From IMG/VR virus record IMGVR_UViG_3300005527_003200: a DNA stretch of 64,000 nucleotides; one strand, 5' to 3'. A model generated the notes under the pieces. It ran no database searches, had not been told where the DNA came from, and saw nothing but the letters and a program-made list of their open reading frames with translations. The stretch comes from a virus. Its lineage: Duplodnaviria > Heunggongvirae > Uroviricota > Caudoviricetes. Positions 1 through 64,000 of this stretch are shown here, piece after piece; the stretch's first letter is position 1, and each line of letters starts with the position of its first letter. The position numbers and the translations under genes were made by a program.

Positions 1-152
1 TCCGCCGCCTTCCTGGAGTTTGGTGTAGCCTTATCCCTCACGCTCGATGGTGTCTCGCGCTACTCTTAGGCCCTCCTGCTTCATGGGTATCCGGCTCGAA
101 TCAGCCTTTGTTCACCCCTAACGGACTAGGTAACCCTAATGTGTTTACATAT

Positions 153-180
153 AGTGCCCAGAACTTAATCTGGGGCACTA
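153..180 (+). terminator. Imperfect 10-bp hairpin (TAGTGCCCAG-N8-CTGGGGCACTA) followed by an A/T-rich run; possible terminator or RNA structure
   Basis: Inverted repeat read directly in an ORF-free leader region. The downstream T-run is weak. Confidence 0.25.
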
Positions 181-250
181 TACAAAATTAAATTTTTAAC
201 GAACTTCAAAGTAGTTTCGATCAACTGCCTTTGTTTTCTAACTAGTCTCT

Positions 251-279
251 AGTATAGCATCTCCTGCTTTACTGGTCAA
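251..279 (-). promoter_or_regulatory. Sigma-70-like promoter: -35 TTGACC, 17-bp spacer, -10 TATACT. It fires leftward into the ORF-free region 1-245.
   Basis: The minus strand reads GTTGACC-agtaaagcaggagatgc-TATACT. It is copy 1 of a roughly 90-bp tandem repeat. Confidence 0.5.
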
Positions 280-348
280 CTTGTTTTGTAAATGCCCCGC
301 CTTGTTGCAGGGTCTTTACAAACTTCGCTGTTTTTCTAACTTGTGTCT

Positions 349-377
349 AGTATAGCACCAATCCAATTATTGGTCTA
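349..377 (-). promoter_or_regulatory. Sigma-70-like promoter: -35 TAGACC, 17-bp spacer, -10 TATACT. It is tandem with the promoter at 251-279.
   Basis: This is the second copy of the repeat tgtttt(t)ctaact.gt.tctagtatagca on the plus strand. Spacer length is conserved. Confidence 0.45.
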
Positions 378-384
378 CTGCCAT

Positions 385-415
385 AAAAAAACCCGCCTAC
401 TTGGCGGGTTTTTTG
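385..415. terminator. Bidirectional rho-independent terminator (AAAAAAACCCGCC-tactt-GGCGGGTTTTTTGG)
   Basis: A perfect 7-bp GC stem with a 5-nt loop is flanked by an A7 run and a T6 run. It lies 20 nt downstream of the porin stop. Confidence 0.85.
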
Positions 416-433
416 GTTTGTACTACTTCTGTT

Positions 434-1324
434 TTAGAACTGTACGACCAACCCGCCTGCTACTTGTTTGACATCAGTGGCTGCTGAGGTTCCCTCAACT
501 GTACGATACAAAACTTGTGCATAGGTCTTTTTGCTGAAAGCATACTCAGCACCTACGTTGTAACTCTTGATGCCATTTTCAATGCGACCATAGCTGGCCT
601 TCACTGTGACTGGTCCACCAAGTTTGTGTGCCACGCCGACCAACTGAGCACGGTTGGTGTTGGCAGCAACGCCTTTGTTGTCGCTTGCGCTGGCAAACAC
701 AGTGGTTGCACCAAATTTAGCACGAGCAGCCAACACGTCACTGGTTTCTGCGCCAGCTTCGTAACGAGCATAAGTCAACACAGCAGGTCCAACTGCGGCA
801 ATCACGGATGCGGCATAAGGATCAGCGGCAGTGCCAACAGCACCAGTGCTACGATCAAAGTTAGCAGAGACATTGCCAAAGTTCACAGAAGTGAAAGCGG
901 CATTGCTCAAACGCAAACCACGCAGGTTATGCACGTCGGCAGCTGAGCTACCAATCAATGTGCCAAATGGATCATTGTCGCTGATGGCCAAGAAGTGAGT
1001 GTGAACATTGCGACCAAGATCAACGCTACCCATTTTGTGAGCAATACCCACGGTGCTTTGGCGATCGCCAAGTCTAGTGTCAGTACCAGTGTCTGGGCTG
1101 TTGGCTTGGATGCCGGTCTCGTATGTGGCACGAGCTGTTAATCCGCCACCTAAGTTTTCAGTAGCACGAATGCCAAAGTGACTCAAGTCATTGGCCATGC
1201 CTTGCACGGTGGAAGCACCAGTTTTGGTGTTGTCAAGGTAAGTGCCAACACGACCATAGATACCAACTTGTGCGCTTGCAACACCAGCAACTGCCAGGGT
1301 CAACGCAATTAGAACTTTCTTCAT
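434..1324 (-). CDS. Outer-membrane porin, Gram-negative general porin family (betaproteobacterial OpcP/Omp32-like)
   Basis: There is a signal peptide ending in ASA-Q, a Gly/Ala/Thr-rich beta-barrel composition and a C-terminal ...VVQF with terminal Phe. The N-terminal VGIYGRV resembles the porin TLYGR motif. Confidence 0.75.
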   Translation of the reverse strand: MKKVLIALTLAVAGVASAQVGIYGRVGTYLDNTKTGASTVQGMANDLSHFGIRATENLGGGLTARATYETGIQANSPDTGTDTRLGDRQSTVGIAHKMGSVDLGRNVHTHFLAISDNDPFGTLIGSSAADVHNLRGLRLSNAAFTSVNFGNVSANFDRSTGAVGTAADPYAASVIAAVGPAVLTYARYEAGAETSDVLAARAKFGATTVFASASDNKGVAANTNRAQLVGVAHKLGGPVTVKASYGRIENGIKSYNVGAEYAFSKKTYAQVLYRTVEGTSAATDVKQVAGGLVVQF

Positions 1325-1372
1325 AAGTAATTTTTCCTTGTTAATGAAATGATCAAATGTCGATCATAGAGT

Positions 1373-1402
1373 ATTATATAGCACAAACACTGAGAATGTC
1401 AA
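1373..1402 (-). promoter_or_regulatory. Sigma-70 promoter for the porin gene: -35 TTGACA, -10 TATATAAT
   Basis: The minus strand reads cTTGACAttctcagtgtttgtgcTATATAAT. This gives a leader of about 45 nt with an AAGGAAAA RBS before the ATG. Confidence 0.65.
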
Positions 1403-1404
1403 AG

Positions 1405-1430
1405 AAAATGGCTACTTTCGCAGCCATTTT
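1405..1430 (-). terminator. Hairpin (AAAATGGCT-N8-AGCCATTTT) followed by TTTTCTTT on the minus strand; terminator insulating the porin promoter from upstream transcription
   Basis: A 9-bp stem and a T-rich tail on the minus strand sit immediately upstream of the -35 element. Confidence 0.5.
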
Positions 1431-1805
1431 GGTGGTTTCTGTTACGAGGTATTTCCTACCCTAGACGACCTTAAGCGGCCATCAAGAATTTTTCATCATT
1501 TGCAGATAAAAGTTTTGCTTGATTTACGGTCATCGCCTACCGTGCTGTCCACTCTGTTACTCTTTGCCCTGTCGAATCTAGGTCAGGCCCATCATAAAGA
1601 AACTTAATCTACGCTTAATGTTGTTAACAACAAGCATAATATTGGAAAAACAATTAATAAAAATTTTGCTAAATTTTCCATATTACCATAACTCACAGTT
1701 TTTTATTTTCTCTTCGTCCAATGTGGTATCACGTGTAAAATAAAATACACCAAACACTAACCAAAATAACAAAAATAAAACATAACCTATCATTAAACTT
1801 CCTTA

Positions 1806-1837
1806 TGGTGGACCTGGGGGGATTCGCACCCCCGTCC
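1806..1837 (-). other. tRNA-like 3' minihelix: T-arm (GGGGG-TGCGAAT-CCCCC) plus 7-nt acceptor 3' strand plus A plus encoded CCA. No matching 5' half was found.
   Basis: The minus strand reads GGACGGGGGTGCGAATCCCCCCAGGTCCACCA. No GGACCTG-type 5' acceptor (wobble allowed) occurs within 350 nt upstream. Confidence 0.3.
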
Positions 1838-2055
1838 AGAACACTTTTCTCTCGGCTTCATACAGCAATAACTCGCAGTATATATTTATTCTTTGGGCTT
1901 GTCAACTGCTTTGGAGATGATGTCATACACTTGTGCGTATGCATCAGTAATTTTGTCTAGTTGTTGTTCCGACACCAAGTCTGTGTCCTCCAGACTGACC
2001 AAGTCTCGGGCTAGATTTTCTTGTAGTTTTTTTATGGGATTGAGCACATACCTAT

Positions 2056-2589
2056 TTATTCATCCCCGCTATCTACTGGGATCCAGCCCAACTTAAAAAA
2101 GTCTTCCTGGATTTCTTCTGTGACATGTCCTTCGGGTACATATCTTTTAACACCGTCAGCATCACCATTGCCCAGTCCATCGCCTATGCCCGAACAGTAC
2201 CAATCAATATAGTCACCTTGTTCACGCATGTCGGCAACAATACCCCCGGCATAGCGCCACGAACAACTGTAGGTCTCTCCCTTTAGCAAAGGCCATACTT
2301 CGTTGCGTTGCCAGTCTTGATTGCACAAGGCTGCGTAGATGTTTTGAGCGTAGGTATCGCTGGCCTTGGCTTTGTCGCAAACCCACTTGGTGCTACGCAA
2401 ATCATATTCAAGATTGTTTTCTCGCCACCGTTCGTCGGCTTCGCGTTGAGCCTGATGTTCGTTGATCATGCGTTCAAGATCTAAAGCTCGTTGAACATCT
2501 TCGTCAGTGGCAGGATCTCCTCCTTCCGCAATGACATCTTCAATTCTGCATTGACTGTGAAAGGTTCCGCGAGTAGGACTTTTGTTCAT
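2056..2589 (-). CDS. Hypothetical protein (178 aa; acidic C-terminus)
   Basis: The track ORF was trimmed to an internal Met (MNKSPTRG...) because the listed start runs into tRNA-Leu. Confidence 0.55.
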   Translation of the reverse strand: MNKSPTRGTFHSQCRIEDVIAEGGDPATDEDVQRALDLERMINEHQAQREADERWRENNLEYDLRSTKWVCDKAKASDTYAQNIYAALCNQDWQRNEVWPLLKGETYSCSWRYAGGIVADMREQGDYIDWYCSGIGDGLGNGDADGVKRYVPEGHVTEEIQEDFFKLGWIPVDSGDE

Positions 2590-2595
2590 AATGTT

Positions 2596-2681
2596 TGGTA
2601 CCAGAGACGGGACTCGAACCCGTATGCCCTTGCAAGCGGCAGATTTTAAGTCTGCTGTGTATACCATTCCACCACTCTGGC
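2596..2681 (-). tRNA. tRNA-Leu (anticodon TAA), long variable arm
   Basis: A manual cloverleaf gives GCCAGAG acceptor, anticodon loop CTTAAAA, variable arm CGCTTGCAAGGGCATAC, T-arm GGGTTCGAGTCCC and an encoded CCA. Confidence 0.85.
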
Positions 2682-2699
2682 TTTGCGTTATTTAATACA

Positions 2700-2774
2700 T
2701 GGTCCGGCGTAGAGGAATCGAACCTCTATAATGACTTTAGAAGAATCATGTCCTATCCGTTGAACGAACGCCAG
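2700..2774 (-). tRNA. tRNA-Arg (anticodon TCT)
   Basis: Manual fold: the acceptor CTGGCGT pairs with ACGCCGG, the anticodon loop is CTTCTAA, the T-arm is AGAGGTTCGATTCCTCT, and CCA is encoded. Confidence 0.8.
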
Positions 2775-2779
2775 ATGTT

Positions 2780-2854
2780 TGGTGGGCCAACTTGGAATTG
2801 AACCAAGACTCGACCGATTATGAGTCGGTTGCTTTACCATTAAGCTATTGGCCC
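2780..2854 (-). tRNA. tRNA-Met (anticodon CAT; elongator Met, initiator, or lysidine-modified tRNA-Ile not resolved)
   Basis: Manual fold gives GGGCCAA acceptor, anticodon loop CTCATAA, T-arm CTTGGTTCAATTCCAAG, and an encoded CCA. Confidence 0.8.
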
Positions 2855-2877
2855 TGTGCTACATTGTAGCAGGAAAA

Positions 2878-3258
2878 CTATTTAGTGTCAACTGTTCCGT
2901 CGGCCAGGTGGTCATGTTTGATTTCTTTTACAGGATGCCCTAAAATGCTGGCAACAGAATTTTTGTAAGCAATACGTTTGTTGTTATGATCTCTAATGGC
3001 AATGGCTCGGCGACCAATCTCCTGAAGGCTCAACATTTGCTCCACGCCTGATTTGAGCTGCCATTCTAGATCCCAGATAGCATGATGGATGTCGGTCATT
3101 GCTTGAATGTCCTCATCTAGTTCTGCGCTTTGTGGTAGTTGTCGAAACTTGTCCTCGTACCAATCAAGTTCAACTTGGTTGGCGCCTTTGGTTCGTGCAT
3201 GTTTTACTCTGGCAATGCAGAGTCGATCAATTAGTTCTAATACTGGAAGAAATTCCAT
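2878..3258 (-). CDS. Hypothetical protein (126 aa)
   Basis: This ORF has its own consensus promoter and an AGGG RBS. No confident domain was seen. Confidence 0.6.
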   Translation of the reverse strand: MEFLPVLELIDRLCIARVKHARTKGANQVELDWYEDKFRQLPQSAELDEDIQAMTDIHHAIWDLEWQLKSGVEQMLSLQEIGRRAIAIRDHNNKRIAYKNSVASILGHPVKEIKHDHLADGTVDTK

Positions 3259-3287
3259 AGCATACCCTTTCTATTTTGTATAGAATT

Positions 3288-3316
3288 ATTATACAAAAAT
3301 GCTAAGTGTTTGTCAA
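3288..3316 (-). promoter_or_regulatory. Consensus sigma-70 promoter: TTGACA, 17-bp spacer, TATAAT
   Basis: The minus strand reads cgTTGACAaacacttagcatttttgTATAAT. The -10 element is 30 nt upstream of the ATG at 3258. Confidence 0.7.
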
Positions 3317-4077
3317 CGGTCTTTGTCAGTTCTTACCAATTGAATTAAGCGGTATCCAGGATCAAATTCCCACCATTTTTTGCCAAACTGTGGATCTGCG
3401 GCAGCGGCGTGATGATTGTTGTGCCAGCCCTCTCCACCAGTCAAATATCCTACCAGCAGGTTATTTGAACTTTGATCACGTGTGTCAAAATTTCTATATC
3501 CTGATGGACTGTGAGTGAGAGAGTTGGTCAGTGAACTGGCATGTTGCAACAATAGTGACGGAACCAAATAAGCATACACTACTGCATAAGGATCTATCAT
3601 GTAAACTGCCACCCCGACCAAGATAGTGTACAACCAATGATTGTAGTACATGTGCATGTGAAATTTGGATTTCACAATCTCTGGAGCATAACTTAATTTT
3701 GGAGTAGCAGGTGTGAGTCTAAATTGCACGGCTAGATAACCGTATACCGCAGGTGAGTGCGGATCATCTTTTGTGTCAGAGTGTCTATGATGCGCTCGAT
3801 GTATTGCTACCCAATACAACATTGGTAAAGTTGTGCCAGGAATAGCAATCAATGTTCCTAGATATTCAAACCATTTTGGTGCTTGAAAAGAACGATGGGT
3901 GATCAGCCGATGAACTGTTACAGTTCCGACTACCATCTTGATATAGTAGACCAACAGACATATTGCCCACTGCCATGCTTCACTGTTGAAGATAAAGTAG
4001 ACCAGGATCACATGTAGACAGGCACTGTATGCAATCATTTCGTTGTGCGAAGGCACAAACCAGTTTTTCTTTTTCAT
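3313..4077 (-). CDS. Membrane fatty-acid/lipid desaturase (histidine-box di-iron family)
   Basis: Three His boxes are present (HRLITH, HRAHHRH, HNNHH) together with multiple TM segments. Confidence 0.8.
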   Translation of the reverse strand: MKKKNWFVPSHNEMIAYSACLHVILVYFIFNSEAWQWAICLLVYYIKMVVGTVTVHRLITHRSFQAPKWFEYLGTLIAIPGTTLPMLYWVAIHRAHHRHSDTKDDPHSPAVYGYLAVQFRLTPATPKLSYAPEIVKSKFHMHMYYNHWLYTILVGVAVYMIDPYAVVYAYLVPSLLLQHASSLTNSLTHSPSGYRNFDTRDQSSNNLLVGYLTGGEGWHNNHHAAAADPQFGKKWWEFDPGYRLIQLVRTDKDR

Positions 4078-4085
4078 GCAGATAC

Positions 4086-4244
4086 TTATGCATCTACTTG
4101 CAGTAGGTCAGCCTCTTGATCCATTTCCATTTCGGTAATCAGCAGGTCAGCAAATTGCTGACAGAAGATAGCAAACCAAAGTTGGTCCATCGCTTCTTCG
4201 GGTGCGCCAGCGGCCCGCACCAGGCGTTCAAGTTCAGTATTCAT
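4086..4244 (-). CDS. Small hypothetical protein (about 52 aa), paralogue of the genes at 5968..6195 and 6562..6855
   Basis: The unlisted ORF starts MNTELERLV...FADLLITE. It shares the MNE.I..LA..AG...FAELIV pattern with the two listed paralogues. Confidence 0.45.
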   Translation of the reverse strand: MNTELERLVRAAGAPEEAMDQLWFAIFCQQFADLLITEMEMDQEADLLQVDA

Positions 4245-4537
4245 AGCCTGGAATCATAAGTGAAGGCAGCAAGATATCGCATGCTGGCACGGCTGGGAAT
4301 GTGCTGATTACAGAACCGTTGGTATGCCGCACGCCAACGCTTTTGGACAGGTGCTGGCGCATGGCAAGCAAGATAATGCAAGTGGCCAAATCTGCGCCCA
4401 ATGCTGATGTGATTGGGCTTCCAGCCTGCAGGATACCATTTGTCGCGAGTTTGCCAATTGTAGTTTACCCAGACACCCATTCGGCGTTCTTGCATGATAT
4501 ACTTTTTAGATATATCTTGTGGTCTAAATCGGTTCAT
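4241..4537 (-). CDS. Hypothetical protein (98 aa)
   Basis: It shares an ATGA overlap with the upstream SPFH gene. Orientation is consistent with the operon. Confidence 0.45.
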   Translation of the reverse strand: MNRFRPQDISKKYIMQERRMGVWVNYNWQTRDKWYPAGWKPNHISIGRRFGHLHYLACHAPAPVQKRWRAAYQRFCNQHIPSRASMRYLAAFTYDSRL

Positions 4538-5328
4538 TTTTGCATCATCAGCGCATTGAAGTTTGCAGGAACAACAATTGTTTGCACACGACCGTTCTTG
4601 ATACCTTCTGAGATATTCATCATAGCCTGCGCTTGCATGTAAGCAATTGACTGAGCACCTTGATTACTCAATGCTTGCATACGTTCTGCTTCCATCTTAG
4701 CAGTCTTAACTTCAACTTCTTTTTGTTTCAATTCATTCTTGGCACGAACCAACTCATTTGCACTCGCAACCACAGAATCTGCAGGTACAATATTCCGAAT
4801 CAACACTTGACCAACAACCAAACTACCATCAAGTTTTTCATCAGCCAAACTCTTTTGAATTTGTTCTTTAATTGCTTGTTCCATCACTTGGCGATTATCA
4901 GCCATGTCTAGTGCCTCGTACTTTCGGGCTTCTTTGTAGATGGCATTACGAGTGGTTTGAACCATATAGTTGTACATCAAGTAGATGTCGCCGTTGTGCC
5001 GAGCATGGAATGCTTGACTCTTTTGGCTATACAACTCGGCTACCTGTGCTTGATTGATGTTATAGATAACCACTGCATCAAAGTCTTTCATTGTTGAGTT
5101 ATCTTTAGCAACAGGTGTCATGTCCTCCAGTTTGACATTAACGTCCTTGATTGGGAATGTAAGAACATCACCCCAAAAGGTTTGATTAAACGAGCCAGGC
5201 ATTAATTCACCTTGCTGGACTTGTTTATCAAAGCCAACACGTACACCAACTTCACCTGTTTCGATACGAGTACAACCTGTTGCCAGCACAGCCGCGGCAA
5301 GAACGGAGAGAGTCAAAATACGTTTCAT
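4534..5328 (-). CDS. SPFH/Band-7 (prohibitin/HflK-like) lipoprotein
   Basis: A lipobox (LATGC) is followed by the SPFH-domain pattern and a coiled-coil C-terminus. Confidence 0.7.
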   Translation of the reverse strand: MKRILTLSVLAAAVLATGCTRIETGEVGVRVGFDKQVQQGELMPGSFNQTFWGDVLTFPIKDVNVKLEDMTPVAKDNSTMKDFDAVVIYNINQAQVAELYSQKSQAFHARHNGDIYLMYNYMVQTTRNAIYKEARKYEALDMADNRQVMEQAIKEQIQKSLADEKLDGSLVVGQVLIRNIVPADSVVASANELVRAKNELKQKEVEVKTAKMEAERMQALSNQGAQSIAYMQAQAMMNISEGIKNGRVQTIVVPANFNALMMQK

Positions 5329-5337
5329 TTTATTTCC

Positions 5338-5526
5338 TTAAAAAAGTACCACAAGGGCAAGTAGACTACCAAAAGTAAGTATAGCACAAAATGCACTGTA
5401 AGTCAAGAGTTTTACCAAACTCCACGATTCTTTTCCGGACATGTTCCGTAGGTACTGAATGCCGAAAAAGAACATGCCAAACACAACAACAAAAGCCAAT
5501 AGGATTCTAATCATCACACTCTCCAA
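5338..5526 (-). CDS. Small two-TM membrane protein, possible NfeD-like partner of the SPFH protein
   Basis: The 62-aa product has two hydrophobic helices and lies directly downstream of the SPFH gene. Confidence 0.45.
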   Translation of the reverse strand: MESVMIRILLAFVVVFGMFFFGIQYLRNMSGKESWSLVKLLTYSAFCAILTFGSLLALVVLF

Positions 5527-5987
5527 ATTTCTTCAAAACCTTCCGACAAGTCTGGCTCTTCCCAGTCCCGAATCATGCGAGCAATCACCTCAGATGGGAT
5601 TGTTTTGCCCGGACGGCCGGCCAATCGTCTAGCCAATTCTTCAGGCTCGGGCGTTCGAAATACCACAGCAATGGCCGAGTATTCCGGCAACATGCGAAAC
5701 TTTTTGGCCCGGCTTGCCCGTGTGGTGCTGGTCTGATCCCAGATGATGTCGTTGTTGTTAGCCTGTGCAGTCAACGCATGGTTGGTCATCAGGCGAACAG
5801 CAATAGGCATGTATTCTTCAAACACTTCTGAATAGGTCTTGCCTTGGCTCCGGGCATAATCTTCCACCCAGGGGTCTGTGCTGACCACACTCAAGCCCAA
5901 GGCCCAGACCTGGTCTTTGATCCAGGTGCTTTTGCCTGATCCTGGCACTCCTACCAACATGTACAATTTAGGCACTTTCAACTCCAA
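5514..5987 (-). CDS. P-loop kinase (AAA_33 / polynucleotide-kinase- or zeta-toxin-like NTPase)
   Basis: A Walker A motif (VGVPGSGKST) lies near the N-terminus of a protein of about 155 aa. Confidence 0.65.
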   Translation of the reverse strand: MELKVPKLYMLVGVPGSGKSTWIKDQVWALGLSVVSTDPWVEDYARSQGKTYSEVFEEYMPIAVRLMTNHALTAQANNNDIIWDQTSTTRASRAKKFRMLPEYSAIAVVFRTPEPEELARRLAGRPGKTIPSEVIARMIRDWEEPDLSEGFEEIWRV

Positions 5988-6195
5988 AATGTTCTTTGAT
6001 ATTCTTTGCAGAAAAGGTCAACGCTCTATCCCATTGATTATTACCGTGCCCGTTACCAATGCTTGCTTGTTCAATACATTCTCTCACAATCAACTCGGCG
6101 AATTTTTTACACTCTGGCATATCCCAGTGTCCAATGCCAAACATATCTTTTTCGTAGCCAGCCTGTTCAGCAAGTTGTCGAATTCGTTCGTTCAT
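5968..6195 (-). CDS. Small hypothetical protein (75 aa), KFAELIVREC paralogue family
   Basis: It shares MNE.I..LAE.AG and KFAELIVREC with the gene at 6562..6855. Confidence 0.55.
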   Translation of the reverse strand: MNERIRQLAEQAGYEKDMFGIGHWDMPECKKFAELIVRECIEQASIGNGHGNNQWDRALTFSAKNIKEHFGVESA

Positions 6196-6401
6196 ATCAT
6201 ACCCTCAAACAATTTTTTAACCGATATCGCCTGACCTGTAGTATAAACAATATCAAAACTATCATTCTCAATGTGATACCGATTGCGGTTGCAATTTACA
6301 TACTCACCCTTGTCATCAGTATACACTTGTCGCATCTGTGTATAGGTTTTATCCACAGCACCATCAAAGATAACCCGTGTAGTGATTTTACGCTTGTTCA
6401 T
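6192..6401 (-). CDS. Hypothetical protein (69 aa)
   Basis: It shares an ATGA overlap with the upstream gene. Confidence 0.45.
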   Translation of the reverse strand: MNKRKITTRVIFDGAVDKTYTQMRQVYTDDKGEYVNCNRNRYHIENDSFDIVYTTGQAISVKKLFEGMI

Positions 6402-6403
6402 TC

Positions 6404-6564
6404 TTCAACCTCTGTTTCAAAAGTAGAAATTTCTTGATCTTCTGTCAGATCCAGACTTTCTAGTGCGTATTCTAAATTGTTCCTGGATGCAAACACACGG
6501 ACACTCACATCGGGCACTTCACTGTCTTTGTCAAATGTTTGAACAGCATAGCCGTAGACTTTCA
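6404..6564 (-). CDS. Small hypothetical acidic protein (about 54 aa; MKVYGYAVQTFDKD...)
   Basis: This ORF is unlisted because it is under 60 aa. Its start overlaps the stop of the upstream paralogue. Confidence 0.35.
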
Positions 6565-6855
6565 TTCTTCAACTCCAAATTTCTTTTTCGCTAATTCTTG
6601 TTCGCATTGAGCAATGGAGGCGTCAAGCATAGCAGTTGTGATTTCTTTGGGATTCATTCCAAAATGCAATTTAATCAAATCTACTCCCTGACCGCGACTG
6701 ATCATGTCACGCAACATGGGATTCAATGCTATGCAACATTCCCGCACAATCAACTCGGCGAACTTTTCAATTTCGTCATCTAACAATGAAACAGCATGGT
6801 CATTGCTGTATACTGCGCCAGCCTCAACCGCAAGTAGTTTAATTTGTTCGTTCAT
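6562..6855 (-). CDS. Small hypothetical protein (97 aa), KFAELIVREC paralogue family
   Basis: It shares its N-terminal half with the gene at 5968..6195. Confidence 0.55.
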   Translation of the reverse strand: MNEQIKLLAVEAGAVYSNDHAVSLLDDEIEKFAELIVRECCIALNPMLRDMISRGQGVDLIKLHFGMNPKEITTAMLDASIAQCEQELAKKKFGVEE

Positions 6856-6856
6856 T

Positions 6857-6960
6857 TTACATCCTTATATAACCATCGGCGGAATCTTGTTGATACTGTT
6901 GTTAGCACATTTATGCCAATAATAACAACGACTGCAATAACAATAACAATTTCAATCATT
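6857..6960 (-). CDS. Micro-ORF encoding a single-TM peptide (about 35 aa; MIEIVIVIAVVVIIG...)
   Basis: A GGAG RBS lies 7 nt upstream. Its start overlaps the upstream stop and its stop overlaps the downstream start (ATGA-type coupling). Confidence 0.35.
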
Positions 6961-7066
6961 CTTTAACTCCAAAATGTTTTTTACATTTGTGAAATGGCAT
7001 AATACGACCAAGCCATCCAATCAGTTCACCGCAATTTTGGCAACAGTATGATGGGTATTTCTTCAT
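6956..7066 (-). CDS. Micro-ORF encoding a zinc-ribbon-like peptide (about 36 aa; CCQNCG...HKC)
   Basis: This is the internal Met of track ORF 6956..7144. Its start overlaps the stop of the gene at 7063..7341. Confidence 0.35.
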   Translation of the reverse strand: MKKYPSYCCQNCGELIGWLGRIMPFHKCKKHFGVKE

Positions 7067-7341
7067 TTCAAATCGCCACGCAGGGTGTGCCACATTTTGG
7101 GATCGGTGCCCAAGTAGATGCGATACTTTTGATAATTGCGCCACTGGCTCAGTCGGTTCACACCACGCTCGACCCAGTCAAACATGGCACTGCGGAACCA
7201 CAAGGGATTCACAATGGCCACAATCAGTGCTGCCGCCACAGGCACAATCAGCACAGCCACAACCACCCAATGAAATGTCATGGCACGGTAGTAACGGCCA
7301 CCACCAGGCACCAGTTCAATTTCTTTACTCATATTTGCCAT
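7063..7341 (-). CDS. Small membrane protein (92 aa, one long TM segment)
   Basis: It contains the hydrophobic stretch WVVVAVLIVPVAAALIVAIV. Confidence 0.5.
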   Translation of the reverse strand: MANMSKEIELVPGGGRYYRAMTFHWVVVAVLIVPVAAALIVAIVNPLWFRSAMFDWVERGVNRLSQWRNYQKYRIYLGTDPKMWHTLRGDLK

Positions 7342-7742
7342 TCCTTTTTTGTTTTGCGTTTGAAAGTTGTTGGGTCAATCACTGCCGACAGGGCTTGCGT
7401 GACATCTTCCGCAGTGTCTGGGTCAGTGCTCTTTTTGAGTCCTAGTGCAACCTTTTCTTCTGCTGTGAGTTTACGCAGGGCCGCACGCCGCAGGCGCAGA
7501 CGCTCTTGTTTGCGTTCTTCCTTTTCGCGGGCCTTGCGGTCTGCTTCTTTGTGTTTAGCCCACCATTCACGCACCTCGTCATCACGGAGCAACAACAGAT
7601 CTTCAATCTTGTTGTTTTCCAGTTCAGTCATGGCCTTGCAGGCAATGCGAGCCAGCATGTCAGCACGGTCTTTGAGATCGCGATACTGCCAACTGTCAGT
7701 GGGGCTGGAATAACTGTCTGATGCATAATCTCTACAGGGCAT
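7329..7742 (-). CDS. Hypothetical basic coiled-coil protein (137 aa)
   Basis: The product is K/R/E-rich. It is operon-consistent. Confidence 0.5.
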   Translation of the reverse strand: MPCRDYASDSYSSPTDSWQYRDLKDRADMLARIACKAMTELENNKIEDLLLLRDDEVREWWAKHKEADRKAREKEERKQERLRLRRAALRKLTAEEKVALGLKKSTDPDTAEDVTQALSAVIDPTTFKRKTKKEWQI

Positions 7743-7743
7743 G

Positions 7744-8136
7744 TTACTCTCCTTGTGTCTGCAGGGCTTTCAAAAACTCCACACATGCGGCCTCGGTGCG
7801 CTTGGTCACTACCACCCGGCCACCCCAGAAGCCCACATACAGACTGCGGTGCTCCACAAACTTCACTTCACCGTCAGCACCAGTATGCTTTTGACGAGCC
7901 GCTGGCTTTGCAGGCACTGCCTTTTTTGCAGGTGCTTTAGGCACTGCGGCCACCACAGGCTTTGCTGTCACTGCCTTTGCAGGTGCAGGCACTGCAAGCG
8001 GACGATGCTCAAAGCCATGTTTCTTATCATACTTGGCAATGGCTTTTTCATCCATGCCCCATGTGGCCAGTAGTCGGCGAACTTCAGTGCCGGGCAGTTG
8101 ATTCCAGTGTATGATAGGGTCAGTCCAGTTGGTCAT
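7744..8136 (-). CDS. Hypothetical protein with an Ala/Pro/Lys-rich linker (130 aa)
   Basis: It contains AKP repeats of the form PAPAKAVTAKPVVAAVPKAPAKK. Confidence 0.5.
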   Translation of the reverse strand: MTNWTDPIIHWNQLPGTEVRRLLATWGMDEKAIAKYDKKHGFEHRPLAVPAPAKAVTAKPVVAAVPKAPAKKAVPAKPAARQKHTGADGEVKFVEHRSLYVGFWGGRVVVTKRTEAACVEFLKALQTQGE

Positions 8137-8146
8137 GTTGGGCTCC

Positions 8147-8347
8147 TTAATAAGATTGATGTGAATGTCCGATACGATACACGGGTGCGCCTGGCGTCAA
8201 ATCATTTTCCGGAGTATACACTTCCGGCAACATGATATCCGCAAACTCACCGTAGGAGTAATAACCAGACTCGGTCACTACCAAGCGAGCATCAGCGGGC
8301 AGGGCACGGAGTGCCTCAATCATTTGTGCTACAGTTATAGTGGTCAT
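8147..8347 (-). CDS. Small hypothetical protein (66 aa)
   Basis: The listed ORF was trimmed to a Met that has an AAGGAG RBS and lies directly behind a consensus promoter. Confidence 0.55.
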   Translation of the reverse strand: MTTITVAQMIEALRALPADARLVVTESGYYSYGEFADIMLPEVYTPENDLTPGAPVYRIGHSHQSY

Positions 8348-8374
8348 CTCAAGCTCCTTAGTGTCTATGTGTGT

Positions 8375-8403
8375 ATTATAGCAAATTGGGAATTTTTGGT
8401 CAA
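8375..8403 (-). promoter_or_regulatory. Sigma-70 promoter: TTGACC, 17-bp spacer, TATAAT, with a conserved ACACACATAGACA leader
   Basis: The minus strand reads gGTTGACCaaaaattcccaatttgcTATAATacacacatagacactAAGGAGcttgagATG. Confidence 0.75.
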
Positions 8404-8600
8404 CCGTGCAGAGCAGTCCAGGTTTCCCAGGGCTGATCGCGAATGTATTGTATTGCCTTAACACCACCTTTAACCCTGCAGGCATACTGCATGGCTGTGG
8501 CAAATTTGCCACGCTGACGATGTGTTTTGCGAGCTAATCCTACCGGATTGAGCTTCCATTTCCACAGCGAGTCATATTTGCCGCGAATCATCTTGTGCAT
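8400..8600 (-). CDS. Small basic hypothetical protein (66 aa)
   Basis: It has its own promoter and a GAGGAG RBS. Confidence 0.55.
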   Translation of the reverse strand: MHKMIRGKYDSLWKWKLNPVGLARKTHRQRGKFATAMQYACRVKGGVKAIQYIRDQPWETWTALHG

Positions 8601-8628
8601 GGTGGCTCCTCTGTTGTCTATGTGTGTA

Positions 8629-8657
8629 TTATAGCAAAACGGTGATTTGGTGTCAAC
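8629..8657 (-). promoter_or_regulatory. Consensus sigma-70 promoter: TTGACA, 17-bp spacer, TATAAT, with the same conserved leader
   Basis: The minus strand reads gGTTGACAccaaatcaccgttttgcTATAATacacacatagaca. The -35 element overlaps the stop codon of the upstream gene. Confidence 0.75.
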
Positions 8658-8982
8658 CGTTTTGCTTCACGCGAACGTCCGTGTTCAGCGCAGGTGCATA
8701 CTTTTGTATTAACTCGCGCTCCAACTTATGTGCGGCATCTTTGCCACGCACAATGTCCACGATAGCCACGTTCATTGCTTCAGTACCGTTTGCGCGAATT
8801 GCTTCGTACAAGTTCCAGCCTTTGTCTTCTGTGCGGCTACGGTAGATGTGCTTGTTCACACGGCTACGGAGCGACATGTTGATTGTGCGCTGGGTTTTTG
8901 CGGTAATACCAATGTAGTACTCAAATCCAATTTGGATCATGTACACTATGTGGCTGCGATCAGTACGTTTCTTTCTCATCAT
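8653..8982 (-). CDS. GIY-YIG domain protein (small, YhbQ-like, no obvious DNA-binding extension)
   Basis: It carries a VYMIQ...YYIGIT (GIY-YIG) motif plus conserved R and E residues. Its ATG lies only 6 nt downstream of the -10 hexamer. Confidence 0.65.
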
Positions 8983-8988
8983 GTGTGT

Positions 8989-9017
8989 ATTATAGCATTT
9001 TGGGCATTTTTGGTCAA
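8989..9017 (-). promoter_or_regulatory. Sigma-70 promoter: TTGACC, 17-bp spacer, TATAAT. It predicts a leaderless or near-leaderless mRNA for the GIY-YIG gene.
   Basis: The minus strand reads gGTTGACCaaaaatgcccaaaatgcTATAATacacacATGATG. Confidence 0.65.
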
Positions 9018-9045
9018 CCGAAATGCCTGTTGCAAAAATACAACA

Positions 9046-9085
9046 AAAGTACTACTTTTTTTAGCCCTAAAAGTAGTACTTTTTT
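9046..9085. promoter_or_regulatory. Perfect 15-17-bp palindrome (AAAAGTACTACTTTT / AAAAGTAGTACTTTT) between divergent transcription units; bidirectional terminator or operator
   Basis: An inverted repeat with an 8-nt loop is flanked by A/T runs on both strands. Confidence 0.5.
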
Positions 9086-9110
9086 CAGCAAAAATTGAAT
9101 ATTTGGTCAA
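9082..9110 (-). promoter_or_regulatory. Degenerate fourth copy of the promoter repeat: TTGACC -35 with a poor -10 (TGAAAA)
   Basis: It shares GGTTGACCAAA...TTTTGC with the copies at 8375, 8629 and 8989. Confidence 0.25.
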
Positions 9111-9136
9111 CCAAAGTGTGGGCTATAAGTAACAGC

Positions 9137-10210
9137 ATGGACACTGATCTTTACCACGACATTTACACTAGCGAAATTTTTGACACCAGCCAATGCATAT
9201 GGCACGAAAATAATACCATGAATTTCTTTCACAGTTTGTTGATCAAACTGGGATATGAGCCTGTGCAAGATGGACACAAAACATGGCGCCGTGGAGACCG
9301 TACTGTGGTGCTGTGTCTGGTAGACGACTACATCTCTACCACATACGACTATGACACACCAGTGGCATATCGATTTGATCGCAATACCACAGTGATCACA
9401 GACAACTATGTTACCAGTCCAACCTTGTACAAGGTGTTTCAACTGCCATCCAGTTTCTTTGGCATCTATCATTATGAACCCAAGCTGACCAATTTCAATC
9501 CCACACGCAGATTTAATTTTTCAGTCAATCGCATTGATTCCAAACGCATGTTGACCATGCTGGAAATTGCGTTGCGTTGTGAAAAGTATCCAGATGCTGA
9601 AACGTTGGACTTTATCAATTTCAACTGCTGGAGTTGGGAAGGTGACAATTCCACAGCTGAAGGATGCAATCAAAATTTCAGAGATGCCTACGAAAAACTA
9701 GAGCCACAATACAAAGCAGTGTATGGTGACACTTTTGAACGCATTGCTCAAACCATGCCATTTAAAAATCATGACATGTCAGTTGAGCAGGCACACCTCA
9801 GTGCTTATGTGAACATGGTAATTGAAACCTACTCCAGTGACAGTTCAATTGCTCTCAGCGAGAAGATATTCCGTGCATTGGTCACTCCGGCACCCTGGCA
9901 AGTGTATGCTGGCCGCCATGCAGTGGCCTATCTGGAAAGTCTAGGATTTGACACACTCAAAGACATTGTCAATCACAGTTACGATGTCATGATGGAAAAC
10001 AAAACTGCTGCCTATGGTGACAAACTGGTTGAATACATCTTTGCTGGCGCAGATACATTTACCAAACTCAGTGCTATGGATCGCACAGAACTGCGACATC
10101 GTTGCCTTACTGCCAGCAGACAAAATCAAAAGGTGCTCAAAGACATGAGTGCTCGTTGGCCTGCAGAGTTTGCCGCTTGGTTGCCGGCTGTTATAGACCA
10201 TATCAAATAA
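9137..10210 (+). CDS. Putative glycosyltransferase, GT10-like (alpha-1,3-fucosyltransferase-type C-terminal motif), paralogue A
   Basis: Its C-terminus (ETYSSD...SEKIFRAL...PWQVYAG...LGFDTLKDIVNHSYD) resembles the GT10 FEN...TEK...PVV motif. It is shared with the genes at 12398, 28080 and 49134. The listed ORF was trimmed to its first ATG. Confidence 0.5.
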   Translation: MDTDLYHDIYTSEIFDTSQCIWHENNTMNFFHSLLIKLGYEPVQDGHKTWRRGDRTVVLCLVDDYISTTYDYDTPVAYRFDRNTTVITDNYVTSPTLYKVFQLPSSFFGIYHYEPKLTNFNPTRRFNFSVNRIDSKRMLTMLEIALRCEKYPDAETLDFINFNCWSWEGDNSTAEGCNQNFRDAYEKLEPQYKAVYGDTFERIAQTMPFKNHDMSVEQAHLSAYVNMVIETYSSDSSIALSEKIFRALVTPAPWQVYAGRHAVAYLESLGFDTLKDIVNHSYDVMMENKTAAYGDKLVEYIFAGADTFTKLSAMDRTELRHRCLTASRQNQKVLKDMSARWPAEFAAWLPAVIDHIK

Positions 10211-10211
10211 C

Positions 10212-11753
10212 ATGTGTGGTGTTCTATACGTAAAAAGCACCACTGATATACCGCTAGAAAAGCACAACCAAGCTCTAGAAATTTTAAAAGATCGCGGTCC
10301 AGATTTTACCTGTTACCAACATCATGGTCGTGTGTTCTGTGCGCAAACAGTTCTGCACATCACTGGCAACACACAATTTTACAATCGACAGTCAGATGAT
10401 TTTTTTGCATTCAATGGCGAAATCTACAACTATCGCTGGTTTGGTTCCTACAGCAACGACACTGAGCTGATGTATCGTGCTGTAAAAGACGCACCAGTAA
10501 AAAAACTCAAATACTTTGAAGGACCGTGGGCGTGGGTGTATGCTCAAGGCGACCAAGTGATATATGCCACTGATCCACAAGGCGAAAGATGCCTGTACAG
10601 ATATCAAGACAACAACATACTGATTGTGAGTTCTGAGGTGGCAGCTATTTTGGTATACATCCGACCAAAATTACAAGACATTGATTACACAACCAAACAC
10701 TATCCAATTTGGCAAAACACGCCTTGGCAAGGAATTGAACGATGTGTGCCAGGTGTGATGTATGATCAGTCGGGCAACACCACAGTGATTGACAGTATCT
10801 TTTCATGGGCCAAACCCAGTAGTATTCAAACATTGGACCAGGCCTGGGAAGAATATCAACCCTTGTGGGAACGGGTAATCACTGACATGCGGCCAGAAAC
10901 ATCTTATGCCTGCACATTCAGTGGTGGGCTTGATTCTGGCGTGGTTGCAAAAAGTCTTCCACAAAGTCAGCACTATTATACCACCAACATGCTGGGCAAA
11001 GACCCAGTGAGTGAACAATCTCAACGTATGTTGGAAGGCAGTCAACGAGACAAAATCATCAACATTGGTGTTACAGAACAGCAATGGGCCGATGCATTTG
11101 AGCAAGTGTGTCGTCGCACACTGATGCCAGTTCAAAGCTACAGTTTTGTTGGCCAGTGGATAATTGCTCAACACTGCAAAGAACGTGTGTTGTTTACTGG
11201 TGTAGGCGCTGATGAACTGTTTGGTGGCTATGGCGTTTACTCACAGCTTGAATACACCACACAAACAAGTGCAAGTCCTTACAGTTCATTTGGCAATGAC
11301 ACTCACGCTCAACAACTGTGGCAACAATGTTTGCATGCACATCAAGGTCAAGCAGAGCCAGCCACTCTGTTGATGGATTATATCACTCAAATTTGTGCAA
11401 TAGACATGCGTGGCATTGACGTTTGTACCATGGCACATGGCATTGAACCACGCTCGCCATTTGTGCATCCTAAGATCATTCGGTTTGCACTTGGCCTTCC
11501 CATGCACCTGAGGCGCGGCAAACCTTTGATTCGTCGACAGTTTTTGGCCTCCTGGCCTGAAGAAATGATACTTCCCAAAAAAGGATTCACTGGACATTGC
11601 AATGATTCATTGCCTTGGATGAAATTCACTGTGCCAGATCAGGCTCGGGCACCACAGTGGAAGCAAATTGTCAAAACTGGATTTAGATATTATGCCAATC
11701 AATATCTTGATCAAACCACTCAGGACTTATCCGCACATGCGGATGTTGCTTGA
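10212..11753 (+). CDS. Asparagine-synthetase-B-like glutamine amidotransferase (class-II GATase plus PP-loop ATP pyrophosphatase)
   Basis: Cys is the first residue after the initiator Met. A PP-loop SGGLDS is present, and the C-terminal MAHGIEPRSPF matches the AsnB E.R.PFLD motif. Confidence 0.75.
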   Translation: MCGVLYVKSTTDIPLEKHNQALEILKDRGPDFTCYQHHGRVFCAQTVLHITGNTQFYNRQSDDFFAFNGEIYNYRWFGSYSNDTELMYRAVKDAPVKKLKYFEGPWAWVYAQGDQVIYATDPQGERCLYRYQDNNILIVSSEVAAILVYIRPKLQDIDYTTKHYPIWQNTPWQGIERCVPGVMYDQSGNTTVIDSIFSWAKPSSIQTLDQAWEEYQPLWERVITDMRPETSYACTFSGGLDSGVVAKSLPQSQHYYTTNMLGKDPVSEQSQRMLEGSQRDKIINIGVTEQQWADAFEQVCRRTLMPVQSYSFVGQWIIAQHCKERVLFTGVGADELFGGYGVYSQLEYTTQTSASPYSSFGNDTHAQQLWQQCLHAHQGQAEPATLLMDYITQICAIDMRGIDVCTMAHGIEPRSPFVHPKIIRFALGLPMHLRRGKPLIRRQFLASWPEEMILPKKGFTGHCNDSLPWMKFTVPDQARAPQWKQIVKTGFRYYANQYLDQTTQDLSAHADVA

Positions 11754-12399
11754 AATATTTTTCAACCCAATCCAAGCATTGTGATTCGCTAGGAGTCACT
11801 GACCTAGTGCGAGAACTGTTGAATTCATACCAGTACAACCCGTATGGTGCCTGAGAATCTGTAAATCTAAAAGTAAACAACTGTCCGGGATCTGCTCCGC
11901 ACAGTTTGGCAAATCTATCAAAAGTTGTGATTGGTTCAAAGTCTGAATACAAGTGTGCTCGACTGTGATGTGTGGTAATAAATCCTGGCACAGTTTGTAT
12001 TTCGGGCAATCGTTCTAGACATCGCAATCGTGAATCTCCATTGCCAGCAAGATATGTGCCATCACCCTGATCTAACACCAAAAATGGTTTTATAATGCCC
12101 TGTGCTCGTATGTCTCGTATCCACATGTTGAGCTTGACAAGATTGGCAATGTCATAGTGATTGCGCGGCTCAGCTAGAAACCCTGCTGGCCCATCATGAT
12201 CTAGCCACTGATTGGCCCATTCGCAAAGATCATTCAGTCGTTGGTTGGTTGAAAAGTGTCGAAATTCGCAACTGGGATTCCAGAACAAGCAATGCATGCC
12301 TTGATTTGAACTGATCTGAATGGGATCTTGTTTGCTGGGCCAGTGAAATTCCACAAGAGGATTATTCCAATACATAGATCTACTTAGTAAATAGGTCAT
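11683..12399 (-). CDS. Hypothetical protein on the opposite strand, possibly ParB/sulfiredoxin-like (GNGDSRL)
   Basis: It is a 238-codon ORF in an otherwise unassigned 640-nt gap. Its start codon overlaps the divergent start of the gene at 12398. Confidence 0.4.
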   Translation of the reverse strand: MTYLLSRSMYWNNPLVEFHWPSKQDPIQISSNQGMHCLFWNPSCEFRHFSTNQRLNDLCEWANQWLDHDGPAGFLAEPRNHYDIANLVKLNMWIRDIRAQGIIKPFLVLDQGDGTYLAGNGDSRLRCLERLPEIQTVPGFITTHHSRAHLYSDFEPITTFDRFAKLCGADPGQLFTFRFTDSQAPYGLYWYEFNSSRTRSVTPSESQCLDWVEKYFKQHPHVRISPEWFDQDIDWHNI

Positions 12400-13357
12400 G
12401 GACTATACATCTTTGTTTGCCAACACACTCTCTGGCTTGGGGTTTGATCTGCATGCAGTTTACAACTGCTTTGATCCGCCATATCGTCCAGAAACTGGTT
12501 GGCCGTTAAAGTTGCCCAACATTGAATTCAAACACAACACACTGCTGTTGTTGCATTTTCAAGATTTCATAACACCATGTCAGGGTCGCATACTTGAACT
12601 GGAACAAGTAGAACGCCACTATGGCGCCAATGCACATCGTGTGCTGGTAACTTATTGGAGTCATAATTTACAAAAATACTATCAAGGACCAGTGAACCTT
12701 ATCGAATTCAGCAATCACAACATGGCCACTGTGACTGCTATCCAAGCTCGTGAGTCACAATGGACCAATTCAATAAATGCAAAAACTTCAGCATGGCAAT
12801 GCCTCAATGGTCGCATGTGCTTGCATCGTCGACGTGCTGTGGACATCTTGCAACATTGGCCTAATGGTGTGTTAAGTTACGGCAACGACATTCCACTTGA
12901 TGCTTGGGCTTATGACACCTATCGCGGCACAGAAAACGAAGATAACTTCATGCGACTGTTGCCGGTATATGCAAAATGTCAAGTGAACATTGTGACTGAA
13001 ACACAGTATGATGAGCCGCCAGGCATTGTGAGCGAAAAAACATTGATGGCGATGATTGCACAGCAGGTACCCATTGTGATTGGTCACCAAGGTATTGTGC
13101 AAGACTGTAGAGAGCTTGGGTTTGACATGTTTGACGACCTGGTGGACACCAGCTATGATAGCATGTCCAATGACGTTCGAGTCGAACAAGCCATAATGAA
13201 AAATCAAGATCTCATACTGGGAAAAATTAACCTTGCGCCATACCAAGAGCGACTGCAAAAACAAAGAAGTTTTTTGCTTGATGAATTTATAACTGGCACA
13301 CAACAACGGTACATTCAAGACGTTGAACAGTTGGCTAAAAAACTAAGTGCGATTTAA
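12398..13357 (+). CDS. Putative glycosyltransferase, GT10-like, paralogue B
   Basis: It has the C-terminal motif NIVTETQYDE...SEKTLMAM...PIVIGHQG...LGFDMFDDLVDTSYD. Confidence 0.5.
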   Translation: MDYTSLFANTLSGLGFDLHAVYNCFDPPYRPETGWPLKLPNIEFKHNTLLLLHFQDFITPCQGRILELEQVERHYGANAHRVLVTYWSHNLQKYYQGPVNLIEFSNHNMATVTAIQARESQWTNSINAKTSAWQCLNGRMCLHRRRAVDILQHWPNGVLSYGNDIPLDAWAYDTYRGTENEDNFMRLLPVYAKCQVNIVTETQYDEPPGIVSEKTLMAMIAQQVPIVIGHQGIVQDCRELGFDMFDDLVDTSYDSMSNDVRVEQAIMKNQDLILGKINLAPYQERLQKQRSFLLDEFITGTQQRYIQDVEQLAKKLSAI

Positions 13358-13708
13358 AAACTTCAACCACTTTTCTAGATCGCCGTACATGGCCAACATC
13401 ACTGCCTGCTGACTGCCAAACAAAACAATTTGCGGATGCTTGCCAATTTTAATGTAGTAAGGGCAATCTAACTTTTTATCCAAGGTCAGTAAATGTTTGG
13501 GTTTAGCAACCAAGTCAGAAGGAGCATCAAATGCGTATGTTTCTAAGTCACAAGTACCAATTGCTGTATATCCAGCATTGGTCAGTCTGAATCCGCCGCC
13601 ATCTCTAAAGTTCATCCACCATGACTTGCAGGCTTCGTCGTAGGTCAGTTGGTCTTCCGACGGAAGACCTGTCAGTATGCGTTCGGTAATCTGTTGTTTA
13701 GTTAACAT
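13343..13708 (-). CDS. Hypothetical protein (121 aa)
   Basis: It is in operon orientation. No domain was recognised. Confidence 0.5.
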   Translation of the reverse strand: MLTKQQITERILTGLPSEDQLTYDEACKSWWMNFRDGGGFRLTNAGYTAIGTCDLETYAFDAPSDLVAKPKHLLTLDKKLDCPYYIKIGKHPQIVLFGSQQAVMLAMYGDLEKWLKFLNRT

Positions 13709-14006
13709 TGGGGTACACTTGTTCCCCTTGTGTTAACAGCATGACTGTGAATTTGTCAGTCTTGAACTGTGCATTTAATTTTTTTGCCAAATTTTTAGCA
13801 TGCCCTGGATTTGAGAAACTGACTTTTTTGTACTTGGGTCCGGGGTATTGCGTAAGCATGTTACCAGTCTTGAGATTGATTGGCTTTTGATCGTAAAAGA
13901 CCGCCCACACACCTTCAGAGGCCAATACTTGTTCGGTCTTATAGGTTTGTTTCTCAGTGTGCTCAATTAGAACTAGCGGTTTGGGTCTACTCATATTTTC
14001 TCCCAA
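13698..14006 (-). CDS. Hypothetical protein (102 aa)
   Basis: It is operon-consistent and overlaps its neighbour. Confidence 0.5.
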   Translation of the reverse strand: MGENMSRPKPLVLIEHTEKQTYKTEQVLASEGVWAVFYDQKPINLKTGNMLTQYPGPKYKKVSFSNPGHAKNLAKKLNAQFKTDKFTVMLLTQGEQVYPNVN

Positions 14007-14024
14007 GTTTATTTATCTAATAAA

Positions 14025-14240
14025 CTAGGTGTTTTTGAAGCTTCCGCCTGCGAGTTCTACCGTAATCACTTCATTGGAATTTGTAGCAGTGTTTGACCGT
14101 AGTTCTTCCAAAGTTACCAATAGCTTGGTAATGTCTGCATGCAGATCCTTAGCGTCACGAAGTGTCATGATAAAATCACGTTGGTTGCGTGACTCATGCG
14201 CCTTGATAGAATCAACAAATCGGTGTATGTGTAAACTCAT
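14025..14240 (-). CDS. Hypothetical protein (71 aa)
   Basis: It shares an ATGA-type overlap with MazG. Confidence 0.45.
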   Translation of the reverse strand: MSLHIHRFVDSIKAHESRNQRDFIMTLRDAKDLHADITKLLVTLEELRSNTATNSNEVITVELAGGSFKNT

Positions 14241-14605
14241 TTTTTAAGATATGGGTTGAGATCAGGTGGCGTCCAGCCTACAGGTTTGAGTACCTTACCA
14301 TCTTCGCGCTTGCGAACCTTGCCGGTGTCTCGATCAATCTTGGCAAAGTTAGTTTTCATGACTTCTTTCCAAGCACCTTCGGCATCTGCGCCCATACTGT
14401 GTAATGCACCAATAGTAACAACCAAAATGTCAATAAGTGCATCAACAGTTTCGACTTGGTCGTGTGCTGTGATTGCATCAGCCAATTCGTTGGCTTCTTC
14501 TTCAATCAATGTAACATACAAGTTAAATTGATCTTTGTTAAACTCGTTGACACTTTGGTCGCAAGCCTTCATAAATTTTTCTTGATCTCTAAACGGATTG
14601 GTCAT
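14237..14605 (-). CDS. mazG: MazG-family nucleoside triphosphate pyrophosphohydrolase
   Basis: It carries an EEEANELADAI (EExxE) motif. The start was trimmed to MTNPFRD to remove the overlap with the methyltransferase. Confidence 0.7.
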   Translation of the reverse strand: MTNPFRDQEKFMKACDQSVNEFNKDQFNLYVTLIEEEANELADAITAHDQVETVDALIDILVVTIGALHSMGADAEGAWKEVMKTNFAKIDRDTGKVRKREDGKVLKPVGWTPPDLNPYLKK

Positions 14606-15228
14606 AAGTTCTCCCGAAGTTCCCAAAGTGCTACCCAGCCATTAGATTTTGGAAAATAACTGGTTTGTAATTTATGTGATATTTTTAAATCATATCCCAT
14701 ATTTGACAGTGATTGATTAATAATAAAGAAGGGAGTTTTAAAATTGACCCCACAATGCTTCCAAGATTTTCGAAGTTGTCTCGACCCGCTGATATTAATA
14801 TCTTCTGGTAGATAAGCTAACGGATGCTCGGCAGTTACACAATCAAGCATTATGTATTTTGGTGTATTATAATTTACAAATAGTTCCAACAGATGCAATG
14901 AACTATGATGATGATACAACACACCAAAACAAATTACAACATCAAATGGTTTAGCATCTCTCATAAGCCAAACATCATCAACCACAACTTTGTCTACTCC
15001 AGGAATATCTTCTAATGTAGATTGGTGAACTATATTCCCTTCAATGCATTCTAAGTAACATGGTGCATGTTTTGCAATTAATTTAGTGTGTTTTCCAACA
15101 TGCGGCCCTACTTCAAGTACTCGAGCATTAGCACATACCTTCAAATAGTTTTCATCTATAAAATTATAATATTCAGTCTCATTACCAGTAACAGTTTTTA
15201 CATCTTCTTTAAAGTCATAAGGATGCAT
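14602..15228 (-). CDS. Class I SAM-dependent methyltransferase
   Basis: Motif I reads VLEVGPHVGKHT, followed by an acidic post-I residue. Confidence 0.6.
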   Translation of the reverse strand: MHPYDFKEDVKTVTGNETEYYNFIDENYLKVCANARVLEVGPHVGKHTKLIAKHAPCYLECIEGNIVHQSTLEDIPGVDKVVVDDVWLMRDAKPFDVVICFGVLYHHHSSLHLLELFVNYNTPKYIMLDCVTAEHPLAYLPEDINISGSRQLRKSWKHCGVNFKTPFFIINQSLSNMGYDLKISHKLQTSYFPKSNGWVALWELRENL

Positions 15229-15658
15229 TTGCTTGCTCCTCGGTGTAAAATGGTCCTTGATAGGTATAACGTTCTAGCACAATTAGTTTGGGATTCTGTA
15301 GCACTTTCCAACTGCGATGTTGTTTGATCGAATACCATCCGGCAGCAAACCATGATTTGCTTTTGGTTGTTTTGGTAAACAACGGCAATTTTAACTGCAC
15401 ATTCCACATGCCATTGTGTGTTCGGCAACCTGTAGGATAACCATGCACACAATCTTTTGGAATAGGCGTGACATGTTCTGGTTCAGCAAATTCAATGTTG
15501 GCCTGTCGGCGCAACATTCGAATGGTTTTAAATTTAGCAACCTTGTTGCGGATGGTAAGAGCAAACCCACCATCTACAGCTTGAACGTTGCCAATTTTTT
15601 CATCGTCTTGTTTGAGTATCCAGTATTGATTGTCAATTACCGGTTTTGCTACTATCAT
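15215..15658 (-). CDS. Hypothetical protein (147 aa)
   Basis: It is operon-consistent. Confidence 0.5.
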   Translation of the reverse strand: MIVAKPVIDNQYWILKQDDEKIGNVQAVDGGFALTIRNKVAKFKTIRMLRRQANIEFAEPEHVTPIPKDCVHGYPTGCRTHNGMWNVQLKLPLFTKTTKSKSWFAAGWYSIKQHRSWKVLQNPKLIVLERYTYQGPFYTEEQANASL

Positions 15659-16689
15659 TTTAACACTCCTTGATATGTTTGATTCAGCCAGCGACCAATT
15701 GGTTCGGCTTGGTCACTCAGCTTGGTAAGCTCATACTTGCCACAGAACTTGAGAAAGTGTGCGCCCACCATCCCTATGTCTTTGTTACTGACTTGTTCAC
15801 CAATCACAGCATCCACAGTATCTTTTACTTCTTGTGGTTGTGCAGTAAGGTCAATTAGTGTGACATTGCGTTCGTAGTCTTCGAGCACCTTGTGTTCTTT
15901 TTCTTCGTGGTCGGTCCAACGTTGCAACATGAGATTGTTCCAATTGTAGCCTTTTTTGTTGCGATCTTCAAATGCTTCTGTAATGCCTACACGATTCTTT
16001 GTGCCTTTTACTGGTGCACCAGGGTATGCTGAGAACACATTGTCGCCGGGATCACCGCGCACACATTTCAAGAACAGCACCCATTTCTGATAGTCAGTTG
16101 GGGCCACAAAGCTCCGGTCGGCTTTGCCTACTTTGATCTTTGAATTGCTTTCGATTGTGAAACTCAATTTGTTGCCTTTGGCATCAGTTACGCCATCAAT
16201 ACTGAACAGGTGGTCGTTTATGCCATTGTACAATTGCACATTTGGTGCAACCAACTGAACGAAGTCTGAATCACTGCTGACAATAATATGTTCATCTTGG
16301 GGGTGTAGTGCAATCCAGCGGCCTATGATATCGTCCGCTTCTGCTGTTGCGCAACGAATCACGCTACAATTTGTTTTCTCAGACAAGTATTTAGTCAGCT
16401 CATCATAGGTTTCCCAAAACAACTTGTCCTCTTCTGCTTCAGTTTCACTCATGGCACCACGGGCCACAGCACGATTAGCTTTGTAGGGCTTGTAGTGATC
16501 TTTACGCCAGCTACGCCCTTCTAGTGCAAAAACCACATGGTCTACACCAAAACGCCTAGCTACTTTATTTGCACTCATCATGGTCAAGTGCAGTGCAAAG
16601 CCTAATTTAGTCCATGTGTCGCTGGCCCTGTGTGCTGAATGGCGGGCACGGAAAAACATGTTAGCAGTATCAATCAGTAGATATTTCAT
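15655..16689 (-). CDS. rnh: T4-type RNase H / 5'-3' flap endonuclease (FEN family)
   Basis: The N-terminal LLIDTANMFFR and the acidic clusters IVSSDSDF and GDPGDN match the T4 rnh layout. Confidence 0.8.
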   Translation of the reverse strand: MKYLLIDTANMFFRARHSAHRASDTWTKLGFALHLTMMSANKVARRFGVDHVVFALEGRSWRKDHYKPYKANRAVARGAMSETEAEEDKLFWETYDELTKYLSEKTNCSVIRCATAEADDIIGRWIALHPQDEHIIVSSDSDFVQLVAPNVQLYNGINDHLFSIDGVTDAKGNKLSFTIESNSKIKVGKADRSFVAPTDYQKWVLFLKCVRGDPGDNVFSAYPGAPVKGTKNRVGITEAFEDRNKKGYNWNNLMLQRWTDHEEKEHKVLEDYERNVTLIDLTAQPQEVKDTVDAVIGEQVSNKDIGMVGAHFLKFCGKYELTKLSDQAEPIGRWLNQTYQGVLK

Positions 16690-17398
16690 TAGGGCGGTCC
16701 AGAAGTTTGTGTTCCTTCAAGTATTGTAACACATATTCCGACCAAAATCTATGACCATCGGCTCCAAAGTGATAACTTTTGGGATTCACATGCTCAAATC
16801 CGTTGTTTTTTAGTATGGCATTCCAACTGTGGTCTCTTGAATATGGCTCAATGTAATGCCCTTGCCAATCTCTTAGATTAAATAAATCACTAAATGTACT
16901 GTTGCCACTGTAGAATAAATGTCGTACATTTAGATCTTTCAACCGACAATGCAGGTGCCATATTTTGTTATGCCATTCATCTGTTTTTTGAGTCCAGTTG
17001 ACATCCAAAATGTACTGACGATACCTATCTTCAAGCTCTGGTGGTACCATGTCCACACCACTGGCGTTTACTTGATAGCATCGGCCTTCATACTCCCATT
17101 CTTCTCGTTCCCAAGTGGTCCATTGGATTACCATCACAGTGTCATACAAACGGCTATAGTTCTCATGAATCCACTTGTTAGTGGTACGCAGTATGCGGTC
17201 ATTGCTGGCTGCTGACTCAGCATCACAGTAAAATTCAGTGTTGAGCATTCGGCTCAATTGCTTGCCCCAGCTGGCTTCCAAGTTGATTGGATGAGGTCTA
17301 CGGTCAATGCCATATCTACCATCATCCACAGCAAAGCAATCAGGCACCACTGCTTCGGCAGCCGCTGTATGGCTGCATCCATTTACATACAAGATCAT
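16670..17398 (-). CDS. SGNH/GDSL-like hydrolase paralogue 1 (GCSHT block I)
   Basis: It has an N-terminal VNGCSHT and a C-terminal GADGH(R)FW (DxxH-like block). Confidence 0.5.
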   Translation of the reverse strand: MILYVNGCSHTAAAEAVVPDCFAVDDGRYGIDRRPHPINLEASWGKQLSRMLNTEFYCDAESAASNDRILRTTNKWIHENYSRLYDTVMVIQWTTWEREEWEYEGRCYQVNASGVDMVPPELEDRYRQYILDVNWTQKTDEWHNKIWHLHCRLKDLNVRHLFYSGNSTFSDLFNLRDWQGHYIEPYSRDHSWNAILKNNGFEHVNPKSYHFGADGHRFWSEYVLQYLKEHKLLDRPNEISTD

Positions 17399-17871
17399 TT
17401 TTGTAGCAGTACTTTTTCGGTCTCTGCGGCAACCACACGCTTGCGCAGGCTACTGGATGAGAATGAGTGATCTCGGCCGTTGAATACTAGTTCAATCCCG
17501 CGGTCATAGCATTCGTCGCGACCGGTAAAGTCTTTGTGTTCGTATTCTACTCCCAGTACTCGAACATCTAATGGCAGAATTAGTAGAAGGTCACGTAGAT
17601 CTTGTTCGGTTTGGTACACAACAACTTCATCAACGTAACGGCATGCAGCCAGCTGTATCTGTCTCTCCACAATACTTTGTATCGGACGATTCTTAGTCTC
17701 AGGCCTATCGATAGTTGGGTCCGTTTGGAGCCCACAGATGAGGTAGTCACAGTGATTTTTTGCTTCAGAAAGCATGGCAATGTGGCCTGCGTGGAGCATG
17801 TCAAAGGTTGAGAAAGTGATGCCAATTTTTTTGCCTTCTGCTTTGAGTTGTTTGATGTGATTGAATATCAT
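17395..17871 (-). CDS. Cytidylyltransferase-like nucleotidyltransferase (TagD/HldE-domain type)
   Basis: It carries GITFSTFDMLHAGHIAML (the G.FD..H.GH motif). The ORF was trimmed to MIFNH, whose start overlaps the upstream stop. Confidence 0.7.
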   Translation of the reverse strand: MIFNHIKQLKAEGKKIGITFSTFDMLHAGHIAMLSEAKNHCDYLICGLQTDPTIDRPETKNRPIQSIVERQIQLAACRYVDEVVVYQTEQDLRDLLLILPLDVRVLGVEYEHKDFTGRDECYDRGIELVFNGRDHSFSSSSLRKRVVAAETEKVLLQK

Positions 17872-18269
17872 GATACCTCGCTCCTGCCATCGCCAAGATC
17901 TCGCTTTTGAACATACATGCCGGAGTTCTTGATGGCTTGTTCTTGTTCCCATGTTTCCATCACAACATGGCGGCATACATTTTGAAACCAACGGTCAACA
18001 ATGTCCCCATCAGTGTCTGTAGGTTTCATCATATAGCCAGCCTTTACCAGTCGAGCCACAAAGATTTCATTCCAATCCAACTCAAATGCACCTTGATGCA
18101 GATTGTCAGGATCCACATCCATACTGAGCACAGCCACGTAAGGTTCTCCCTTTTCAGTAGCAAGTTGTTTTTCAGTTTTAGCTGGTGGTTCGGCAACTCT
18201 AGGCTTAGTGACTTTTTCTACCACAGGTGGTGGTTTCTTTTGAGATTTTTTAAACCAATCAAACATCAA
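17868..18269 (-). CDS. Hypothetical protein (133 aa)
   Basis: It is operon-consistent. Confidence 0.5.
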   Translation of the reverse strand: MMFDWFKKSQKKPPPVVEKVTKPRVAEPPAKTEKQLATEKGEPYVAVLSMDVDPDNLHQGAFELDWNEIFVARLVKAGYMMKPTDTDGDIVDRWFQNVCRHVVMETWEQEQAIKNSGMYVQKRDLGDGRSEVS

Positions 18270-18441
18270 TCCTACCCCATTTAATTTTTAACCAAATACG
18301 TTCCATACTGTATTGCAAGAATGCTAACACAATATGGATTGCAACTGCATCACCCAGTCCGGTCCACAATGCAGTAATCAGCAATGCAGCAATTCGATAA
18401 GTTAGAGTTCGGATCCATGTTCTTGTATGAGTTTCTGACAT
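18259..18441 (-). CDS. Small membrane protein (about 60 aa)
   Basis: This is the internal Met (MSETHTRTW...) of the listed ORF, with two hydrophobic segments. It starts 1 nt after the QueE stop. Confidence 0.4.
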   Translation of the reverse strand: MSETHTRTWIRTLTYRIAALLITALWTGLGDAVAIHIVLAFLQYSMERIWLKIKWGRIDV

Positions 18442-18442
18442 G

Positions 18443-19288
18443 TTATTTGCCCCATCCATTACCCCAGAGGTCCACATGCAATCGTGGGCTGTACCAATAA
18501 CCTCGTTTGAGTGCTTCGTCGGCAACGTGAATTCTATTGCCATCATACACACTCACAACACCGCCAACAGGCATCACAAAAACTGGTCCGCTAAATCCAC
18601 GGGTTCGATAGTCGTCAACTACTAGATCAAGCTCTTTGAAATCATCAATGTGACCAACAACAAACTTCAAATAGGTAACACCGTGAGTTTCGTAATCCCA
18701 AATAATGTCAGGTTTGATAGCATCTTCATACTTTTCACCACTGACACTAAGTTTAGGACTTACTGAGAATGTGATCTCGCCAAACCATTCAGACAGATAC
18801 TGTTTGAATTCTCTTGTGAGTTCTTGAGTACCATTGGTTTCAAATGTAATGTGTCGCAGTCCACGTTCGTGCAACAGATTCAACAGTTCAGGATATGCAC
18901 GTTGCCAACCTAGCAATGGCTCGCCACCTGTGATCACAAGATGCACTGAATTGCCGTTTGGTTGTTGCCAGTGGCCATTGGGCAACAGCGCAGCCATTTT
19001 GTCAACTAACTCTTGTGCTGTGTATGTGGGACTTAGATGTTTAAAGTCAGGATGCCAACTTGCATACGAATCGCATCCTGTATTAACCAACGGGAGCTCT
19101 TCAAAAGTCTTGTAGAGATGAACGCTCTTTGCGACGTCATCTGCCTCAGTGCTCTTATCACCGGGTTGGCATCCAAATCCCGAACACGTAAAGTTGCAAC
19201 CGAAGGTTCGTAAGAAGATAGAAGGAACTCCAATATAGCGTCCTTCGCCCTGAGCAGAATAAAATAGTTCACTTACTTTTAATTTCAT
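18443..19288 (-). CDS. queE: 7-carboxy-7-deazaguanine synthase QueE (radical SAM)
   Basis: The N-terminal ...SAQGEGRYIGVPSIFLRTFGCNFTCS carries the QueE-type C..C...C cluster. Confidence 0.8.
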   Translation of the reverse strand: MKLKVSELFYSAQGEGRYIGVPSIFLRTFGCNFTCSGFGCQPGDKSTEADDVAKSVHLYKTFEELPLVNTGCDSYASWHPDFKHLSPTYTAQELVDKMAALLPNGHWQQPNGNSVHLVITGGEPLLGWQRAYPELLNLLHERGLRHITFETNGTQELTREFKQYLSEWFGEITFSVSPKLSVSGEKYEDAIKPDIIWDYETHGVTYLKFVVGHIDDFKELDLVVDDYRTRGFSGPVFVMPVGGVVSVYDGNRIHVADEALKRGYWYSPRLHVDLWGNGWGK

Positions 19289-19291
19289 TGT

Positions 19292-20002
19292 TTATAACCT
19301 TGTTACCTTTGACATTCCCGACTTGCGGGGATTCTTATTTAGATTGATACTTTCATCATGCATTTTAACACGAGTAGATTGTTTTGTCACCCAACCCGGT
19401 AATACTGCATCTAAATAGGCCAAATGTTCTTCGGGGCTGGGATGTGGGTCACCGTTTCTATTAGGATATCCAGTGTTTTTAAATACAGTTTTGTCATACC
19501 CTGGTTTGATACTTAAAACCACATTTTCGTACAATCGCATGACATCTCTGTGTTTGCTAACATTGTCGGACGGAAATGGCATGGCCATTAATTCTACCAT
19601 ACTCAAAAATTCCCATTTTAGATTGTGTCGAGATTCCAGTAGAGTTTTAACTGCTTTGATGCATGCCAGATCTCTAATTAGGAATCCTCTTTCATCCATG
19701 TGTGTTTTAAGGTATTCTTTGTTAAACACATTGGTTGCGAAGTGTGCATTTCCGGGTGTGTGCCATCGACCGTCAACATATCGATCCTCTCGATCTAAAC
19801 TGGTCCAGCATACAACAACAGTATCTCCGTCACCAAAACAATGCCTTTGATCAGCCTCCATGACTGAATTGAAAATATATTGATTTCCTCCTCCTGCCTG
19901 GCCCCAATTTTCAAAGTGATCAAATTCTGGAGCAAGACAATCTGCCCAGGTGCTCCAGCGATAGTTTGTAAAACTACAACCAAACGTAAACAGTCGGCGC
20001 AT
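19292..20002 (-). CDS. SGNH/GDSL-like hydrolase paralogue 2 (GCSFT)
   Basis: It has FTFGCSFT at the N-terminus and GDPHPSPEEH near the C-terminus. Confidence 0.5.
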   Translation of the reverse strand: MRRLFTFGCSFTNYRWSTWADCLAPEFDHFENWGQAGGGNQYIFNSVMEADQRHCFGDGDTVVVCWTSLDREDRYVDGRWHTPGNAHFATNVFNKEYLKTHMDERGFLIRDLACIKAVKTLLESRHNLKWEFLSMVELMAMPFPSDNVSKHRDVMRLYENVVLSIKPGYDKTVFKNTGYPNRNGDPHPSPEEHLAYLDAVLPGWVTKQSTRVKMHDESINLNKNPRKSGMSKVTRL

Positions 20003-20004
20003 TG

Positions 20005-21987
20005 TTAGGCTGCTAGTTTTGCCCTGGCGCCAGCATCTCCGCGTTTGGCAACGTCTACCTGCGTGTCAGCGTTCAAGCATTCAACTGTGGCTTTTCCAAA
20101 ATTTCTACGTCTAGCAAAATAAAATAGTTCTAAGAAACGTGGAAAGCTCATAGTTTTATCTTCTGGAAACTCCAGTTGATATTCTCTTGGCGCATGTACA
20201 AGTTTGTGATCAAAGCTGAGATATTCCCAGATGTTGTAGTCTAATTCTAAAACCTCAGGATAAGTGTTCATAGCATCGTAAGCCACATGGTATCTGCGTT
20301 GGAATCGCATGATGTTCTCCAACAACACAGGCGGTAAATCATAACGACTCATGAACTTTTCTAACATGTCAAAGATATTGTGATTTTGTTTTTCCACATG
20401 CATGTTCAACACAGTTCTGTGTATGAGGTTCCATCCGTGAATTTCAATGCCAATCTTGGGATGATTGATTCGGCCATTGGTCATCCAACTGCGATAGTAC
20501 TCGCGAACTTCTTCTTGTTCGCGGTGGATCCATTCATGACCTTGCACGTATTCAAACAGGTCTGCATAAAACTCGCTGTAGGGCACACCCTGATACTTGA
20601 ACACCAATCGACTCAACAGTGTGCTGATGCCATTGATGTGGAAGGTATTGATAAACCATGAAAAAATATGTGCTTCCATCATGACATCAAACGGCATGTC
20701 TTTGGTGCCAGTGATAATGTCAATGGCTTCTTCAATGTGTTCGTTGGAGTATGATCCAGAAAAATAGTCTGTTACACTTTGATTGGTAATCTTAAACAAC
20801 TTCTTCTGCAACAGGTTCATTTCGGCATTTTCCAACAACTGAGCCTGGAACACCGTGAGACCAGTATGATTGCCCATTTCAAACAAAGTCCAAAAGTTTT
20901 TCTTCCAAGACTCAAGACTTTCACCAGGTAGGCCCAAGATAAGTTCAGTGTAGGTTGGAATGTTACGTTGCTCACACAGCTCAAATACTTCGTTGAGCTT
21001 GTTCATTTCCATGTTTTTGCGACGAATGTTTTCCAATACATCCAAGTCAAGACTTTGCACACTCAGCGTTAGACCTTGATTGAAGCCTCGGGCATCCAGC
21101 AATTTTTTAACAATGTCCACAACTTCTTTCTTTTGATTCTTGGCCCAGGCCACAGAGAAAGTTCTCGGAGAACCATACTTTTCTTGACATTCAATAATCT
21201 TGTCTGCAATCAAACTGTCACGTTCGGCAAACATGCCAAAGTTAGCGTCAGTAATTGATATGAAATCAAAGTTGTGCTTAGCCATCCATTCCAACTCATG
21301 GTACACACGTTCTAAACCAAACTTCTTGACCTTGTTGTATGTCAAGCTACCCCAGTCACAAAACGTACAAGCAAATGGGCAACCACGAGAAGTTTCTAGT
21401 GTGCCTTGCCACATGATGTCAGGATTTGCAGCCATTAGGTCATCAAATACACCTGCCAGATACGGGCTAGGAATATCTTCAAGAGTTTCAATGCGCTTGG
21501 CATCACCTGTGCTTATAGCTTCGCCGTCTCGATTGATCAGCAAGCCAGGTATTGACTCCCAGTCTTTGCTGTCATATGCCAGCATGAGATTTCTAAATGT
21601 GATTTCACCTTCGTAGCAAATCACAATGTCCATGAATGGTTCTTTGCGAAACAGATCTTTGTCTGTGATTGCAGGTTCGGGACCGCCAAATATGGTCAAC
21701 ACGCCAGGATTGATCTCCTTGAGCCTGCGAGCCAATGCATAGTTGAAATTGTGATTCCACACATAAGTGCTAAAAGTCACAACATCATTTTCAGCCAGTC
21801 GTTGTGCAATTGGCTCTATGTTGTCCCGGCGCCACACCCATTCAGTCACTTGCCATGCATCACGTATGCTGGGTTCCGCAACTGCATAACTCCAAATCAC
21901 ACCTGCTGAGTATGGCAGGTAGTAGGCATTGAGTTCTTTAGGACCTTGTTGGAAGTTTGGTTGTACCCAGGCAATTTTTCTTTTCAT
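20005..21987 (-). CDS. B12-binding-domain radical SAM enzyme (class B radical SAM; methyltransferase-type)
   Basis: An N-terminal B12-binding-like domain is followed by RGCPFACTFCDW (C...C..C) and a long C-terminal extension. Confidence 0.7.
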   Translation of the reverse strand: MKRKIAWVQPNFQQGPKELNAYYLPYSAGVIWSYAVAEPSIRDAWQVTEWVWRRDNIEPIAQRLAENDVVTFSTYVWNHNFNYALARRLKEINPGVLTIFGGPEPAITDKDLFRKEPFMDIVICYEGEITFRNLMLAYDSKDWESIPGLLINRDGEAISTGDAKRIETLEDIPSPYLAGVFDDLMAANPDIMWQGTLETSRGCPFACTFCDWGSLTYNKVKKFGLERVYHELEWMAKHNFDFISITDANFGMFAERDSLIADKIIECQEKYGSPRTFSVAWAKNQKKEVVDIVKKLLDARGFNQGLTLSVQSLDLDVLENIRRKNMEMNKLNEVFELCEQRNIPTYTELILGLPGESLESWKKNFWTLFEMGNHTGLTVFQAQLLENAEMNLLQKKLFKITNQSVTDYFSGSYSNEHIEEAIDIITGTKDMPFDVMMEAHIFSWFINTFHINGISTLLSRLVFKYQGVPYSEFYADLFEYVQGHEWIHREQEEVREYYRSWMTNGRINHPKIGIEIHGWNLIHRTVLNMHVEKQNHNIFDMLEKFMSRYDLPPVLLENIMRFQRRYHVAYDAMNTYPEVLELDYNIWEYLSFDHKLVHAPREYQLEFPEDKTMSFPRFLELFYFARRRNFGKATVECLNADTQVDVAKRGDAGARAKLAA

Positions 21988-22853
21988 GCATTATTTACTT
22001 GTTTTTGATCAGTATCTTTTTTTGCAAAATGTGTATGCGGGTTGGCAAATTGAACCATTTGACTGTTTACATCATTCTGTGCTAGTTTTTCCCAGGGATC
22101 TTGACTGCCGTTGAACACGTTGGTAAAGAATGAAAGATCCATACCTAATTCACTGCGCATGTATGTGGCCAATTTTGCACAGTCTCGGTGTCGCAGGTCC
22201 ATTTGCTGAACGCTGTGAAAGTCCAACGGATCATCGGGGCGACCTTCTAGCATGGCACGATTTTTAAATGTTTCATCGCCGTTGTTGCCAGTCAAGTCGT
22301 GGCGATCATGTTCTACCCATACTGGAATTCTTTCCCAAATGTCCAGCATGTATGCCTGTTGACTCAACCACCCATCTTGTGTGGGATGGGGACTGATGTA
22401 TCCCAACAGTTCATACCATTTGCGTGGAACTATTGGAAAAATTGAGTAGGGGTGGTCGTTGTGAGTATGGAATGCCAGCAATCTAAACTTGCCATTGTAT
22501 TTCAAAATCTCACTGTCCCACCCCTGGGTTTGCATGATGGCATCATCATTCCAAATAACAAACCAAGGAGCCAGGGCTTTCTCAGCCATCTTGTTGTTGT
22601 AGATATGCAATCTGATATATCCCAATGGGTCAAACAACATGGCGGTATAGTGATAACCGTGTGAGTCTAACCAAGGCTGCAATTCAGTTTGGAAGTACGT
22701 TTTGCCTTTGTCATCGTCTTTGTCAAATCCAAACATGATTTGCAAACGATGAGGATTGTCAGCCAGTTCAAACAAACTGCGAACACTTTTGCCCAACGCT
22801 TCTGTACGACCTCGAGTGGCCAACAGTAAAGATATATCAAATTCTTGTGCCAT
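21984..22853 (-). CDS. GT-A-fold glycosyltransferase (family-2-like)
   Basis: It has ISLLLATRGR at the N-terminus and an acidic NDDA motif in the DxD position. Confidence 0.5.
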   Translation of the reverse strand: MAQEFDISLLLATRGRTEALGKSVRSLFELADNPHRLQIMFGFDKDDDKGKTYFQTELQPWLDSHGYHYTAMLFDPLGYIRLHIYNNKMAEKALAPWFVIWNDDAIMQTQGWDSEILKYNGKFRLLAFHTHNDHPYSIFPIVPRKWYELLGYISPHPTQDGWLSQQAYMLDIWERIPVWVEHDRHDLTGNNGDETFKNRAMLEGRPDDPLDFHSVQQMDLRHRDCAKLATYMRSELGMDLSFFTNVFNGSQDPWEKLAQNDVNSQMVQFANPHTHFAKKDTDQKQVNNA

Positions 22854-22876
22854 AAATTCCTACCAATTTGATGTAA

Positions 22877-23497
22877 TTATGCTTGATTGTCTGCAGCCAG
22901 CTTTTTCTGCAAGTGATTCAACAAGAAACCATACGCAGGCAGAATAACCAACAGACTCACAATGATCTTACTGATTGAATTGTTGGTTGCAACAATGTGC
23001 CAGTTAGCAGCCATGAACTCATTTGCGCCACCAGCAAAGGCAGTAAAGAAGAACACATAGGTATCAAAGAATGTGCTCACAATTGAACTCAATGCAGGAG
23101 CAATCCACCAAGTGGCGTACTTTTCACGAATGTATTGGAACACGTACACATCAAGCAAGTTGCTCACAAAGTATGCAACACCCGAGCCAAGACCAATGCG
23201 GAAAGCAACTGAGTCAGGAGCACCGCCCAGTTTGACCACTGCCATTGACACAATGATAGCAGGGATGAATGCCAATGCAATCACCGCACGACCAGTTTGT
23301 TTGCCTAACATTCGCACAGTCAAGTCGGTCAACACAACCACTAGTGGGAATGTGAATGCGGCTGCTGCCAATGGTGCACCAAACACTGAGAATTTGAATT
23401 GCACAATGTAGTTGCTGATAGCAATGATAATGATATGTGCCAGCATGAGCTTGTAGGCCAATGCACGGTCAACGCCACTTAAGATTCGATCTAACAT
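22877..23497 (-). CDS. YhhQ/VUT-family queuosine-precursor (preQ0/preQ1) transporter
   Basis: It has six or more TM segments and a COG1738/DUF165-like pattern with a conserved FF/Y-rich core. Confidence 0.6.
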   Translation of the reverse strand: MLDRILSGVDRALAYKLMLAHIIIIAISNYIVQFKFSVFGAPLAAAAFTFPLVVVLTDLTVRMLGKQTGRAVIALAFIPAIIVSMAVVKLGGAPDSVAFRIGLGSGVAYFVSNLLDVYVFQYIREKYATWWIAPALSSIVSTFFDTYVFFFTAFAGGANEFMAANWHIVATNNSISKIIVSLLVILPAYGFLLNHLQKKLAADNQA

Positions 23498-23514
23498 GAT
23501 TTTTCCTTGTTATA

Positions 23515-24021
23515 TTAAACGAATAGATCTTCCATCCACTCGCGATGGCCTTCTCTAAAAGCCATATTGCTCTGTGTTTCGCGCACTTCCACACGATAGC
23601 ACCAGAGACGCTCTGCTTCACCCGGTCCCCACAGGTCCGGAATGTAAACACCGTTCACATACTTGTACAGCATGTCTGCCAAGCCTTCACACCCTAAGCG
23701 TGGCAGGATTGTGAGTTTGGCCATTTTTTTCTCTTGCAAGAGCTTGTATGTCGCCAGCTCTGGATCATCTGCAGACACCAGCAAGGTATGATCAAATTGA
23801 TCTTCTAATGTCTTTTTAAGTTCTTTGAGACCGCCATAGTCAGCGGCCCAGTTACGCACATCCAGGTTGTCTGTGCCAAAGTAGAACTTCATTGAGAATG
23901 AGTAACCGTGAATTAGATTGCAGTGGCTGTCGGCACGCCATTGACGGTATGCGCAGGGAAAAGCATCATGATACTCTTTGGTGCTGGTGTACTTGTATTG
24001 TACTGGTTGATTTGTTGCCAT
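23515..24021 (-). CDS. queD: 6-carboxytetrahydropterin synthase QueD (PTPS family)
   Basis: It carries the C..H.NLIHGY zinc/catalytic motif (CxxxHGH). At 168 aa it has the typical QueD/PTPS size. Confidence 0.75.
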   Translation of the reverse strand: MATNQPVQYKYTSTKEYHDAFPCAYRQWRADSHCNLIHGYSFSMKFYFGTDNLDVRNWAADYGGLKELKKTLEDQFDHTLLVSADDPELATYKLLQEKKMAKLTILPRLGCEGLADMLYKYVNGVYIPDLWGPGEAERLWCYRVEVRETQSNMAFREGHREWMEDLFV

Positions 24022-24036
24022 ATTGTCCTCCTATGT

Positions 24037-24065
24037 ATTATAGCATAGGCAGCAGAGTTTGTATA
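24037..24065 (-). promoter_or_regulatory. Sigma-70-like promoter: weak -35 TATACA, 17-bp spacer, -10 TATAAT. It precedes an AGGAGG RBS for queD.
   Basis: The minus strand reads gcTATACAaactctgctgcctatgcTATAATacatAGGAGGacaatATG. Confidence 0.5.
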
Positions 24066-24123
24066 GCGGGATGATGCCGGACAGGCCGCTTAGAGAAATA
24101 CTTATATTAAATATCAACAGAGG

Positions 24124-24780
24124 TTAAGGTTCACGCCAGGTTTCTATTGAAAGAAACTCTTTAGACCAAGTTTCTCGATCATATGTGACATCGCCCCATT
24201 GGCACGATCCGTGCCATTGGAAACTTTCAAACGCAATTAGATCACCAGGTGACTCCCATTTTATGATTTTTCTTACACTGAAATTTCTTGCTTCTTCAGT
24301 GTATTGGTCAGAATACGCTGGCAAGATGTTTGGCATATCTGTATATAATGGTTCATTCAAATTGGCTGGACAACTATAAAATGCAGTACCAGGAGTATGA
24401 CCGTCTTTCCACCACAAAGGAATTAAAAAAGTAAGACCTTCTTTGAAACCTTTGCTTTTATTTTCTTTGAGCCAATCGACTCCTCTAATGTCGCTATGTG
24501 GCAAAATTGGTGCTGACAAATATCGGATACTGGAATCGTGGATGATAAACTCACCAAAGTCTGTTTTTAACTGGTTGACTATTTTATGAATAGGACTTCG
24601 GGGCAGTTCATAGTGCAACTGACGATCCCAACAACTTGCCCATCCCAGTTTAGATTTTGGATTAGGATAAGGTCCAGCTGAGTCTAACAATGAATCATTT
24701 ATTTTTTCATAGTATGATTTTATATCATTGACAACGCTCAATGAAATATACTTTTTTTTGTATATAATTTTTTTTTGCAT
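24124..24780 (-). CDS. Hypothetical protein, possibly a 2OG-Fe(II)/cupin-like oxygenase fold
   Basis: HSD and a distal WHG residue suggest a His-x-Asp...His triad. This is a weak call. Confidence 0.4.
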   Translation of the reverse strand: MQKKIIYKKKYISLSVVNDIKSYYEKINDSLLDSAGPYPNPKSKLGWASCWDRQLHYELPRSPIHKIVNQLKTDFGEFIIHDSSIRYLSAPILPHSDIRGVDWLKENKSKGFKEGLTFLIPLWWKDGHTPGTAFYSCPANLNEPLYTDMPNILPAYSDQYTEEARNFSVRKIIKWESPGDLIAFESFQWHGSCQWGDVTYDRETWSKEFLSIETWREP

Positions 24781-24785
24781 GTTAA

Positions 24786-25190
24786 TTATGGTTTTTGGTA
24801 ACTACCTGTTTTGTAGTTAGCTTGTCCAATAATAACCCCACGTACTCCGCCCACTGGGTCAGCACAGTCACCTGCTCGGCGTGGAATCAAATGCACATGT
24901 GGATACATCACAGTTTGACCTGCTTCACGACCCATGTTGATGCCGATATTAAATGCATCACATTCGCCATTGACAACCATTCTGCGACCATGCAGCATGG
25001 CTGATTCAAAACAGTCCATGATTACCGCATCGTTATTGTACTGTGGCACAAACAACAAATGACCGGGTGTGACAGGATAACGATCACGAAACACAGCCAC
25101 GTGATAGTCTGACAGTTCTGTCACACGGTCGTCCCAGGGTGCAATATCTTGTTGATATGCAATTTCTAAATCAGTCATAATAGTTTTCAT
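24786..25190 (-). CDS. HIT-family (histidine triad) nucleotide hydrolase/transferase
   Basis: It carries the HVHLIP (HxHxHxx) motif. Confidence 0.7.
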   Translation of the reverse strand: MKTIMTDLEIAYQQDIAPWDDRVTELSDYHVAVFRDRYPVTPGHLLFVPQYNNDAVIMDCFESAMLHGRRMVVNGECDAFNIGINMGREAGQTVMYPHVHLIPRRAGDCADPVGGVRGVIIGQANYKTGSYQKP

Positions 25191-25633
25191 TCAATTGGTA
25201 ACGGAAAAACTCTTCCAGTCAAGCTGAATCTAGTATGTCCAGATTCTATGCCTTCTACACTATGATATCTGCTGGCATGCAATATGTGCCATTGATGTGT
25301 TGGAATAACAAAACTGTGTGTTATGGTAGTTTTATCATCTTCAAAAAAATTGGTCCTAACATTGCTTCCACCAGCGTCAATCAAATACGTTAATTTTACT
25401 TCAGTACCAACATCTTTGTGTGCAATGATATCGTTGTTCATAAACTGAAATCCCCAATGCATAGTGTCACAAATATTTTGCTTGCACCATGTATCTATCT
25501 GTTGGGTAAAATCGTCTGACCACTTGTAAGCACCGTTAAGATAGTTGGCCTTAAACGAGTATTGATCAAAATTGTAATTGAGGCTGTCTAAAATCTCAAC
25601 TGGAATTTTAGGCAGATTCAGATATCTAATCAC
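25187..25633 (-). CDS. Hypothetical protein (148 aa)
   Basis: It shares an ATGA overlap with the HIT gene. Confidence 0.5.
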   Translation of the reverse strand: MIRYLNLPKIPVEILDSLNYNFDQYSFKANYLNGAYKWSDDFTQQIDTWCKQNICDTMHWGFQFMNNDIIAHKDVGTEVKLTYLIDAGGSNVRTNFFEDDKTTITHSFVIPTHQWHILHASRYHSVEGIESGHTRFSLTGRVFPLPIE

Positions 25634-25635
25634 TC

Positions 25636-25806
25636 TTGATCCAAGGCCTCAATAGCATTGTCATATCCACGTTGGAAGTCGTCAGCATCTGCTTCGGCAT
25701 CTTCCAGTTTCAAATAGGGGTTGAGGCATTTTTCGCCGGCCTTGGCCTGCTCATAGCCTTGTTGATAAGGCGCTTGTTCATAAGGAGTGATTTTCTTAGC
25801 CATTAT
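25636..25806 (-). CDS. Small hypothetical protein (about 56 aa; MAKKITPYEQAPYQQGYEQAK...)
   Basis: This unlisted ORF fills a 170-nt gap. Its start overlaps the upstream stop. Confidence 0.4.
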
Positions 25807-26141
25807 TCTGCCCTTTCAATTTCAGTTGCTTCACGAACCAACACCAACAGTTCGTCTACAGTGTCAACGATGATCTTGGAAGTTTTCCAGTTGTCTTCAT
25901 CGTCCCTACCGCTTACTTCAATCATGTAGCCATTGTCATACATGTTGATGCTAAAGTTTTCGTTAACTTTGACCAGCTTGTCGCTGAGTTTTTTTACAGA
26001 CCCTTCAGTCTTTGTTTTTGCTTTTGATTTTGCCATTTGATTTTCCTCTGTAGTAAATGTAGTTAGTGCTTCAAATTCCAGTTTTAACTCTTCAAGAGCT
26101 AATAGTTCTGCTTTGGACACCATTGGTTTTCGTCCGGCCAT
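25803..26141 (-). CDS. Hypothetical acidic protein (112 aa)
   Basis: It is operon-consistent. Confidence 0.5.
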   Translation of the reverse strand: MAGRKPMVSKAELLALEELKLEFEALTTFTTEENQMAKSKAKTKTEGSVKKLSDKLVKVNENFSINMYDNGYMIEVSGRDDEDNWKTSKIIVDTVDELLVLVREATEIERAE

Positions 26142-26251
26142 TTAGATCTCCTCCAAATGGTATTGTGAGTAGGGATAGTTCGCTTGCAACCATTCCAACA
26201 ATCCTTCTTCAACTGGAAATTGAATGTTGCCAGTATAATTAGTAATAATTA

Positions 26252-26662
26252 TCATACGCAAACTTCCTCTTTGAGATATCGTTTGAGTTCTTTGTCATTG
26301 GGTTCTACAGTATAGTTCTTCTTGAAAAAAATTTCATAACTATCACTGCCGTATTTGCCAATGCCGTACAAATCGGTAGCATCATCACCATTCCAAGTCA
26401 TGTAGTCTTGACTCATTTTTTTCAATCTGGTGTATCTTACATTAGCCATACCTAATGGTGCAATAATGCTTTTTACAAAATCTTCATCGGCTGCGATCAA
26501 TGCTTCCGGCGTTGGGAACCAGTATAAAAATTCTGGCAAGGTTGTTTTTACAGATTTGCGGCCTGTTTGATTCAACATGATCACTCCAACCATGTGTTCC
26601 CATGAGTTAGAGATTTGTTGTTGAACCATCAGATCATCTCGTAATGCATGAAAAAATATCAT
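26252..26662 (-). CDS. HhH-GPD superfamily (endonuclease-III-like) DNA-glycosylase-fold protein, short form without an FeS domain
   Basis: VIMLNQTGRKSV...LYGIGKYGSDSYEIF aligns by eye to the EndoIII VLLSAQATDVSV...LPGVGRKTANVV segment. Its start overlaps the FolE stop. Confidence 0.5.
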   Translation of the reverse strand: MIFFHALRDDLMVQQQISNSWEHMVGVIMLNQTGRKSVKTTLPEFLYWFPTPEALIAADEDFVKSIIAPLGMANVRYTRLKKMSQDYMTWNGDDATDLYGIGKYGSDSYEIFFKKNYTVEPNDKELKRYLKEEVCV

Positions 26663-27351
26663 CGTGGTGCAAAGTCCTGTTGTAGTTTGATGTTGTCAAA
26701 GAATTCTTTTTTTACACTTTGGTCTGATTTAAACGCACCGTGTAAAACTGTTGTTTGGGTGAGACTAGAGTGAGCCATGATACCGCGATTCTCACAACAA
26801 CCATGGGTAGCTTGTATATAAACTGCAACATCCTTGGACCCGGTCGCGAATTCAATTTCGCGAGCAATATCCATACATAGCTCTTCTTGGAGAGTGCCTC
26901 GACGGGCACACCATTGCGCAATCCTGGTATACTTGGATAGACCAATAAGTTTGGGGCCAGCAATGATTCCAATATAAGCCACACCCGTAACAGGCTGGTG
27001 ATGATGCGAACACATGCTCTTAAGCTCTGAACGCACCACAAGCATACCTTCGTATGCTCCGTCCGTATCGTTTGGGAAAGCCGTAGCATTAGGGCTCGTC
27101 TCATAGCGACCAGCCATAATTTCATTGAAGTACATTTTTGCAAGGCGTTGCGCCGTGCCTTGTGAGTTAGGATCATTTTCCCTGTCAATTAGTAGTGTAT
27201 CGAGAACTTGTTCAAATGCTTGAGTGGCCTCCATAATCAAATGTTCACGATCTGACTCAGCAACATAATCACTGATGTTGTCACCAGCCCAGAATCTCTT
27301 GCCGTCTGCCTTCATGCGTTCGCGAAGGACTTGTGATAGATTTTTTTCCAA
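26659..27351 (-). CDS. folE: GTP cyclohydrolase I (FolE)
   Basis: It carries SMCSHHH and IQATHGCCENRGI, matching the FolE Cys/His zinc site and the H.C...RG motif. Confidence 0.8.
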   Translation of the reverse strand: MEKNLSQVLRERMKADGKRFWAGDNISDYVAESDREHLIMEATQAFEQVLDTLLIDRENDPNSQGTAQRLAKMYFNEIMAGRYETSPNATAFPNDTDGAYEGMLVVRSELKSMCSHHHQPVTGVAYIGIIAGPKLIGLSKYTRIAQWCARRGTLQEELCMDIAREIEFATGSKDVAVYIQATHGCCENRGIMAHSSLTQTTVLHGAFKSDQSVKKEFFDNIKLQQDFAPR

Positions 27352-27418
27352 TTGTTATTCTCCGAGTTATAAGACGTGGATGTCTATGTGTTAATTGTAA
27401 ACTATTTAGATTGACTTG

Positions 27419-28129
27419 TCAATAGATTAATTGATTTGTGACCCATCTAATTAACCTATCTGCTATAACTTGATGGCCCAGTTGATTGGGATGGCCACCA
27501 CTACTGCTAAACAATTCATGTCCTCGTTCCATACTGGTAAATTTCACTCCCAGTATGTCAGCACAAGTTACCTTGCCATTCTCATACATGTATCTAGTGT
27601 CTACTTCAGACCAAAATTTTATCTTTTGCCAGCCAGCAACAAATAGTGCATTTACCCTGGCTTCTCTGCAAATTCCTTGCACAGTCAAGATAGCAGTGTT
27701 CACAGCATAATCGTGTGCGGCATCGCTAGAAAAATACTTGTAATACAATTCGTTTAGATTGTGTTCTGTGGGATTGGCATTGGGCACAGCCACTCCGTTG
27801 GGTTGCAAATGTACCAGCCGATCATGCCAGGTCATGTGACGTTGTTGAGAAGTCAAAAACACCAATACAGTGTACCTATTGTCTGGATTTTCTCTTTCAG
27901 TGCGGTACTTGTCTAAAAAGCCTTTGAGTTGCAACACTGTGTGAGGAATGCTGGATCCAGGTACTGCAACATTATCCACACTGGTCACATTCAAACGGTC
28001 ACCAATGATCTGGCCAAATGATTTTTCGCCTGGCTCAAGTTCTGCACCATATGCCCAACTGTCTCCTAAAATAGCAAGTCTATGAATCATTCTTATCAAA
28101 CTCTGTTTCCACGCGGCTGTACCAAGCAT
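27419..28129 (-). CDS. SGNH/GDSL-like hydrolase paralogue 3 (canonical GDSW block I)
   Basis: It has ILGDSWAYG at the N-terminus and GGHPNQLGH (DxxH-type) near the C-terminus. Confidence 0.6.
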   Translation of the reverse strand: MLGTAAWKQSLIRMIHRLAILGDSWAYGAELEPGEKSFGQIIGDRLNVTSVDNVAVPGSSIPHTVLQLKGFLDKYRTERENPDNRYTVLVFLTSQQRHMTWHDRLVHLQPNGVAVPNANPTEHNLNELYYKYFSSDAAHDYAVNTAILTVQGICREARVNALFVAGWQKIKFWSEVDTRYMYENGKVTCADILGVKFTSMERGHELFSSSGGHPNQLGHQVIADRLIRWVTNQLIY

Positions 28130-29081
28130 CTACGTCTCGTGCATATTCTCTCAACAGATTATAGTTGTTTTCAATGCGTGTGGACAACTGTTGTTTTAAC
28201 TCACAACATTGTCCCACAGTCAATTGATCTAGCCTGTGTATTTCTTTCAGCACAGCATGTAATCTCTGATCTTCATCTGTGATGTTGTCATAACTGTGTG
28301 TGACAATGTCATCAAACACATCAAACCCCAGTTTACGCACTTCAGCAACCAGACCAGGAACTGCAAACCAAATTGGAATTTGTCTCAAGCCAAATGCCTT
28401 GAATGTTTTTTCACTGATAAAATGACTGCGCCACACGCCAACATCAGACTGACTGCCAGACTCTGCAACAATATTGAACATGCAGGTTTTGAACATGCTG
28501 TTGGTTTGGTCATGTTCTAGCCCAGTTGATCGTTCCACAATCCCATCCAACAACAGCGGCAATTCTCTTGGTATAATTTCTCGGTATTCGTTGGTAATGT
28601 TATTGGCACCCATGCTACCAAAGCTGAGTCTGACACTAGAGATGTCCGTCAACCCAGCAGCAAGTCTAGCACGACTTATACTGGGCCTACGAATCAAACA
28701 CAAAAACTTTGTGTCAATGCCAGTAGCGGCACCAGACGCATCAAGACGATCAAACCAACCGGCAAAATTTGTTAGAAAAGTAGGTTGCGACAGTGCTTTG
28801 TACGAAAGGCCATCAACGTCAACCACAGCGTTGAATACCACCAGGATATCTTCAACTGGTAGTGTTTGCAAATACGTAATTAGATTGCCGATCACTTTGT
28901 CACACTGGCCTTCGGCTCTAAAATCTACTATGAGTTTTTTGCCGTGCAAGTCGGCTCGTGACATTCCGCTGGTTGCTAAATCTTGTTCTACTCTAGGACC
29001 AGGGTTATCAAGATACCATTGTGCCATGTGCAATGCACCATAATGCACAAGATTGCGTCTTGAAAAACTAAACCACTTCAT
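28080..29081 (-). CDS. Putative glycosyltransferase, GT10-like, paralogue C
   Basis: It has the C-terminal motif NIVAESGSQSD...SEKTFKAF...PIWFAVPG...LGFDVFDDIVTHSYD. Confidence 0.5.
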   Translation of the reverse strand: MKWFSFSRRNLVHYGALHMAQWYLDNPGPRVEQDLATSGMSRADLHGKKLIVDFRAEGQCDKVIGNLITYLQTLPVEDILVVFNAVVDVDGLSYKALSQPTFLTNFAGWFDRLDASGAATGIDTKFLCLIRRPSISRARLAAGLTDISSVRLSFGSMGANNITNEYREIIPRELPLLLDGIVERSTGLEHDQTNSMFKTCMFNIVAESGSQSDVGVWRSHFISEKTFKAFGLRQIPIWFAVPGLVAEVRKLGFDVFDDIVTHSYDNITDEDQRLHAVLKEIHRLDQLTVGQCCELKQQLSTRIENNYNLLREYARDVDAWYSRVETEFDKNDS

Positions 29082-29674
29082 TCAACAATCTTGATATTTC
29101 TTAGATCAGGATATGGCACATACACAGGTTTAGGATTGTGTTCCTTGACACCTTGTAGCAATGCCACACCTTGAATGGCATCTTCAATACTGGGCTTGTA
29201 GTGATAGCCCACATGAAATGTCTTTTGGTCCTGCCAAGGTGCCACAGTCAAGTCTCTGCCATCATAGCGTTGGCGCAATATGGTTTCATATGCTTTTTTA
29301 TCATCCAACAATATAGCACCACCATGCCCAATAGCCAATGGCTTTGTATGTCCAAAACTCAAACACTGCATGGTGCCTGGCCGATACATATCCTGTTCCA
29401 ATCTGCGAGCTGAGTCCCAAATTCTAGTGTAAGTGAATTCATACTCGCCTTCCCAATGCTGCCAGTCAATATCGTGATAGACATAGTGAATGCCTAACTT
29501 GTGCATGGTCATAGGAATGCTCAAATAAGTGTAAGGTGTAAACTTACAAGCTCGTACTCGATCATATCGCAAGCAAAGTTCAATGGCATGTGTACAGCAA
29601 TCAGTCATGATTGCATACGGTGCTCCTGTGAACTCTGCTAGTTCTTCTTCAAACTTTTTTATCTTGTCGAACAT
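29078..29674 (-). CDS. DegT/DnrJ/EryC1-like (sugar aminotransferase fold) protein, short form
   Basis: The N-terminal FEEELAEFTGAPYAIMTDCCTHAIELCL resembles the DegT N-terminus, and SFGHTKPLAIGHGGAIL resembles the Lys-PLP region. The internal segment is shortened. Confidence 0.45.
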   Translation of the reverse strand: MFDKIKKFEEELAEFTGAPYAIMTDCCTHAIELCLRYDRVRACKFTPYTYLSIPMTMHKLGIHYVYHDIDWQHWEGEYEFTYTRIWDSARRLEQDMYRPGTMQCLSFGHTKPLAIGHGGAILLDDKKAYETILRQRYDGRDLTVAPWQDQKTFHVGYHYKPSIEDAIQGVALLQGVKEHNPKPVYVPYPDLRNIKIVE

Positions 29675-30611
29675 ACCAGTTCCATGCGTGTTGAATCATG
29701 TCATCTAGCTCATAATGACGCCATGCTCCTGCTATCAAATTAAACTTTTCTGAACTGGCAGTAAGTACAGGAGGGTCACCGGCTCTACGCTTGCCAACAA
29801 CAACATTCAATGGTTGTTGTGTTTCATCAAGTGCGGCTTCAATAATGCCGTGATTGCTTGTGCCCATGCTGGAGCCAAGATTGTAAACGCCCGCAGGGAT
29901 TTTGTGATATAACGCCAGAACGTGGGCCCGGGCAATATCATCCACATGCACGTAATCACGCACACATGTACCATCCTCAGTGGGGAAATCGTTTCCGTTT
30001 AACACAAAATCTTTTTGATCCCTTATGCTTTCAAGCACTCTAGCAATAATATGTGTGGCACCAGGCTCTTGACCATGCCTGCCTTTGGGGTCTGCACCAC
30101 ATGCATTGAAATAGCGAAAACTAACATAGTCAAGACCGTATGCCCGGTGATAGCTTTCCAGCATCATGTCAATCATCAGTTTAGATTCGCCATAAGGACT
30201 AACAGGTTCGTTGGGATCCACTTCATGTATGGGATTCATGACGGGCTCACCGTATGTGGCTGCTGAACTTGAAAACACCAATCTACAACGAGGCATGCTT
30301 TGTTTAACAATATCCAACAACTTCAATGTTTTGGCCACATTGTTGTTGTAGTATTCTGAAGGGTTCTGTACTGAAGGCCCCACAAGGCTGGTGCCAGCAC
30401 AATGAATGATAGCATTGGGTTGCTTTTGTATGATCCAACTCAGTGCTACATCACTTGCAAAGTCCTGATACAAGAATCCATCGGGCACACCTCTAAGATG
30501 TTCAGGAGGCTGTCTGCGATCAATGCCGTATACTTCATGCCCGGCATCTTTCAATGCCAGCATGGTCTGACCACCAATGTACCCGGCTGATCCAGTTACA
30601 ATTACAATCAT
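29649..30611 (-). CDS. galE: UDP-sugar 4-epimerase (GalE-like NAD-dependent epimerase/dehydratase)
   Basis: It has a TGSAGYIGG Rossmann motif and a YGESK catalytic dyad region. Confidence 0.75.
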   Translation of the reverse strand: MIVIVTGSAGYIGGQTMLALKDAGHEVYGIDRRQPPEHLRGVPDGFLYQDFASDVALSWIIQKQPNAIIHCAGTSLVGPSVQNPSEYYNNNVAKTLKLLDIVKQSMPRCRLVFSSSAATYGEPVMNPIHEVDPNEPVSPYGESKLMIDMMLESYHRAYGLDYVSFRYFNACGADPKGRHGQEPGATHIIARVLESIRDQKDFVLNGNDFPTEDGTCVRDYVHVDDIARAHVLALYHKIPAGVYNLGSSMGTSNHGIIEAALDETQQPLNVVVGKRRAGDPPVLTASSEKFNLIAGAWRHYELDDMIQHAWNWYVRQDKKV

Positions 30612-31822
30612 TTTTCAATCTTTACAACTTGATATTTTTCGTGAGAAGCGTGGTCACGATAGCGGTTGCCCGCTCTATTCCATTGCTCACCGCTACCACT
30701 AATAATATCAATAACGCGATCCACAGTGGCATTGTTCCAATCTGAAATAAGTCCCATGTTGTGGTGCGGCTCGCGAAGTAGGTTTTGCATTTTGTGATAA
30801 GCATCATCTATGCTCCAGGGAATATACAGTCTATTGGGATCGTTCGCGAAGGTTTCAGGAAAACTGCGATACGCTGGATATAGCACATTGCATCCAACAG
30901 TATCGGCCTCTGATACGGTGTTTGAAACCCAATCTTGTAAAGCACAATTAAACAACACACGAGTATTGTTGAGATGACTATAGTATTCATTCTTGCTTAT
31001 ATTGTCGTAGATCTTGAGCTTGCCTTCTGCCTCCATACGGAGGGCACGTTCAATATAGTCTGGATTGTTGGATCGGAGAGGTCCGCCACTGTATATTGCA
31101 AACTCACACGGTTCGGAGGTAAGCTCACCATACATCTCAATAAGGTCCATGAAGAATCCAGGTTGTTTTTCCTGATCGAAACGGGCTGCAAAACCCACTC
31201 GTCTCGGTCTTTCAGCAAACGGCGTGATATTCTCTGTACCGCCAATTCTTTCCAGAACCTCTGATTTTCCAAATGCCAGACCGGAAATGTTGTAGATTGG
31301 AGCAGTCCATCCAGCGATGCGCATGTGCGCGACCATTTCTTCATTGGTAGCCAATACTGCACCCCCCGAGAAAGCCACCATCTCATTGACCATTTGTTCA
31401 TACAAGTTCATCCACTTTGCCATACCCCACACATGCACAAAGTCATCAGGATCAATGGCCTGTGCCAAACAACGAACATAAATCTTTGGACATTGTTCTT
31501 GTGGAATCTGATTCATGATGTAACCAAGGCTTTCAAAGCCCGGCTGGAACATGTCTTCAAAGTAGATCACATCGTCACCGGTAACATCGCCGTTCTTCAT
31601 GAGCTGAACCAAGTTCATCATTTGGCTCATGGCAAAGAAACTGCGTCCGTGTGCGTCTAACACTTGACCTACTGAGATAGCTTGTGTGTTGTCAATTGTA
31701 GTGCCAGGCACATACACAACATCAAGACCTCTGCGGTCAAACACACGTCGATTCCACTCTGTGAGTTGTAGTGTGTAGCGGGCTTCATAACTTTCCAAGC
31801 CCATGTAAAATAGTTTTCTCAT
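30608..31822 (-). CDS. GT-B-fold glycosyltransferase (GT4/GT1-like)
   Basis: The C-terminal domain carries an E..K-type motif (FAARFDQEKQPG). Confidence 0.55.
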   Translation of the reverse strand: MRKLFYMGLESYEARYTLQLTEWNRRVFDRRGLDVVYVPGTTIDNTQAISVGQVLDAHGRSFFAMSQMMNLVQLMKNGDVTGDDVIYFEDMFQPGFESLGYIMNQIPQEQCPKIYVRCLAQAIDPDDFVHVWGMAKWMNLYEQMVNEMVAFSGGAVLATNEEMVAHMRIAGWTAPIYNISGLAFGKSEVLERIGGTENITPFAERPRRVGFAARFDQEKQPGFFMDLIEMYGELTSEPCEFAIYSGGPLRSNNPDYIERALRMEAEGKLKIYDNISKNEYYSHLNNTRVLFNCALQDWVSNTVSEADTVGCNVLYPAYRSFPETFANDPNRLYIPWSIDDAYHKMQNLLREPHHNMGLISDWNNATVDRVIDIISGSGEQWNRAGNRYRDHASHEKYQVVKIEK

Positions 31823-32526
31823 TGATGTTCCTGTAAAAATTTTATCACTGTGGGTTTTAAATGTTCTGCAAACAGTACATTGCCTTTGAAGTTTGGATGA
31901 ACATTGTTGAACAAATCTTGTGTTTCAAGTTGTTTCCAAAAAAAGAATGTGTCCCACACACTGTCTACCAAACTTGGTTCTGGATCGATGTTAGGGGTTT
32001 CGTGCATGAACCTGTGTATAACTTCAGCACCCCAACAATGATGCATATCAAATTCTGTGCCATCGTTTAGTATAACACAAACCGACCCATTATTAATAGT
32101 CATTCCGGCTTTGTCTGCTAGAAATTTTTGCCAGGAAAGATGTCCTATAGTAATGTTTGGATAATTGCAATTAACAATGTCACTGTGTGCTCCAATTAAC
32201 AACACAGGTTTATTTAAACTGTTGATTTTGTTCAGACAAAATTGATTGCATTCTTCCCAAATATCTTTCCAGTCTGAACGCTGAATAAATTCTTTGAAAG
32301 TTAACTTAGTTGCATCTTGTAAACACAAAATAGGTTCATTATAGATCCAAATTACAGGTACATTAGGCGATCGTACCAATCTAATATAACTTCCCAACAC
32401 ACTAGTTCCAGATTGAGCATGGTCATAGAACTCAAACCCCCATTCCTTGGCAAGATTAGTTGTTGGTACATCCAGCGGCCAACTAGATGCCGCCCAACTT
32501 GGTCCAGTGTATGTAAATTTTTTCAT
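31819..32526 (-). CDS. SGNH-like paralogue 4 (degenerate block I)
   Basis: It shares a C-terminal pattern with the other paralogues. The ORF was trimmed to MKKFTY, downstream of the stop at 32534. Confidence 0.4.
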   Translation of the reverse strand: MKKFTYTGPSWAASSWPLDVPTTNLAKEWGFEFYDHAQSGTSVLGSYIRLVRSPNVPVIWIYNEPILCLQDATKLTFKEFIQRSDWKDIWEECNQFCLNKINSLNKPVLLIGAHSDIVNCNYPNITIGHLSWQKFLADKAGMTINNGSVCVILNDGTEFDMHHCWGAEVIHRFMHETPNIDPEPSLVDSVWDTFFFWKQLETQDLFNNVHPNFKGNVLFAEHLKPTVIKFLQEHQ

Positions 32527-32533
32527 CAGCCAC

Positions 32534-32761
32534 TTAGTTACGAAATGCTCCGGCAAAGCGACGAGTGTCTTCGTCCCACATGTTCTTGGCATTCTTGCCT
32601 TGTGAAAACTTGTTGAACTGCTGCCAGGCATAACTCTTAAAGTTATACAAATCGGCTTCGTTGTAACGATAACCGTAGTCTTGGCAGAACTCCTGGAAGT
32701 GCTCAAGATGCTCAAAGAGCTCGGCCACACGTGGGTTAGATTTAATAGCGATTTTTGCCAT
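32534..32761 (-). CDS. Hypothetical protein (75 aa)
   Basis: It is operon-consistent. Confidence 0.45.
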   Translation of the reverse strand: MAKIAIKSNPRVAELFEHLEHFQEFCQDYGYRYNEADLYNFKSYAWQQFNKFSQGKNAKNMWDEDTRRFAGAFRN

Positions 32762-32772
32762 TTTGTTTCCTA

Positions 32773-33216
32773 TTAGATAGCAATGTTAATACTAGGGCGG
32801 TGAGTTTCATACTTAATAAGAGCTCCGTTTTCACCATCTTCGGAGACCTCAATCCAGACTGAGCGTTCTGGATACCGTGCGGCAATTTGCAAATACAAAT
32901 CGTCTGACATCATTTCACATGACTTGTAGTCGAGTTGGACGGTTCCTGACTCGTAGAGTTTTTGTAGCCATCGTTTGAACTGGATGAATTCAATGTCTCG
33001 ATCATTGTGTACAACATCAATCCACACCCGGAAGTGGAAGATATGACGGTGAGGAGTACCAAGGAAACTAACATCATACTCATCGCCCGTCTTAAGGGCT
33101 GGATCTGTTGCGGCTGCGGGGTAGAAGTGGATGCCTTCTTTTTGGAAGGTAACCCAGATTCTTCTTTGTGCGGCATATTTGATTCTTTCAATTTGTTCAC
33201 GTTCATCTTGTATCAT
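32773..33216 (-). CDS. Hypothetical protein (147 aa)
   Basis: It is operon-consistent. Confidence 0.5.
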   Translation of the reverse strand: MIQDEREQIERIKYAAQRRIWVTFQKEGIHFYPAAATDPALKTGDEYDVSFLGTPHRHIFHFRVWIDVVHNDRDIEFIQFKRWLQKLYESGTVQLDYKSCEMMSDDLYLQIAARYPERSVWIEVSEDGENGALIKYETHRPSINIAI

Positions 33217-33746
33217 TTGATTACTTCATCCTTTGTGTATTGGTCCCAAGAGGTAAATGTTTTTCTATCCAGCAAGTCATGCAGGCTGTGACACCATACT
33301 CCTGGGTTGGTTGCTTTGAAATCTTTGTCGTCTAGCTTGATAGTGGCATTGTAGCCTAGCAGTTTAATATAAGGCAGTTTCACTGAAATCATAGGAACAA
33401 ATTGTGCTTGTTCGCACAAGCTACCTTCGCACAATCCTTCCACAGCACTTGAATCAAGATCCAAGGTACACCAGTATCCTCGATCCAGCCACGGTTGAAT
33501 CATCTGTTCCCAGGCAGTCCAGACTCCAGCATCGTTCATAGTGGGGTTTGGAAAACTTTGATTGGCGCCAAAGTAGATGTGTGTGATTGGATTTTTACTC
33601 TTGTGGTCTGACTCACCCAGTTGCCACATGATTTGATCTGCATCTTGCAGTCCGACCACAAACAATGTACGGTGACCGGCTACAGGACTGGCCTCAACTT
33701 CTGTACCTACAAAGAAATTGGTATCTTCGTGTCCGGGTCTATTCAT
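33213..33746 (-). CDS. Hypothetical protein (177 aa)
   Basis: It has ATGA overlaps at both ends. Confidence 0.5.
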   Translation of the reverse strand: MNRPGHEDTNFFVGTEVEASPVAGHRTLFVVGLQDADQIMWQLGESDHKSKNPITHIYFGANQSFPNPTMNDAGVWTAWEQMIQPWLDRGYWCTLDLDSSAVEGLCEGSLCEQAQFVPMISVKLPYIKLLGYNATIKLDDKDFKATNPGVWCHSLHDLLDRKTFTSWDQYTKDEVIK

Positions 33747-34720
33747 AATGTAATCTCAAATAAGTTAGATAAATGTTTGTTGTTTGCTTTTTTGTCTGTC
33801 TTAGTTTTTTTCATGCCAGGGTGTACCTTTTTATTTTTAAATTCAGTAGCATCAAAAATTGATCTTGGCACAAAGAAACGATCCATAACTCCAGATACTT
33901 TGGTATAACTTTTACCAAGGTCATTGCCGTTAAAATCACACATCACATAATCACCTAACCCCATCATAAGATTGATAATATCATTGCAAGTGTACCCAAA
34001 TCGTTTACAATGTGTATCTCGCAGTTCGACCTGAACCACGGGTTGATACTTAGCAATGGTTTGTGTTGCACCTTCTAATGCAAACAGTTCAGAACCTTCA
34101 ATATCAATCTTAATAAGATCAACATTTTCAAACCCAAAACTGTCAAGTGTGCGTTGCTCTGCAGTCTGTGTGGGATTGTTGGTAGTTTTGCCATCAAGTA
34201 ACACAGCATCACCGCGACTGCACTCGTTGGTTTTTTGTTCCATGGTAATAATTCCAGCGACTTTACCTAATGCATATTCAAAAAACTCAATCTCTCCTAT
34301 CAAGTCAAGACTGGCAAATGTGCCATTGGGGAACTTGAACCAGCCATCTGGACGATCCGGCTGATGTCTTACTTGTTGCAGTTTGCTATCCCAATAACGA
34401 CCTTGAAGTTTTGCATTTTTTGCAATGTCTACATTGAGTTTCATTAGTTCCATGCTAGACTGCATGGGCTCAAAGGTTTTTACATGTTGGCACCAGGTGG
34501 CATATTCAATTGCGTTCATGCCAATGTTGCCACCAATGTCAATTACAGTTCTTGCATTAGGTAGCAAGCGACGATTCATTACCAAATTGCGAGCCTGGTA
34601 TGGACCGTTTTCTCTTGCCATACGCTGTTCATAAAGTTTGTCATTGTCCCAGATCCAATATTGCCTGCCTATGCGGTTTGTTACTAGTTTTTTGTTGTTG
34701 ATATCAAATAGTTGTGCCAT
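33743..34720 (-). CDS. FkbM-family methyltransferase
   Basis: It carries VIDIGGNIGMNAIEYA and DLIKIDIEGSELFALEGA. Confidence 0.7.
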   Translation of the reverse strand: MAQLFDINNKKLVTNRIGRQYWIWDNDKLYEQRMARENGPYQARNLVMNRRLLPNARTVIDIGGNIGMNAIEYATWCQHVKTFEPMQSSMELMKLNVDIAKNAKLQGRYWDSKLQQVRHQPDRPDGWFKFPNGTFASLDLIGEIEFFEYALGKVAGIITMEQKTNECSRGDAVLLDGKTTNNPTQTAEQRTLDSFGFENVDLIKIDIEGSELFALEGATQTIAKYQPVVQVELRDTHCKRFGYTCNDIINLMMGLGDYVMCDFNGNDLGKSYTKVSGVMDRFFVPRSIFDATEFKNKKVHPGMKKTKTDKKANNKHLSNLFEITL

Positions 34721-34791
34721 GTTGTTGCCTTATAAAGAAATCCTGCATACATATTTAACAGTATACAGGATCACGAGAGAGAAAGCAAGAG

Positions 34792-35715
34792 TTACTTCTT
34801 CTTTTTCCAACGATCTTTGAAGGCATCAGGGCACCATCTGGTTGCAATTTCCATTGGATCATTTTGAGCCAATACATCTAATGCTTCAGGAGTCAAATCG
34901 ATTAACTTGCGTTCTGTCGAACCAGGAGTTATATTGTAGAGACTCTGCTTTGTTTCTTCCCTAACATCTTCAAAATTTGAATCAGGAAGATCTTCAAACA
35001 AGCAAATAAATTCCTTGTAGTAAGAATTACGATTCCATCTATTATAGGTTACTTCTTGTATTGTTGCATTGGTTACGTCAATGAATCTTCCGTCAACATA
35101 CTGTAACACTCCGTCGTTATATTTTTCAAACGGACGTAAATTTTCGTTAGTAGTGGGACCACCGTGTGTTCTTTCTGACGTATGAACGGTCGTTGCTAAA
35201 GCATGATTCATTGCATATCTAGCCATGTCTTTAGGGCTGACTCTCCTGCTGTTTTCGATCACTTCTCGAATTAAATCTTTTTCAATTTGTTTAATAGGAT
35301 ATGTGTGCTCGCAATGCCATTCATTGGCAAAGTTATCACCTGATAAACCGGCCAACCCTAGCTCATGCATTCTTCCAATGGCCTTGCCAGTGATTAGATC
35401 TGTACCGCTATTGCCGGTAGCATGTTGTAATCCCATAACATCTGAATGAAATTTTCTGATACCGCCATTACTCCAATGCACAGTGTCACCAGAAATGCTC
35501 GCCTGGTTATATTCAGGTCCTGCGGCAAAACCACCATTGAAAAATCTTTTGTAATAGCAATATTCTTTGAGTTCTTCGATTGTGCGGGCTTTAACATGAT
35601 TAGCAAATTTTCGCAAGTCGCCGGCCATAAATGCTAATCTTACACCGGCCGTTATAGCCTTTAGAACGGCTTTGTTGGGATCTTGTGCAAGTAGTTTCTG
35701 AATATTCAAAACCAA
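34792..35715 (-). CDS. Hypothetical protein (307 aa) immediately downstream of dpdA, with its own promoter
   Basis: No domain was recognised. The promoter at 35740-35768 precedes it. Confidence 0.55.
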   Translation of the reverse strand: MVLNIQKLLAQDPNKAVLKAITAGVRLAFMAGDLRKFANHVKARTIEELKEYCYYKRFFNGGFAAGPEYNQASISGDTVHWSNGGIRKFHSDVMGLQHATGNSGTDLITGKAIGRMHELGLAGLSGDNFANEWHCEHTYPIKQIEKDLIREVIENSRRVSPKDMARYAMNHALATTVHTSERTHGGPTTNENLRPFEKYNDGVLQYVDGRFIDVTNATIQEVTYNRWNRNSYYKEFICLFEDLPDSNFEDVREETKQSLYNITPGSTERKLIDLTPEALDVLAQNDPMEIATRWCPDAFKDRWKKKK

Positions 35716-35739
35716 CTCCTAAGTTGTTACAATGCACAC

Positions 35740-35768
35740 ACTATAACACAAGAACAATTTTGAGTCAA
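35740..35768 (-). promoter_or_regulatory. Sigma-70-like promoter: TTGACT, 17-bp spacer, TATAGT
   Basis: The minus strand reads tTTGACTcaaaattgttcttgtgtTATAGTgtgtgc. Confidence 0.55.
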
Positions 35769-35790
35769 TCAAATTGTTAAAATAAAAGTA

Positions 35791-37329
35791 TTATATTTCT
35801 GTGCTCAGGTTGTCCAATTTGTCACTGTCCAAATCTACTTCGTCGGGCTCCGACTCACTGTCCTCATATTCAAACAATGCATTGAATTGAGTAGTAGCAT
35901 TCACAGTCTTCTTGCCCTTAAAGCCTCGTGTGCCCACAATCTCCATCCAATATGTACTGTATTTCTCAACAATAGATTCGGCTTGTTCTCTTGTGGGTGC
36001 AGTGAAAATATCTTCCACAATGTCTTCAAAGTAAGCATAGTCACCAGTGCTACGACGCATCATGGCAGGATGTTCTCCTGCATCAAAACGTCTATTGGCT
36101 TCTTGTACTGCGGTCAAGTGCATCCAGACATTATGGCCCATGAGTAAAGCATATGAGAAACTGTCCCACGATGTCTTGCCTTCTTTACCATTTTTATTTA
36201 GGTCGCCTGGCTTGTAGATACAGATGTCTTTCATCTTGAGAAGTTTGCTTATGGGGCTATCTTCCCAACGTGGTACTACTCCATCGGCAACTATACTTGT
36301 ACCCCAGGCACGTGTGTCAGTGGCGTACTTTTTGTCGTCGGCTGTAGGAGCCATGCGATACGACCATTTTGAGTTGTTTTCAAAGACATTTTCAAAGTAG
36401 ACCTGTCCGTTTGCTGTTGCAAGGAACGGACTGGCGCAGTCAAACGAGATTGTGAAGTTTGGATTGACATATTTTCTCACGGCCCTTTGGATTACAGTTA
36501 ATAAAACAGCCCACTCCAGTTTGGAGGTTCCCAAGAAGTGCATCCAATCATGGACACCTTCTTGAAGTAAATTGTCATAGCGCAATGCCACAATACGTTT
36601 GAGTACCAAGTGAACATCACACATGTTTTGTCCGCCCATGGCCCAGCCATTGAAATGCGTATCTGGATATTTTTGTGGATCGCAATAATCCTTCATCATC
36701 TGATACCATTCTTCTGCATGAGTATGGTTACCACCTTGCAACACATTCAAGAACTTGGTACCACCGTTTGCCACACCCTTGCGATGTTTCATGAAGTATT
36801 CGTTGTTGTAATGTGTTGCCTTGACTGCCTCATCCAAAGTGCTAATGCCAGACTTCCATCCATTCTTTTCATTGATAACAAAACTTGGAATATCAAGTGT
36901 CATAGCATAGTCTGCTATACCATCTAACCAGGCTAGTGCTTGTTCTCGTTTGGCCTGAGCCTTGGCACAACCTGAGTTGGCTCGCCAATCACCTTCCCAC
37001 ACACCTTTAGCAATCTGGAAACCACCAGAGTCGCCCAGCATGATTGTGCCAGGCTCTCTGTTCCGTACCATGTCTTCTGACCAGTCTTGTTTAGCAAGAT
37101 CGAGATTTGCATGCCCTCCAGAGTATAGGGACCAACGGTAAGGGAAAAGTGCTTTGGTAGAGTTAAGCCAATTAAGTTGCTCCATGTCACTAAGGCCCTG
37201 AGGCAATCTCGCCGGATCCACATATGGTTCATTCCTTTGCTTGCCTATGAACGTGGCATAGAACCCGCTGATGGCCGGAAGGAACACAGCGTAGTCCGAT
37301 TGCTTGGCAGTTAAGTCGTCTTGGGTCAT
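35791..37329 (-). CDS. dpdA: DpdA-like DNA-guanine transglycosylase (tRNA-guanine transglycosylase superfamily)
   Basis: It has IMLGDSGGFQ (TGT catalytic Asp motif) and ISFDCASPF (the second Asp motif, xFDCxxP). A C-terminal acidic tail is present. Confidence 0.75.
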   Translation of the reverse strand: MTQDDLTAKQSDYAVFLPAISGFYATFIGKQRNEPYVDPARLPQGLSDMEQLNWLNSTKALFPYRWSLYSGGHANLDLAKQDWSEDMVRNREPGTIMLGDSGGFQIAKGVWEGDWRANSGCAKAQAKREQALAWLDGIADYAMTLDIPSFVINEKNGWKSGISTLDEAVKATHYNNEYFMKHRKGVANGGTKFLNVLQGGNHTHAEEWYQMMKDYCDPQKYPDTHFNGWAMGGQNMCDVHLVLKRIVALRYDNLLQEGVHDWMHFLGTSKLEWAVLLTVIQRAVRKYVNPNFTISFDCASPFLATANGQVYFENVFENNSKWSYRMAPTADDKKYATDTRAWGTSIVADGVVPRWEDSPISKLLKMKDICIYKPGDLNKNGKEGKTSWDSFSYALLMGHNVWMHLTAVQEANRRFDAGEHPAMMRRSTGDYAYFEDIVEDIFTAPTREQAESIVEKYSTYWMEIVGTRGFKGKKTVNATTQFNALFEYEDSESEPDEVDLDSDKLDNLSTEI

Positions 37330-38084
37330 GCTTGGTAAAAGTTTACTGTTTCAAATAGTTCACAGTCCTCTTTATAGAAACTGCGAAGTCTATTTAGATA
37401 GTCTGGATTGCTTGAAAGTTTTTCATTGATACGATCTACTATATTTTGTTGTAACTCTGTAGTGAACAATTCTGTCACTGTGGGGTTGATCTTTTTAGTA
37501 ATATTAAACACATTGGTAGGATCTTGATCTTCTGTTGTGAGATTAAACGGTGTACCAGTAAACTGTTCCATCATCTTGCCAAAGTTTTTGGCCAGCTCAT
37601 CATCACACCGTAACCAAGTGATCTTAGAATGATCGATACCTTTAATAAAATCACATTGTGGTTGAGTGTGACTGTCGAACATTACAGTATCGAATATCAT
37701 ATCCCAATCAACATTGTTTATATGCAATGGATGTTCTGGATCCCATCCTTGCAGATACTGTGCTAGTCCAGTCACCCACCGATTGATAGGATCTCTAAGT
37801 ATCACAGCATACTGGGCATTCTGTAAATGTTCTGACCATGTTGAAACGTTGATATTGTATTGTGTTGGAATATCTTCGTAAAATTTTTGTGTACGGTAGT
37901 TAAACAAATATCCCGGTGTATGATGCTTGGTCCAGCTGCTGGCATTTTTAGGAATGTGAACGTAAATCAAACATCTTGATGGATTATCTTTGACAATGCA
38001 ATAGCTTTGTCCATTCCCAGCTTGGTTAGGTCCTGCCGGATCACCATCATCAACAAATTTAGGTCCTGTTGGTTTTTTAAACAT
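37326..38084 (-). CDS. Sulfotransferase (Sulfotransfer_2 / carbohydrate sulfotransferase-like, PAPS-dependent)
   Basis: The 5'-PSB-like motif LIYVHIPKNASSW and the 3'-PB-like motif ILRDPINRWVTGLAQY are present. The ORF was trimmed to MFKKPTG. Confidence 0.55.
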   Translation of the reverse strand: MFKKPTGPKFVDDGDPAGPNQAGNGQSYCIVKDNPSRCLIYVHIPKNASSWTKHHTPGYLFNYRTQKFYEDIPTQYNINVSTWSEHLQNAQYAVILRDPINRWVTGLAQYLQGWDPEHPLHINNVDWDMIFDTVMFDSHTQPQCDFIKGIDHSKITWLRCDDELAKNFGKMMEQFTGTPFNLTTEDQDPTNVFNITKKINPTVTELFTTELQQNIVDRINEKLSSNPDYLNRLRSFYKEDCELFETVNFYQA

Positions 38085-38085
38085 A

Positions 38086-38808
38086 TCACTTGCTTTGTGC
38101 TGGTAAGATATAATTGTAAACAGCAATGCCACTATCCACCGTGATCTTGGCAGCACCATCATCACTGATACGAACGGTCTTGTCCCCAGTCAATGACAGG
38201 ATACTCATGACTTGTTGAGCAGGCCACGACCAAGCACGTTTCAATTGACCATTTACACCTGGGTGGAACACAAAGTTACCAGCATGTGTGCTATGATCAC
38301 CAAAGAAAAACTTCAAGTCTCCGTTTTCAGTCTTGGCCTGGAAATGTGGTTCTTCAGCATTGGCCTGTGCTTGCATACGCAGGCGTTGGATGGCAGCCAC
38401 AGTGGGTTCAAATTCAATGTGCCAGTTTACACCTTTGAACTTGGGCGTCTTGAGTTTTTCAGTCACAATGGCTTCGGCCATGAAACGATAGTTGTTTTGA
38501 AAATCGCCTGCGGCATTTTCAAACTTGATGCCATCTGGCTCGCCGCCTGCTCGGCGACTCAAGCTGAGTTTGGCGTTTTCTTTGTACTCCTGCAAGTTCA
38601 ACAGAATTTTGATCTTGGCCAAGTTTGGCATGCCAAATGTGCCCACAAAGTCTGGATGTGGATTTTTGAATTCACCTTCCACAACCACGCTCATGTCTTC
38701 AGCAAGGCCTACAATTTGTGTGGCTTTGTCATCGCCTACAATCTTGATCAAATCAATGCAGCCAAGATCGTGTGTGTGTTGTACTAAGTCTAATAGATAA
38801 TCTCTCAT
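38086..38808 (-). CDS. Hypothetical protein (240 aa); possible sliding-clamp-like accessory protein (unsupported)
   Basis: It lies in the DNA-polymerase operon. No motif was recognised. Confidence 0.5.
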   Translation of the reverse strand: MRDYLLDLVQHTHDLGCIDLIKIVGDDKATQIVGLAEDMSVVVEGEFKNPHPDFVGTFGMPNLAKIKILLNLQEYKENAKLSLSRRAGGEPDGIKFENAAGDFQNNYRFMAEAIVTEKLKTPKFKGVNWHIEFEPTVAAIQRLRMQAQANAEEPHFQAKTENGDLKFFFGDHSTHAGNFVFHPGVNGQLKRAWSWPAQQVMSILSLTGDKTVRISDDGAAKITVDSGIAVYNYILPAQSK

Positions 38809-38841
38809 TTTGTATACTCCTAATGTTTAAGTTTAACAGGT

Positions 38842-39786
38842 TTATTTAGAATTTGCAACTATTCTGGCTAATGTTTGTCCGCCTCTAAGCGAATCTATTT
38901 CTCCAGGTTTTTGGAACTCAAACCATGCAACGTCAGCAGGGCCATTGTGACGATGCATGAGCTCAAATCCCAATGTTTCAGCATGTTCTTGAATCAACGA
39001 TCCTGGAGTGTAGCACATGTAACTGCGCTCGGCCAATGCAACTCCGTGAGCACGATCACAGTCGTTGTAGGTAAAAAACACCACTCCGCCAGGCCGAAGT
39101 TTTTTCCACAGCTCATCCAAGTACTGACATATCAATTCCAATGGTTTGTAATTGAAGTAATTGTAAGCAAAGCAATATCCAAACTGAGCATCTGGCAACA
39201 GTGCAAGTATTGGTTTGCCTAGAATCTCTTCAGCTGTGTATAATCTCAGTCTACGTCGATATTCTTCAGTAAATCCTTGACAGGCAGGTTCTAGCAATTC
39301 AAGATTGTTGTCAATCATGTACAACGGGTCCAATGGTACCAATTGCTCCACGTGTTGTTCCAGTGCTGGTCTGAAAATCAATCCAGGCACACGCCAATCT
39401 GTGTAGCGTAAAATTCTACCTTGTAGTAGTTCAGCACTTTCGGGATCGCAACGTAGCCTACGATTAAGAATGTGTTCGGTAGTGTCATAACACATTTCAT
39501 GCTGGAACAATCTCAAACTTTCACGCAAGTATTCTGGATGCTGTGCAGTCATAGCGTCAATCACGTGACTGCGTATAGCGTCAATGGTATGATTGAATTG
39601 CTGGAAACTTTCATTAATTTTGTTACCATTGGCAATGATGCCTTGTGTAAATTTGTTAAATTGCACATTGTGGTTGGCAATTTTGTGTATCACAGCATCA
39701 AGTCTGTGACGGGCTTCTTGATGAATTTGACCTAACTCAAATTCATCAATGTGGTTCAAGTAATCAACAAGTTCGCTCAGTTTCAT
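38842..39786 (-). CDS. Putative SAM-dependent methyltransferase-like protein
   Basis: The C-terminal LRPGGVVFFTYND resembles the methyltransferase motif. Its ATG overlaps the polymerase TGA stop. Confidence 0.45.
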   Translation of the reverse strand: MKLSELVDYLNHIDEFELGQIHQEARHRLDAVIHKIANHNVQFNKFTQGIIANGNKINESFQQFNHTIDAIRSHVIDAMTAQHPEYLRESLRLFQHEMCYDTTEHILNRRLRCDPESAELLQGRILRYTDWRVPGLIFRPALEQHVEQLVPLDPLYMIDNNLELLEPACQGFTEEYRRRLRLYTAEEILGKPILALLPDAQFGYCFAYNYFNYKPLELICQYLDELWKKLRPGGVVFFTYNDCDRAHGVALAERSYMCYTPGSLIQEHAETLGFELMHRHNGPADVAWFEFQKPGEIDSLRGGQTLARIVANSK

Positions 39787-42443
39787 TCGAATGAAAATAG
39801 TGATGTAAAAGTATTTTCTGTGTTGGTAGCAGACGCAAGGTCCCATTCCAACACACCCAGCAAGTTGTCGACCTTTTGATCCACAACAGTTGCTTCCATT
39901 AGCCCATCGTCAAACGGCAGTTCAGTAAACCATGCAGGCAATCTTTGCTCATCTGTAGGATAGCCAATTGATGTCCATCCAAGTGCATTTGATTTGAGTT
40001 TGCACACAATGGTTTTCATACCATCCACAACCTGCATTGAGTAGTTGTCTGAATTCATTCTACGCATTTGATTCCAATTCATTGCGGCACGAACGTGTCC
40101 TGGCATGTTTGCTTTGCCCAGGCGTGCTTCCTCTGCCGCATATTTGGTCAAGTTGTTCACACGCTTAGGCGATCCTTTTTCCCAGCCTGGACGCTCTTTA
40201 AACTCATACTTGAATTCTCTAATGCGTTCAATGATCTCATCTCGTTGTGTACCTGCCAGTACTTTATTTAGAATTTCTAACAGGAAGTCTTGAATTACTT
40301 TGGGGGTATCTGAACGCTTGAGATCCAAGCCCATGGCCTTGGTCTTGCCAATCTTGCCGTCTACATCCAGTCGCTTGCCTTCCAAGTCAATGATGTTCAC
40401 AGCATAACGCTTCTTGGTAATGAACAAACTGCGGTCAGCAACCAGTTCACGACCTGCTTTGATCAACGCACCCATGTCTCGGGGACAATGGAACGCCTGT
40501 TCCATAAACGCTGGAAAGCTCTCATTCACTTGATCAGCAATTGAGTCGTACAGTTGGATGCAGATTTCTTTTGACCATTCCATCCGTCCTTCTGCAACTT
40601 CTTTTTCCAGTATGGGCCACGCAGAAAAATAGCATGAGTCTGTATCACCATAGATGATGGCCTTGCCTGTGTGATCATATTCGCCTGTGATGCACTCATT
40701 GATGTGAGCATCCATGTGCTTGGCAATACTTCGACCTGCCAGTGTGGTTGACTGCCCAATACGCTTGTCAAAGAATCTACAGCCTGGATTCAAAATAGCA
40801 CCATACAAGCTATTCAAGTTAATCTTCTTGACCAATTGACGTTTGTCCCAGAACGCAATCTCTTTGGGATCCTTGGTCTGCTTCTTCTTGGCTTGCAGTT
40901 CTTGTCGTTCACGATACCAGCGTTCCAGCAGGCCAGGGATGATACCTTTCTTCTCGTAAGTGAGAATGGTACCATTGGCAGTAAGGATCCAAGGTTGATT
41001 TGAGTCAAAGATCATGTGCCAGATTTCCATAGCAGAGTGTACTGACTCTTCGCCACCTTCCCAGTCAATGGTAATTTCTGTACCACGTTGCTGTTCCATC
41101 ACAGCAGTATACTCTAAACTGGCAAACAAGCCTTCCCATGCAGCCGCAAAACTTTGTCCCTTGGCCATGTTGGATTTGATCAACTGATCAGTCATGGTTT
41201 GCCGCAATTGGCCCACCACAGTTTCTGGACCCATGTTCATGGCACGAATTGCAGATGGATATAGACTGTTGATGTCCACTGACCCAATCCACATGTGCAG
41301 GCCCTTTTTAGGATATGCCACATAAGCACCTGCGGCCTGGGTGTCATCATCTGTAAGGCGTTGCTTACGATTGGGCACAACCATTCCACGCTCGTGTGCT
41401 TCATTGATAATGGCCTGTTCAGTCACTGCCACAGCACCCATTGTGGTTTGTAGCAACACAGTATTGGCGTGTGCCAGTTCATTGGCTAGGTCCAAGAAAC
41501 GCAATTTCTTGTCTAACTTGGCAATGATCATGGTGTCTTGGCGGTTGTACTCAATAAACTTTTTGAAGTGCTGGTTGTACAACTGATCCAGTGTGCCTTC
41601 AAATTGTGTTTTGCGTTCACCCAGCTCGTACTCGCCGATAGCATCCAAACTATATGAGTGGCGTTCCTCGTATGTGTACTTGCGATACAACTGCATGTAG
41701 TCCATATGCACACGACCGACTAAGTCGTAAGTTTGATTCTCTGCGCCAAAGCGTTCAAACATTCTTTGCTTGGGAAACTGTCCCCACAAACAAAAGCGTC
41801 GTGTGTCATCCTTGCTGAGTATTCTTGTGGTACGATTTACTGTGTAAGGAATGTCGTAACCTTCTGAGTTCCAACCTGTAAGTACATCCGCACCTTCAAT
41901 CACATCCAAGAACATTTTGATCATGTCTTCTTCACGCTCAAACAAGATGGTATTTTCAAACTCGGCCACCAGCTCTTGTGCAGTATCCCAGCTTAGATGT
42001 TTAGGCGGCACCGCCAGTGTGATCATCTGATCCAGCCAATCTAAATATACAGATATAGCAGTGATAGGATTGAAGGGATCTGCCACAGGCGAGAATCCAC
42101 GCTCTGCATCAAACGCAACTTCGATGTCAAAAAATGCTGTGTGCAGTTCTGGAGCATCTTGGTCTTTGTAGTTCTCTTCCAAACATCTAAAGATAGGATT
42201 GATGTCTGATTCATACAACTGCTTGCCCGACTGGCTGCGAACTTCCTTGCGAAATTCTTTGTTGTTGCGCGATGAGAATCTATTTACAGGTGTGCCGTAG
42301 ATGCTTTGAAACTTGCCTCTAGGATCGTCATAATAGAAAATGTAGTTGGCAGGATATTCCTTGTAGACTCGTTCGCCATCGCGGCGTTCTACTACATGTA
42401 TGCGATCGTGTTCACGATCAAAAAGTGCGTCGATATAACTCAT
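39783..42443 (-). CDS. Family-B DNA polymerase, T4 gp43 type
   Basis: It has exo I FFDIEV, exo II and polymerase motifs, a YGDTDS (pol C) motif, and an N-terminal layout like T4 gp43. Confidence 0.9.
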   Translation of the reverse strand: MSYIDALFDREHDRIHVVERRDGERVYKEYPANYIFYYDDPRGKFQSIYGTPVNRFSSRNNKEFRKEVRSQSGKQLYESDINPIFRCLEENYKDQDAPELHTAFFDIEVAFDAERGFSPVADPFNPITAISVYLDWLDQMITLAVPPKHLSWDTAQELVAEFENTILFEREEDMIKMFLDVIEGADVLTGWNSEGYDIPYTVNRTTRILSKDDTRRFCLWGQFPKQRMFERFGAENQTYDLVGRVHMDYMQLYRKYTYEERHSYSLDAIGEYELGERKTQFEGTLDQLYNQHFKKFIEYNRQDTMIIAKLDKKLRFLDLANELAHANTVLLQTTMGAVAVTEQAIINEAHERGMVVPNRKQRLTDDDTQAAGAYVAYPKKGLHMWIGSVDINSLYPSAIRAMNMGPETVVGQLRQTMTDQLIKSNMAKGQSFAAAWEGLFASLEYTAVMEQQRGTEITIDWEGGEESVHSAMEIWHMIFDSNQPWILTANGTILTYEKKGIIPGLLERWYRERQELQAKKKQTKDPKEIAFWDKRQLVKKINLNSLYGAILNPGCRFFDKRIGQSTTLAGRSIAKHMDAHINECITGEYDHTGKAIIYGDTDSCYFSAWPILEKEVAEGRMEWSKEICIQLYDSIADQVNESFPAFMEQAFHCPRDMGALIKAGRELVADRSLFITKKRYAVNIIDLEGKRLDVDGKIGKTKAMGLDLKRSDTPKVIQDFLLEILNKVLAGTQRDEIIERIREFKYEFKERPGWEKGSPKRVNNLTKYAAEEARLGKANMPGHVRAAMNWNQMRRMNSDNYSMQVVDGMKTIVCKLKSNALGWTSIGYPTDEQRLPAWFTELPFDDGLMEATVVDQKVDNLLGVLEWDLASATNTENTFTSLFSFE

Positions 42444-42539
42444 TGTTCTCCGTTTGTGGCCGGTAAGCCATGATTCATGCTCGTAACGAGAGCGACTCGC
42501 AGATATTTATATTAGACAGTGTGTTGACAGGAAATCTTA

Positions 42540-43604
42540 TCATGCTCGACTCAAGTCGTTTGTGATACAGTGTATACCAGCGTCCCAAAAATAACGATGC
42601 CTAAACGGCGACACATGAACTTCAATACCGTGTCTAGCACAGGCTTTTTCAACTTGATCATTGTGGCTGGATACCACAATGTTCTTTTGATCTATCACAA
42701 GTATGTTGACATCAAACACAGTTTCACTAGCATTGCCTACCCAAGACTCAAAGTAATGTTCAACCATGTGTACAAGATTAGGATCTGATTCAAAGCCCGG
42801 AATGTTCCAGCGGCCTCGATTGTGCTTCATGCTGGCTCGAAATTCCGCAGTGTCTGCATAATCACTTGGTGGCAAGTACACCACTTCCCATCCAGGAAAA
42901 GTGTCTGCGTAAGTTGGCACATCTCGTAGGCTAATGATCAATCCAGGAGTAACTGGGCAATAGGTAGCATCTCCGTGACCGCCAGCATTCACAATGCGAT
43001 TGCGTGTGCGCGGGAACAGTTGATTGACTTTGGCCAACAGTTGTGTTTGATCTTCATCATAACTTTGAGTGGCAAAATACAAGTCTTGACCAATGCGACT
43101 CACAAAGCATCCTGACACTACATCAAGATCTGTATGTCGTACTGTGTTGCCTTGTGACAACACATGCTCAACGACGTTTTGATAACAACTCAATTTAGCA
43201 CGATGTTGTGCAAGATCTCTATGTTGAAATTCTGTCCAAGTCAGTTCAGTTTGATTGGCGTATGCTCTTTGAGCATGTGAGCTGTTTGGCTGTTGCGGAA
43301 CCCACAGTTCATCATGAATCATGATGAAATAATCTCTTGGAGTTACAGGCGGTGGCACCCAATGATCATGAATTTTCAAAGCACTGAGATCCTCAGGCAG
43401 TTGAGGCCGCAACACACGGATTCCGAACCGGCTTTGCAATAGTGCAATAAGGGCTTGATAATCTTGTTCAGTTTCTTCTGCCAACGTTTGGAAACGTTGG
43501 CGTGTGTTGCGATCTTGGATCCAATAGTAATAATCCGGCGGGTACGTCATACCGACCACGCATACCTGTAATGGATCCCAGTGTTGAAAAACTTGATAGC
43601 TCAA
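42540..43604 (-). CDS. Agmatine-deiminase / Porphyromonas-type peptidylarginine-deiminase fold enzyme (guanidino-group-modifying superfamily)
   Basis: The C-terminal FWDAGIHCITNDL matches the catalytic-Cys motif GG.IHC.T. It is about 350 aa long. Confidence 0.6.
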   Translation of the reverse strand: MSYQVFQHWDPLQVCVVGMTYPPDYYYWIQDRNTRQRFQTLAEETEQDYQALIALLQSRFGIRVLRPQLPEDLSALKIHDHWVPPPVTPRDYFIMIHDELWVPQQPNSSHAQRAYANQTELTWTEFQHRDLAQHRAKLSCYQNVVEHVLSQGNTVRHTDLDVVSGCFVSRIGQDLYFATQSYDEDQTQLLAKVNQLFPRTRNRIVNAGGHGDATYCPVTPGLIISLRDVPTYADTFPGWEVVYLPPSDYADTAEFRASMKHNRGRWNIPGFESDPNLVHMVEHYFESWVGNASETVFDVNILVIDQKNIVVSSHNDQVEKACARHGIEVHVSPFRHRYFWDAGIHCITNDLSRA

Positions 43605-43861
43605 AGAGTTTTACCAACTGTTTCTAAAATAGTTTCCAGGGTTTCGTGATCCTGTTTGGCTTTGCCAAATTCAGCTTTGTGTGCCAGCTTGATTGCTTTT
43701 TTAAGTACAGCAGGCTTGATTTCCAGTTCTTCAGCCACAGCCTTGATGGTGTCAGTAAGTCCGCCGTTGAGAGTTTCAATTTCGTGCATGACTTGCATGC
43801 CTTCGTTGATGATCTGAGTGAGTTTGAGTTTTTGCTCGCCGTTAAATGTTTTGCCGCTCAT
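43601..43861 (-). CDS. Hypothetical protein (86 aa)
   Basis: It has its own promoter and a TAGGAGG RBS. Confidence 0.55.
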   Translation of the reverse strand: MSGKTFNGEQKLKLTQIINEGMQVMHEIETLNGGLTDTIKAVAEELEIKPAVLKKAIKLAHKAEFGKAKQDHETLETILETVGKTL

Positions 43862-43879
43862 AGAGCCTCCTAAAACAAT

Positions 43880-43908
43880 AGTATATAGATTTATTTAAAG
43901 AAAGTCAA
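43880..43908 (-). promoter_or_regulatory. Sigma-70-like promoter: TTGACT, 17-bp spacer, TATACT
   Basis: The minus strand reads caTTGACTttctttaaataaatctaTATACTattgttttAGGAGGctctATG. Confidence 0.6.
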
Positions 43909-43993
43909 TGTATGGTTGCTCGTTTTGGATCATTGGGTAGCGAATCCAATGACCCGGGCAGAAGCCGCCCACTCGGTCCTAAGGCCAGAGTTC

Positions 43994-45538
43994 TTATGTA
44001 CGACGGATTTGTTTGATTAGGTGGCGGCTTGGATCAAAGTTTTTGCTCCAAGTCAAAGTTTCTGCAACAATCTTCTCTCTTAGTTTTTTCTTTTTAGTCT
44101 TTGTGGGCAGAGTTTTTGTTTGCTTTGTAGGCAGTTTGACCTTGCGACCTGTGTATCCAGGAACCTTGCCGGCTGCTCCTGAGCCAGAGGCGTCTGCTGG
44201 AGCAGGTGCGGGTGGTCTACTAGCTCTTTTTGCTATCTCAGCATCAAGAACTGCTTTCATTTTTGGATGTAAATCTGTTCTTGCGGCAAATCTGGATAAT
44301 ACTTCATCAGGTCCTTTCTGAACATCTCTAACTAAATTAGCTATTTGAACATCACTTGGTTCATGTGCTGTCGCTCCTGGTGCTGGCGCTGGTGCTGGAG
44401 CAGGCTCTGCTGCTGTGACTCCCAGTTGATTTACAAAACTCAACAATGCTTTGGCATCTTCTACTGACAGATTGGCCAATTCAACTTGTATATCGTCCCA
44501 GCTCAATTCGCCTTGCCCTACATACTTGGTACCAGCTTGTTTGCCTTTAGCGTATGCTTGTGACATTCCAGTGAATGCACCTCTTGTGGCACCAGCAGCA
44601 GTTGAAAGCGCACGTGGTGTTGCAGCAATTGCTGAACCTGTGGTTTTTAGAGCTTGTTTGCCCATGTCGTATGCTTGGCTCATTCTGCTTTTGTTTGGTA
44701 CCACAGGTGCGACTGTAGGAGGCAAACGTTCTTCCAATGCACCAGCGGCCTTTTTAGACAATATCTGTTTGACTATTTCCAACTGCTTGGCGTCAAGAGC
44801 TTGAATGGATTGCACTAGAGGTTTGTTTTGCATCACTTGTGATGCGGCAATTTTGGCATACAACGGATCGCTTGGAGAAATCTTTTGTCCACCAATGCTG
44901 ACTGTTTCAGGCTTGCCACCAGTTGGGGTTCCTGCAATTGCTGATCCCAATGCACCGGTTGCGGGTTCTGCAGTAGGTTCTGTGCCAGCATCACCAGCAG
45001 GTGTTGATGACAGTGCTTCAAGTTCTTTGTTTAGCGCATTGCGTCTTGTTTTGTAGGCTGCATCTAAATTGCGCAGTTCTGTTTTGACTGTGTCAGCATC
45101 TCGTGTGGCTGCTGCGCCACCGCCACCGCCAGAAGCAGCAGGTGCAGGTGTTGCTGTTGCACTACCACCTGACGGCCCAGAAAAATCACTAGGCACATAG
45201 GGCTTGCCGGTACGAGGATTAATCGTATTAGATCCAATTGGCATTTCTGCTTTACCGCCGGCCTTGGCGCCAGATGTGTCACCATAGGCTGCGCCGGGCA
45301 CTGTGCTGCCAGCATCATCTTCGCCACCAATGCCTTTTACTGATCCACGATAACCTTTTTTAATTGCTCGACCCAGGCCTTGCGGAATACCTGCCACAGC
45401 GCCTGCTGTTTTACCAATGCCGCCGACAAGGCCGCCAATGCCTCGACCAACCTGGTCCAGGCTAATTTCGTCAAGCTGTTGCTCGTTGATTGTGGTAGTT
45501 GGTTTGATTAGATCAGTGTATATCATTTTAGCGTTCAT
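43994..45538 (-). CDS. Ala/Gly/Pro-rich low-complexity protein (514 aa), probable virion/internal protein
   Basis: It has a compositionally biased middle and a basic C-terminal tail. Confidence 0.55.
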   Translation of the reverse strand: MNAKMIYTDLIKPTTTINEQQLDEISLDQVGRGIGGLVGGIGKTAGAVAGIPQGLGRAIKKGYRGSVKGIGGEDDAGSTVPGAAYGDTSGAKAGGKAEMPIGSNTINPRTGKPYVPSDFSGPSGGSATATPAPAASGGGGGAAATRDADTVKTELRNLDAAYKTRRNALNKELEALSSTPAGDAGTEPTAEPATGALGSAIAGTPTGGKPETVSIGGQKISPSDPLYAKIAASQVMQNKPLVQSIQALDAKQLEIVKQILSKKAAGALEERLPPTVAPVVPNKSRMSQAYDMGKQALKTTGSAIAATPRALSTAAGATRGAFTGMSQAYAKGKQAGTKYVGQGELSWDDIQVELANLSVEDAKALLSFVNQLGVTAAEPAPAPAPAPGATAHEPSDVQIANLVRDVQKGPDEVLSRFAARTDLHPKMKAVLDAEIAKRASRPPAPAPADASGSGAAGKVPGYTGRKVKLPTKQTKTLPTKTKKKKLREKIVAETLTWSKNFDPSRHLIKQIRRT

Positions 45539-46253
45539 CCAAATAATCTTGTTGGCTTGTTTGTTGAGCCTGTTGTTTCATTGCTCTGCGTTTTTGAAAC
45601 AACTTTACTGCCATGTCAGCATGGTCTAGGTTTTTAAATTTGCTGGGCATGGATCTATTACCTTGCCGCAGTTCAAATCCATCCTTTTCGTTGCCATAAC
45701 ATTCAAAGGTAACACCATATTCCATGGCGTAACTTTTTACCGGAGCAGATGATGTTTCTGACATGTCATTGATAGGCTGTTGTGGGTTGCCTAGCTGAGT
45801 GTCTACTTTGTCCTCGATGCCATGCACTGTGCTGGGATCTGTCAACTCGTAGTCATCTTCTTCAATTTCTTCTTCGGCTTGACCTTTTTCCACAGCGTCA
45901 ACTGCTTTGTCTTTGAGTTCACGATCAACTCGAACTTTTTGTTCCAACTGATCAAGATATTGTGTAAGGTCCTTCTTGACCTTGCTCAACATATCTTCTT
46001 CAACTTCTTGCATGGCTTCTTCTAGTGCGGATTTTCTGGGCTCTACAGAATCACCCACCATGTATCCATCCATTGGATGTGCTGGATCTTTTTTGGCACG
46101 CAACGCAGGACTGGCTGATTTAGGCTTGAACAGCGCAGGCAACTGTGGCACACCTTTTTGTTGTGTGTTAAGCCCATGCTTGACGCCTACTGGCGTAAGT
46201 TTACCTTCTACCGCCGCAAGGCGTTCCAGTATTGATCTAATGTCCGAACTCAT
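45528..46253 (-). CDS. Acidic coiled-coil hypothetical protein (241 aa)
   Basis: It is operon-consistent. Confidence 0.5.
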   Translation of the reverse strand: MSSDIRSILERLAAVEGKLTPVGVKHGLNTQQKGVPQLPALFKPKSASPALRAKKDPAHPMDGYMVGDSVEPRKSALEEAMQEVEEDMLSKVKKDLTQYLDQLEQKVRVDRELKDKAVDAVEKGQAEEEIEEDDYELTDPSTVHGIEDKVDTQLGNPQQPINDMSETSSAPVKSYAMEYGVTFECYGNEKDGFELRQGNRSMPSKFKNLDHADMAVKLFQKRRAMKQQAQQTSQQDYLDER

Positions 46254-46690
46254 GCTCTTTCTTCTTTCAGGTAACTTCTCAGCATCCAGCCATGCTTTTG
46301 ATGAGCATCGATGCGTTCAGCAATGAAGTTAGCAATACCTTGTTGGTTTTCTTCAGTTGCTACTTGGAAGACTTGATTGAGAAGATCCAACATTTGGCCG
46401 TTGTTGGCCAAGAGTTCTTCTAGCATGAGTCGGGCACGTGGAATTTTTGTTTGGCCCTGTATTTTTGTTAATTCTACAAATCGTTCAAAACTACCAGGAG
46501 CATAGTCGCCCAGGGCACGTATGTATTCTGCTGTGGGATCTGTAGCACCATAAACATCGTCATGGATTGCGTCAAAGAAAGCGTGAAGCTGGCCAAAGTC
46601 TGGGCCTTCAACGTTCCAGTGGAACTGTTTGGCTTTGAGAGCAAAAGCCTCCTCAGTTGCCAGGAGTGTTTTTAAAGCGTCCGCTAACAT
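46250..46690 (-). CDS. Dps/ferritin-like DNA-protection protein
   Basis: It carries the Dps ferroxidase-site pattern KQFHWNVEGPDFGQLHAFFD. The ORF was trimmed to MLADALK. Confidence 0.7.
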   Translation of the reverse strand: MLADALKTLLATEEAFALKAKQFHWNVEGPDFGQLHAFFDAIHDDVYGATDPTAEYIRALGDYAPGSFERFVELTKIQGQTKIPRARLMLEELLANNGQMLDLLNQVFQVATEENQQGIANFIAERIDAHQKHGWMLRSYLKEERA

Positions 46691-46865
46691 TCTTATTCCT
46701 TTTGTATTCCTTGGGCGTGTTAGGCGTAGGATCAGTTGTATATTTACCACTCAACAAGGATCCGCCTGATCTTGACACCATGCCTAAGGCCTGGCTCACA
46801 GGTGCTATACTACCAGCACTGGTGCCGCCCACTGACGCATTTTCCATGATTTCTTGAATTTTCAT
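46653..46865 (-). CDS. Low-complexity Gly/Ser/Thr-rich small ORF (70 aa), uncertain
   Basis: It fills a 170-nt gap but overlaps the Dps start by about 37 nt. Confidence 0.3.
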   Translation of the reverse strand: MKIQEIMENASVGGTSAGSIAPVSQALGMVSRSGGSLLSGKYTTDPTPNTPKEYKRNKNVSGRFKNTPGN

Positions 46866-47164
46866 TATAGTATTTCCAACTCGCCGCCGCTGTCTATCAT
46901 GCCCGGGCCATCAACCACACGCCAATTCAGCTGCTGTATTGACGCTAATGTTCCAGGCAATAATTCATAGCGCAACTTGTACTTACCTGGTTCTGCGGCA
47001 ATTTGAAAAGACTCTTCCAAATGCTGATCACGCCAAACCCAGGTGCGTTCGGTAAACAATTCATTATTGACATAAGCTCGGTAGGTTGGAGGGTCAGTCC
47101 AACCTTGGCAATAAACTTCGCAAATTACCTTGACAAACTTTTTGTTCATAAAGATATTTATCAT
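46865..47164 (-). CDS. Hypothetical protein (99 aa)
   Basis: This is the last minus-strand gene before the plus-strand block. Confidence 0.5.
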   Translation of the reverse strand: MINIFMNKKFVKVICEVYCQGWTDPPTYRAYVNNELFTERTWVWRDQHLEESFQIAAEPGKYKLRYELLPGTLASIQQLNWRVVDGPGMIDSGGELEIL

Positions 47165-47186
47165 TAAGTGGGTCTATAAATATTGC

Positions 47187-48233
47187 ATGCTAAAATTGAA
47201 TGATATACGCAAAGTGCATGTGGAATTGACCACTAGATGCAATGCCAGATGCCCCATGTGCATGAGAAACTATCGAGGGTATGATTACAATAGTGGATAT
47301 CCGCTGTGTGAACTCAGTGTTGGAGATTTCAAGAAAATTCTAACTCCTAACGTTTTAGCACAACTAATTCAGCCCGATCCGCCCATTGGAGATCGTGTGC
47401 CAATCATATATGAATTTAGAGGTGTGGCATTCAATGGAAATCTGGGTGATTTTGCTTCTGCACGTGATGCTGTTGAAATAGTAGAATACCTGGTAGAGCA
47501 TCAGGTACCTGTTATTATCAATACCAATGGTTCTGTGCGCAGTCCAGAATGGTGGGCAAGACTGGCTCTACCCAAAGTTACAGTGGGTTTTGCCATTGAT
47601 GGCCTAGCAGACACGCATCATTTGTATCGCCAAGACACAGACTGGCATAGAATAATTTCACATGCTCAAGCACTGATCAACGCTGGTGGACAAGCTGTAT
47701 GGAGGTTTGTGCCGTTTGATCATAACCGTCATCAGGAACAGGCCTGCAGAGATATGGCTGCCCAAATGGGCTTTGCAAAGTTTGAAAATATCTATGATGG
47801 AAGAGATCGCACGTCGGTATACAATCGAGACGGCACATTCAGTCACAAGATTGGTCCAGACCCTGGCGGTCTTACCAATCAAACAGTGCATCCTTTTTTG
47901 GAAAGTCATATCACTTGGTACGATGCCAAAACAATCACACATCACAAAGATACTCCTGTGCTAGACATGCAGTGTCATCACAAACGCAATCGAGAAATAT
48001 ACATAGCTGCCGACGGCTCTGTTTATCCCTGCTGCTTTTTGGGGTTTTATCCGCATACCATGAATCATCCCGGCAATCAAGAACTGGCTCCATTAGTAAC
48101 AGAAAACAATGCATTGGAATATCCTCTTGAACACTGTCTTGAATGGTTTGAACGTGTGGAACAAACCTGGAATGAGTCTAGCATTGCGGCTGGCAGAACT
48201 TATCAATGTGTAGTAACTTGTAATCGAACATGA
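47187..48233 (+). CDS. Radical SAM / SPASM-like domain protein
   Basis: It has TTRCNARCPMC (C...C..C) and a C-terminal Cys-rich region (YPCCFLGF...C..C). Confidence 0.65.
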   Translation: MLKLNDIRKVHVELTTRCNARCPMCMRNYRGYDYNSGYPLCELSVGDFKKILTPNVLAQLIQPDPPIGDRVPIIYEFRGVAFNGNLGDFASARDAVEIVEYLVEHQVPVIINTNGSVRSPEWWARLALPKVTVGFAIDGLADTHHLYRQDTDWHRIISHAQALINAGGQAVWRFVPFDHNRHQEQACRDMAAQMGFAKFENIYDGRDRTSVYNRDGTFSHKIGPDPGGLTNQTVHPFLESHITWYDAKTITHHKDTPVLDMQCHHKRNREIYIAADGSVYPCCFLGFYPHTMNHPGNQELAPLVTENNALEYPLEHCLEWFERVEQTWNESSIAAGRTYQCVVTCNRT

Positions 48234-48276
48234 ATAAAGATCTACAACAATTCATGAATCAAATTGTCAACTTGTT

Positions 48277-49146
48277 ATGACTGTAGCAAGAGTATTGTTC
48301 CTAGCAAGATATCGTGTGCCACATGCATGTTTTGCCATGCAGTGGGACCATAATTTACTGGGCATAGATTACACCATAATAGCTTCGCCAGTGCCACAGC
48401 ATGAACTATGGCCAGTGTTTGAACGCTATGGTATTGATACTTCACAGCTAAAGTACATGAATGACAGTGTGATATACCAACGCTATCCTGAAGTCAACAA
48501 CTGGGTGTTTGACCATGACTATCGGGGCTGGTGGTTGCGACAACAAGCAATCAAACTGGCCTACCGAGACCTGTTGGAAGAAGATGTCATACTCATGCAT
48601 GACTGTGACACTTTTATGATTGAACCTTATAGATGCTGGGATGGTGAACAACTGAATTATCTTGTGATACCTGACACCAAGCACGGCAGTTATCATGGGG
48701 TATTTGAAAGCATTACTGGATTGCCAGAGGCCAGCCCGCATTGTTTTGTGTCAGAGCTTGTGCCTGTACTGCGCACACACTGGCTTGAATTGCGCAAACT
48801 GCTGGCCCAACGTTGGCCCAACAAACTGTGGCTGGACGCTATTATTGACGCTGTTCCTGGCATGCCCACAATACCTCCCTGGGGCACAGGCGAAATAATC
48901 AAATGGTTTTCAGAATATGAATTGATAGGAAACTGGGCAGCATGTTGTGATCCCATCAACTACACTTTTCAGAAACGTTTTGAATACAATCAATTGGAGC
49001 TGTTGTCTACATTGAATGCCAAAGAGTTCAATGCAGTATGTGATGCTGTGCCGGACCTAAGTCAAAGCATGCAACTTGATTGGGACACATTGGACATACC
49101 TAATTTTGAACATTATCAACACATGGTGAAGCAATGTACACAATAA
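48277..49146 (+). CDS. Hypothetical protein, possible GT-A-like transferase
   Basis: An HDCD acidic motif is present. This is a weak call. Confidence 0.45.
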   Translation: MTVARVLFLARYRVPHACFAMQWDHNLLGIDYTIIASPVPQHELWPVFERYGIDTSQLKYMNDSVIYQRYPEVNNWVFDHDYRGWWLRQQAIKLAYRDLLEEDVILMHDCDTFMIEPYRCWDGEQLNYLVIPDTKHGSYHGVFESITGLPEASPHCFVSELVPVLRTHWLELRKLLAQRWPNKLWLDAIIDAVPGMPTIPPWGTGEIIKWFSEYELIGNWAACCDPINYTFQKRFEYNQLELLSTLNAKEFNAVCDAVPDLSQSMQLDWDTLDIPNFEHYQHMVKQCTQ

Positions 49147-50261
49147 CATACCCAGCAAAGTTCCGATATCCTGTGTATCAACCTGCATCACAAAGTATTG
49201 ATGTCACAGCTGATTGGGGTCTGGGCAGATTTGAAACTACCAACGATCCTGCACTGGCGCTGAGTCAACCGTGGTCTGTAGCAGCATTTCGTGTGCTGTG
49301 CAACGAGCCCGGCGTGTTTGATTATGATCCAGCACTGGCTGACATGGATCTCAGTCAGTTTGATTTGGTACTGCTGAGTGACATTGAATACTACAGTGTT
49401 AAAGAAATACGTGCCTGGATTGAAAAAAACAAAATTCAACGTTATGTGTTGGCAGTAGGCGGTCTTGTGCAAGGAGAAGAATTGGATCAATCCTGCATGG
49501 TGTATCGCCCTTGGTGGGCTTACAATCTCTTGCGACACAACGAATACCAAGACACCTACCAAGATCAAAAACCCTACATGTTTGAAGCACTGTTAGGAGC
49601 ACGTAGACCGCACCGTGACTATGTGATGATGGCCATGGACAAAACTGGGCTGTTGGATCGTAGCATTGTGACCTACAGAGATTGCTTTGAAGGCAAATTG
49701 ATTGACAGAAACTGTGATCAATTTCAGCAGACTTTTTATGACACTCCGCTAAAGTGGCCTTACGTGAGTGCAAACTTAAATCCTGCATGGGAAGTCACGG
49801 ACAACATCACTCGCAGTATCAGTCCATATGTGCCCTGGAACATCTATCAACGCAGTCATTACAGCATTGTGTGTGAAACACTGGGCACTGGCACAACATT
49901 TTTCTGGAGTGAAAAAGTTACCAAGTGTTTGTTAGCCAGAAGAATTTTTGTGTTTTTTGGCGCACAAGGATTTCTTGCTCGCATGCGCGAACTAGGGTTT
50001 GAAACATTTAGCAGTATCCTTGACGAAAGCTACGATGAACATCCTGTGGACAGCATACGATTTGAACGGGCCATGCATCAGGTATTGCAGTTGGCATATT
50101 TTGAAAATCCCAAAGTGTTGTATGAACGCATACAAGCCATACTGGATCACAACCAAGCTAGATTGCGCAGTTACCAGATTCAGTTTCAAGCCACAATGTC
50201 TGATCTACTGCATCAACACATTGAAGGTGGCCATTGGTTATGGGATGACGAAGTGGGTTGA
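49134..50261 (+). CDS. Putative glycosyltransferase, GT10-like, paralogue D
   Basis: It has the C-terminal motif YSIVCETLGTG...SEKVTKCL...IFVFFGAQG...LGFETFSSILDESYDE. Confidence 0.5.
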   Translation: MYTITYPAKFRYPVYQPASQSIDVTADWGLGRFETTNDPALALSQPWSVAAFRVLCNEPGVFDYDPALADMDLSQFDLVLLSDIEYYSVKEIRAWIEKNKIQRYVLAVGGLVQGEELDQSCMVYRPWWAYNLLRHNEYQDTYQDQKPYMFEALLGARRPHRDYVMMAMDKTGLLDRSIVTYRDCFEGKLIDRNCDQFQQTFYDTPLKWPYVSANLNPAWEVTDNITRSISPYVPWNIYQRSHYSIVCETLGTGTTFFWSEKVTKCLLARRIFVFFGAQGFLARMRELGFETFSSILDESYDEHPVDSIRFERAMHQVLQLAYFENPKVLYERIQAILDHNQARLRSYQIQFQATMSDLLHQHIEGGHWLWDDEVG

Positions 50262-51053
50262 AATGTGCTGATAGAAGTTTTCAGCAATTTTTTCCTGTCC
50301 TTCGGGACCAGAATGATATCCAGGGTCGTCTCCTGAAAATGGGTAACTGCCACATATGGCTTGAGGACTTTTAGTTGTGTCCAATTGTATGTAGTGATCA
50401 GGGATAAGTTTAGGAAACGCATCACGCCATAAGGTATGATTGTCAGGATCGAATGGCCACAGCAAGTTGGGTAGCACTAAAAACTTGATGTCATCCAAGA
50501 ACATGGTAATCACACCTTCTCGGATCATCCACTCGTCCTGTTGCTTTTTCCAAGCATTGTCATAGATTGAATCAATCCAGTGACGTATGCCGTTCTGCGC
50601 TTGTTTGGTAATGCGGCCCTGTCTGTACGGATGATCAAAGTTTTCTGCAAGAGTAAAAATAGTTTCGCAGATCATGTTTGATGGCTCCCGACCATAATTT
50701 ACATTGCGTATGCCATCTTGTCTGTTGTAGCCATTGCCCAGTTTTCTATTTTGTAGGTGTCGTTCTAGTGGAGGATTTTCCCCGGCGCTGGGTGCCTGTG
50801 ACCAATCATATGGCACAGAGTTTGCAGGTATTTCCATACGATCCCAGAAGGTAGGACCAATCACAGCAAAGTCTGGACGCTGTCTGCGTATCTCGTCTAT
50901 TTGTATACGGATGCCGCCGTTTGAACAACCTTGGCGTGCTAGGTTAACCAACTCCCAGCCACCTAGTTTTTCGGCCAAGCGTTCACTCCAAGCAGTGCCT
51001 GGCAAAGTTTGACTCACTGCCGAAAACGAGCAGCCTGCTACCATTAATTTCAT
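50238..51053 (-). CDS. SGNH/GDSL-like hydrolase paralogue 5 (GCSFS)
   Basis: It has MVAGCSFS at the N-terminus and DDPGYHSGPEGQ near the C-terminus. Confidence 0.5.
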   Translation of the reverse strand: MKLMVAGCSFSAVSQTLPGTAWSERLAEKLGGWELVNLARQGCSNGGIRIQIDEIRRQRPDFAVIGPTFWDRMEIPANSVPYDWSQAPSAGENPPLERHLQNRKLGNGYNRQDGIRNVNYGREPSNMICETIFTLAENFDHPYRQGRITKQAQNGIRHWIDSIYDNAWKKQQDEWMIREGVITMFLDDIKFLVLPNLLWPFDPDNHTLWRDAFPKLIPDHYIQLDTTKSPQAICGSYPFSGDDPGYHSGPEGQEKIAENFYQHISTHFVIP

Positions 51054-51562
51054 AGTGTTTCCTTGTAACTGTTTCGGTGTTCTTCGCTGTGAAAACTAGC
51101 AATAATTTCTTTGTGCATGGGCAATTCGTCTAAGTTGTATGTGCCAGGTGGAATTGTATGTGTAACTCCTTCACCAGGCCGTGCAAAAGTTACCAGTCTA
51201 GGATGCCACTGCACTGCACGATGTACCAGCACATGATGTATGTGTCCATAGTCTCCTAGTTCGTCATGGGTGAGCACTAGATCATAATCACGAGCAAGGT
51301 GCCAGCAGGCACGGTCGGCAGATTCTTCAGCCCAGCGTGTGAATACTTTTTGCTCGTTGTCATGCCAGTGGTCTTCAAAGCCCAAAAACACACAGTCGAT
51401 TCCCCGACGTTTCCAAAACGCCAAAAGTTCTTGGCCTCGGGGATCATGCTCAGTGTACGTTAAATAGCCAATGGTCCATTTGTGCTCAGGGTGCGCATGA
51501 ATATAACTGTAACCAAATATCACACAGTCATCTGGATGCGCTACCATACACAATGCGTTCAT
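51050..51562 (-). CDS. PIG-L / LmbE-family N-acetylglucosaminyl deacetylase
   Basis: It has the N-terminal AHPDD motif and a His-rich metal site. Confidence 0.65.
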   Translation of the reverse strand: MNALCMVAHPDDCVIFGYSYIHAHPEHKWTIGYLTYTEHDPRGQELLAFWKRRGIDCVFLGFEDHWHDNEQKVFTRWAEESADRACWHLARDYDLVLTHDELGDYGHIHHVLVHRAVQWHPRLVTFARPGEGVTHTIPPGTYNLDELPMHKEIIASFHSEEHRNSYKETL

Positions 51563-52404
51563 TCAAGTTCCCAAGCAGCAAAATGGCCGCGATCAATCAA
51601 CAACATCTTAAATGCAGTTTTTTGTTCTGGTAACATTTTTGACCAAGCATTTCGATGAATACTCACTGTGAGAGCATTTTTATCACGCATGAGTTCAAGT
51701 TTCTTATCAAACTGGTCAACTTCGCTATGACAAACATTTACCACACCGCCAAGTGTGTTTTGTTTGGTATAAAAATGATCCAAATGTCCATACTTGTATT
51801 GACAAAATCCTGAGTACAACATGAATTCTGTCAGCATGCCTTGGCGCTGAAACCATGTGGGAAAACTTTCATGTGTTTTGATTGTGGTATCAGCAATCAT
51901 AAAGCGTACAGTGTCATTGTGGAAGAAAAATGGCACACCGCCAGGGCCAGCTTGTTTGGTCATGTTGATGTCAAACAGCTGATCCACAATGTTCTTACTG
52001 GGTTTAAAAACATCAAATATATCCAATTGTCCCACAGTAAGCTGACCTTGTTCGTTAACCAATTTGGATATTTCCAAGGGTCTAACAAATATAGTCTTGG
52101 CGTCTAATACCATGGTGTAGACATTGTAACTTATAGACGCGGTGAGAAGTTTTAGAATCTGCTGGCTTACCCAGCCGTTTGCTATCCAAGCACTGCTGAA
52201 TGCTGTGCGCGGCACTACCAAGACAGAGCTTGCTAGATCACCCCACCATGCTGGATCAATTTTTTCCGCTAGGGTTTCGTAATCATTGAGCACCACATAG
52301 ATATTTCTTATGCCTATGTTGCGACAATAATTGTTTATGCTTTGTGCCTGAATTTTAAGGATCGGCAGTTCCTGTTCAAATACTACTGTGCAGATATCAA
52401 TCAT
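51559..52404 (-). CDS. Hypothetical protein (281 aa)
   Basis: It shares an ATGA overlap with the deacetylase. Confidence 0.5.
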   Translation of the reverse strand: MIDICTVVFEQELPILKIQAQSINNYCRNIGIRNIYVVLNDYETLAEKIDPAWWGDLASSVLVVPRTAFSSAWIANGWVSQQILKLLTASISYNVYTMVLDAKTIFVRPLEISKLVNEQGQLTVGQLDIFDVFKPSKNIVDQLFDINMTKQAGPGGVPFFFHNDTVRFMIADTTIKTHESFPTWFQRQGMLTEFMLYSGFCQYKYGHLDHFYTKQNTLGGVVNVCHSEVDQFDKKLELMRDKNALTVSIHRNAWSKMLPEQKTAFKMLLIDRGHFAAWELE

Positions 52405-52437
52405 GCAGTTATGTATTTGGGTTTTGGGGTGGCCTAA

Positions 52438-52794
52438 TTATTTTCCTGCTGCAAACAGTGCGGCACCGCGATTGAAACTGTCGCTCCAACTTGCAGGTTG
52501 TCGGCCACCGCGCTTTTGACTCCAGGCATATCCTGCTCTGTGACCAGAACAGTCTTTGGTGCATTGTGAACCTAGAAAACTTAATTCACGCAGTTGCTCG
52601 CGGGTCCACTTGTCTGGAATTGTGCCGTGTTTTTTCACAAACTCGTCGTGCAGTTGTTTGCCAGTAATGCCGTAGTCACGAGCAATGGTTTGCATCATGT
52701 GATCAATTGCGCTGTAGCTCTTGGGATCATCTAGATCTTTTTCCAAATCTTCTACAGCGCCTTCTTTCAACTGTGCAAACTCGTATGCTCTCAT
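52438..52794 (-). CDS. Hypothetical protein (118 aa)
   Basis: It is operon-consistent. Confidence 0.5.
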   Translation of the reverse strand: MRAYEFAQLKEGAVEDLEKDLDDPKSYSAIDHMMQTIARDYGITGKQLHDEFVKKHGTIPDKWTREQLRELSFLGSQCTKDCSGHRAGYAWSQKRGGRQPASWSDSFNRGAALFAAGK

Positions 52795-54626
52795 TTTTTA
52801 GGTTGCACCGCTGTGGGCATGTTGCGATACACACGCTTTTGGGGATCATACACAGTTTTAAGTGGGCCCAAGCCAGCCAGTTTCTTTACTCTAGCAATCA
52901 TGTCTTGATAATCATCACCGTAGTCGGCTTCTTTTTCTTTGGGAGTTGATTTGCTTTCGTCAGCCTTTTTAGGCAAGTCTGCATAGTCCTGCTTGCGATC
53001 AGCACCGTGGAACTCTTGAGCAACGTCTTGGCTGATGCCAACTTTTTTTGCAAATTCAGGATTGTGTGCGGCTGCTGCCATGGTGCGGAATTGTGCTTGG
53101 CTGGTTGACTTTTCATTCAAGTCACCTTCTTGCATGTTCTTTAATAGTTCTTTTGCTTTTTCAACACTAACCATTGGTCTTGGGTGCTTGCCGTCTATTA
53201 CACTTTGTAAATATTCTTTGCTAAAGCCTTTTGGTGCTTCTGCAGCCGGTTTATTATCAGCAGGTGATGTCATTGTTGCACTTGGCTTGAATCCGCCAGT
53301 GAAACCGCCTTGGCCATCAGGAGTAACTCTAGCATTGGCACCACCTGCGCCCAGTGCCATTGCACCTGCCAATGCCGCGCCACCTAATTTTTCTTTCCAG
53401 CCTTCGTCAAGATCACCTTCCGCTACACCTTGTTCTCTTACACTACTGCGGAAATGTCTGGCATCATTTGCATCGTGTTTGCCGCGTTCTAATCCTTTGG
53501 CCCATTCGTCATTTTTACGGGCTTCTCTTGTGGCACTATATGGATTGTCTCTGATGGTCATACCTTGTTTGTATGCTCGACGACCCAGTTCGTATGCTAC
53601 GCCAACACCTGCTAGTTCATACTCTTCCGCCATGCCTTTCTTCTTCAATGCTTCCTTATTTCTCACCCAGCCTTTGCCACCGCATTCTGGGCACTCATCA
53701 TCGTGTGTATCTATTCCAGTGCCATCGCAAGAACCACATTCATGCTTTTCACCAGTGTTACCGTAAGCATCTGACTCCGAGCCTTCCGCCATGCCTTGTC
53801 CTAGATTGGCTATGTAACCATCAGGGCCAGTCCATTGATCTTTATAGTCTTGCCATTCTTTTAGACCCCAAGCTATAGGAAACTGATGCCAAGCCCACAT
53901 TCCGTGGGTATTAAACTCGCTAGAAAATTCCTGTATGTCAGCCTGTGTAATGCCTGAGGTATTGGATTGTTTGGCGACCTCAATCAACCAGTGCGCCATA
54001 GTTTCGCCACCGTCGTCAAGATTACCTACTTTTTCTAATTTATTAAACCTATCTACACCTTGCCTTTCAAAGTTGCGGCAAATTTTTTCAAGCCAATTTA
54101 TAAATTCCTGGCCCCATTTGGCCAATGCTGTTTCTGGGTCGCTGCCTGTTCTTGCAGTGAGAGACTTATTCAAACTATCTACACTTTGCCTAGCAGTAGC
54201 ACCACCTGTGATCTGACCCATCATTGAGTCAAACTTTTGATCGCCAGTTGCTTCCGCCACACCTTGCTTCTTGTTTAACTCTTTGTTTAGAATCTTTTCA
54301 GCATCCTTGGCTACTTTTTTAGCAGTGGTTGCTTTAGCAGTGTATTCTTTTTTGCCGCCTTCATCGTTACTACCATCACGCCCTGGAGGTGTTTGTGATT
54401 TGTCCATTTCCATCACACCTTCAGACTTGTTGCCATAATTGCCAGCGCCTTTTTTGCGACACTGAACCAAGCGTCCAGATGCATAGGCTGATGGCCATAC
54501 TTTTGCTGACGCTTTTACTTTGTAGTAGCAGGCGTCTTTCTTTTCCATCATCAGCATTTCACTGAACATGGGACCACCACAGTGTGGGCATGACTGTGAG
54601 GCTTCAAATAAGTCGTCTATAATCAT
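52791..54626 (-). CDS. Large hypothetical protein (611 aa) with a DnaJ-type CxxCxGxG zinc-finger pair, probable virion/internal protein
   Basis: It carries HECGSCDGTG...ECPECGGKG and an N-terminal CPHCGG motif. A Gly/Ala-rich segment is present. Confidence 0.55.
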   Translation of the reverse strand: MIIDDLFEASQSCPHCGGPMFSEMLMMEKKDACYYKVKASAKVWPSAYASGRLVQCRKKGAGNYGNKSEGVMEMDKSQTPPGRDGSNDEGGKKEYTAKATTAKKVAKDAEKILNKELNKKQGVAEATGDQKFDSMMGQITGGATARQSVDSLNKSLTARTGSDPETALAKWGQEFINWLEKICRNFERQGVDRFNKLEKVGNLDDGGETMAHWLIEVAKQSNTSGITQADIQEFSSEFNTHGMWAWHQFPIAWGLKEWQDYKDQWTGPDGYIANLGQGMAEGSESDAYGNTGEKHECGSCDGTGIDTHDDECPECGGKGWVRNKEALKKKGMAEEYELAGVGVAYELGRRAYKQGMTIRDNPYSATREARKNDEWAKGLERGKHDANDARHFRSSVREQGVAEGDLDEGWKEKLGGAALAGAMALGAGGANARVTPDGQGGFTGGFKPSATMTSPADNKPAAEAPKGFSKEYLQSVIDGKHPRPMVSVEKAKELLKNMQEGDLNEKSTSQAQFRTMAAAAHNPEFAKKVGISQDVAQEFHGADRKQDYADLPKKADESKSTPKEKEADYGDDYQDMIARVKKLAGLGPLKTVYDPQKRVYRNMPTAVQPKK

Positions 54627-54976
54627 TTCTTTTTAGTGGCCACGTTGATGGCCTTTCCTGTGCGGTTGGGGTTGGGATCTTGTCTGCGTTTTCTTGCGGC
54701 TGCTGACGCACGACCTTTTTTGCCCAGGGCATGTGCTTTGGCTTGCGGCAAACACTTGGGCTTGCCTTCTTTTGAACTGCCTCTAGCACAATCACCACGG
54801 ATCTTGCCGTCGGGCCCAAAGCGTACCCACTTGTCTTTGAACCAATCACGGAGATTTTCTTCCAACTCGGTTTCGCTCACAGGCACACAATTGGGCACCT
54901 GACGACCACCTTTGTTTTTCATGCCTGCTTGGCGATAACCAGTCCAGCAGGCTTCAAGAATTTCTTTATATCTCAT
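54623..54976 (-). CDS. Basic hypothetical protein (117 aa)
   Basis: It is Lys/Arg-rich and shares an ATGA overlap with its neighbour. Confidence 0.5.
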   Translation of the reverse strand: MRYKEILEACWTGYRQAGMKNKGGRQVPNCVPVSETELEENLRDWFKDKWVRFGPDGKIRGDCARGSSKEGKPKCLPQAKAHALGKKGRASAAARKRRQDPNPNRTGKAINVATKKK

Positions 54977-54982
54977 GATGGG

Positions 54983-57900
54983 TTATTTATTGCGTTTGGC
55001 TCGAGCCCGTCCAGCCTTCATGTTGGCCATCCAGTGTGCCAATTGTCCTTTGCGACCGCCTTGTTTGGCCACTTTACGCAGGGTGCTTACTGATGCTTTG
55101 GTGGGCACGCCGTGTCGCTTTGAATCGCCTTTGTCTTGGGGATTCCGACCGTCAGCAAAGTTTTCACCTACGTTGTATGTGGGATCAGTTTTTTGACGCT
55201 TGATGCCAGCAGGTTGATTGGGATCTACAGGATCAATGTCAGTGGTGGTTAACCCTAGTTTTTCCAACTGCTTGATGTATTCATGTTCAAGATCTTCGTC
55301 GCCAAAACTCACAATAGTACTGGGTGGTCCTTTGCCAAAATCGTCAGTGTTATCTCTGTCTAAGTTAGCAATGTTCTTGCCCAACTTGTACCAGTCATAC
55401 ATGTCTGACACATCCACTCGCACAGTGCCCGCTGGCATTGTGGGTCGGCTTTCAGGACCAGGAGGATCAAAGTTTCCGTAGCGATCCTTGCCTTCGGCTA
55501 CACCTTCTGTCATGATTGGCACAACTTCAAAGCCTTCGCCTGACACTCCCCGACCATTGTTTCGCAACCATTGAGCCGCTACACGGTTAGCATCGCCTTG
55601 ATTGTTGCCCACGCCTGAAAATCTATGAACTTCTTCACCATTGACCAACACCTTCCATGCACCAGAGAATGTGCCTGGCGTGGCTCGCTGTTGTGCCAAG
55701 GCTGCTGTGCTTCCAGGGTAGACCACCTCTATATCTGGTTCAATGTCAATGATACCACCCGATGCTGCATCTGCAGGCCGATCCCATTGTTCAGTATCCA
55801 CCACCATGTAGTCAGCAGCAACCACATTGTTTCTAGCAGCCCAGGCTTGGAGAACATATCTGCCTTGTGCCTGTTCCGCTGGATTGCCCATGTTAAATCT
55901 AAACTGATAGTCAGGTGCTGGGCCAGTAAAACTGCCATACAGGCCTGGATCCGAGCGTAGCACAATGGCATAGCGACCGTTGGGGTCATTGGGGCGGCCA
56001 CCACCTTGAGAACCTGGCGGTGCAGTAAAGGCACTAGCTGTGTCGTCGTCTTGTGTAGATTGTGCATCCAAATTATACGGACGCACAGGTTCAGCCACAA
56101 TAGATTGTCGTGTGTTGGCCCAAGACGGATAGCCATCATCCCCCAAGGCTTTTTCAATGGCTTCTTCTCGAGAGGTGGCAACAACTTCTACACTGGCATA
56201 ACTATTGCCAGGATTGGAAACGTTCCACCACATCTTTTCACCGCTTGTTTTATTACGCTCCGTCTTGCGTTGTAGTTGTGCTTGCTTGACAAAACTACGC
56301 AAGGCAGCCTTGGGAATCTTGCCAGCCACATAGTCAGCAAAGTATCGGATTGTGTCTGACCCTTTTTGATCCTGAGTCAACAGTTTGTATAGTTTCTTTT
56401 GATACTCTTCTCGATAGGCTTCAGGGTTAAGTGCTGCACTCATGGCCACTGTGAAACGCAACAGAGTGTTTTCAATCTTGTCAAAGTTGTCATCCAGCCA
56501 GTCACCACCCGGCGAACGGAATTCAATGTGTCCGCTCTTGGTGTTGATTGATGTGTACTTGTCTGTGCTGCCTGAATGGATGGCCTTGGAAGCCAGTTCA
56601 CCCATTTGACCTTTCATCTTGTCCAGCAAACGCTGTGCGTCTTCGGGGTTGGACCGCACACGATCACGCACCTTGCCTAGTGCTGATTTGGTGTAGGTAT
56701 TGGAACTGCGACCAAATTGTTTGAGCACATACTCGTCGCCCAACAGCAAGGCCAGTTTTACATAGTCCAAACGATCTAAACTGTAGTCAGGCACTGATAT
56801 GTTGATGTGCAGGCCAGTCGAACTGTTGGTATAAACGCCCATGCGTCCAGCCCAGGCCTTCACGGCATTTAAATCTTTCAGCAGTTCATCTATGGGCATG
56901 GGCGGGCTCACAAACTCCAAGCCTTCGTCGCCGTCATTGTCGCCTTCCAAACTGGCGTCTGGTTCTACTACATAGAATTGATTGTTGGGTCCAGGTCTGT
57001 CGCCGGACTGATGATATCTTGTGTTCACTCGCACTTCACGACCCACAGCCTGACTGAATTCGTCAGCCACTTGATCTGCGTCAATCTCGCCGCTGTTCAT
57101 GCTAGTCCAGTAGGGCCAATTCATTCCATACATTTGCTCAACCTCACTCATTCTGTCAAGGTCTGTGGCGTCTAACCAGTCGCTTTCGTCATAATTTTCT
57201 TGGAATTCTTCCCGCCATTCATCAAAGGCTTCATTGTAGTAAGTACTCGAAGGATCAGCGTCTACATTGGCTGCAAATTCATCAAATGCTTCGTTTCGTT
57301 CATCACCAGTTAACTCGTTAGGATTCCATTCATCTTCATTTACATTATTCCGAAGCCAGTCACGAATGTAATCTTGGCTTTCACCGCCCCAGTCATCGCG
57401 AAGTTTTTCATCCAGCCATTCCTGGAAATCGTCCTGCATTCTTTCACGCAGGCGTTCAACATCTCTACGGCCGTTGTAGTCGCCATCATGAAAGAATCGC
57501 ACAGCATCATCAATGCTAACACAGCGTTCATCCTGATCATAGTCTGGTTCCATTTCAGGATCTTCGGATTCCATACCAGGCACAATCATTTCAAATTCCA
57601 TGCCAGCAATGGCACCTGTTTTGGCAGCTTCCCTGCGCAAATTTTTGCTGCCCATGTTTATTTCAAACAGGTCTTGTTCTTCAAACAGTTCAAATTCTTG
57701 TGCTAGACTTTCTGCTAACTTTACCTTGCCATCTGCTCGCAACAGTTGTGGATGGCCTTGCGAATCAGTGGCCAGTCGCATCTTGTTGGCTTCTGTGCCA
57801 GTTTGTCCTGGATGCACATCCACACTCAGTGCCATTTCAAATCGAGGATCGTTGCGTTCGGCCCAGGTGGGAATGTATCCAGATGACTCACGAATGTCTT

Positions 57901-59152
57901 CATGGTCAAACAGTTCTGGGTGTGCATCAGCAAAGTCTCGCATGATAATGCCAGCCACAGCGTTTGCTTCGTTCTCCACAGGAGAGCCTGTGTTGCCAGA
58001 TGTGTGATCCAATTGTTCTAATTCCTGTTGGCGGCAGTGTGCCAGTTCGTGTGCCACAGTGCGAAGAATATCCATCACATGTCGATCGCGCAGATTCACA
58101 TGCAAAACATGCAGCTCTGGTTGGTACATGCCAAATGAACGATTTTGTTCACTCCATCCGTCATTGTCATGTAGTACAATTTCAGGCATGCGTTCAATGC
58201 CCAAGCGTTCAGCAGTGTCTTGAATAAACTGTTGCACCATGCTCTCAGTGTCATCTTCATTCAAGAACATTTGTGTGCTGGCAGCAACACCATCTTCTGA
58301 ACTGTAGGGTTGTCCTTGATGGCCTTCGCGCATGCTTTCGCCACCACCACCGTCACCACCTTCGCCTGATTCTCCTCCGTAGCCAAATCCAGGAGACCAA
58401 TAGCTGCCAAATCCATAACGCACTCGGGATTTCTTTTTTCGGCGTTCTTGTAGACTCAGCTCGTGATCTTGTGCGGCTGTTCTAGCTGTGCGCAAATCCT
58501 TGATGCAACCTTTGTTACGCAGGATTTTGAACACAATGTTTTCACACCCAAACTCGCCGTGAGCATCCAAGCCACTTTGGCGCATGGCCTTGATCTTGTC
58601 CCACAGTCTGCTCATGGATTCAGCGTTGCCAGATTCAATTGCTGAATGTATTCTAGCATCCAAATCTTCGACCTTGGCTCGCACACAGGTGTCGTCAATT
58701 CTGGCACGTTTTCTGCGTGGCACTTGAATCCATTCGTCACGTGGGATAGAATACTCACCTTGACTCACAGGAGACTCGGCTGCATTTTGCACATACAGTT
58801 CCACAGGCACGCCGCCGATGCTCAACTTGTGTTCATCGTTATATTGGTATTTTTTGGCATTGAACAGTTCCTGATAAACTTCGTCGTCAGCAGGAAACTC
58901 CACCACAAGGTGTAGATCAATGTCGGAATATGGGGTATAGCTGTAGGCAGCATTACTGCCTGAGATGGTTATGTCACGGACGTCAAGGTCACCTACGCCA
59001 AGAAATTCGCGAAAATTGTCAGCAATGGCCAACAGCTTTTCGCGTACTTCGGGTAACAATTGCTCGTCCCTGCCCCAGATTTTAGGGTTGAGACGATTGT
59101 GAAACTTTACAGCATCACTCAGCTTGAAGGAATCCAGTTCGTTGATGTTCAT
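54983..59152 (-). CDS. Giant multidomain protein (1389 aa): minimal nucleotidyltransferase (GS...D.D) plus HExxH...E zinc-metallopeptidase; candidate injected polyvalent protein
   Basis: It has ITISGSNAAYSYTPYSDIDLHL (the Pol-beta-type NTase signature) and VAHELAHCRQ followed by ENE (gluzincin-like). A Gly-rich linker and a basic C-terminus are present. Confidence 0.6.
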   Translation of the reverse strand: MNINELDSFKLSDAVKFHNRLNPKIWGRDEQLLPEVREKLLAIADNFREFLGVGDLDVRDITISGSNAAYSYTPYSDIDLHLVVEFPADDEVYQELFNAKKYQYNDEHKLSIGGVPVELYVQNAAESPVSQGEYSIPRDEWIQVPRRKRARIDDTCVRAKVEDLDARIHSAIESGNAESMSRLWDKIKAMRQSGLDAHGEFGCENIVFKILRNKGCIKDLRTARTAAQDHELSLQERRKKKSRVRYGFGSYWSPGFGYGGESGEGGDGGGGESMREGHQGQPYSSEDGVAASTQMFLNEDDTESMVQQFIQDTAERLGIERMPEIVLHDNDGWSEQNRSFGMYQPELHVLHVNLRDRHVMDILRTVAHELAHCRQQELEQLDHTSGNTGSPVENEANAVAGIIMRDFADAHPELFDHEDIRESSGYIPTWAERNDPRFEMALSVDVHPGQTGTEANKMRLATDSQGHPQLLRADGKVKLAESLAQEFELFEEQDLFEINMGSKNLRREAAKTGAIAGMEFEMIVPGMESEDPEMEPDYDQDERCVSIDDAVRFFHDGDYNGRRDVERLRERMQDDFQEWLDEKLRDDWGGESQDYIRDWLRNNVNEDEWNPNELTGDERNEAFDEFAANVDADPSSTYYNEAFDEWREEFQENYDESDWLDATDLDRMSEVEQMYGMNWPYWTSMNSGEIDADQVADEFSQAVGREVRVNTRYHQSGDRPGPNNQFYVVEPDASLEGDNDGDEGLEFVSPPMPIDELLKDLNAVKAWAGRMGVYTNSSTGLHINISVPDYSLDRLDYVKLALLLGDEYVLKQFGRSSNTYTKSALGKVRDRVRSNPEDAQRLLDKMKGQMGELASKAIHSGSTDKYTSINTKSGHIEFRSPGGDWLDDNFDKIENTLLRFTVAMSAALNPEAYREEYQKKLYKLLTQDQKGSDTIRYFADYVAGKIPKAALRSFVKQAQLQRKTERNKTSGEKMWWNVSNPGNSYASVEVVATSREEAIEKALGDDGYPSWANTRQSIVAEPVRPYNLDAQSTQDDDTASAFTAPPGSQGGGRPNDPNGRYAIVLRSDPGLYGSFTGPAPDYQFRFNMGNPAEQAQGRYVLQAWAARNNVVAADYMVVDTEQWDRPADAASGGIIDIEPDIEVVYPGSTAALAQQRATPGTFSGAWKVLVNGEEVHRFSGVGNNQGDANRVAAQWLRNNGRGVSGEGFEVVPIMTEGVAEGKDRYGNFDPPGPESRPTMPAGTVRVDVSDMYDWYKLGKNIANLDRDNTDDFGKGPPSTIVSFGDEDLEHEYIKQLEKLGLTTTDIDPVDPNQPAGIKRQKTDPTYNVGENFADGRNPQDKGDSKRHGVPTKASVSTLRKVAKQGGRKGQLAHWMANMKAGRARAKRNK

Positions 59153-59169
59153 ACGAACTGTATTTACCG

Positions 59170-60030
59170 TTACTTGGCTGTAGCTGGTTCTTCCACGGGC
59201 ACAACATCCACAGGGGTGCTGGATGCCATGATTTCAGGCTCAGTTATATCAACTGGTTGCTTGGCTGCATCATGTGCATTGGCAATCTTAGGAGCAGCAA
59301 TAGCATGCAAGTCTTGGTACAACTTGTCCTGTGTTTGCGCATCAAACACATAGGTGCCCACGTGTTTCAACAACACACGTTTGTCGATATACACTTTGCC
59401 GCCTAGATCACGCCAGTTTTCGCAGAATGTCCAGTCTTCTGAATAGTAGCGGTTTTCACGCACAGCAGTGTCAAAGTAGGTTTTCATGTACTTGTCCAGC
59501 GCAGGATCTAGACCAATGTCATTGTTGAAATGACGCACAGCAGGGTGTGCATTCAGTTTGTCAAACACATCTTTCTTGATCAACAAGAATCCTGTGCCAG
59601 TCTTGGTAACTTCTACCAAGTTGTCCACGCCTTCTTCTTGACCTGGAATGCCATTCACACACCATTTAACTGGCAGTGATTTCATGGGATACAATCCACC
59701 AATCACATCCACTTGGCGATTTAGCAACACCAACAAATGCCAGGGTTCCCAGCCAATGTCCGCGTCAATAAACATCAAGTGTGTTGAACCTTCTGTATTC
59801 AAAAACTTTGCAGTCAGAGTGTTTCTAGCACGACTAATCAAACTTTCATTAGTCATGGTTTCTACAGTCCAATCAATGCCTAGTTGTCGGCAGGTATTGC
59901 CCCATTTGATAAAACTCATGAATGTTGCTTCTGTCAGCTGGCCCCCATAACAGGGCATACAGATGTGAACACGAGTGGTTTTTAGATATTCAAGGTCGAC
60001 TTGAATTTGAACTTGTTGTGGCTCTGCCAT
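59170..60030 (-). CDS. GT-A-fold glycosyltransferase-like protein
   Basis: It has an N-terminal Rossmann-like ICMPCYGG and a FIDAD acidic motif. Confidence 0.45.
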   Translation of the reverse strand: MAEPQQVQIQVDLEYLKTTRVHICMPCYGGQLTEATFMSFIKWGNTCRQLGIDWTVETMTNESLISRARNTLTAKFLNTEGSTHLMFIDADIGWEPWHLLVLLNRQVDVIGGLYPMKSLPVKWCVNGIPGQEEGVDNLVEVTKTGTGFLLIKKDVFDKLNAHPAVRHFNNDIGLDPALDKYMKTYFDTAVRENRYYSEDWTFCENWRDLGGKVYIDKRVLLKHVGTYVFDAQTQDKLYQDLHAIAAPKIANAHDAAKQPVDITEPEIMASSTPVDVVPVEEPATAK

Positions 60031-60086
60031 TTAGATCTCCGTAAAAAAGTGTAGTATTTACGGATTATACAGCCAAGGCAAAATTT

Positions 60087-60803
60087 TTACGACCTAGACT
60101 CTTCCATGTAGTCAATAACGGGCTGATTTTCTCTAGCTTGATAGCCTGCCTTCATGCCACCCACACTCAGTTGATTCTCGCTGGTAAATGTCGCGGCCCA
60201 GCCTTGATTCTCAGCCACAGTACCAATGGCAGTGTCCAACAGTTTGACAACATTAGCAGCCAATTTGGGATTCTTTTGTGTTGCTGGATACAAGCTCATC
60301 ACAAGAGCTGTTTTGCGTTTTTCGTTTAGTGTGGGCCATGCGCCACGAATCTCTGTGGCCGACGTCATGCCTGGACCAAACTCCACTGTGGGTAGGTAGG
60401 CCATGTAGGCATGTTTTGCAAATGGCTCTAATCGCTTTGCACCTATCAGTGGTTGCAAGTATGCAGGATTGCCATCTTTCTTTATGCCGCCTGCTTGTGG
60501 AGGTTTGTTGGCGTCTTTATCAGAACGCACAAAAATTAATGTGTCTGTAGCAGGGTTAAATTGCGCAGTAATTTCTTCAGCACGAAACGGTGATTTGACC
60601 TGCACAAAATGTCCAGCATCTACTCCAGCCAGCTTGGCCAACTTTTCTTTTACTGCAAATGGAAATGGTCTAGCTGAGGTATCGTTTGTGGCCGCAACAA
60701 AAACTTCAGCATCAGGGAATGCCCGTTGTGCGGATTGATAAAGTGCTAGGTGCCCTGCATGGAAAGGATGAAATCCCCCGGGCATGATTACTACAGTGCT
60801 CAT
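60087..60803 (-). CDS. HxGH-motif nucleotidyltransferase (cytidylyltransferase-like; NMNAT/NadM-type is possible)
   Basis: It has an N-terminal IMPGGFHPFHAGH motif. Confidence 0.6.
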   Translation of the reverse strand: MSTVVIMPGGFHPFHAGHLALYQSAQRAFPDAEVFVAATNDTSARPFPFAVKEKLAKLAGVDAGHFVQVKSPFRAEEITAQFNPATDTLIFVRSDKDANKPPQAGGIKKDGNPAYLQPLIGAKRLEPFAKHAYMAYLPTVEFGPGMTSATEIRGAWPTLNEKRKTALVMSLYPATQKNPKLAANVVKLLDTAIGTVAENQGWAATFTSENQLSVGGMKAGYQARENQPVIDYMEESRS

Positions 60804-60819
60804 ACACTGTATTTAGTGC

Positions 60820-61260
60820 TTACATGTGTTCCAGCAACCACAGATAAAATGGTGTGGTAAATTCAAGTGTTATTGAGCCGTTACAGCCCATGGCTCCATA
60901 GAACTTGTCTTTTATGGGATCTTGTGTGCCATTGAAATCGTGTGCATAATCTGCTGTTTCATTCAACAACTGAGTGATATCAACTCCGTCAATTGACACA
61001 GTATCAATGGTCAACATGGCATCAGCAGTGATATTGCCCTGATCATCAACTTGTGTGTGTTCTGTAGTTTTGCCTGACATCACCAGTTGTAGTTTTTGTT
61101 CAGTGTCATCTGTATCTGGAATGTCAAATGTTACCTGACAGTTATCAGTCACATGATCTAACTTAAAAACACTTTGGCCATTTAGTAAAGCTTCAAAACT
61201 CAGTGGTGCAGCGGACGAGGTGGTGCCTAACGTACACTGAAATTTAACAACTTCTGACAT
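60820..61260 (-). CDS. Hypothetical protein (146 aa)
   Basis: It is operon-consistent. Confidence 0.5.
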   Translation of the reverse strand: MSEVVKFQCTLGTTSSAAPLSFEALLNGQSVFKLDHVTDNCQVTFDIPDTDDTEQKLQLVMSGKTTEHTQVDDQGNITADAMLTIDTVSIDGVDITQLLNETADYAHDFNGTQDPIKDKFYGAMGCNGSITLEFTTPFYLWLLEHM

Positions 61261-61268
61261 GGATTTCC

Positions 61269-61631
61269 TTAGTAAGTGGCGGTGACAGAATTTATAGTGC
61301 CACCAGAAAAGTTTTCAATTCTGCAACGCAGCCACACAAAATTACCAGTTATTGTTGCAGGATGGTAATCAGTTATTGGTATAGTAGACCCATCATCAAA
61401 AATAAATGTGTTAAACCAAGTGGCTGATTCTGGTAGTGTATCCAGCGTGGCGTCAAGATAAATGGTACCTTCAAAATTTTCAACACTAAAAGTCACAGTT
61501 TGCAAGCCGCCACGGCCGCGATAATAACTGGCTGCTGGCACAGCGTCTGATGCCCAGTCTTGACTTGACCCGTCGTAGTTGCCCGAAGGTTCTCCGTAAA
61601 CTGTGGTGCCAAGAATGATTTCAGTGGTCAT
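61269..61631 (-). CDS. Hypothetical protein (120 aa)
   Basis: It is operon-consistent. Confidence 0.5.
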   Translation of the reverse strand: MTTEIILGTTVYGEPSGNYDGSSQDWASDAVPAASYYRGRGGLQTVTFSVENFEGTIYLDATLDTLPESATWFNTFIFDDGSTIPITDYHPATITGNFVWLRCRIENFSGGTINSVTATY

Positions 61632-61633
61632 TA

Positions 61634-61795
61634 TGCGCGATCAGCTTCCACAACAACACCGCTGCCGGCTAGTTCTTCTGCAACTGATTGCAGGGCTGCC
61701 ACAATGTCATCAGTGGCAATTGCTTCTGCTGTTGCATCGTCTTTGACCAATTTTGATAGTTTGATCACAACTATTTCTTCATGTATTTTTGCCAT
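61634..61795 (-). CDS. Small acidic hypothetical protein (about 53 aa; MAKIHEEIVVIKLSKL...)
   Basis: This unlisted ORF fills a 170-nt gap. Its stop overlaps the downstream start (TAATG). Confidence 0.4.
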
Positions 61796-61805
61796 AGTGT
61801 GTTAT

Positions 61806-62501
61806 TTATTGTTTTTTCACTATGGGCAGAGTTTTCCTAACCATGCCCGGGCATACCATACTCAGCATGGTTTCATATTGTAGGCTATTGTGCTCGATGT
61901 AGTAATAGCTTTCAGTAACATCATTGCGCCACCAATACACCCGTGTTGGCCTAATTTCAATATCTAAAAATTCTCGCAAACTCTTGCTGGCTGCAACGTC
62001 ATTGCCCTGGGTGGTTATCCATGCAGCCAGTCGAGACTTTTGTGTTTTGCCAAGTGATCGCCCACGGAAATAAGTGCGGTATTGATACTGTGGATTTTTT
62101 AATAAAATTGTATCAGGTGGCAAATTGAGTTCTGCTCGTTTGAGATCTACAGACTCAATCCAATCGCATGCCATCAATCGACCATGCAAGCCAAGATTGT
62201 TTGTGTACACTGTGAGATAATTGTTGAAAAACACCATTTTCTTTGGGGGAGTTTCTGCTGCCAACAGTGCTCGCATGCCTTCTAAATTGTCACAACAGCG
62301 TGTGGTAAATTTGCTTATAAATTTTTCGCCATAGCGTTGGTAATGAGAATTTCTACTAGCTTCGTACTCCATTCTCACGCGAATGTGTGACTGCATTTTC
62401 TTTTGATCAAGACTGCGAATACACCCAATTTCGTCCTGCTGCCAGGTCATGGCATATTCATATGCGTTGTAGTACAACGAACTACGCGATTCACTTCTCA
62501 T
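61806..62501 (-). CDS. Hypothetical protein (231 aa)
   Basis: It overlaps the ClpA-like gene by 11 nt. Confidence 0.5.
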   Translation of the reverse strand: MRSESRSSLYYNAYEYAMTWQQDEIGCIRSLDQKKMQSHIRVRMEYEASRNSHYQRYGEKFISKFTTRCCDNLEGMRALLAAETPPKKMVFFNNYLTVYTNNLGLHGRLMACDWIESVDLKRAELNLPPDTILLKNPQYQYRTYFRGRSLGKTQKSRLAAWITTQGNDVAASKSLREFLDIEIRPTRVYWWRNDVTESYYYIEHNSLQYETMLSMVCPGMVRKTLPIVKKQ

Positions 62502-64000
62502 TGTCCACCACTATAATTCCATCAACATTTACACTTGCAATCACTTCCACAGGTGCGTCCGCTTGAACATCAAACACAATTTTGTCCGCCACAACATCCG
62601 CAGTGATAGTACAATCACGCAAGCGATCAAACAGGATCTTCTTGCTCAACGGCACACGAATCAGTTCATCAATCTTCCTCGAGAGTGGTCGCGCACCCAG
62701 CTTCGAATCATAGCCCTTGTCAGCAAGCAGGTCAACTGCGCCTTCGGATAAGTTGAGACGTATACCTTTTGCAAGCAAACTCGTTTTGAGTTCATCCACA
62801 AACTTGACCACAACTTTCTTGATTGCCAAAGTATCCAGCTTGGAGAATTTAACAATTTGGTCGATTCTGTTGCGTAGTTCAGGCTTGAAAAACTCTTTGA
62901 GAGCTCGGTCGTCCTCACCAGTCTTTTCAAAGCTGCCAAAGCCAATGTTGTTTGCTTCACTGTCCCGTGCTCCTAAGTTTGAAGTCATGATAATGATGGT
63001 ATTCTTGCAGTTGGCTTTCTTGCCGTTCGAACTGGTAATAACACCTTCATCCAGCATCTGCAACAAGATGTTGGTAACATCAGGGTGCGCCTTTTCAATC
63101 TCATCAAACAATATTACTGCGAAGGGATTCTTGCTGATGTCAGAGATCAGTTTGCCGCCACCTACATTGCCATCTTCAAATCCCACATAACCCGGAGGCG
63201 CACCAATAAGGCTGCTGACTGAATGACGCTCTTGGAATTCACTCATGTCATATTTCAGCAGTTTCATATCCAAATTGTCACTCAACAGTCGTGCTAGTTC
63301 TGTTTTACCTGTGCCTGTTGGGCCCAAGAACAAGAAACTCGCCATGGGCTTTTTGTCATTGGCAATGCCAGCAAAGTTGATGTACACACGTTCCAGCACT
63401 GAATCAACTGCTGAATCTTGTCCGTACAATTTCTGCTTGATGTTGCCTTCAAGATCCACAATCTTAGCTGAACGTTCGTTTTGCAGTTTGTCTGTGGGCA
63501 CACCAGTCACACGAGTCAACTGTTCTTCAATCATGGCCTTGGTAACTACTACTGTGCCCAGATCTTTCACACGCTCTCTAGCACAGGCTGCATCAATCAA
63601 GTCAATTGATTTGTCAGGATTCTTACGATCGTGTATGTAACGATTGGCCAGTTCCACAGCCGCAGTCATTGCTTCAGTTTCAATCAGCACATTATGAAAC
63701 GTTTCGAGCCGGGGAGATAGACCAATAAGAATCTGCTCCGTGGTTGCAGTATCTGGTTCATCAATTGACAAGCGGTAGAATCTGCGCATGAGTGCGCGAT
63801 CTTTCTCAAATGATTCATAGTATTCTTCCCAGGTGGTCGACGCCACAACTTTCAAGTTGCCTTTGGTAATAGCAGGTTTCAGCATGTTAGCAAAGTCAAG
63901 TGAACTGTTAGAGCCTGAACCTGCGCCACGCATGGTGTGTGCTTCGTCAATGAACAAGATACATTTCTTCTTGGTTTCAAGAGCAGCTATTACTGCTTTG
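62491..64000 (-). CDS. ClpA/ClpB-like AAA+ chaperone ATPase (partial; the N-terminus lies beyond the window edge)
   Basis: It has the D1 Walker B/sensor region (ILFIDEAH) and a D2 Walker A motif (GPTGTGKT). Translation continues without a stop codon to position 64000. Confidence 0.8.
   Translation of the reverse strand, partial: KAVIAALETKKKCILFIDEAHTMRGAGSGSNSSLDFANMLKPAITKGNLKVVASTTWEEYYESFEKDRALMRRFYRLSIDEPDTATTEQILIGLSPRLETFHNVLIETEAMTAAVELANRYIHDRKNPDKSIDLIDAACARERVKDLGTVVVTKAMIEEQLTRVTGVPTDKLQNERSAKIVDLEGNIKQKLYGQDSAVDSVLERVYINFAGIANDKKPMASFLFLGPTGTGKTELARLLSDNLDMKLLKYDMSEFQERHSVSSLIGAPPGYVGFEDGNVGGGKLISDISKNPFAVILFDEIEKAHPDVTNILLQMLDEGVITSSNGKKANCKNTIIIMTSNLGARDSEANNIGFGSFEKTGEDDRALKEFFKPELRNRIDQIVKFSKLDTLAIKKVVVKFVDELKTSLLAKGIRLNLSEGAVDLLADKGYDSKLGARPLSRKIDELIRVPLSKKILFDRLRDCTITADVVADKIVFDVQADAPVEVIASVNVDGIIVVDNEK

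Follow-up and report, generated by a model that had tools for sequence, protein, structure and literature searches.

Why a tailed phage should carry the gene of a general outer-membrane porin is the question raised by this locus. The window, i.e. the whole stretch of 64,000 nucleotides analyzed here, has a GC content of about 44% and contains a T4-type PolB gene (phrog_262, E 4e-193), tRNAs, a tmRNA and mostly ORFans. The points to be decided were whether the porin gene had recently been taken from a host or is maintained by phages, and what its product does for the phage.

The porin gene and its product

The gene is encoded on the minus strand:

434..1324, minus strand: porin CDS of 296 amino acids, ATG at 1324..1322, TAA at 436..434 (ORF list)
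1271..1324, minus strand: Sec signal peptide MKKVLIALTLAVAGVASA, amino acids 1 to 18, followed by QV (read off the sequence)

The cleavage motif of the signal peptide is A-S-A (A-x-A type), and a mature porin of about 278 amino acids is predicted after its removal. The N-terminal pattern MKK...A-x-A-Q was kept in all 80+ relatives. The protein ends in ...GLVVQF with a final Phe, and the full-length relatives all end in ...H-x-F or VQF. The Pfam family Porin_4 (PF13609) matched residues 7-278 with an E value of 2.8e-25 (90.2 bits; cut-off 27), and a match to Porin_1 was confined to residues 38-108. When the family profile was compared with the PDB, PorB (9e-28) and Omp32 (6e-22) were the top matches; a PHROGs search with the porin matched no family. 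The initial annotation had described a complete general-porin gene whose product begins with a signal peptide and ends in Phe, and all of these were found in place on reading the minus strand, together with the Porin_4 match. The protein is very probably a functional and expressed porin.

Transcription signals of the porin gene

The signals for expression of the gene were as follows:

1402..1373, minus strand: sigma70-type promoter, TTGACA at 1402..1397, 18 nt, TATAAT at 1378..1373 (12/12 match)
1349..1367, minus strand: leader hairpin ATGATCGA-cat-TTGATCAT (RNAfold)
1335..1339, minus strand: Shine-Dalgarno sequence AAGGA, 10 nt before the ATG (read off the sequence)
386..414, both strands: bidirectional intrinsic terminator AAAAAACCCGCC-aagta-GGCGGGTTTTTT, 12-bp stem with 6 G-C pairs

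The TTGACA promoter that had been proposed for the gene matched at all 12 positions. Three such matches occurred on both strands of the 64 kb, that of the porin being one of them, and by our own estimate the chance expectation for a 12/12 match is about 0.02. Eight promoter matches of at least 11/12 were found in the window, all on the minus strand and seven of them within 1..9017. A promoter of at least 10/12 was located within 100 nt upstream at 33 of 62 related porin loci, compared with 93 of 386 other ORFs (p 7e-6). The T4-type late promoter motif TATAAATA was not enriched in the window (2 found, 1.3 expected), and late expression for the phage of the window was dropped on these grounds.

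The leader hairpin begins 6 nt past the -10 box and is therefore expected to form the 5' end of the mRNA or to lie close to it. In 47 non-redundant leaders the mean folding z-score was -1.88 against shuffled sequences, while control leaders gave -0.71 (Mann-Whitney p 2e-5); the statistics were alignment-free, as MAFFT failed to put the two stem classes in register. The position of the hairpin was kept in the relatives, with a median 5' start at -41 and a median 3' end at -22 from the ATG, and 27 distinct arm sequences were present among these position-conserved hairpins. AAAGGAAA was almost invariant across the leaders of the relatives. The bias between sense and antisense strand was weak and not significant (p 0.09), so that the hairpin could be a DNA palindrome, e.g. 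an operator, instead of an RNA stabilizer.

The terminator begins 19 nt beyond the stop codon and was called on both strands because A/T runs flank its two sides, in agreement with the strong bidirectional terminator annotated downstream. A terminator within 60 nt of the stop codon was present at 55 of 62 related loci (89%), compared with 23 of 386 other ORFs (6%; Fisher p 7e-44). Of just seven strict minus-strand terminators in the 64 kb, two flank the porin gene. The gene is an autonomous unit of promoter, gene and terminator, and this architecture is conserved across the family. The view of it as a self-contained unit was borne out by the promoter and the flanking terminators in the window, and by the enrichment of promoter and downstream terminator family-wide.

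The neighboring tmRNA gene

The DNA directly upstream of the unit belongs to another gene:

1405..1430, minus strand: terminal stem-loop and intrinsic terminator of the tmRNA, 11-bp stem, then TTTTCTTT (terminator scan, folding)
1428..1909, minus strand: permuted two-piece tmRNA gene with the tag ANDEKFLMAA, outside the porin unit (ARAGORN)

The hairpin at 1430..1405 had been taken for a protective hairpin of the porin gene. Its T-tract overlaps the -35 box of the porin promoter, and as it lies upstream of this box the hairpin stays outside the porin transcript, being the terminator of the tmRNA gene instead. The match to the whole beta_tmRNA model (RF01850, positions 1-331) ended 2 nt past the homologous hairpin at locus L004, and the junction of tmRNA hairpin and porin was conserved in L003, L004, L018, L038, L039 and L063. 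The tmRNA promoter lies at 1905..1877, and the RNA probably starts near 1867-1870. In Rfam the tmRNA of the window scored 115 bits with RF04321 and 57 bits with RF01849, while RF01850 scored 111 and 122 bits at the same-lineage loci L004 and L085 (cut-off 84); the lower clade-specific scores in the window are due to a longer spacer. By these scores the tmRNA of this phage lineage is assigned to the two-piece type of Betaproteobacteria (RF01850). A tmRNA on the same strand within 3 kb upstream of the porin was present at 15 of 73 IMG/VR loci, and in addition at L003-L006.

Predicted structure of the porin

An AlphaFold2 model of the porin was obtained with a pLDDT of 92.5 and a pTM of 0.86. Its 17 strand segments were read as a predicted antiparallel beta-barrel of 16 strands, in which strand 2 is bulged. 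The best folds retrieved with this model by Foldseek were Omp32 (TM 0.82), BpsOmp38 and PorB, with TM scores spanning 0.75-0.82, and on this predicted fold the porin is assigned to the betaproteobacterial PorB/Omp32 structural class.

The extracellular loops of the model were very short, with 2 residues in L1, 2 in L5, 4 in L7, 5 in L6 and 7 in L8. The 'latching' loop L2 was kept with 17 residues, and its retention in the model fits a trimer. L3, the putative constriction loop, was modeled as a loop of 30 residues at 108-137 with two short helices, and within the close cluster of relatives it ranked among the most conserved regions. Down to 43% identity, four arginines of the barrel side (R88, R105, R135, R138) and two aspartates of L3 (D118, D130) were invariant or nearly so; this set aligned with the arginine ladder and the acidic L3 motif of OmpF-type porins. 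Hypervariable surface loops, which were sought as a sign of an arms race among 120 close relatives, were not found.

Distribution of the porin family

Members of the family have 289-312 amino acids and were found solely on phage-like contigs. The family spans 73 contigs of IMG/VR, the longest of 525 kb, with identities of 29-88%, and hundreds of metagenome clusters. All sampled contexts of relatives at 29-96% identity were phage-like, and many members are on contigs of 1-5 kb whose origin could not be judged. The diversity of the family reaches below 40% identity entirely inside phage-like contigs.

The closest demonstrably cellular porin was 26% identical to that of the window, and the closest cellular porins carried the names Oxalobacter, Hydrogenophilales, Rhodocyclaceae and Caldimonas, all of them Betaproteobacteria. 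Typical cellular porins of 330-380 amino acids surfaced only at E values of about 1e-10. Motif scans were run twice on 185,579 species-representative GTDB genomes, the second time with an alignment of 11 sequences, and retrieved no relative, though homologues at 40-60% identity could escape such scans. The porin of the window and two divergent members gave no real match by tblastn against 50,697 deposited phages; the lone match, on a human-gut contig, covered 58 residues (E 2e-3) and was regarded as noise. The family appears to be restricted to viruses and previously undescribed.

The designation as a betaproteobacterial porin therefore holds for the class, as judged by the PorB, Omp32 and BpsOmp38 folds and the type of tmRNA, but not for close kinship, the nearest cellular sequence being just 26% identical. 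The close homologue in host or cellular genomes by which a host-derived AMG is recognized was not found by the motif-based scans. Judged from its sequence, the porin gene is one that would work like an AMG yet is no recent host copy.

Selection, composition and exchange of the cassette

The dN/dS values were 0.11-0.25 in 13 comparisons between phages, and the porin family is under purifying selection in phages. The porin gene had a GC content of 50.6% (z +2.0), the second highest among the 54 ORFs. Its GC3 of 44.1% (z +0.46) was ordinary for the phage of the window, so that the excess in total GC is due to amino acid composition. The log-likelihood of its codon usage (z -0.93, rank 6 of 54) did not make it an outlier either. 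The gene thus lacks the deviant nucleotide composition that serves as a criterion for morons.

The window and the L001-type phages have only the porin and its terminator in common, at a nucleotide identity of 87-90%. The block common to the window and the second phage lineage comprises 404..1273, the terminator included, and the homology starts at 1273, directly past the signal peptide. Between L001 and L010 the core genes were 85-89% identical and the porins 50%. The ORFan of about 670 amino acids that adjoins the porin and follows a PAAR-motif protein was 32-34% identical between these two loci; this hypervariable neighbor, located at 5859-7883 in L010, had no Pfam or PHROGs match and no recognizable receptor-binding domain. 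The porin was present at all same-lineage loci retrieved (L003-L006 and L085), which had been chosen for carrying it. Single-linkage clustering by flanking proteins was uninformative, as 80 of 83 loci were merged, and an analysis of the flanks per family and the comparison of L001 with L010 were used instead. At the level of sequence, the cassette was shown to have moved from one phage background to another, and the comparison of L001 with L010 showed the replacement of one allele by another at a fixed site.

Such replacement at a fixed locus is also compatible with an arms-race function.

Proposed function

Periplasmic solute-binding proteins of the TctC or DctP type were encoded no more than a few kb from the porin in at least 13 related loci, and locus L007 has parts of an ABC transporter. 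In the window a membrane desaturase and an SPFH lipoprotein are encoded near the porin. Homologues of TctC or DctP were absent across its 64 kb, so that the uptake context comes from the relatives alone.

The phages probably use the porin to alter the permeability of the outer membrane of the infected cell. Host RNA polymerase with sigma70 would start at the consensus promoter, presumably early in infection, and transcription would be independent of the upstream tmRNA gene, whose terminator would insulate the unit. The transcript would open at or near the short 5' hairpin, which probably stabilizes it, carry the strong Shine-Dalgarno sequence and end at the bidirectional terminator. The pre-protein would be exported by Sec and cut after A-S-A, and the BAM machinery of the host may then insert the porin by means of the C-terminal aromatic signal. 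A 16-strand channel, probably a trimer, would form, in which L2 and L3 are kept and hardly any surface loops are left. By raising or maintaining permeability it could keep up the supply of small nutrients to a host in oligotrophic freshwater while a large phage completes its long replication, a benefit that would resemble that of phage-encoded uptake genes. Nutrient influx as the function under selection is a tentative assignment, to which we give slightly less than an even chance. The statement as a whole, namely a functional diffusion porin maintained by phages, carried as an autonomous cassette, expressed early and serving nutrient influx, seems to us evenly balanced between being right and wrong.

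The alternative that survives best, although we consider it unlikely, is receptor remodeling or superinfection exclusion. None of the findings points to exclusion in particular. A porin almost without loops would offer fewer or different handles to phages, or would displace or mask a host porin that may be the receptor for competing phages or for the phage's own progeny. The extremely short loops L1 and L5-L8 (2-7 residues) would suit such a role, as would the exchange of the cassette between phage lineages. The divergence of the porin and the adjacent ORFan amid the otherwise similar L001 and L010 core is, moreover, a pattern typical of host-interaction genes. Against this, no surface loop was hypervariable among the 120 close relatives, dN/dS was low throughout, and a receptor-binding domain was not recognizable in the hypervariable neighbor. 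Stable outer-membrane receptors also outlast one lytic cycle, so that a newly made porin leaves those already present in place.

A related reading is less likely still: the mini-porin would be a surface-smooth replacement and a weapon in competition between phages, with the effect that rivals or the phage's own progeny stop recognizing infected cells and debris. The porin cassette may in this case be swapped along with hypervariable genes for host recognition or in their vicinity, and the recurrent linkage of porin and tmRNA may reflect a coordinated program that tags and degrades host envelope proteins as the phage version is put in. If true, this would be a widespread viral system that rewrites the bacterial outer membrane in lytic infection.

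Use of the porin as a pore for egress or lysis timing, i.e. as an outer-membrane channel that conditions the envelope before lysis like the role proposed for CsgGF, is very unlikely. In Melnitz-type phages a two-piece tmRNA gene is likewise followed by an outer-membrane pore gene (PMC9004378), and many related loci have TATAAATA-like T4 late-promoter motifs upstream of the leader hairpin, in the place occupied by the -35/-10 promoter in the window. The promoter of the window itself is of the host sigma70 type, however, and the late motif is not enriched there. Lysis genes were not identified near the porin, and the protein has the hallmarks of a small-solute diffusion porin throughout, with no secretin- or spanin-like feature.

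Recent capture of a host porin, a classical moron or passenger that reports the identity of the host and is little adapted to the phage, as the term 'host-type' had implied, is scarcely credible: the promoter-gene-terminator architecture, the high total GC content and the affinity to the betaproteobacterial class would agree with it, but it is already disfavored by the low identity to the nearest demonstrably cellular porin, the empty scans of species-representative genomes, the diversification of the family wholly within phage-like contigs, the ordinary GC3 and codon usage and the purifying selection between phage copies.

Implications

If the porin is active as a phage-maintained diffusion channel, many lytic infections of freshwater Betaproteobacteria would deliberately re-engineer the permeability of the outer membrane. 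This would affect the nutrient flux of the infected cell and how sensitive it is to antibiotics and other phages, and 'porin' reads of lake metagenomes would need to be reinterpreted, as many of them may be viral. A naturally minimized porin of 278 residues would also be attractive as a scaffold in structural studies and for nanopores. The combination of the porin with a beta-type two-piece tmRNA could be used as a signal of the host class for this uncultured phage group.

Comparison with known systems

The phage porin shares its predicted fold and the family Porin_4 with Omp32 of Delftia acidovorans, PorB of Neisseria and BpsOmp38 of Burkholderia pseudomallei. A Sec signal peptide, an internal L3 that is helical in the model of the phage porin, the Arg/Asp set and an aromatic residue at the C-terminus are further features shared with these trimeric betaproteobacterial porins. 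The identity to the three solved structures is about 20%, and the phage porin is 30-60 residues shorter than this class because its extracellular loops, except L2 and L3, are cut to 2-10 residues. Omp32, PorB and BpsOmp38 are encoded by cells, whereas the porin of the window is encoded by phages.

Lc of phage PA-2 and NmpC of prophage DLP12 are lysogenic-conversion porins of lambdoid phages; they are OmpC/OmpF-like and close to host porins. Common to them and the window is a general porin gene on a phage genome, which in the case of Lc and NmpC is expressed in the outer membrane of the host. The porin of the window is not OmpC/OmpF-like; unlike Lc and NmpC it belongs to Porin_4, is found in a large phage with a T4-type polymerase and bears no sign of recent host origin.

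Two BFVD entries of uncultured freshwater Caudovirales, A0A6J5L4P1 and A0A6J5LP82, which are automatically annotated as 'OmpC porin', were retrieved by Foldseek with E values of 1e-17 and 1e-10. Their identity to the porin of the window is 17-20% and their lengths are 420 and 285 amino acids. Phage-borne porins have thus already been catalogued; a literature search yielded no description or analysis of these two proteins.

Freshwater amoC-phages encode the phosphate-selective porin oprP, which was interpreted as a host-like auxiliary gene and reported to be highly similar to host homologues (bioRxiv 10.64898/2026.06.18.733297). They resemble the present case in having an outer-membrane channel gene in large freshwater phages of betaproteobacterial hosts, but oprP belongs to another porin family, and the family of the window has no close host counterpart. 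The amoC-phages have a GC content of 36-39% and 1-6 tRNAs, compared with about 44% in the window and a large tRNA array at the same-lineage locus L085; on GC content and tRNA number the window was rejected as a member of the published amoC-phage group.

In the Methylophilales phage Melnitz and in pelagimyophages the CsgGF pore genes are located directly downstream of ssrA, and a role in lysis timing or secretion was proposed (PMC9004378). Melnitz is likewise a T4-like aquatic phage with a permuted tmRNA gene beside a gene for an outer-membrane pore that is unlike anything in the host. Its pore is a curli secretion channel, an unrelated protein, whereas that of the window is a general porin.

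The earlier phage porins, i.e. Lc, NmpC and oprP, were isolated curiosities, whereas the porins described here form a diversified family that is apparently restricted to viruses. By its predicted fold it is a family of mini-porins that keep little beyond the barrel, the presumed trimer latch and the putative constriction loop, with conserved expression signals of its own, and it is spread over many large freshwater phages, including contigs of more than 300 kb, among which it is exchanged.

Porin gene and expression signals

The initial annotation had described a complete porin gene with its own promoter and with terminators on both sides. This was confirmed at its coordinates by an intact open reading frame, a Porin_4 (Pfam) match over residues 7-278 (E 2.8e-25, 90 bits against a cut-off of 27) and scans for promoters and terminators. 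The gene parts were read directly off the minus strand of the window.

Parts of the porin gene in the window
1402..1397, minus strand: -35 box, TTGACA, followed by an 18-nt spacer
1378..1373, minus strand: -10 box, TATAAT
1367..1349, minus strand: leader palindrome, ATGATCGA-cat-TTGATCAT
1339..1335, minus strand: Shine-Dalgarno sequence, AAGGA
434..1324, minus strand: porin open reading frame, intact, 296 codons
1324..1322, minus strand: start codon, ATG
Amino acids 1-18, minus strand: signal peptide, MKKVLIALTLAVAGVASA, followed by QV
C-terminus of the porin: ...VVQF
436..434, minus strand: stop codon, TAA
414..386, minus strand: terminator, AAAAAACCCGCC-aagta-GGCGGGTTTTTT, beginning 19 nt past the stop codon

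The porin promoter is one of three 12/12 matches found when both strands of the 64 kb were scanned, and two of the seven strict minus-strand terminators in the window flank the gene. All eight near-consensus promoters (at least 11/12), including that of the porin, were located on the minus strand. Seven of these sigma70-type promoters fell within window 1-9017 (minus strand), and the first 9 kb contains the tRNAs, the tmRNA and envelope genes. Because of this clustering the porin unit seems to belong to a block that the host polymerase transcribes, presumably early. The unit has its own promoter and terminator, as proposed for a self-contained moron, but it does not look like an isolated insertion.

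The same signals accompanied the porin at non-redundant related loci. An intrinsic terminator was present within 60 nt past the stop codon in 55/62 porin genes compared to 23/386 other ORFs at the same loci (Fisher p 7e-44), and a sigma70-type promoter (10/12 or better) in the 100 nt ahead of the gene in 33/62 compared to 93/386 (Fisher p 7e-6). The dN/dS between phage copies was 0.11-0.25, and the porin gene is under purifying selection. Its GC content is high (50.6%), but with a GC3 of 44.1% (z +0.46) and ordinary codon usage it is compositionally at home in the window phage.

In many relatives, TATAAATA-like motifs of the T4 late-promoter type directly precede the leader hairpin, about 45-60 nt ahead of the porin ATG (loci L020-L035, L046, L049, L052, L056, L073 and L081). 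Their position corresponds to that of the -35/-10 promoter of the window, in which the motif was not enriched. The timing of porin expression may differ between phage lineages.

The tmRNA gene and the leader hairpin

A circularly permuted (two-piece) tmRNA gene was detected by ARAGORN and Rfam directly upstream of the porin on the same strand (1428-1909, minus strand; RF01849 57 bits over 1909..1428, RF04321 115 bits over 1867..1471). The tag is ANDEKFLMAA (tag ORF 1503..1471), and the tags ANDEQFALAA, ANDSQFALAA and ANDERFALAA were among those at related loci. Judging by an 11/12 promoter of its own (1905..1877), the RNA begins near 1867-1870, and a spacer of about 190 nt (1592..1778) is not conserved among relatives. 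Across the two tmRNA pieces, L004 and L085, two loci of the window's phage lineage, were 87-97% identical to the window at the nucleotide level. Both matched RF01850, the clade-specific model of the betaproteobacterial two-piece tmRNA, at full length (111-122 bits). As the match in L004 stops 2 nt past the hairpin homologous to window 1430..1405, this hairpin is the stem-loop that ends the tmRNA and serves as its terminator. The protective hairpin that had been assigned to the porin thus belongs to the tmRNA, and being outside the porin transcript it cannot protect it.

The T-tract of hairpin 1430..1405 overlaps the porin -35 box. In a fixed order, the tmRNA end is followed by the hairpin, by the T-tract with the overlapping -35 box and by the -10 box, and this order is retained even where the porins share only 42-51% identity with that of the window. 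A permuted tmRNA gene preceded the porin on the same strand, at a distance of up to 3 kb, in 15/73 IMG/VR loci and in L003-L006.

Most relatives have a different hairpin, of 5-10 bp, at a fixed position in the porin leader, starting about 6 nt past the -10-like element and ending about 22 nt before the ATG; 27 distinct arm sequences were found. The folding energy of 47 non-redundant leaders was 1.88 SD below that of dinucleotide shuffles (t-test p 5e-11), while comparable leaders of neighbouring genes scored -0.71 (Mann-Whitney p 2e-5). By its position the leader hairpin would fit a 5'-terminal stabilising stem-loop such as that on ompA mRNA. As the folding advantage of the sense over the antisense strand was slight (p 0.09), the element may instead be a palindrome at the DNA level, for example an operator.

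Predicted structure

A confident AlphaFold2 model obtained from a 57-sequence family alignment (pLDDT 92.5, pTM 0.86) was read as having 16 predicted strands. In this model L2 has 17 residues and L3 has 30 with two short helices, and the remaining extracellular loops have just 2-10 residues each. The closest solved folds, sharing about 20% identity, were Omp32 (TM 0.82), BpsOmp38 and PorB, with OmpF-type porins ranking after them; the family profile gave the identical order. R88, R105, R135, R138, D118 and D130 show no variation among relatives down to 43% identity, and from the alignment we infer that they correspond to the arginine ladder and the L3 acidic motif of classical porins.

Distribution of relatives and host

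A word-indexed search yielded 820 relatives, of which the best 120 clusters were 85-96% identical and all metagenomic. An exhaustive search of 1.84 billion cluster representatives gave 38 at E<1e-30, nearly all of 285-312 aa with a few fragments, and ordinary porins of 330-380 aa first appeared at about E 1e-10. All cluster members looked up were from metagenome assemblies with contigs of up to 216 kb. Relatives were also present on 73 IMG/VR contigs at 29-88% identity, four of these contigs being 349-525 kb long. Every locus fetched had phage-like surroundings, with neighbours including ribonucleotide reductase, glutaredoxin, DNA ligase, homing endonucleases, ClpX-like ATPases, ThyX, ribosomal protein S21, heme oxygenase, runs of tiny ORFs and tRNA arrays. 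The family was absent from 50,697 deposited phage genomes (tblastn). Two scans of 185,579 species-representative genomes revealed no relative, but they relied on exact peptide motifs and could therefore miss bacterial homologues of 40-60% identity. Among the contigs sampled, relatives were found only on phage-like ones.

The first demonstrably cellular match, protein P0204 on a 2.25-Mb contig, was only 26% identical, with 15% gaps mostly in loops, and a recent capture from the host is accordingly disfavoured and hardly probable. P0204 has named relatives in Oxalobacter, Hydrogenophilales, Rhodocyclaceae and Caldimonas, which all belong to the Betaproteobacteria. A betaproteobacterial host is indicated by the class of the porin, by the taxa in which these closest cellular relatives occur and by the tmRNA type of the lineage (RF01850). 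The suggestion of such a host in the initial annotation agrees with all three; its view of the gene as host-type was not supported.

Genomic setting and exchange of the cassette

The window comes from a large phage genome. Its DNA polymerase belongs to the T4-type family B (phrog_262, E 4e-193); among isolates the best matches were in two jumbo phages, Sinorhizobium phage Phosso (51%) and Agrobacterium phage Atu_ph07 (47%). Also encoded are a ClpB-like ATPase, an asparagine synthase, radical-SAM enzymes, three tRNAs and the tmRNA, and many ORFs without family are packed on one strand. The product of a 1389-aa ORF (54983-59152, minus strand) has an Amidoligase_2 domain at residues 691-885 and matches phrog_36119 at its N-terminus.

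A membrane fatty-acid desaturase (3313-4077, minus strand) and an SPFH/Band-7 lipoprotein (4534-5328, minus strand) adjoin the island of RNA genes and porin. Together with a ketoacyl synthase, TerC and rubrerythrin, found additionally in L085, they look like envelope- or lipid-modifying cargo. The L085 porin lies inside a tRNA-gene array with more than 25 members (L085 4985-12854). In the window, tRNA-Met, tRNA-Arg and tRNA-Leu form a cluster (2596-2854, minus strand) with its own near-consensus promoter (2891..2863). A 203-aa ORF (2056-2667, minus strand) overlaps tRNA-Leu (2596..2681); as its L085 homologue has 177 aa, its true start is probably downstream, near 2589. ARAGORN labelled CTA-anticodon tRNAs as Pyl in L007 (7014-7088) and L046 (464-538); these are amber-suppressor candidates, and TAG may be recoded in these two porin-carrying phages. 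Right after the porin terminator come two 37-nt direct repeats (223-259 and 321-357, 81% identical), each with a promoter-like site on the minus strand (279..251 and 377..349). This block is conserved in L003-L006 and precedes a tRNA array in L004.

In the window lineage (L003-L006 and L085) the tmRNA-porin core is constant and flanked on both sides by variable blocks of 3-6 kb. Loci of the second lineage (L001-type) have a different neighbourhood, with ribonucleotide reductase, a PAAR-motif protein and ligase. They share with the 64-kb window only the stretch 404..1273, at 87-90% nucleotide identity, comprising the mature porin coding region and the terminator, with the breakpoint just past the signal peptide. 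Between L001 and L010 four core proteins are 85-89% identical and the porin just 50%. The porin cassette has moved between phages.

In that neighbourhood class the porin comes directly after the PAAR-motif protein and an ORFan of about 670 aa (L010 5563-7883; L001 5647-7922; L089 5702-8004), which in L001 is split into two proteins of 347 and 312 aa. The ORFan, as hypervariable as the porin it adjoins (32-34% identity between L001 and L010), may be a host-recognition protein.

Function and comparison with known systems

The evidence best supports a functional porin, which would be transcribed by the host polymerase from its own promoter, exported and, as predicted, inserted into the outer membrane. 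Among the possible benefits under selection, a higher or sustained influx of small nutrients is the most likely, a tentative reading held at slightly under even chances. It fits the TctC/DctP periplasmic solute-binding proteins that are repeatedly encoded no more than a few kb away from the porin, in at least 13 loci (among them L003 1383-5741, L088 1-2864, L036-L040, L047 and L052); none was found within the 64-kb window. Parts of an ABC transporter occur in L007. In L003 and L005 the TctC/DctP genes adjoin TauD and 2OG-Fe(II) oxygenase genes. The main alternative, receptor remodelling or superinfection exclusion by the porin, is unlikely, although the stripped loops and the allele replacement between L001 and L010 would fit it. 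A lysis-related pore is very improbable.

Phage-borne porins such as Lc and NmpC are already known; for the present Porin_4 family no description was found in the literature searched. Automatically annotated porins of uncultured freshwater phages in BFVD are 17-20% identical to the window porin. Another phage-borne porin is the host-like oprP carried by amoC-phages (bioRxiv 10.64898/2026.06.18.733297). In Melnitz and pelagimyophages a phage two-piece tmRNA lies beside a gene for an outer-membrane pore, CsgGF (PMC9004378).

Follow-up and report, generated by a model that had tools for sequence, protein, structure and literature searches.

What purpose is served by an array of near-identical promoters, each placed before a single small gene, in the genome of an uncultivated phage? 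The question was raised by a locus in a 64,000-nt stretch of a Caudoviricetes virus (IMG/VR record IMGVR_UViG_3300005527_003200), the whole of which is referred to here as the window. An initial sequence-only reading had described consensus sigma-70 promoters sharing a conserved transcribed leader, a degenerate fourth copy and an adjoining palindrome, and had suggested a common operator or RNA signal. In our analysis, the locus is likely to consist of strong sigma-70 early promoters fused to single small genes as recombining cassettes resembling the PeSL elements of T4-type phages, with one promoter (P3) giving a leaderless mRNA and a neighboring hairpin providing the stem-loop part.

The window is assigned, from its sequence, to an uncultivated jumbo phage of the T4 superfamily, and its family-B DNA polymerase is 51% identical to that of Sinorhizobium phage Phosso and 47% identical to that of Atu_ph07. 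The locus would form the head of the leftward early region of this phage. A 5-kb segment centered on the locus had no megablast match among cultured phages, and a sensitive blastn search with the promoter cassette returned chance-level matches only. No RNA family was identified at the locus by Rfam, where matches to U7 and snR83 were attributable to chance.

The minus strand carries three promoters, P1, P2 and P3, built on the pattern GGTTGAC(C/A)-N17-TGC-TATAAT-ACACAC. P1 spans 8375-8403 (8362-8403 with the block following the -10 element) and comprises a -35 element TTGACC at 8398-8403, the TGC extension and the -10 element TATAAT at 8375-8380, after which come the block ACACACATAGACA at 8362-8374, a Shine-Dalgarno (SD) sequence GGAG and an ATG at 8347. 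P2 spans 8628-8656 (8615-8656 with its block), with the -35 element TTGACA at 8651-8656, the -10 element at 8628-8633, the same block ACACACATAGACA at 8615-8627 and a downstream ATG at 8600. P3 spans 8989-9017; its -35 element TTGACC (9012-9017) is followed by a 17-nt spacer ending in TGC, the -10 element TATAAT (8989-8994) and the discriminator ACACAC (8983-8988), directly after which stands an ATG at 8982 whose A is the predicted start of transcription. P2 matches TTGACA-17-TATAAT at 12 of 12 positions and P1 and P3 at 11 of 12, with TG upstream of the -10 element in all. The near-identical consensus promoters reported before small genes are present with all their features. The conserved leader ascribed to three copies is complete in two of them: P1 and P2 have the full 13-nt block, whereas P3 retains ACACAC only and then enters its ORF. 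A perfect 24-nt repeat, TTTGCTATAATACACACATAGACA, is common to P1 (8362-8385) and P2 (8615-8638). A 7-bp inverted repeat, AAAACGG/CCGTTTT, surrounds the -35 element of P2, and a 7-bp repeat also surrounds that of P3; P1 has no stem-loop.

The composite promoter pattern has seven matches in the window against 0.2 expected, and the 19-mer TATAATACACACATAGACA has three against 0.01 expected. The window has 12 strong TTGAC-N17-TAnAnT sites, and every one is on the coding (minus) strand and immediately precedes a gene, the tRNA cluster or the tmRNA; the motif is thus located at gene starts and not at random positions. A distant and diverged family member, TTGACA-17-TACAAT-TAACACATAGACA, was found at 27381-27422 (minus strand) before the ORF at 26659-27351. 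P1-P3 are predicted to be very strong early promoters for the host RNA polymerase of the sigma-70 type, a prediction that includes their activity, strength, early timing and start site.

Each promoter precedes one small gene on the minus strand. The cargo of the P1 cassette is a 66-aa ORF (MTTITVAQ..., 8147-8347), and that of the P2 cassette is a 66-aa ORFan (MHKMIRG..., 8400-8600) with no match in Pfam or PHROG. P3 precedes a gene for a 109-aa GIY-YIG-like nuclease (8653-8982), the stop codon TGA of which (8653-8655) lies within the -35 element of P2, just as the stop TGA of the gene behind P2 lies within the -35 element of P1. Each promoter with its gene would constitute a self-contained cassette, so closely spaced that the stop codon of one gene sits in the next -35 element. 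A search for selection for stop codons embedded in the -35 element revealed no enrichment (173, 158 and 128 of 682 across the three frames).

The 109-aa protein probably belongs to the GIY-YIG nucleases, as suggested by weak profile matches together with an invariant signature. Its match to Pfam PF01541 (E = 1.6e-3, 19.1 bits) is below the cut-off of 22.6, and 3 of its 13 homologues match this profile at E < 0.01; PHROG homing-endonuclease families were matched with E-values of 1.9e-6 and 2.3e-5. Residues Y14, Y23-I24-G25, R41, E88 and N100 are invariant in the 13 homologues, corresponding to the Y..YIG..R..E..N signature. No recognisable DNA-binding domain was found with Pfam or PHROG. A PDB profile search and a tblastn search against cultured phages yielded no match, and a single-sequence AlphaFold model was uninformative (pLDDT 42).

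The 19-mer TATAATACACACATAGACA is present in at least 114 IMG/VR contig stretches, always after (G)GTTGAC-N17/18 with variable spacers, and is followed by the GGAG-ATG of diverse genes. In many of the contigs carrying the block, the encoded proteins are only 25-60% identical to those of the window. P1-P3 belong to a large conserved phage promoter family placed before genes and are in this sense, as had been proposed, more than generic promoters. In a scan of bacterial genomes, the 19-mer had six matches, mostly in MAG contigs of mixed phyla (Opitutia, an actinobacterium, Alphaproteobacteria and Oscillospiraceae) plus one Sporosarcina chromosome, and these matches gave no usable host signal.

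Within 1.1 Mb of loci containing the 19-mer, 493 unique TTGAC..TATAAT sites gave the post -10 consensus AcAcAC(A/T)TAgAcA, in a sample that is ascertained by the exact 19-mer used to gather it and in which many sites are orthologous and not independent. The best-conserved block positions are A1, A3, C6, T8 and A13. Since these positions span the start site, the constraint would act at least partly on the DNA and the promoter. We infer a transcription start at the A located 7 nt downstream of the -10 element, which divides the leader into a 6-nt discriminator, a C-A-T start site and about 7 transcribed nt. The term conserved transcribed leader consequently does not fit: about half of the sequence would be untranscribed, ACACAC being the discriminator, which leaderless copies retain while dropping the rest. 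In leadered copies the transcribed nucleotides (AUAGACA) would run into a CA-rich, G-poor 5'UTR and then the GGAG Shine-Dalgarno sequence.

The layout of P3, TATAAT-ACACAC-ATG without an SD sequence, has ATG in place of ATA as the start triplet, so that the GIY-YIG mRNA would begin at its own start codon. An ATG exactly 6 nt after the -10 element occurs at 107 of 685 unique clade sites, compared with 1-20 at other offsets. This peak also gives indirect support to the predicted initiation of transcription at these promoters. Among these offset-6 ATGs, 95 (89%) open at least 50 codons, versus 173 of 578 (30%) in the same frame without ATG (p ~1e-31), and the genes concerned cover 35 protein families. 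Where both an offset-6 ATG and an SD-led ATG are present, they are in frame in 28 of 36 copies. GIY-YIG homologues retain TATAAT-N6-ATG down to about 42% identity, while the discriminator and the N-terminus vary; the N6 distance is fixed in 26 of 28 homologue contexts, and a leader with an SD sequence appears only in the two most distant homologues (34-36% identity). Because of the excess of offset-6 ATGs, the long ORFs that they open and the layout kept in homologues, translation of the GIY-YIG gene from a leaderless mRNA, as earlier predicted from the 6-nt distance, is strongly supported by comparison. A single base, A or G at position 9 after the -10 element, would toggle family members between the leadered and leaderless forms.

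Comparison with related loci revealed variable gene content at the promoters. In the interval between the GIY-YIG gene and a 130-aa gene, relatives have zero, one or two different small genes bounded by promoters, giving five different cassette contents. What distinguishes the window from two relatives (L111 and L085) is a clean 253-bp unit, the ends of which fall within the repeated promoter/leader/SD block. The MHKMIRG... ORFan is missing from L085, L095, L111, L029, L030 and L098, and in L085, L095 and L111 the MTTITVAQ... ORF stands directly behind a P2-type promoter. From these indels, the repeated promoters are read as the breakpoints of gene-cassette gain and loss. The near-identical promoter blocks of 24-50 bp would provide homology for recombination, which would insert, delete and swap small genes between related phages, as in PeSL cassettes. 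This evolutionary role of the promoters had been missed by the sequence-only reading.

The reported fourth copy, P4 (9082-9112, minus strand), indeed keeps only the -35 element and spacer: GGTTGACC at 9105-9112 is followed by a 17-nt spacer, and TGAAAA (9082-9087) occupies the place of the -10 element. GGTTGACC and the spacer are identical to P1 at 20 of 25 positions, and TGAAAA overlaps the T-run of the palindrome described below. P4 was found only in the window and the L029 lineage. At the same position, beside the 357-aa gene, L098 has an intact cassette with a promoter, a 62-aa gene and a terminator. By this comparison P4 is interpreted as the remnant of a lost cassette, and it would be the stump of a recombination event of the kind outlined above.

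The divergent 357-aa gene (9137-10210, plus strand) starts without a Shine-Dalgarno sequence, its ATG lying 5 nt after a TATAAGTA box (9124-9139, plus strand). This box is a candidate for a second promoter class, likewise with a leaderless start. No sigma-70 promoter was found for this rightward gene: the separation is 23 nt between TTGAAT and TATAAG and 15-16 nt for TTGGTC, and with these distances neither fits the sigma-70 spacing.

Beside P4, the perfect palindrome noted earlier is present as an inverted repeat at 9045-9083 that adjoins the divergent gene starts. Its 15-nt arms, AAAAGTACTACTTTT (9045-9059) and AAAAGTAGTACTTTT (9069-9083), enclose a 9-nt loop and are flanked by an A-run and a T-run. 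The predicted RNA hairpin has a free energy of -15.5 kcal/mol on the plus strand and -17.0 kcal/mol on the minus strand (z = -5.9 and -4.0, respectively). The stem is AT-rich, with only 3 G-C pairs; A- and T-runs border it on either side, and the terminator scan made no call; situated between two divergent gene starts, the hairpin has no obvious incoming transcript to terminate. It lies 27 nt upstream of P3, and in relatives the arms are conserved while the loop varies. The palindrome accompanies only P3 and its relatives, at a variable distance, and so cannot be regarded as a shared part of the promoters, contrary to the initial suggestion. The A/T-flanked hairpin is most likely the stem-loop part, a terminator or insulator, of a composite element with P3.

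It is possible, although we regard it as rather unlikely, that the 15-bp self-palindromes are instead operators of a dimeric DNA-binding protein controlling the divergent P3/GIY-YIG and rightward genes, and not a terminator hairpin. Each arm is by itself a perfect palindrome around a central base (AAAAGTA-N-TACTTTT), and this base is mismatched without compensation in the partner arm in two relatives (C..A in L030 and G..G in L095). The motif is enriched 13-fold in clade loci (26 occurrences vs. ~2 expected), single copies are found upstream of other promoters (L045, L067, L098 and L049), and the palindromes are situated in a divergent control region. However, the distance from the palindrome center to the start site varies (about -70, -60, -59, -57, -50 and -49), so there is no fixed register, and strict helical phasing to the predicted start was rejected. 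Furthermore, most occurrences are two inverted copies forming a 10-15-bp hairpin with a variable loop and A-/T-run flanks. More distant GIY-YIG cassettes have an ordinary GC-rich terminator hairpin with a T-run at the equivalent position, abutting the -35 element, and in L098 a conventional terminator takes the place of the distal arm.

Structure at the promoters in general was also assessed. Across the family, structure upstream of or across the -35 element is weakly enriched (mean dG -7.9 vs. -7.2; -8.4 vs. -8.1/-6.9). Hairpins bridging the -35 element are slightly more stable at real sites than in chimeric controls, with at least 5 bridging pairs in 326 vs. 306 sites. With real sites barely above the controls, a bridging hairpin was rejected as a general, covarying and defining feature.

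Conservation of the post -10 block was compared between samples. Non-seed promoters of the same contigs differ from the 13-nt block at a median of 4 of 13 positions, compared with a median of 7 in an unbiased IMG/VR sample. Within one phage clade the block shows graded conservation, whereas only a bare (C/T)AT(A) start site persists in the wider unbiased sample. A test in that sample for a per-genome leader "dialect" found within-locus similarity marginally above between-locus similarity, for spacer and block alike. Since the spacers vary while the block is fixed, homogenisation by recombination alone is insufficient, and the block may have an additional function. The proposed common operator or RNA signal is not borne out by these data; the block is not palindromic, and its conservation, graded in one clade, fades in the wider sample.

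An unlikely explanation is that the block (ACACAC followed by ATAGACA) is a recognition element for a phage-encoded factor, in place of promoter mechanics and recombination. On DNA it could be an operator for early shut-off or the site of a cassette-moving recombinase or nuclease; on RNA, a nuclease, a stabiliser or a translational regulator could recognise it as a tag at the 5' end. The invariance of the block in at least 114 contigs, where the -35/-10 spacer varies freely, is consistent with such a factor, as is the linkage of GIY-YIG homologues to promoter arrays in 31 of 114 loci, and the lower mismatch count in same-contig promoters fits a clade-specific factor co-evolving with its site. 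However, in addition to lacking palindromic symmetry and all-or-none conservation, the block has the untranscribed discriminator and the CAT start among its most conserved positions, which points to RNA polymerase itself. Leaderless members without the transcribed half are nevertheless maintained, and no candidate factor emerged, the 109-aa GIY-YIG protein having no recognisable DNA-binding domain. A more elaborate version, which we consider quite doubtful, makes the block a clade-specific cassette address tag read by a phage factor, with the A-to-G change at +3 toggling two translation regimes. Acting on DNA or on the RNA 5' end, this factor would time or shut off early expression or mobilise cassettes, and it might be the linked, leaderless GIY-YIG nuclease, devoid of a DNA-binding domain.

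It is very improbable that one promoter was simply duplicated in tandem at this locus in recent time, without significance for a wider family and with similarity due to shared descent only. The perfect 24-nt block common to P1 and P2 and the spacers of P1 and P3, which differ at just 3 of 18 positions, would agree with it, as would the fact that the intervening genes are unrelated ORFans. However, the same block is found after hundreds of promoters whose spacers and genes are unrelated, in many contigs whose proteins are as distant from those of the window as stated above, and close relatives differ in cassette content exactly at the promoter copies. A further proposal, that the 19-23-nt conserved sequence is the promoter of a phage-encoded single-subunit (T7-like) RNA polymerase and resembles a sigma-70 promoter by coincidence, could draw on TAATAC...ATAG, which loosely resembles TAATACGACTCACTATAG, and on the length of single-subunit polymerase promoters, which are about 20 nt long and reach past +1. 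It is barely credible, given that TTGAC at a fixed 17-18 nt and TGC-TATAAT are as conserved as the block while the spacer is variable (a sigma-70 architecture), that ATAG comes 4 nt closer than it does in T7-type promoters, that the same promoter type precedes tRNAs and the tmRNA, and that T4-superfamily phages use the host polymerase (PMC2988021).

Under the preferred interpretation of recombining sigma-70 promoter cassettes, the locus offers a handle, obtained from sequence only, on how early transcription is organized in a large clade of uncultivated jumbo phages that has no cultured member in the phage collection searched, and it supplies a promoter model with an evolution-supported start site. 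Efficient translation of 5'-terminal AUGs by the host of the phage is indicated. The loci compared show naturally occurring states from before and after cassettes were gained, lost or decayed. Once the host is known, the strong compact promoter/5'UTR modules and the one-base switch from leadered to leaderless form could serve as parts for expression design.

Several known systems share features with this locus. Integron cassettes are promoterless and are moved by an integrase at attC/attI sites. In both systems, single small genes are arrayed with a recombination-prone repeat between them, and content varies between relatives; in contrast to integrons, each cassette here has its own promoter and no recombinase is evident, and general homologous recombination between the repeats would suffice. 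In very strong phage promoters, the region from the -10 element to about +10-20 is conserved and is thought to tune open-complex lifetime and promoter escape. Effects of the initial transcribed sequence and discriminator at strong phage promoters such as T5 N25 were reportedly described by Kammerer et al. in 1986 and by Hsu et al. in 2006. The family described here is likewise conserved downstream of the -10 element, but its conserved sequence is unrelated to that of T5.

The mRNA of lambda cI transcribed from PRM is leaderless. Leaderless mRNAs with a 5'-terminal AUG also occur among host genes of Alphaproteobacteria and Actinobacteria, with figures of 119 of 2,675 in Z. mobilis, about 25% in M. 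tuberculosis and at most 5 in E. coli (PMC7566282). The loci studied here similarly have 6 nt from the -10 hexamer to an ORF-opening ATG without a Shine-Dalgarno sequence, with conserved distance and frame. They differ in that the layout is a prediction from sequence statistics, and in that about one sixth of the strong clade promoters are predicted to be of this type, including "dual" starts with a 5'-terminal AUG in frame with an SD-led AUG.

Early promoters of T4 are "uber" UP/-35/TGn/-10 promoters with extra consensus regions (Hinton 2010, PMC2988021). They have in common with P1-P3 near-consensus -35, TGn and -10 elements, extra conserved positions, many copies before small early genes and the use of host polymerase right after infection, the last of these being predicted here from sequence. 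The T4 promoters have a GTTTAC-like -35 element and an A/T-rich UP element, whereas those of the present family have GGTTGAC(C/A) and no obvious UP element, and their extra consensus lies downstream of the -10 element.

The organization of the locus corresponds to that of the "promoter-early stem-loop" (PeSL) cassettes described in the T4-type phages RB49/phi1, PST/T4 and nt-1/KVP40 (Arbiol et al. 2010, PMC2839356; Comeau et al. 2014, PMC4122927). A PeSL combines a sigma-70 early promoter, a stem-loop and an SD/ATG in one composite unit, and such units cluster at indels; their crossovers fall between the -10 element and the SD/ATG, and degraded copies "with only intact -35 regions" occur (PMC2839356; PMC4122927). 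Mini-circles excised by recombination between copies during infection also belong to the PeSL picture, with inverse PCR on infected cells as the assay (PMC2839356). The likeness extends to repeated near-consensus TTGACA-N17-TATAAT promoters that each run into the SD/ATG of one small ORFan and are grouped in a plastic early region, an upstream stop codon at the element edge, indels or replacements that distinguish close relatives and have their breakpoints within the repeats, "half" elements with the -35 element only (here P4), and a predicted stem-loop upstream of or overlapping some copies. The present elements are distinguished by their carrier, a distant uncultivated jumbo clade, by a stable stem-loop in a minority of copies, with P1 and P2 having no AT-rich upstream region, by the added 13-nt conserved block of discriminator, start site and initial transcribed sequence, and by the roughly 16% of family members with ATG at +1, predicted to be leaderless or dual-start. 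The PeSL concept, in which promoters act as recombination seams that shuffle small host-takeover genes, would thereby extend well beyond the classical T4-like phages.

Three near-identical sigma-70-type promoters (P1-P3), each serving one small gene, were located on the minus strand, confirming the array proposed by the sequence-only reading. In P3, GGTTGACC-N14-TGC-TATAAT (-35 at 9012-9017, -10 at 8989-8994) is followed by ACACAC and then by the ATG (8982) of a 109-aa ORF, whose GIY-YIG assignment falls below curated thresholds. P2 combines a -35 TTGACA (8651-8656) and a -10 (8628-8633) with ACACACATAGACA, the Shine-Dalgarno (SD) sequence GGAG and the ATG (8600) of a 66-aa ORF, o66a. The same 13-nt block follows the -10 of P1 (-35 at 8398-8403, -10 at 8375-8380), with GGAG and the ATG (8347) of a second 66-aa ORF, o66b. 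A 24-nt stretch of P1 (8362-8385) recurs without mismatch in P2 (8615-8638), and the first two genes each end on the TGA within the next TTGAC. The fourth copy, P4 (9082-9112), was also as described, with an intact -35 and a decayed -10 abutting a palindrome: it retains GGTTGACC together with a spacer like that of P1 (20/25 identical), while TGAAAA replaces the -10 and continues into the palindrome. Promoter and palindrome features span 8362-9112, on the minus strand throughout. A composite pattern search gave 7 matches against 0.2 expected; the motif count suggested earlier, run with the 19-mer TATAATACACACATAGACA (-10 plus block), gave 3 matches in the window against 0.01 expected and at least 114 IMG/VR stretches.

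These stretches were ascertained via the exact 19-mer, and many of their sites are non-independent. In all of the at least 114 listed, (G)GTTGAC lies 17-18 nt ahead of the 19-mer across a variable spacer, and (G/A/C)(C/T)AA...GGAGC...ATG of many unrelated genes lies downstream; 67 of the 114 listed loci have at least one protein in common with the window (25-100% identity). The 493 unique TTGAC..TATAAT sites in 1.1 Mb of listed loci give the post -10 consensus A-c-A-c-A-C-(A/T)-T-A-g-A-c-A, with information peaks at block positions 1, 3, 6, 8 and 13. Non-seed clade promoters show a median of 4/13 mismatches to the block, compared with 7 in an unbiased IMG/VR sample gathered by GGTTGAC-N15-TGCTATAAT only, which has mainly (C/T)AT(A) at positions 6-9 in common and no exact block copy among 142 sites. 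This argues for a graded, clade-level consensus and against a universal signal. Promoter structure of two kinds was also seen in family members (L007, L012, L177; L021, L037, L053, L097, L104): in some, the spacer is complementary to the block (CTGTCTATGTG..CACATAGACAG), placing the -10 in a hairpin loop, and others have 7-10-bp inverted repeats around the -35 (ATAACCC../..GGGTTAT, GAACGGGTAT/ATACCCGTTC). Enrichment of such hairpins across the family was weak.

An ATG lies exactly 6 nt past the -10 in 107 of 685 unique clade promoters, with 1-20 cases at other offsets. At least 50 codons are open in 95 of these 107, compared with 173 of 578 in the same frame without ATG (Fisher's test, p about 4e-31). 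The 97 long ORFs at offset-6 ATGs fall into 35 protein families, the GIY-YIG family being the largest; 72 of them have no SD-led start nearby, and an SD-led ATG that comes after the offset-6 ATG shares its frame in 28 of 36 cases (p = 6e-8). Among GIY-YIG homologues, TATAAT-N6-ATG is retained to ~42% identity while both the discriminator hexamer and the N-terminal extension vary, and a normal leader occurs only in the two most distant (34-36% identity). The offset-6 spike and the preserved GIY-YIG layout lend strong comparative support to the leaderless member predicted at P3. This evolutionary evidence suggests that transcription starts at the seventh nucleotide past the -10 and that the host translates 5'-terminal AUGs. 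With that start, ACACAC would be an untranscribed discriminator and the RNA would contain only AUAGACA of the block; the proposed "conserved transcribed leader" is a real extra consensus but probably mostly promoter DNA. Block position 9 is A at a frequency of 0.71 and G at 0.18, and this base would in effect decide whether a member is leadered (ATA) or leaderless (ATG). The N-terminal extension ATGACAGCAACAAAC in L084 is comparable to the common leader ATAGACAGCAACAAAC; some extensions of leaderless or dual-start ORFs (L084, L005, L070 and others) look like former 5'UTRs, the leader appearing to have become coding sequence by a one-base change or deletion.

Cassette content was compared among relatives with GIY-YIG genes 88-97% identical, over the segment from this gene to the 130-aa gene (7744-8136). 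The window carries P2-o66a and then P1-o66b; L085, L095 and L111 have P2-o66b only, and the segment is empty in L029, L030 and L098. P2 precedes an unrelated 85-aa gene in L014 and L035 and an unrelated 110-aa gene in L039, followed in each by another promoter. One clean 253-bp unit separates the window from L111 and L085 in alignment, its ends lying within the repeated -10/block/SD sequence. P4 is restricted to the window and the L029 lineage. At the corresponding place in L098 (~1030-1290), beside the homologue of the divergent 357-aa gene, there is a 62-aa gene with an intact promoter (TTGACC-17-TAAACT) and a terminator (GTAAAC/GTTTAC), which argues that P4 is the stump of a lost cassette. 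As to biological role, the data point mainly to modular gene shuffling at the promoter repeats.

The palindrome (9045-9083) pairs 15-nt arms at 9045-9059 and 9069-9083 across a 9-nt loop, each arm being itself a palindrome, AAAAGTA-N-TACTTTT. Its predicted folding energies are -15.5 and -17.0 kcal/mol (z -5.9 and -4.0), and in relatives both arms are conserved and the loop is variable, which fits a hairpin. We tentatively favour a stem-loop or insulator part of an element resembling the promoter-early stem-loop cassettes (PeSLs) of T4-type phages, because the distance to the promoter varies, ordinary GC-rich hairpins with T-runs occupy the same position in distant GIY-YIG cassettes, and L098 has a conventional terminator in place of the distal arm. 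An operator is the less likely reading. A protein site would better fit three further observations: the central base of the palindrome is uncompensated in two lineages, single arms are found elsewhere, and clade loci contain the motif AAGTANTACTT 26 times against about 2 expected, a 13-fold enrichment. Of the original interpretation, the genuine promoter family, the extra consensus and the leaderless member stand; the leader does so only in part, and neither leader nor palindrome evidence bore out a shared operator or RNA signal.

The window's family-B DNA polymerase shares 51% identity with the Sinorhizobium phage Phosso enzyme and 47% with its Atu_ph07 counterpart, with other T4-related jumbo phages matching more weakly. 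No nucleotide match to the window locus was found in cultured phages, and several ENA and JGI metagenomes hold near-identical contigs; together, these comparisons identify the source as an uncultivated T4-superfamily jumbo phage. The 64 kb contain 12 strong TTGAC-N17-TAnAnT sites, every one of them on the coding strand (minus) and followed closely by an ORF, a permuted tmRNA or the tRNA-Met/Arg/Leu cluster. Strong TTGACA-17-TAnAnT promoters lie directly upstream of the tRNAs (2596-2854(-); promoter 2863-2891) and of the two-piece, alpha-type tmRNA (1471-1867(-); Rfam tmRNA_permuted, 115 bits; promoter 1877-1905). Nine of the 12 sites fall at 251-9017, which gives this stretch the look of an early region with P3 at its head. 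The alpha-type tmRNA and the nearest cultured relatives hint at an alphaproteobacterial host; leaderless mRNAs are not rare among Alphaproteobacteria (PMC7566282). A Gram-negative porin-like gene (434-1324(-); Pfam Porin_4 on the identical L115 product) has its own strong promoter (1373-1402). Variant promoters at the window's left end (245-279(-), 343-377(-)) read TTGACC/TAGACC-17-(TGC)TATACT-AGAGAC/AGACAC, and discriminators of this related type recur in distant GIY-YIG cassettes (L009, L104).

Neither an SD nor a sigma-70 promoter was found upstream of the rightward 357-aa gene (ATG 9137), which is preceded by TATAAGTA-N5-ATG. The arrangement (C/A)TAAGTA-N5-ATG is kept in its orthologues (L014, L030, L035, L039, L057, L085, L098, L111) and recurs upstream of genes starting at 12399(-) and 4077(-), so that three window genes have such boxes with the ATG after exactly 5 nt and without SD (9124-9139(+), 12386-12401(-), 4075-4094(-)). 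Gene-opening ATGs are far commoner 4-6 nt past TAAGTA or TAAATA than past control hexamers, and TAAATA with ATG at 4-5 nt is likewise enriched in clade loci. The resemblance to the T4 late TATAAATA box, here with leaderless starts, is offered as a lead only. Divergent ATAAATA boxes at 47162(-) and 47175(+), each with an ATG opening a long ORF 4-5 nt beyond, may be a pair of late promoters set back to back, with leaderless starts. The minus-strand 238-aa ORF (11683-12399) is convergent with a plus-strand asparagine-synthase-like gene (10212-11753) and overlaps its 3' end by ~70 nt (11683-11753); gene callers predict both on identical contigs.

In T4-type phages, PeSLs are repeats that combine a sigma-70 early promoter, an SD/ATG and a stem-loop; they are concentrated at indels, with crossovers between the -10 and SD/ATG, and degraded copies retain only the -35 (PMC2839356; PMC4122927). 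The promoter repeats of the window clade resemble them in cassette gain and loss and in -35-only stumps. T4-type early promoters, PeSLs and leaderless mRNAs are already known kinds; new here are the phage clade, the conservation of a block at the start site and the extent to which starts are leaderless or dual.

Follow-up and report, generated by a model that had tools for sequence, protein, structure and literature searches.

Genes assigned to 7-deazaguanine chemistry lie among many sugar-chemistry genes in a virus genome from IMG/VR (IMGVR_UViG_3300005527_003200), which raises the question of whether both groups serve one DNA-modification system. The window, i.e., the whole stretch of DNA that was analysed, is 64,000 nucleotides long. 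Its source is an uncultured freshwater jumbo (giant) myovirus that has Phosso, Atu_ph07, and PA5oct among its relatives. A preliminary description had treated the deazaguanine genes and about 25 sugar enzymes over 9-60 kb as one system. Its observation is largely real and was partly confirmed, and its interpretation is partly supported.

The window covers a replication-module slot with DNA polymerase and clamp genes on one edge and RNase H on the other. By family search, the polymerase edge (38086-42443, minus strand) comprises a family-B DNA polymerase (PolB, 39783-42443), h334, and a clamp-like 240-aa protein. PolB shares 51% identity with the Phosso polymerase, and the clamp-like protein is the counterpart of the Phosso 'sliding clamp'. 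The RNase H / 5'-3' exonuclease at the opposite edge (15655-16689, minus strand; PF02739, 8e-20) has orthologues in PA5oct, Phosso, and the marine sister loci L094 and L096. The equivalent slot is empty in Atu_ph07 (4 kb), and its length ranges up to 27 kb. The slot could be an insertion hot spot for unrelated cargo, which is a caveat to the main reading. A MazG-type NTP pyrophosphohydrolase, a candidate for dGTP clearance, was predicted at 14237-14626 (minus strand; PF01503, 1e-11), and in phage phiST a MazG-like gene adjoins DpdL (PMC10516641). The span is more than a sugar island, as it also contains genes for PolB, clamp-like, RNase H, MazG, HIT, HhH-GPD, ferritin, and structural-type proteins. 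Promoter and terminator scans gave nothing above chance and thus no support for co-transcription. Most genes had been described as coupled by ATGA overlaps; the count was 16 ATGA and one TTGA, i.e., 17 of 52 same-strand junctions or about one third.

The deazaguanine pathway genes are encoded on the minus strand. GTP cyclohydrolase I (FolE) was found at 26659-27351 (PF01227, 2.8e-39), QueD, the CPH4 synthase, at 23515-24021 (PF01242 PTPS, 5e-16), and QueE, the 7-carboxy-7-deazaguanine synthase, at 18443-19288 (phrog_2076 'QueE-like', 5e-55; NCBIfam QueE models). A YhhQ/Vut_1 transporter is located at 22877-23497 (PF02592, Vut_1, 2e-21). These four assignments of the preliminary description were borne out by family matches. 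Relatives were counted only where their flank was sufficient, hence the denominators differ. FolE is present in 28 of 30 relatives, QueD identity among relatives reaches 100%, and QueE gave tblastn matches in 180 phage records. The transporter is variable (4/30) and was also found in the cluster of Vibrio phage 2.275.O. The best sigma-70-like site (27422-27394) is directly upstream of FolE, in a scan that was overall not above chance.

A QueD paralogue at 32773-33216 (minus strand) was assigned by motif and homology as DpdL, the proposed 7-carboxy-7-deazaguanine decarboxylase. Its motif, LGTPHRHIF, fits LxxxHRHxF, which defines DpdL (PMC10516641). It matches phrog_17812 (7e-36), shows tblastn identity to Phosso (68%), ACP17 (55%), PA5oct (53%), and phiST (32.5%), of which ACP17 and phiST encode the proteins on which the definition of DpdL is based, and is present in all 57 relatives. 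QueC, QueF, and Gat were searched in the window and none was found. With DpdL present and QueC absent, the system is of the DpdL type, i.e., a QueC-less branch, rather than the preQ0 pathway that had been assumed. Both DpdL and the absence of QueC had been overlooked.

The product of 35791-37329 (512 aa, minus strand), earlier called dpdA, is a candidate for a divergent DpdA/TGT-family DNA transglycosylase. It showed no direct match in Pfam, PHROG, NCBIfam, or PDB sequences, and hhalign against DpdA3 of phiST was without significance. A tie to phage TGT/DpdA-like proteins is supported indirectly, through remote homology, synteny, and a weakly matching fold. In hhalign, it was aligned to the TGT-like proteins of BUDD, ACP17, and BUCT-ZZ01 (probability 93%, E 3e-7). 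The top Foldseek matches of its low-confidence model (pLDDT 58) were 1j2b, ArcTGT (archaeosine TGT), and 7ui4, DpdA. The motifs DSGGFQ, LD-IP, HFLG, and SFDCASPF occur without variation, and synteny with queuosine-pathway genes was found in three phage lineages. The candidate has more than 7000 metagenomic homologues and is present in 83/83 related loci.

The gene at 30608-31822 (minus strand) encodes a GT4-like GT-B glycosyltransferase of 404 aa, as had been claimed. Its profile matches GT4 enzymes among PDB sequences, its homologues carry PF00534, and hhalign to ACP17 gp124 gave a probability of 100% (E 6e-43). The AF2 model (pLDDT 75) had 306 GT-B structural matches at E<=1e-3. Among these were T4 alpha-GT (1y6f) and, at rank 49, the BH4 glucosyltransferase 5zes, and the ACP17 enzyme was the second-best viral match. 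An R..EKQP segment and one Glu of the C-terminal domain, both usual in active GT-B enzymes, do not vary within the family.

This GT-B enzyme is a conserved companion of DpdL/DpdA. Six cultured phage lineages with differing gene orders have a member of the family next to DpdL, DpdA, or both, among them the phages PA5oct, BUCT-ZZ01, BUDD/X1, Phosso, and ACP17. The same neighborhood was found in 78 of 80 IMG/VR loci, a sample mostly of one marine clade, and both misses were cut by contig ends. A DpdA homologue lies beside the gene in 41 of 45 genome-assembly loci, about 35 of them alphaproteobacterial, and four metagenome contigs picked by the glycosyltransferase alone also carry DpdL/DpdA next to it. 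Minimal clusters with the glycosyltransferase and no further glycan gene were found in ACP17, L095, L097, and Methylobacterium and Magnetospirillum loci. Many prophage loci contain the pair of DpdA and glycosyltransferase without FolE or QueE. In Vibrio phage 2.275.O, the cluster is of the QueC/QueF type and lacks the glycosyltransferase, although its DpdA is of the same type. The DNA of PA5oct is resistant at G-containing restriction sites, and its modification is chemically unidentified (PMC12191111).

Among the relatives of the window, a fixed order of DpdA, h177, DpdL, GT-B, and GalE is kept, nearly always with mini-DegT and FolE. GT-B was found in 45/45 relatives. The h177 gene (33213-33746, minus strand) was without match in family searches and was assigned as a partner by conservation. 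It is present in 63/63 relatives and in the marine sister loci L094 and L096, and its ACP17 homologue, gp122, is located between FolE and DpdA. The UDP-glucose/galactose 4-epimerase, GalE (29649-30611, minus strand; PF01370, 3e-54; PDB GalE, 7e-67 over full length), is present in 30/30 relatives, and its gene overlaps that of GT-B by a 4-bp ATGA. A DegT-like protein had been named, and PF01041 (2.4e-16) confirms it, although this PLP-enzyme homologue has merely 198 aa (29078-29674, minus strand; 29/30 relatives). The mini-DegT keeps the SF..K region, which can be aligned with sugar aminotransferases. A HIT-family nucleotide hydrolase/transferase (24786-25190, minus strand; PF01230, 7.5e-10) is present in 25/30 relatives and adjoins a phosphoribosyltransferase in marine sister clusters. 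In the cluster of the marine sister lineage, a cytidylyltransferase, a phosphomannomutase, and an SDR are placed alongside. Fixed gene order among close relatives can also come from plain inheritance.

Further putative tailoring genes are placed in the array on the minus strand. A GT-A-like glycosyltransferase of 289 aa (21984-22853; phrog_14945 'glycosyltransferase', 3e-9) follows QueD in most relatives reaching that far. Behind it, a B12-binding radical SAM C-methyltransferase (20005-21987; PF02310 and PF04055; NF033712 KedN5 family, 258 bits) recurs, followed by h236 (19292-20002), which was without match in family searches and is SGNH-like solely by an N-terminal motif. The TagD/ECT-like cytidylyltransferase (17395-17991; PF01467, 2.9e-12) has ethanolamine-phosphate (3elb) and glycerol-3-phosphate (1coz) cytidylyltransferases as its closest solved structures in PDB and a 60% identical homologue in marine sister clusters. 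Family or PDB matches agree with the earlier naming of GalE, cytidylyltransferase, FkbM, PIG-L, and B12 radical SAM proteins.

Other genes of the array are variable or rare among relatives, all on the minus strand. The h303 gene (31819-32730; 36/53 relatives) has no family match and is SGNH-like solely by motif. A GDSL/SGNH-like protein (27419-28129), with weak GDSL matches under the cut-off, was found in 0/83 relatives and is limited to the window. Member c of the four 'GT10-like' paralogues (28080-29081) is an orphan assigned by paralogy, with no Pfam or PDB match, and is present in 9/30 relatives. A short HhH-GPD glycosylase-like protein (26252-26662; PF00730, 3.5e-9), ATGA-coupled to FolE, is present in 1/38. 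The inserts between DpdA and h177 (33743-35715) are an FkbM methyltransferase (33743-34720; PF05050, 1e-16; 1/73 relatives) and a 307-aa protein (34792-35715), for which 83 loci gave no match of at least 35% identity and one weak match (25%). A sulfotransferase-like gene (37326-38165), ATGA-coupled upstream of DpdA, is found at >=35% identity in 6/81 relatives. Its assignment is marginal, i.e., PF03567 at 22.1 bits with a cut-off of 22. Elsewhere in the window, a class-I methyltransferase (14602-15228) and a SPASM-type radical SAM protein had weak matches under the cut-offs. The four GT10-like genes are true paralogues, for which no match was obtained to GT10, to other families, or to structures. 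The five SGNH-like proteins, named as paralogues, share an N-terminal GxSxT-type motif and have no mutual similarity. Several 'sugar' assignments are at motif level only.

The outer clusters of sugar genes, at 9-13 kb, 47-52 kb, and 59-61 kb, may make a separate glycan, a role already proposed for such clusters in jumbo phages (PMC7824862). The left cluster (9137-13357, plus strand) contains GT10-like a, an AsnB-type amidotransferase (10212-11753), and GT10-like b, with a ParB-like gene on the opposite strand. The right cluster (47130-52404) contains the SPASM radical SAM gene (47130-48233), two DUF6492 genes, GT10-like d, an SGNH-like gene, and a PIG-L deacetylase (51050-51562, confirmed by family match). 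PolB and structural-type genes lie between it and the array, and in several relatives SPASM, DUF6492, and GT10-like d are again located upstream of ferritin. At 59170-60803 (minus strand), a GT-A-like protein (phrog_1574, unknown function), with a DXD motif recognized by eye, and a second cytidylyltransferase-like gene were found. The idea of one system of about 25 enzymes is not supported in that form, since the outer clusters are encoded on the opposite strand or past replication and structural genes and depend mostly on family calls without confirmation. The functional tie between sugar enzymes and deazaguanine genes is supported by comparative evidence new to that description. The GT-B family is a near-obligate DpdL/DpdA neighbor across unrelated phages and prophages, and the deazaguanine array of relatives always includes GT-B and GalE and almost always mini-DegT.

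The closest known system is the DpdL system (PMC10516641, 2023), which shares FolE, QueD, QueE, DpdL with LxxxHRHxF, a TGT-like DpdA, the lack of QueC, an adjoining DNA polymerase, and a nearby MazG. However, no glycosyltransferase appears in its published description, whereas the window has the constant GT-B and, beyond it, GalE, mini-DegT, GT-A-like, B12 radical SAM, cytidylyltransferase, and variable tailoring genes. In addition, the 512-aa DpdA of the window is a divergent form, not demonstrably DpdA3. Phage ACP17 too encodes a member of the GT-B family, gp124. In T-even DNA glucosylation, alpha- and beta-glucosyltransferases act on 5-hydroxymethylcytosine. A GT-B enzyme in the replication and nucleotide-metabolism region is shared, as is, by proposal, anti-restriction through a post-replicative sugar on a non-canonical base. 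In contrast, the base in the window would be a purine analogue, i.e., a 7-deazaguanine derivative, no hydroxymethylase is encoded, the glycosyltransferase belongs to a GT4-like family and not to the T4 families, and the tailoring enzymes are far more numerous. In vertebrate tRNA, mannosyl- and galactosyl-queuosine are made by GT-B- and GT-A-type transferases. There, as proposed here, a 7-deazaguanine installed by the TGT family is glycosylated from NDP-sugars including UDP-galactose. Its substrate is tRNA and its acceptor a cyclopentenediol, whereas the pathway of the window ends before preQ0 and its target is presumably DNA. Jumbo-phage glycosyltransferase/NDP-sugar clusters (Iyer et al. 2021, PMC7824862) are alike in HIGH-superfamily nucleotidyltransferases, several paralogous glycosyltransferases, polymorphism between strains, and jumbo myovirus context. 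Their description includes no interleaving or co-inheritance with deazaguanine/DpdA genes, whereas the core glycosyltransferase of the window goes along with DpdL/DpdA even where a small phage or a prophage has no other glycan gene.

Those variable clusters have been read as host-surface polysaccharide modification (PMC7824862), and two unrelated functions could share one insertion hot spot, with a known base (e.g., dDG) in DNA and a virion or host-surface glycan that is built or remodelled by the sugar enzymes, GT-B included. We consider this explanation possible but less likely than a glycosylated base in DNA. Besides the known jumbo-phage clusters, the range of slot length, the outer clusters parted from the array and partly on the opposite strand, and the turnover of tailoring genes between strains, typical also for surface-glycan loci, agree with it. 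However, it leaves unexplained the GT-B neighborhood in six lineages and in 78/80 and 41/45 loci with rearranged orders, and the minimal clusters with no further glycan gene.

Two other explanations concern the product and the activity of GT-B. The product could be a soluble metabolite instead of a DNA base, e.g., a glycosylated pterin or a deazapurine nucleoside/nucleotide, biopterin-glycoside- or toyocamycin-like, that serves host takeover or acts as a decoy in the nucleotide pool. The enzyme types of the tetrahydrobiopterin-glucoside route are represented, with FolE, a PTPS-fold protein, an SDR, and a GT-B transferase. The 5zes match points the same way, although it is not superior to dozens of other GT-B enzymes, and so do the phosphoribosyltransferase and HIT genes adjoining the glycosyltransferase in sister clusters and XGPRT in BUCT-ZZ01. 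We consider this unlikely, as QueE and the TGT/DpdA-like enzyme indicate that deazaguanine is put into nucleic acid, many prophage loci have the DpdA-glycosyltransferase pair but neither FolE nor QueE, and in PA5oct the DNA itself is restriction-resistant. Very improbable is a GT-B that serves as a structural or accessory partner of DpdA, like DpdB, with glycosyl transfer lost or never used and the DNA sugar-free. Bacterial DpdA is reported to require a partner protein (PMC10164549), and the closest adjacency of GT-B is to DpdA, in prophage loci. Against this, the active-type residues are invariant across the family, and dedicated sugar-nucleotide genes are placed alongside, i.e., GalE here and phosphomannomutase, cytidylyltransferase, and SDR in sister clusters.

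The best reading of the locus, at about an even chance, is a 7-deazaguanine in DNA that is glycosylated and further tailored. By homology, FolE, QueD, and QueE produce 7-carboxy-7-deazaguanine, and DpdL would convert it to 7-deazaguanine by decarboxylation, as proposed in the literature. The divergent DpdA-family transglycosylase would exchange guanine in DNA for the deazaguanine base, and GT-B may attach a sugar either to the base derived from deazaguanine or to a precursor of that base. UDP-galactose from the translationally coupled GalE is the probable donor. The acceptor is speculative, because 7-deazaguanine, the base of phiST, which lacks the glycosyltransferase, has no obvious hydroxyl acceptor. 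The sugar may be tailored by lineage-specific enzymes, i.e., mini-DegT, the GT-A-like transferase, the B12 radical-SAM methyltransferase, and the cytidylyltransferase, and by the strain-variable FkbM methyltransferase, sulfotransferase-like, GT10-like, and SGNH-like gene products. No published description of a glycosylated-deazaguanine DNA system was found. The outcome would be a diversified bulky purine modification that shields phage DNA from restriction and other nucleic-acid-targeting defences. As the same glycosyltransferase accompanies DNA-modification genes in many phages and prophages, an undescribed sugar-bearing purine in DNA is suggested.

The genes for the deazaguanine precursor were confirmed in the window by Pfam, PHROG and NCBIfam searches, i.e., FolE (26659-27351), QueD (23515-24021) and, by PHROG and NCBIfam, QueE (18443-19288). 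QueC, QueF and Gat were not found by Pfam search of the scanned ORFs of at least 80 aa or by tblastn with the proteins of Vibrio phage 2.275.O; the scope of this absence is the 64-kb window and not the whole genome. The 147-aa product of 32773-33216, which reads ...FLGTPHRHIFHF..., carries the motif LGTPHRHIF. According to Cui et al. 2023, the DpdL signature is the replacement of the QueD motif CxxxHGH by LxxxHRHxF, DpdL is the proposed 7-carboxy-7-deazaguanine decarboxylase, and the absence of QueC is the rule for phages of the DpdL subtype (PMC10516641). By tblastn, the window DpdL was 55% identical to that of phage ACP17 (1e-39) and 32.5% identical to CGPG_00067 of phage phiST (3e-9), and it co-occurs with DpdA, FolE, QueD and QueE, without QueC. 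Because the LxxxHRHxF protein is present and QueC, QueF and Gat were not found, following the published rule, the window system belongs to the DpdL branch and not to the preQ0 branch. The preliminary description had assigned a preQ0 pathway; its FolE, QueD, QueE and YhhQ/Vut_1 genes stand, whereas the pathway does not, with DpdL present and QueC not found in the window. Both DpdL and the missing QueC had been overlooked there.

The 512-aa protein at 35791-37329 showed no direct match in Pfam, PHROGs, NCBIfam or PDB sequences by sequence and profile searches. Its metagenomic homologues number more than 7000; further homologues, annotated as hypothetical, occur in PA5oct-like phages, Phosso and Vibrio phage 2.275.O. 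In the alignment with these phage homologues, the segments DSGGFQ, LD-IP, HFLG and SFDC were invariant, and we take them to resemble the catalytic segments of tRNA-guanine transglycosylases (TGT). The TGT-like proteins of phages BUDD, ACP17 and BUCT-ZZ01 adjoin DpdL; the BUDD protein is annotated as queuine tRNA-ribosyltransferase and the ACP17 protein is gp123. Against a profile of these three, hhalign gave a probability of 93% (E 3e-7, 189 columns, all motifs covered); the match to BUDD alone was weak, and significance was reached only with the three-sequence profile. Against the single phiST DpdA3 sequence (CGPG_00065), the match was not significant (hhalign probability 4.5-5.7%). The AF2 model was poor (pLDDT 58, from a shallow alignment of 78-94% identity), so its two best Foldseek matches in PDB, i.e., archaeosine TGT (E 1e-4) and the DNA preQ0 insertase DpdA, are only supportive. 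The homologue in Vibrio phage 2.275.O heads a compact cluster of QueF, Vut_1, QueC, Gat, FolE and QueD, and the one in PA5oct is placed 3 kb from QueE. The earlier dpdA label can be kept on the motifs, the profile match and this synteny, but as that of a candidate, i.e., a predicted divergent DpdA-family enzyme.

The 404-aa product of 30608-31822 had homologues in BUCT-ZZ01 (64% identity), the PA5oct group and the Xanthomonas phages X1/BUDD, and the 'glycosyltransferase' of Phosso and ACP17 gp124 were added to the family by alignment or hhalign (probability 100%, E 6e-43 for gp124, which is annotated as glycosyl transferase family 1). The window protein had no Pfam match of its own. The family profile matched GT4 chains in PDB at 4e-4, and homologues linked at 100% by hhalign carry PF13692, PF13524 or, in many cases, PF00534. 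Its AF2 model (pLDDT 75, pTM 0.73), for which a diverse alignment was used, gave 306 structural matches in PDB at E of 1e-3 or below. The best 50 of these 306 all have the two-Rossmann-domain GT-B fold. Apart from a few UDP-sugar 2-epimerases, they are mostly glycosyltransferases, among them glycogen synthase, MshA, BshA and SenB, with T4 alpha-glucosyltransferase at rank 37. The ACP17 protein was the second-best viral structural match. The product was assigned, by profile and predicted fold, as a putative GT-B (GT4-like) glycosyltransferase (GT). The ACP17 type has more than 4600 metagenomic homologues. In the cyanophage BUCT-ZZ01, a second and different GT-B with a weak Glyco_trans_1_4 match (UTS52035, 14772-16115 of its locus L007) is placed between FolE and the DpdA-like gene.

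In cultured phages, homologues of the window GT were found only in those carrying DpdL, always beside DpdL or DpdA. All four metagenome contigs selected by GT alone have DpdL, DpdA, FolE and QueE around it. Among 80 IMG/VR loci, DpdL was immediately upstream of GT in 78, the other two being cut by contig ends, and DpdA was found in 74. In genome assemblies, ACP17-type DpdA was within 1-2 kb of GT at 41 of 45 loci. Approximately 35 of these 45 are alphaproteobacterial and probably prophages; they are usually without FolE or QueE nearby, and DpdL is often present. The bacteria with GT and ACP17-type DpdA (L186-L221) include Magnetospirillum, Methylobacterium, Sulfitobacter, Devosia, Pelagibacterium, Ochrobactrum and others. 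The alphaproteobacterial loci suggest a mobile DpdA-(DpdL)-GT module that draws on precursors of the host. Gene order varies between lineages, which argues for selection on the proximity of GT and DpdL/DpdA. The family was found neither in the QueC/QueF-type cluster of Vibrio phage 2.275.O nor in phiST; gene 469 of the former, directly after DpdA, was considered as a member and ruled out by comparison. A phosphoribosyltransferase lies beside the HIT gene in 53/80 of the GT/DpdL loci (L098-L177) and in two marine sister contigs (L094, L096), and BUCT-ZZ01 encodes an XGPRT between QueE and QueD (L007 12855-13316). These genes hint that, besides the DpdA route, the deazapurine may take a pre-replicative one at the level of nucleotides.

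Within the lineage of the window, tblastn comparison of its proteins covered 83 related loci, whose DpdA candidate was 75-83% identical. A fixed order was found, i.e., PolB, h334, clamp-like protein (PolB/clamp-like edge, 38086-42443), DpdA, h177 (33213-33746), DpdL, in some cases h303 (31819-32730), GT-B, GalE (29649-30611), mini-DegT (29078-29674), FolE, HIT (24786-25190), QueD, GT-A-like (21984-22853), B12 radical SAM (20005-21987) and h236 (19292-20002), the h-numbers being labels of proteins. Counting only loci long enough to judge each gene, h177 was present in 63/63 relatives, DpdL in 57/57, GT-B in 45/45 and GalE in 30/30, followed by mini-DegT (29/30), FolE (28/30) and HIT (25/30). 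The third of the GT10-like paralogues, c, was present in 9/30, the sulfotransferase-like gene in 6/81, YhhQ in 4/30, FkbM in 1/73 and HhH-GPD in 1/38. The GDSL-like protein and protein h218 were found by tblastn in 0/83, and the 307-aa protein after DpdA had one weak match (25% identity) among the 83 loci. These counts reveal an invariant sugar core of GT-B and GalE, nearly always with mini-DegT, inside the deazaguanine array, and tailoring genes around it that turn over fast. No family could be given to h177, and its positional counterparts in Phosso ('glycosylase'), BUDD, PA5oct and phiST are not homologous to it.

The slot between PolB and RNase H (15655-16689) differs in size in each relative. 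In a marine sister lineage, with PolB 63% identical to that of the window, it holds a 60%-identical cytidylyltransferase, a phosphomannomutase and an SDR together with DpdA-like, h177, DpdL, GT, phosphoribosyltransferase, HIT, FolE and QueE genes. Phosso has a compact DpdL, GT, FolE and QueE there; PA5oct has DpdA, GT, DpdL, an SDR fragment and QueE; in Atu_ph07 the slot is essentially empty. In the gene-neighbourhood comparison that had been proposed, the conserved core joins sugar and deazaguanine genes beyond the window; FkbM, the sulfotransferase-like gene, GT10-like c and GDSL are rare or missing.

Of the further genes in the preliminary description, YhhQ/Vut_1, GalE, cytidylyltransferase, FkbM, PIG-L, B12-binding radical SAM and DegT-like were borne out by family searches. 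GalE aligned over its full length with solved UDP-glucose 4-epimerases (7e-67), and the cytidylyltransferase was closest to ethanolamine-phosphate and glycerol-3-phosphate cytidylyltransferases. The B12 radical SAM enzyme was classified by NCBIfam as a KedN5-family C-methyltransferase, and the DegT-like protein, of just 198 aa, keeps the PLP-lysine region. The sulfotransferase, SPASM, class-I methyltransferase and GDSL calls scored at or below family thresholds. The four GT10-like proteins (9137, 12398, 28080 and 49134) are paralogues as claimed, but their GT10 membership was not upheld: they matched neither PF00852 nor another Pfam family, their profiles A3 and A9 found no glycosyltransferase in PDB, and no Pfam domain occurred in the 120 listed of 370 homologues. 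Their resemblance to GT10 is at the motif level only. The five supposed SGNH-like paralogues share an N-terminal motif only and formed no pairs in phmmer all-against-all; 27419-28129 had sub-threshold GDSL matches, and 16670-17398 matched DUF6071. Most genes had been called ATGA-coupled, but four-base start/stop overlaps occurred at 17 of 52 same-strand junctions, as is usual for phages. Nor is the span purely one of sugar genes, as it also encodes PolB, clamp-like, RNase H, MazG, HIT, HhH-GPD, ferritin and structural-type proteins. The island was made to look larger than it is by unconfirmed calls and by flanking clusters that are perhaps independent.

An AsnB-type glutamine amidotransferase (10212-11753, plus strand; Asn_synthase 2.6e-23; TIGR01536 138 bits, below cut-off) is placed between two of the orphan paralogues. 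A uronic acid could be its substrate for amidation, as could, speculatively, CDG at the 7-carboxyl. In the latter role it was considered as a QueC substitute yielding 7-amido-7-deazaguanine; it is a gene of the left outer cluster, without comparative support. A short HhH-GPD glycosylase-like protein of 136 aa (26252-26662, minus strand) is ATGA-coupled to FolE. Hypermodified DNA is recognized by END nucleases of hosts by means of an inactive EndoIII/HhH domain (PMC12191111), so this protein could be a decoy or a base-excision helper.

The source of the window is an uncultured jumbo myovirus, given the kinship of its PolB, its tmRNA and tRNAs, its jumbo-phage cargo and abundant relatives on contigs of approximately 350-360 kb. 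Megablast of 20 kb found no nucleotide match among 50,697 phage records. For the family-B DNA polymerase, identity was 51% with Sinorhizobium jumbo phage Phosso, 47% with Agrobacterium phage Atu_ph07 and approximately 42-45% with other jumbo myoviruses. Close relatives, on contigs up to that length, are abundant in JGI samples, which are taken to be from freshwater lakes. On the minus strand at 1380-1898 and 2596-2854, ARAGORN predicted a tmRNA ('tmRNA*', tag peptide ANDEKFLMAA) adjoined by tRNA-Leu(taa), tRNA-Arg(tct) and tRNA-Met(cat). The cargo includes ClpB-like ATPase, ferritin, porin and others. Host-like genes on the minus strand encode a Gram-negative porin (434-1324; Porin_4, 2.8e-25), a fatty-acid desaturase (3313-4077) and an SPFH/Band-7 protein (4534-5328); the porin suggests a Gram-negative host. 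The following genes are also on the minus strand. At the right edge, a ClpB-like AAA+ protein (62491-63957; AAA_2 4e-51 and ClpB D2-small domain) may have been shortened by the ORF start call. Family search gave a 1389-aa protein (54983-59152) a weak nucleotidyltransferase-like N-terminus and an Amidoligase_2 domain (3e-8). Upstream of a conserved ferritin-like gene (46250-46750) are genes for a 514-aa Ala/Gly/Pro-rich low-complexity protein (43994-45538) and an acidic 241-aa protein (45528-46253), both without a family match. A 354-aa protein (42540-43604) matched phrog_25854, whose function is not annotated; its C-terminus, ...GIHCITNDL, by eye resembles the catalytic Cys motif of amidinotransferase/arginine-deiminase-type enzymes. 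The T4 late-promoter motif TATAAATA occurred in the window at chance level, as did the hits of sigma-70 promoter and terminator scans.

The preliminary description was thus mostly right in substance, with several wrong family labels, and its interpretation is partly supported. As judged from homology and gene order, sugar chemistry and deazaguanine DNA modification are tied by a conserved core, and this tie reaches well outside the window. The best reading, to which we give an even chance, is a glycosylated and further tailored 7-deazaguanine in DNA. FolE, QueD and QueE would, by homology, convert GTP to 7-carboxy-7-deazaguanine, which DpdL, as proposed in the literature, would convert further. 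The DpdA-family enzyme would swap the base into DNA, and the GT-B would then glycosylate this base or its precursor. UDP-galactose is the probable donor, given the ATGA overlap of GalE with the GT gene. As 7-deazaguanine has no hydroxyl, C- or N-glycosylation, or action on another DpdL product, would be needed. Mini-DegT, GT-A-like, B12 methyltransferase, cytidylyltransferase and the variable methyl-, sulfo- and acyl-type enzymes may decorate the sugar, and MazG may deplete dGTP, as suggested for phiST. A broader version, in which a widespread and so far unnoticed DpdA-DpdL-GT triad introduces into phage DNA a base that is derived from 7-deazaguanine and glycosylated, and in which rapidly diversifying tailoring enzymes of abundant freshwater jumbo phages elaborate the sugar further (epimerised, aminated or acylated, C-methylated, perhaps sulfated or phospho-alcohol-substituted), is held as a whole somewhat more tentatively.

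It is possible, though rather unlikely, that the sugar genes make a glycan of the virion or host surface and that the slot is merely an insertion hot spot. The outer clusters (9-13 kb, 47-52 kb and 59-61 kb) would fit this reading, which agrees with published views of jumbo-phage GTase clusters; jumbo-phage surface-polysaccharide clusters combine an NDP-sugar nucleotidyltransferase with multiple paralogous GTases and vary between strains, and the window fits this pattern. However, a hot spot leaves the linkage of DpdA/DpdL and GT across lineages unexplained. A soluble glycosylated pterin or deazapurine as the product is improbable, and a GT that serves as a non-catalytic partner of DpdA is more improbable still.

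A glycosylated 7-deazaguanine in DNA would differ from the described systems. Phage 7-deazaguanine modification shares FolE, QueD and QueE with the window; QueC or Gat-QueC, which as a rule is missing in the DpdL subtype, was not found there. T4-type DNA glucosylation needs hmC or hmU from a phage pyrimidine hydroxymethylase, whereas the scanned window proteins had no thymidylate-synthase-like or hydroxymethylase family match. To our knowledge, all known phage DNA glycosylations are on hydroxymethyl-pyrimidines, and all eight known DNA 7-deazaguanines have small C7 substituents or none. No published description of a glycosylated deazaguanine in DNA, or of such a system in papers on ACP17 or DpdA5, was found in the literature. 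Iyer et al. 2021 reported a deazaguanine synthesis and incorporation system in PA5oct and jumbo-phage GTase clusters as separate items. DpdL and DpdA3/4 were defined by Cui et al. 2023, who mention no glycosyltransferase and report that DpdL and DpdA alone gave no dDG in E. coli expression (PMC10516641). This failure may be explained by the omission of the conserved neighbours GT and h177. PA5oct, with a homologous cluster, resists G-site restriction enzymes and carries a G modification that a 2025 preprint left unidentified (PMC12191111); a sugar on the base may explain why it remains so.

The prediction can be tested directly in five cultured phage groups, and the family is very abundant in metagenomes. 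If true, this would be the first purine hypermodification of DNA to bear a glycan, and a deazapurine carrying a sugar would open up a new chemical class of such modifications. It could supply enzymes for DNA labelling and would bear on nanopore base-calling of environmental phage DNA, as well as on how these phages evade restriction, CRISPR, glycosylases and END nucleases.
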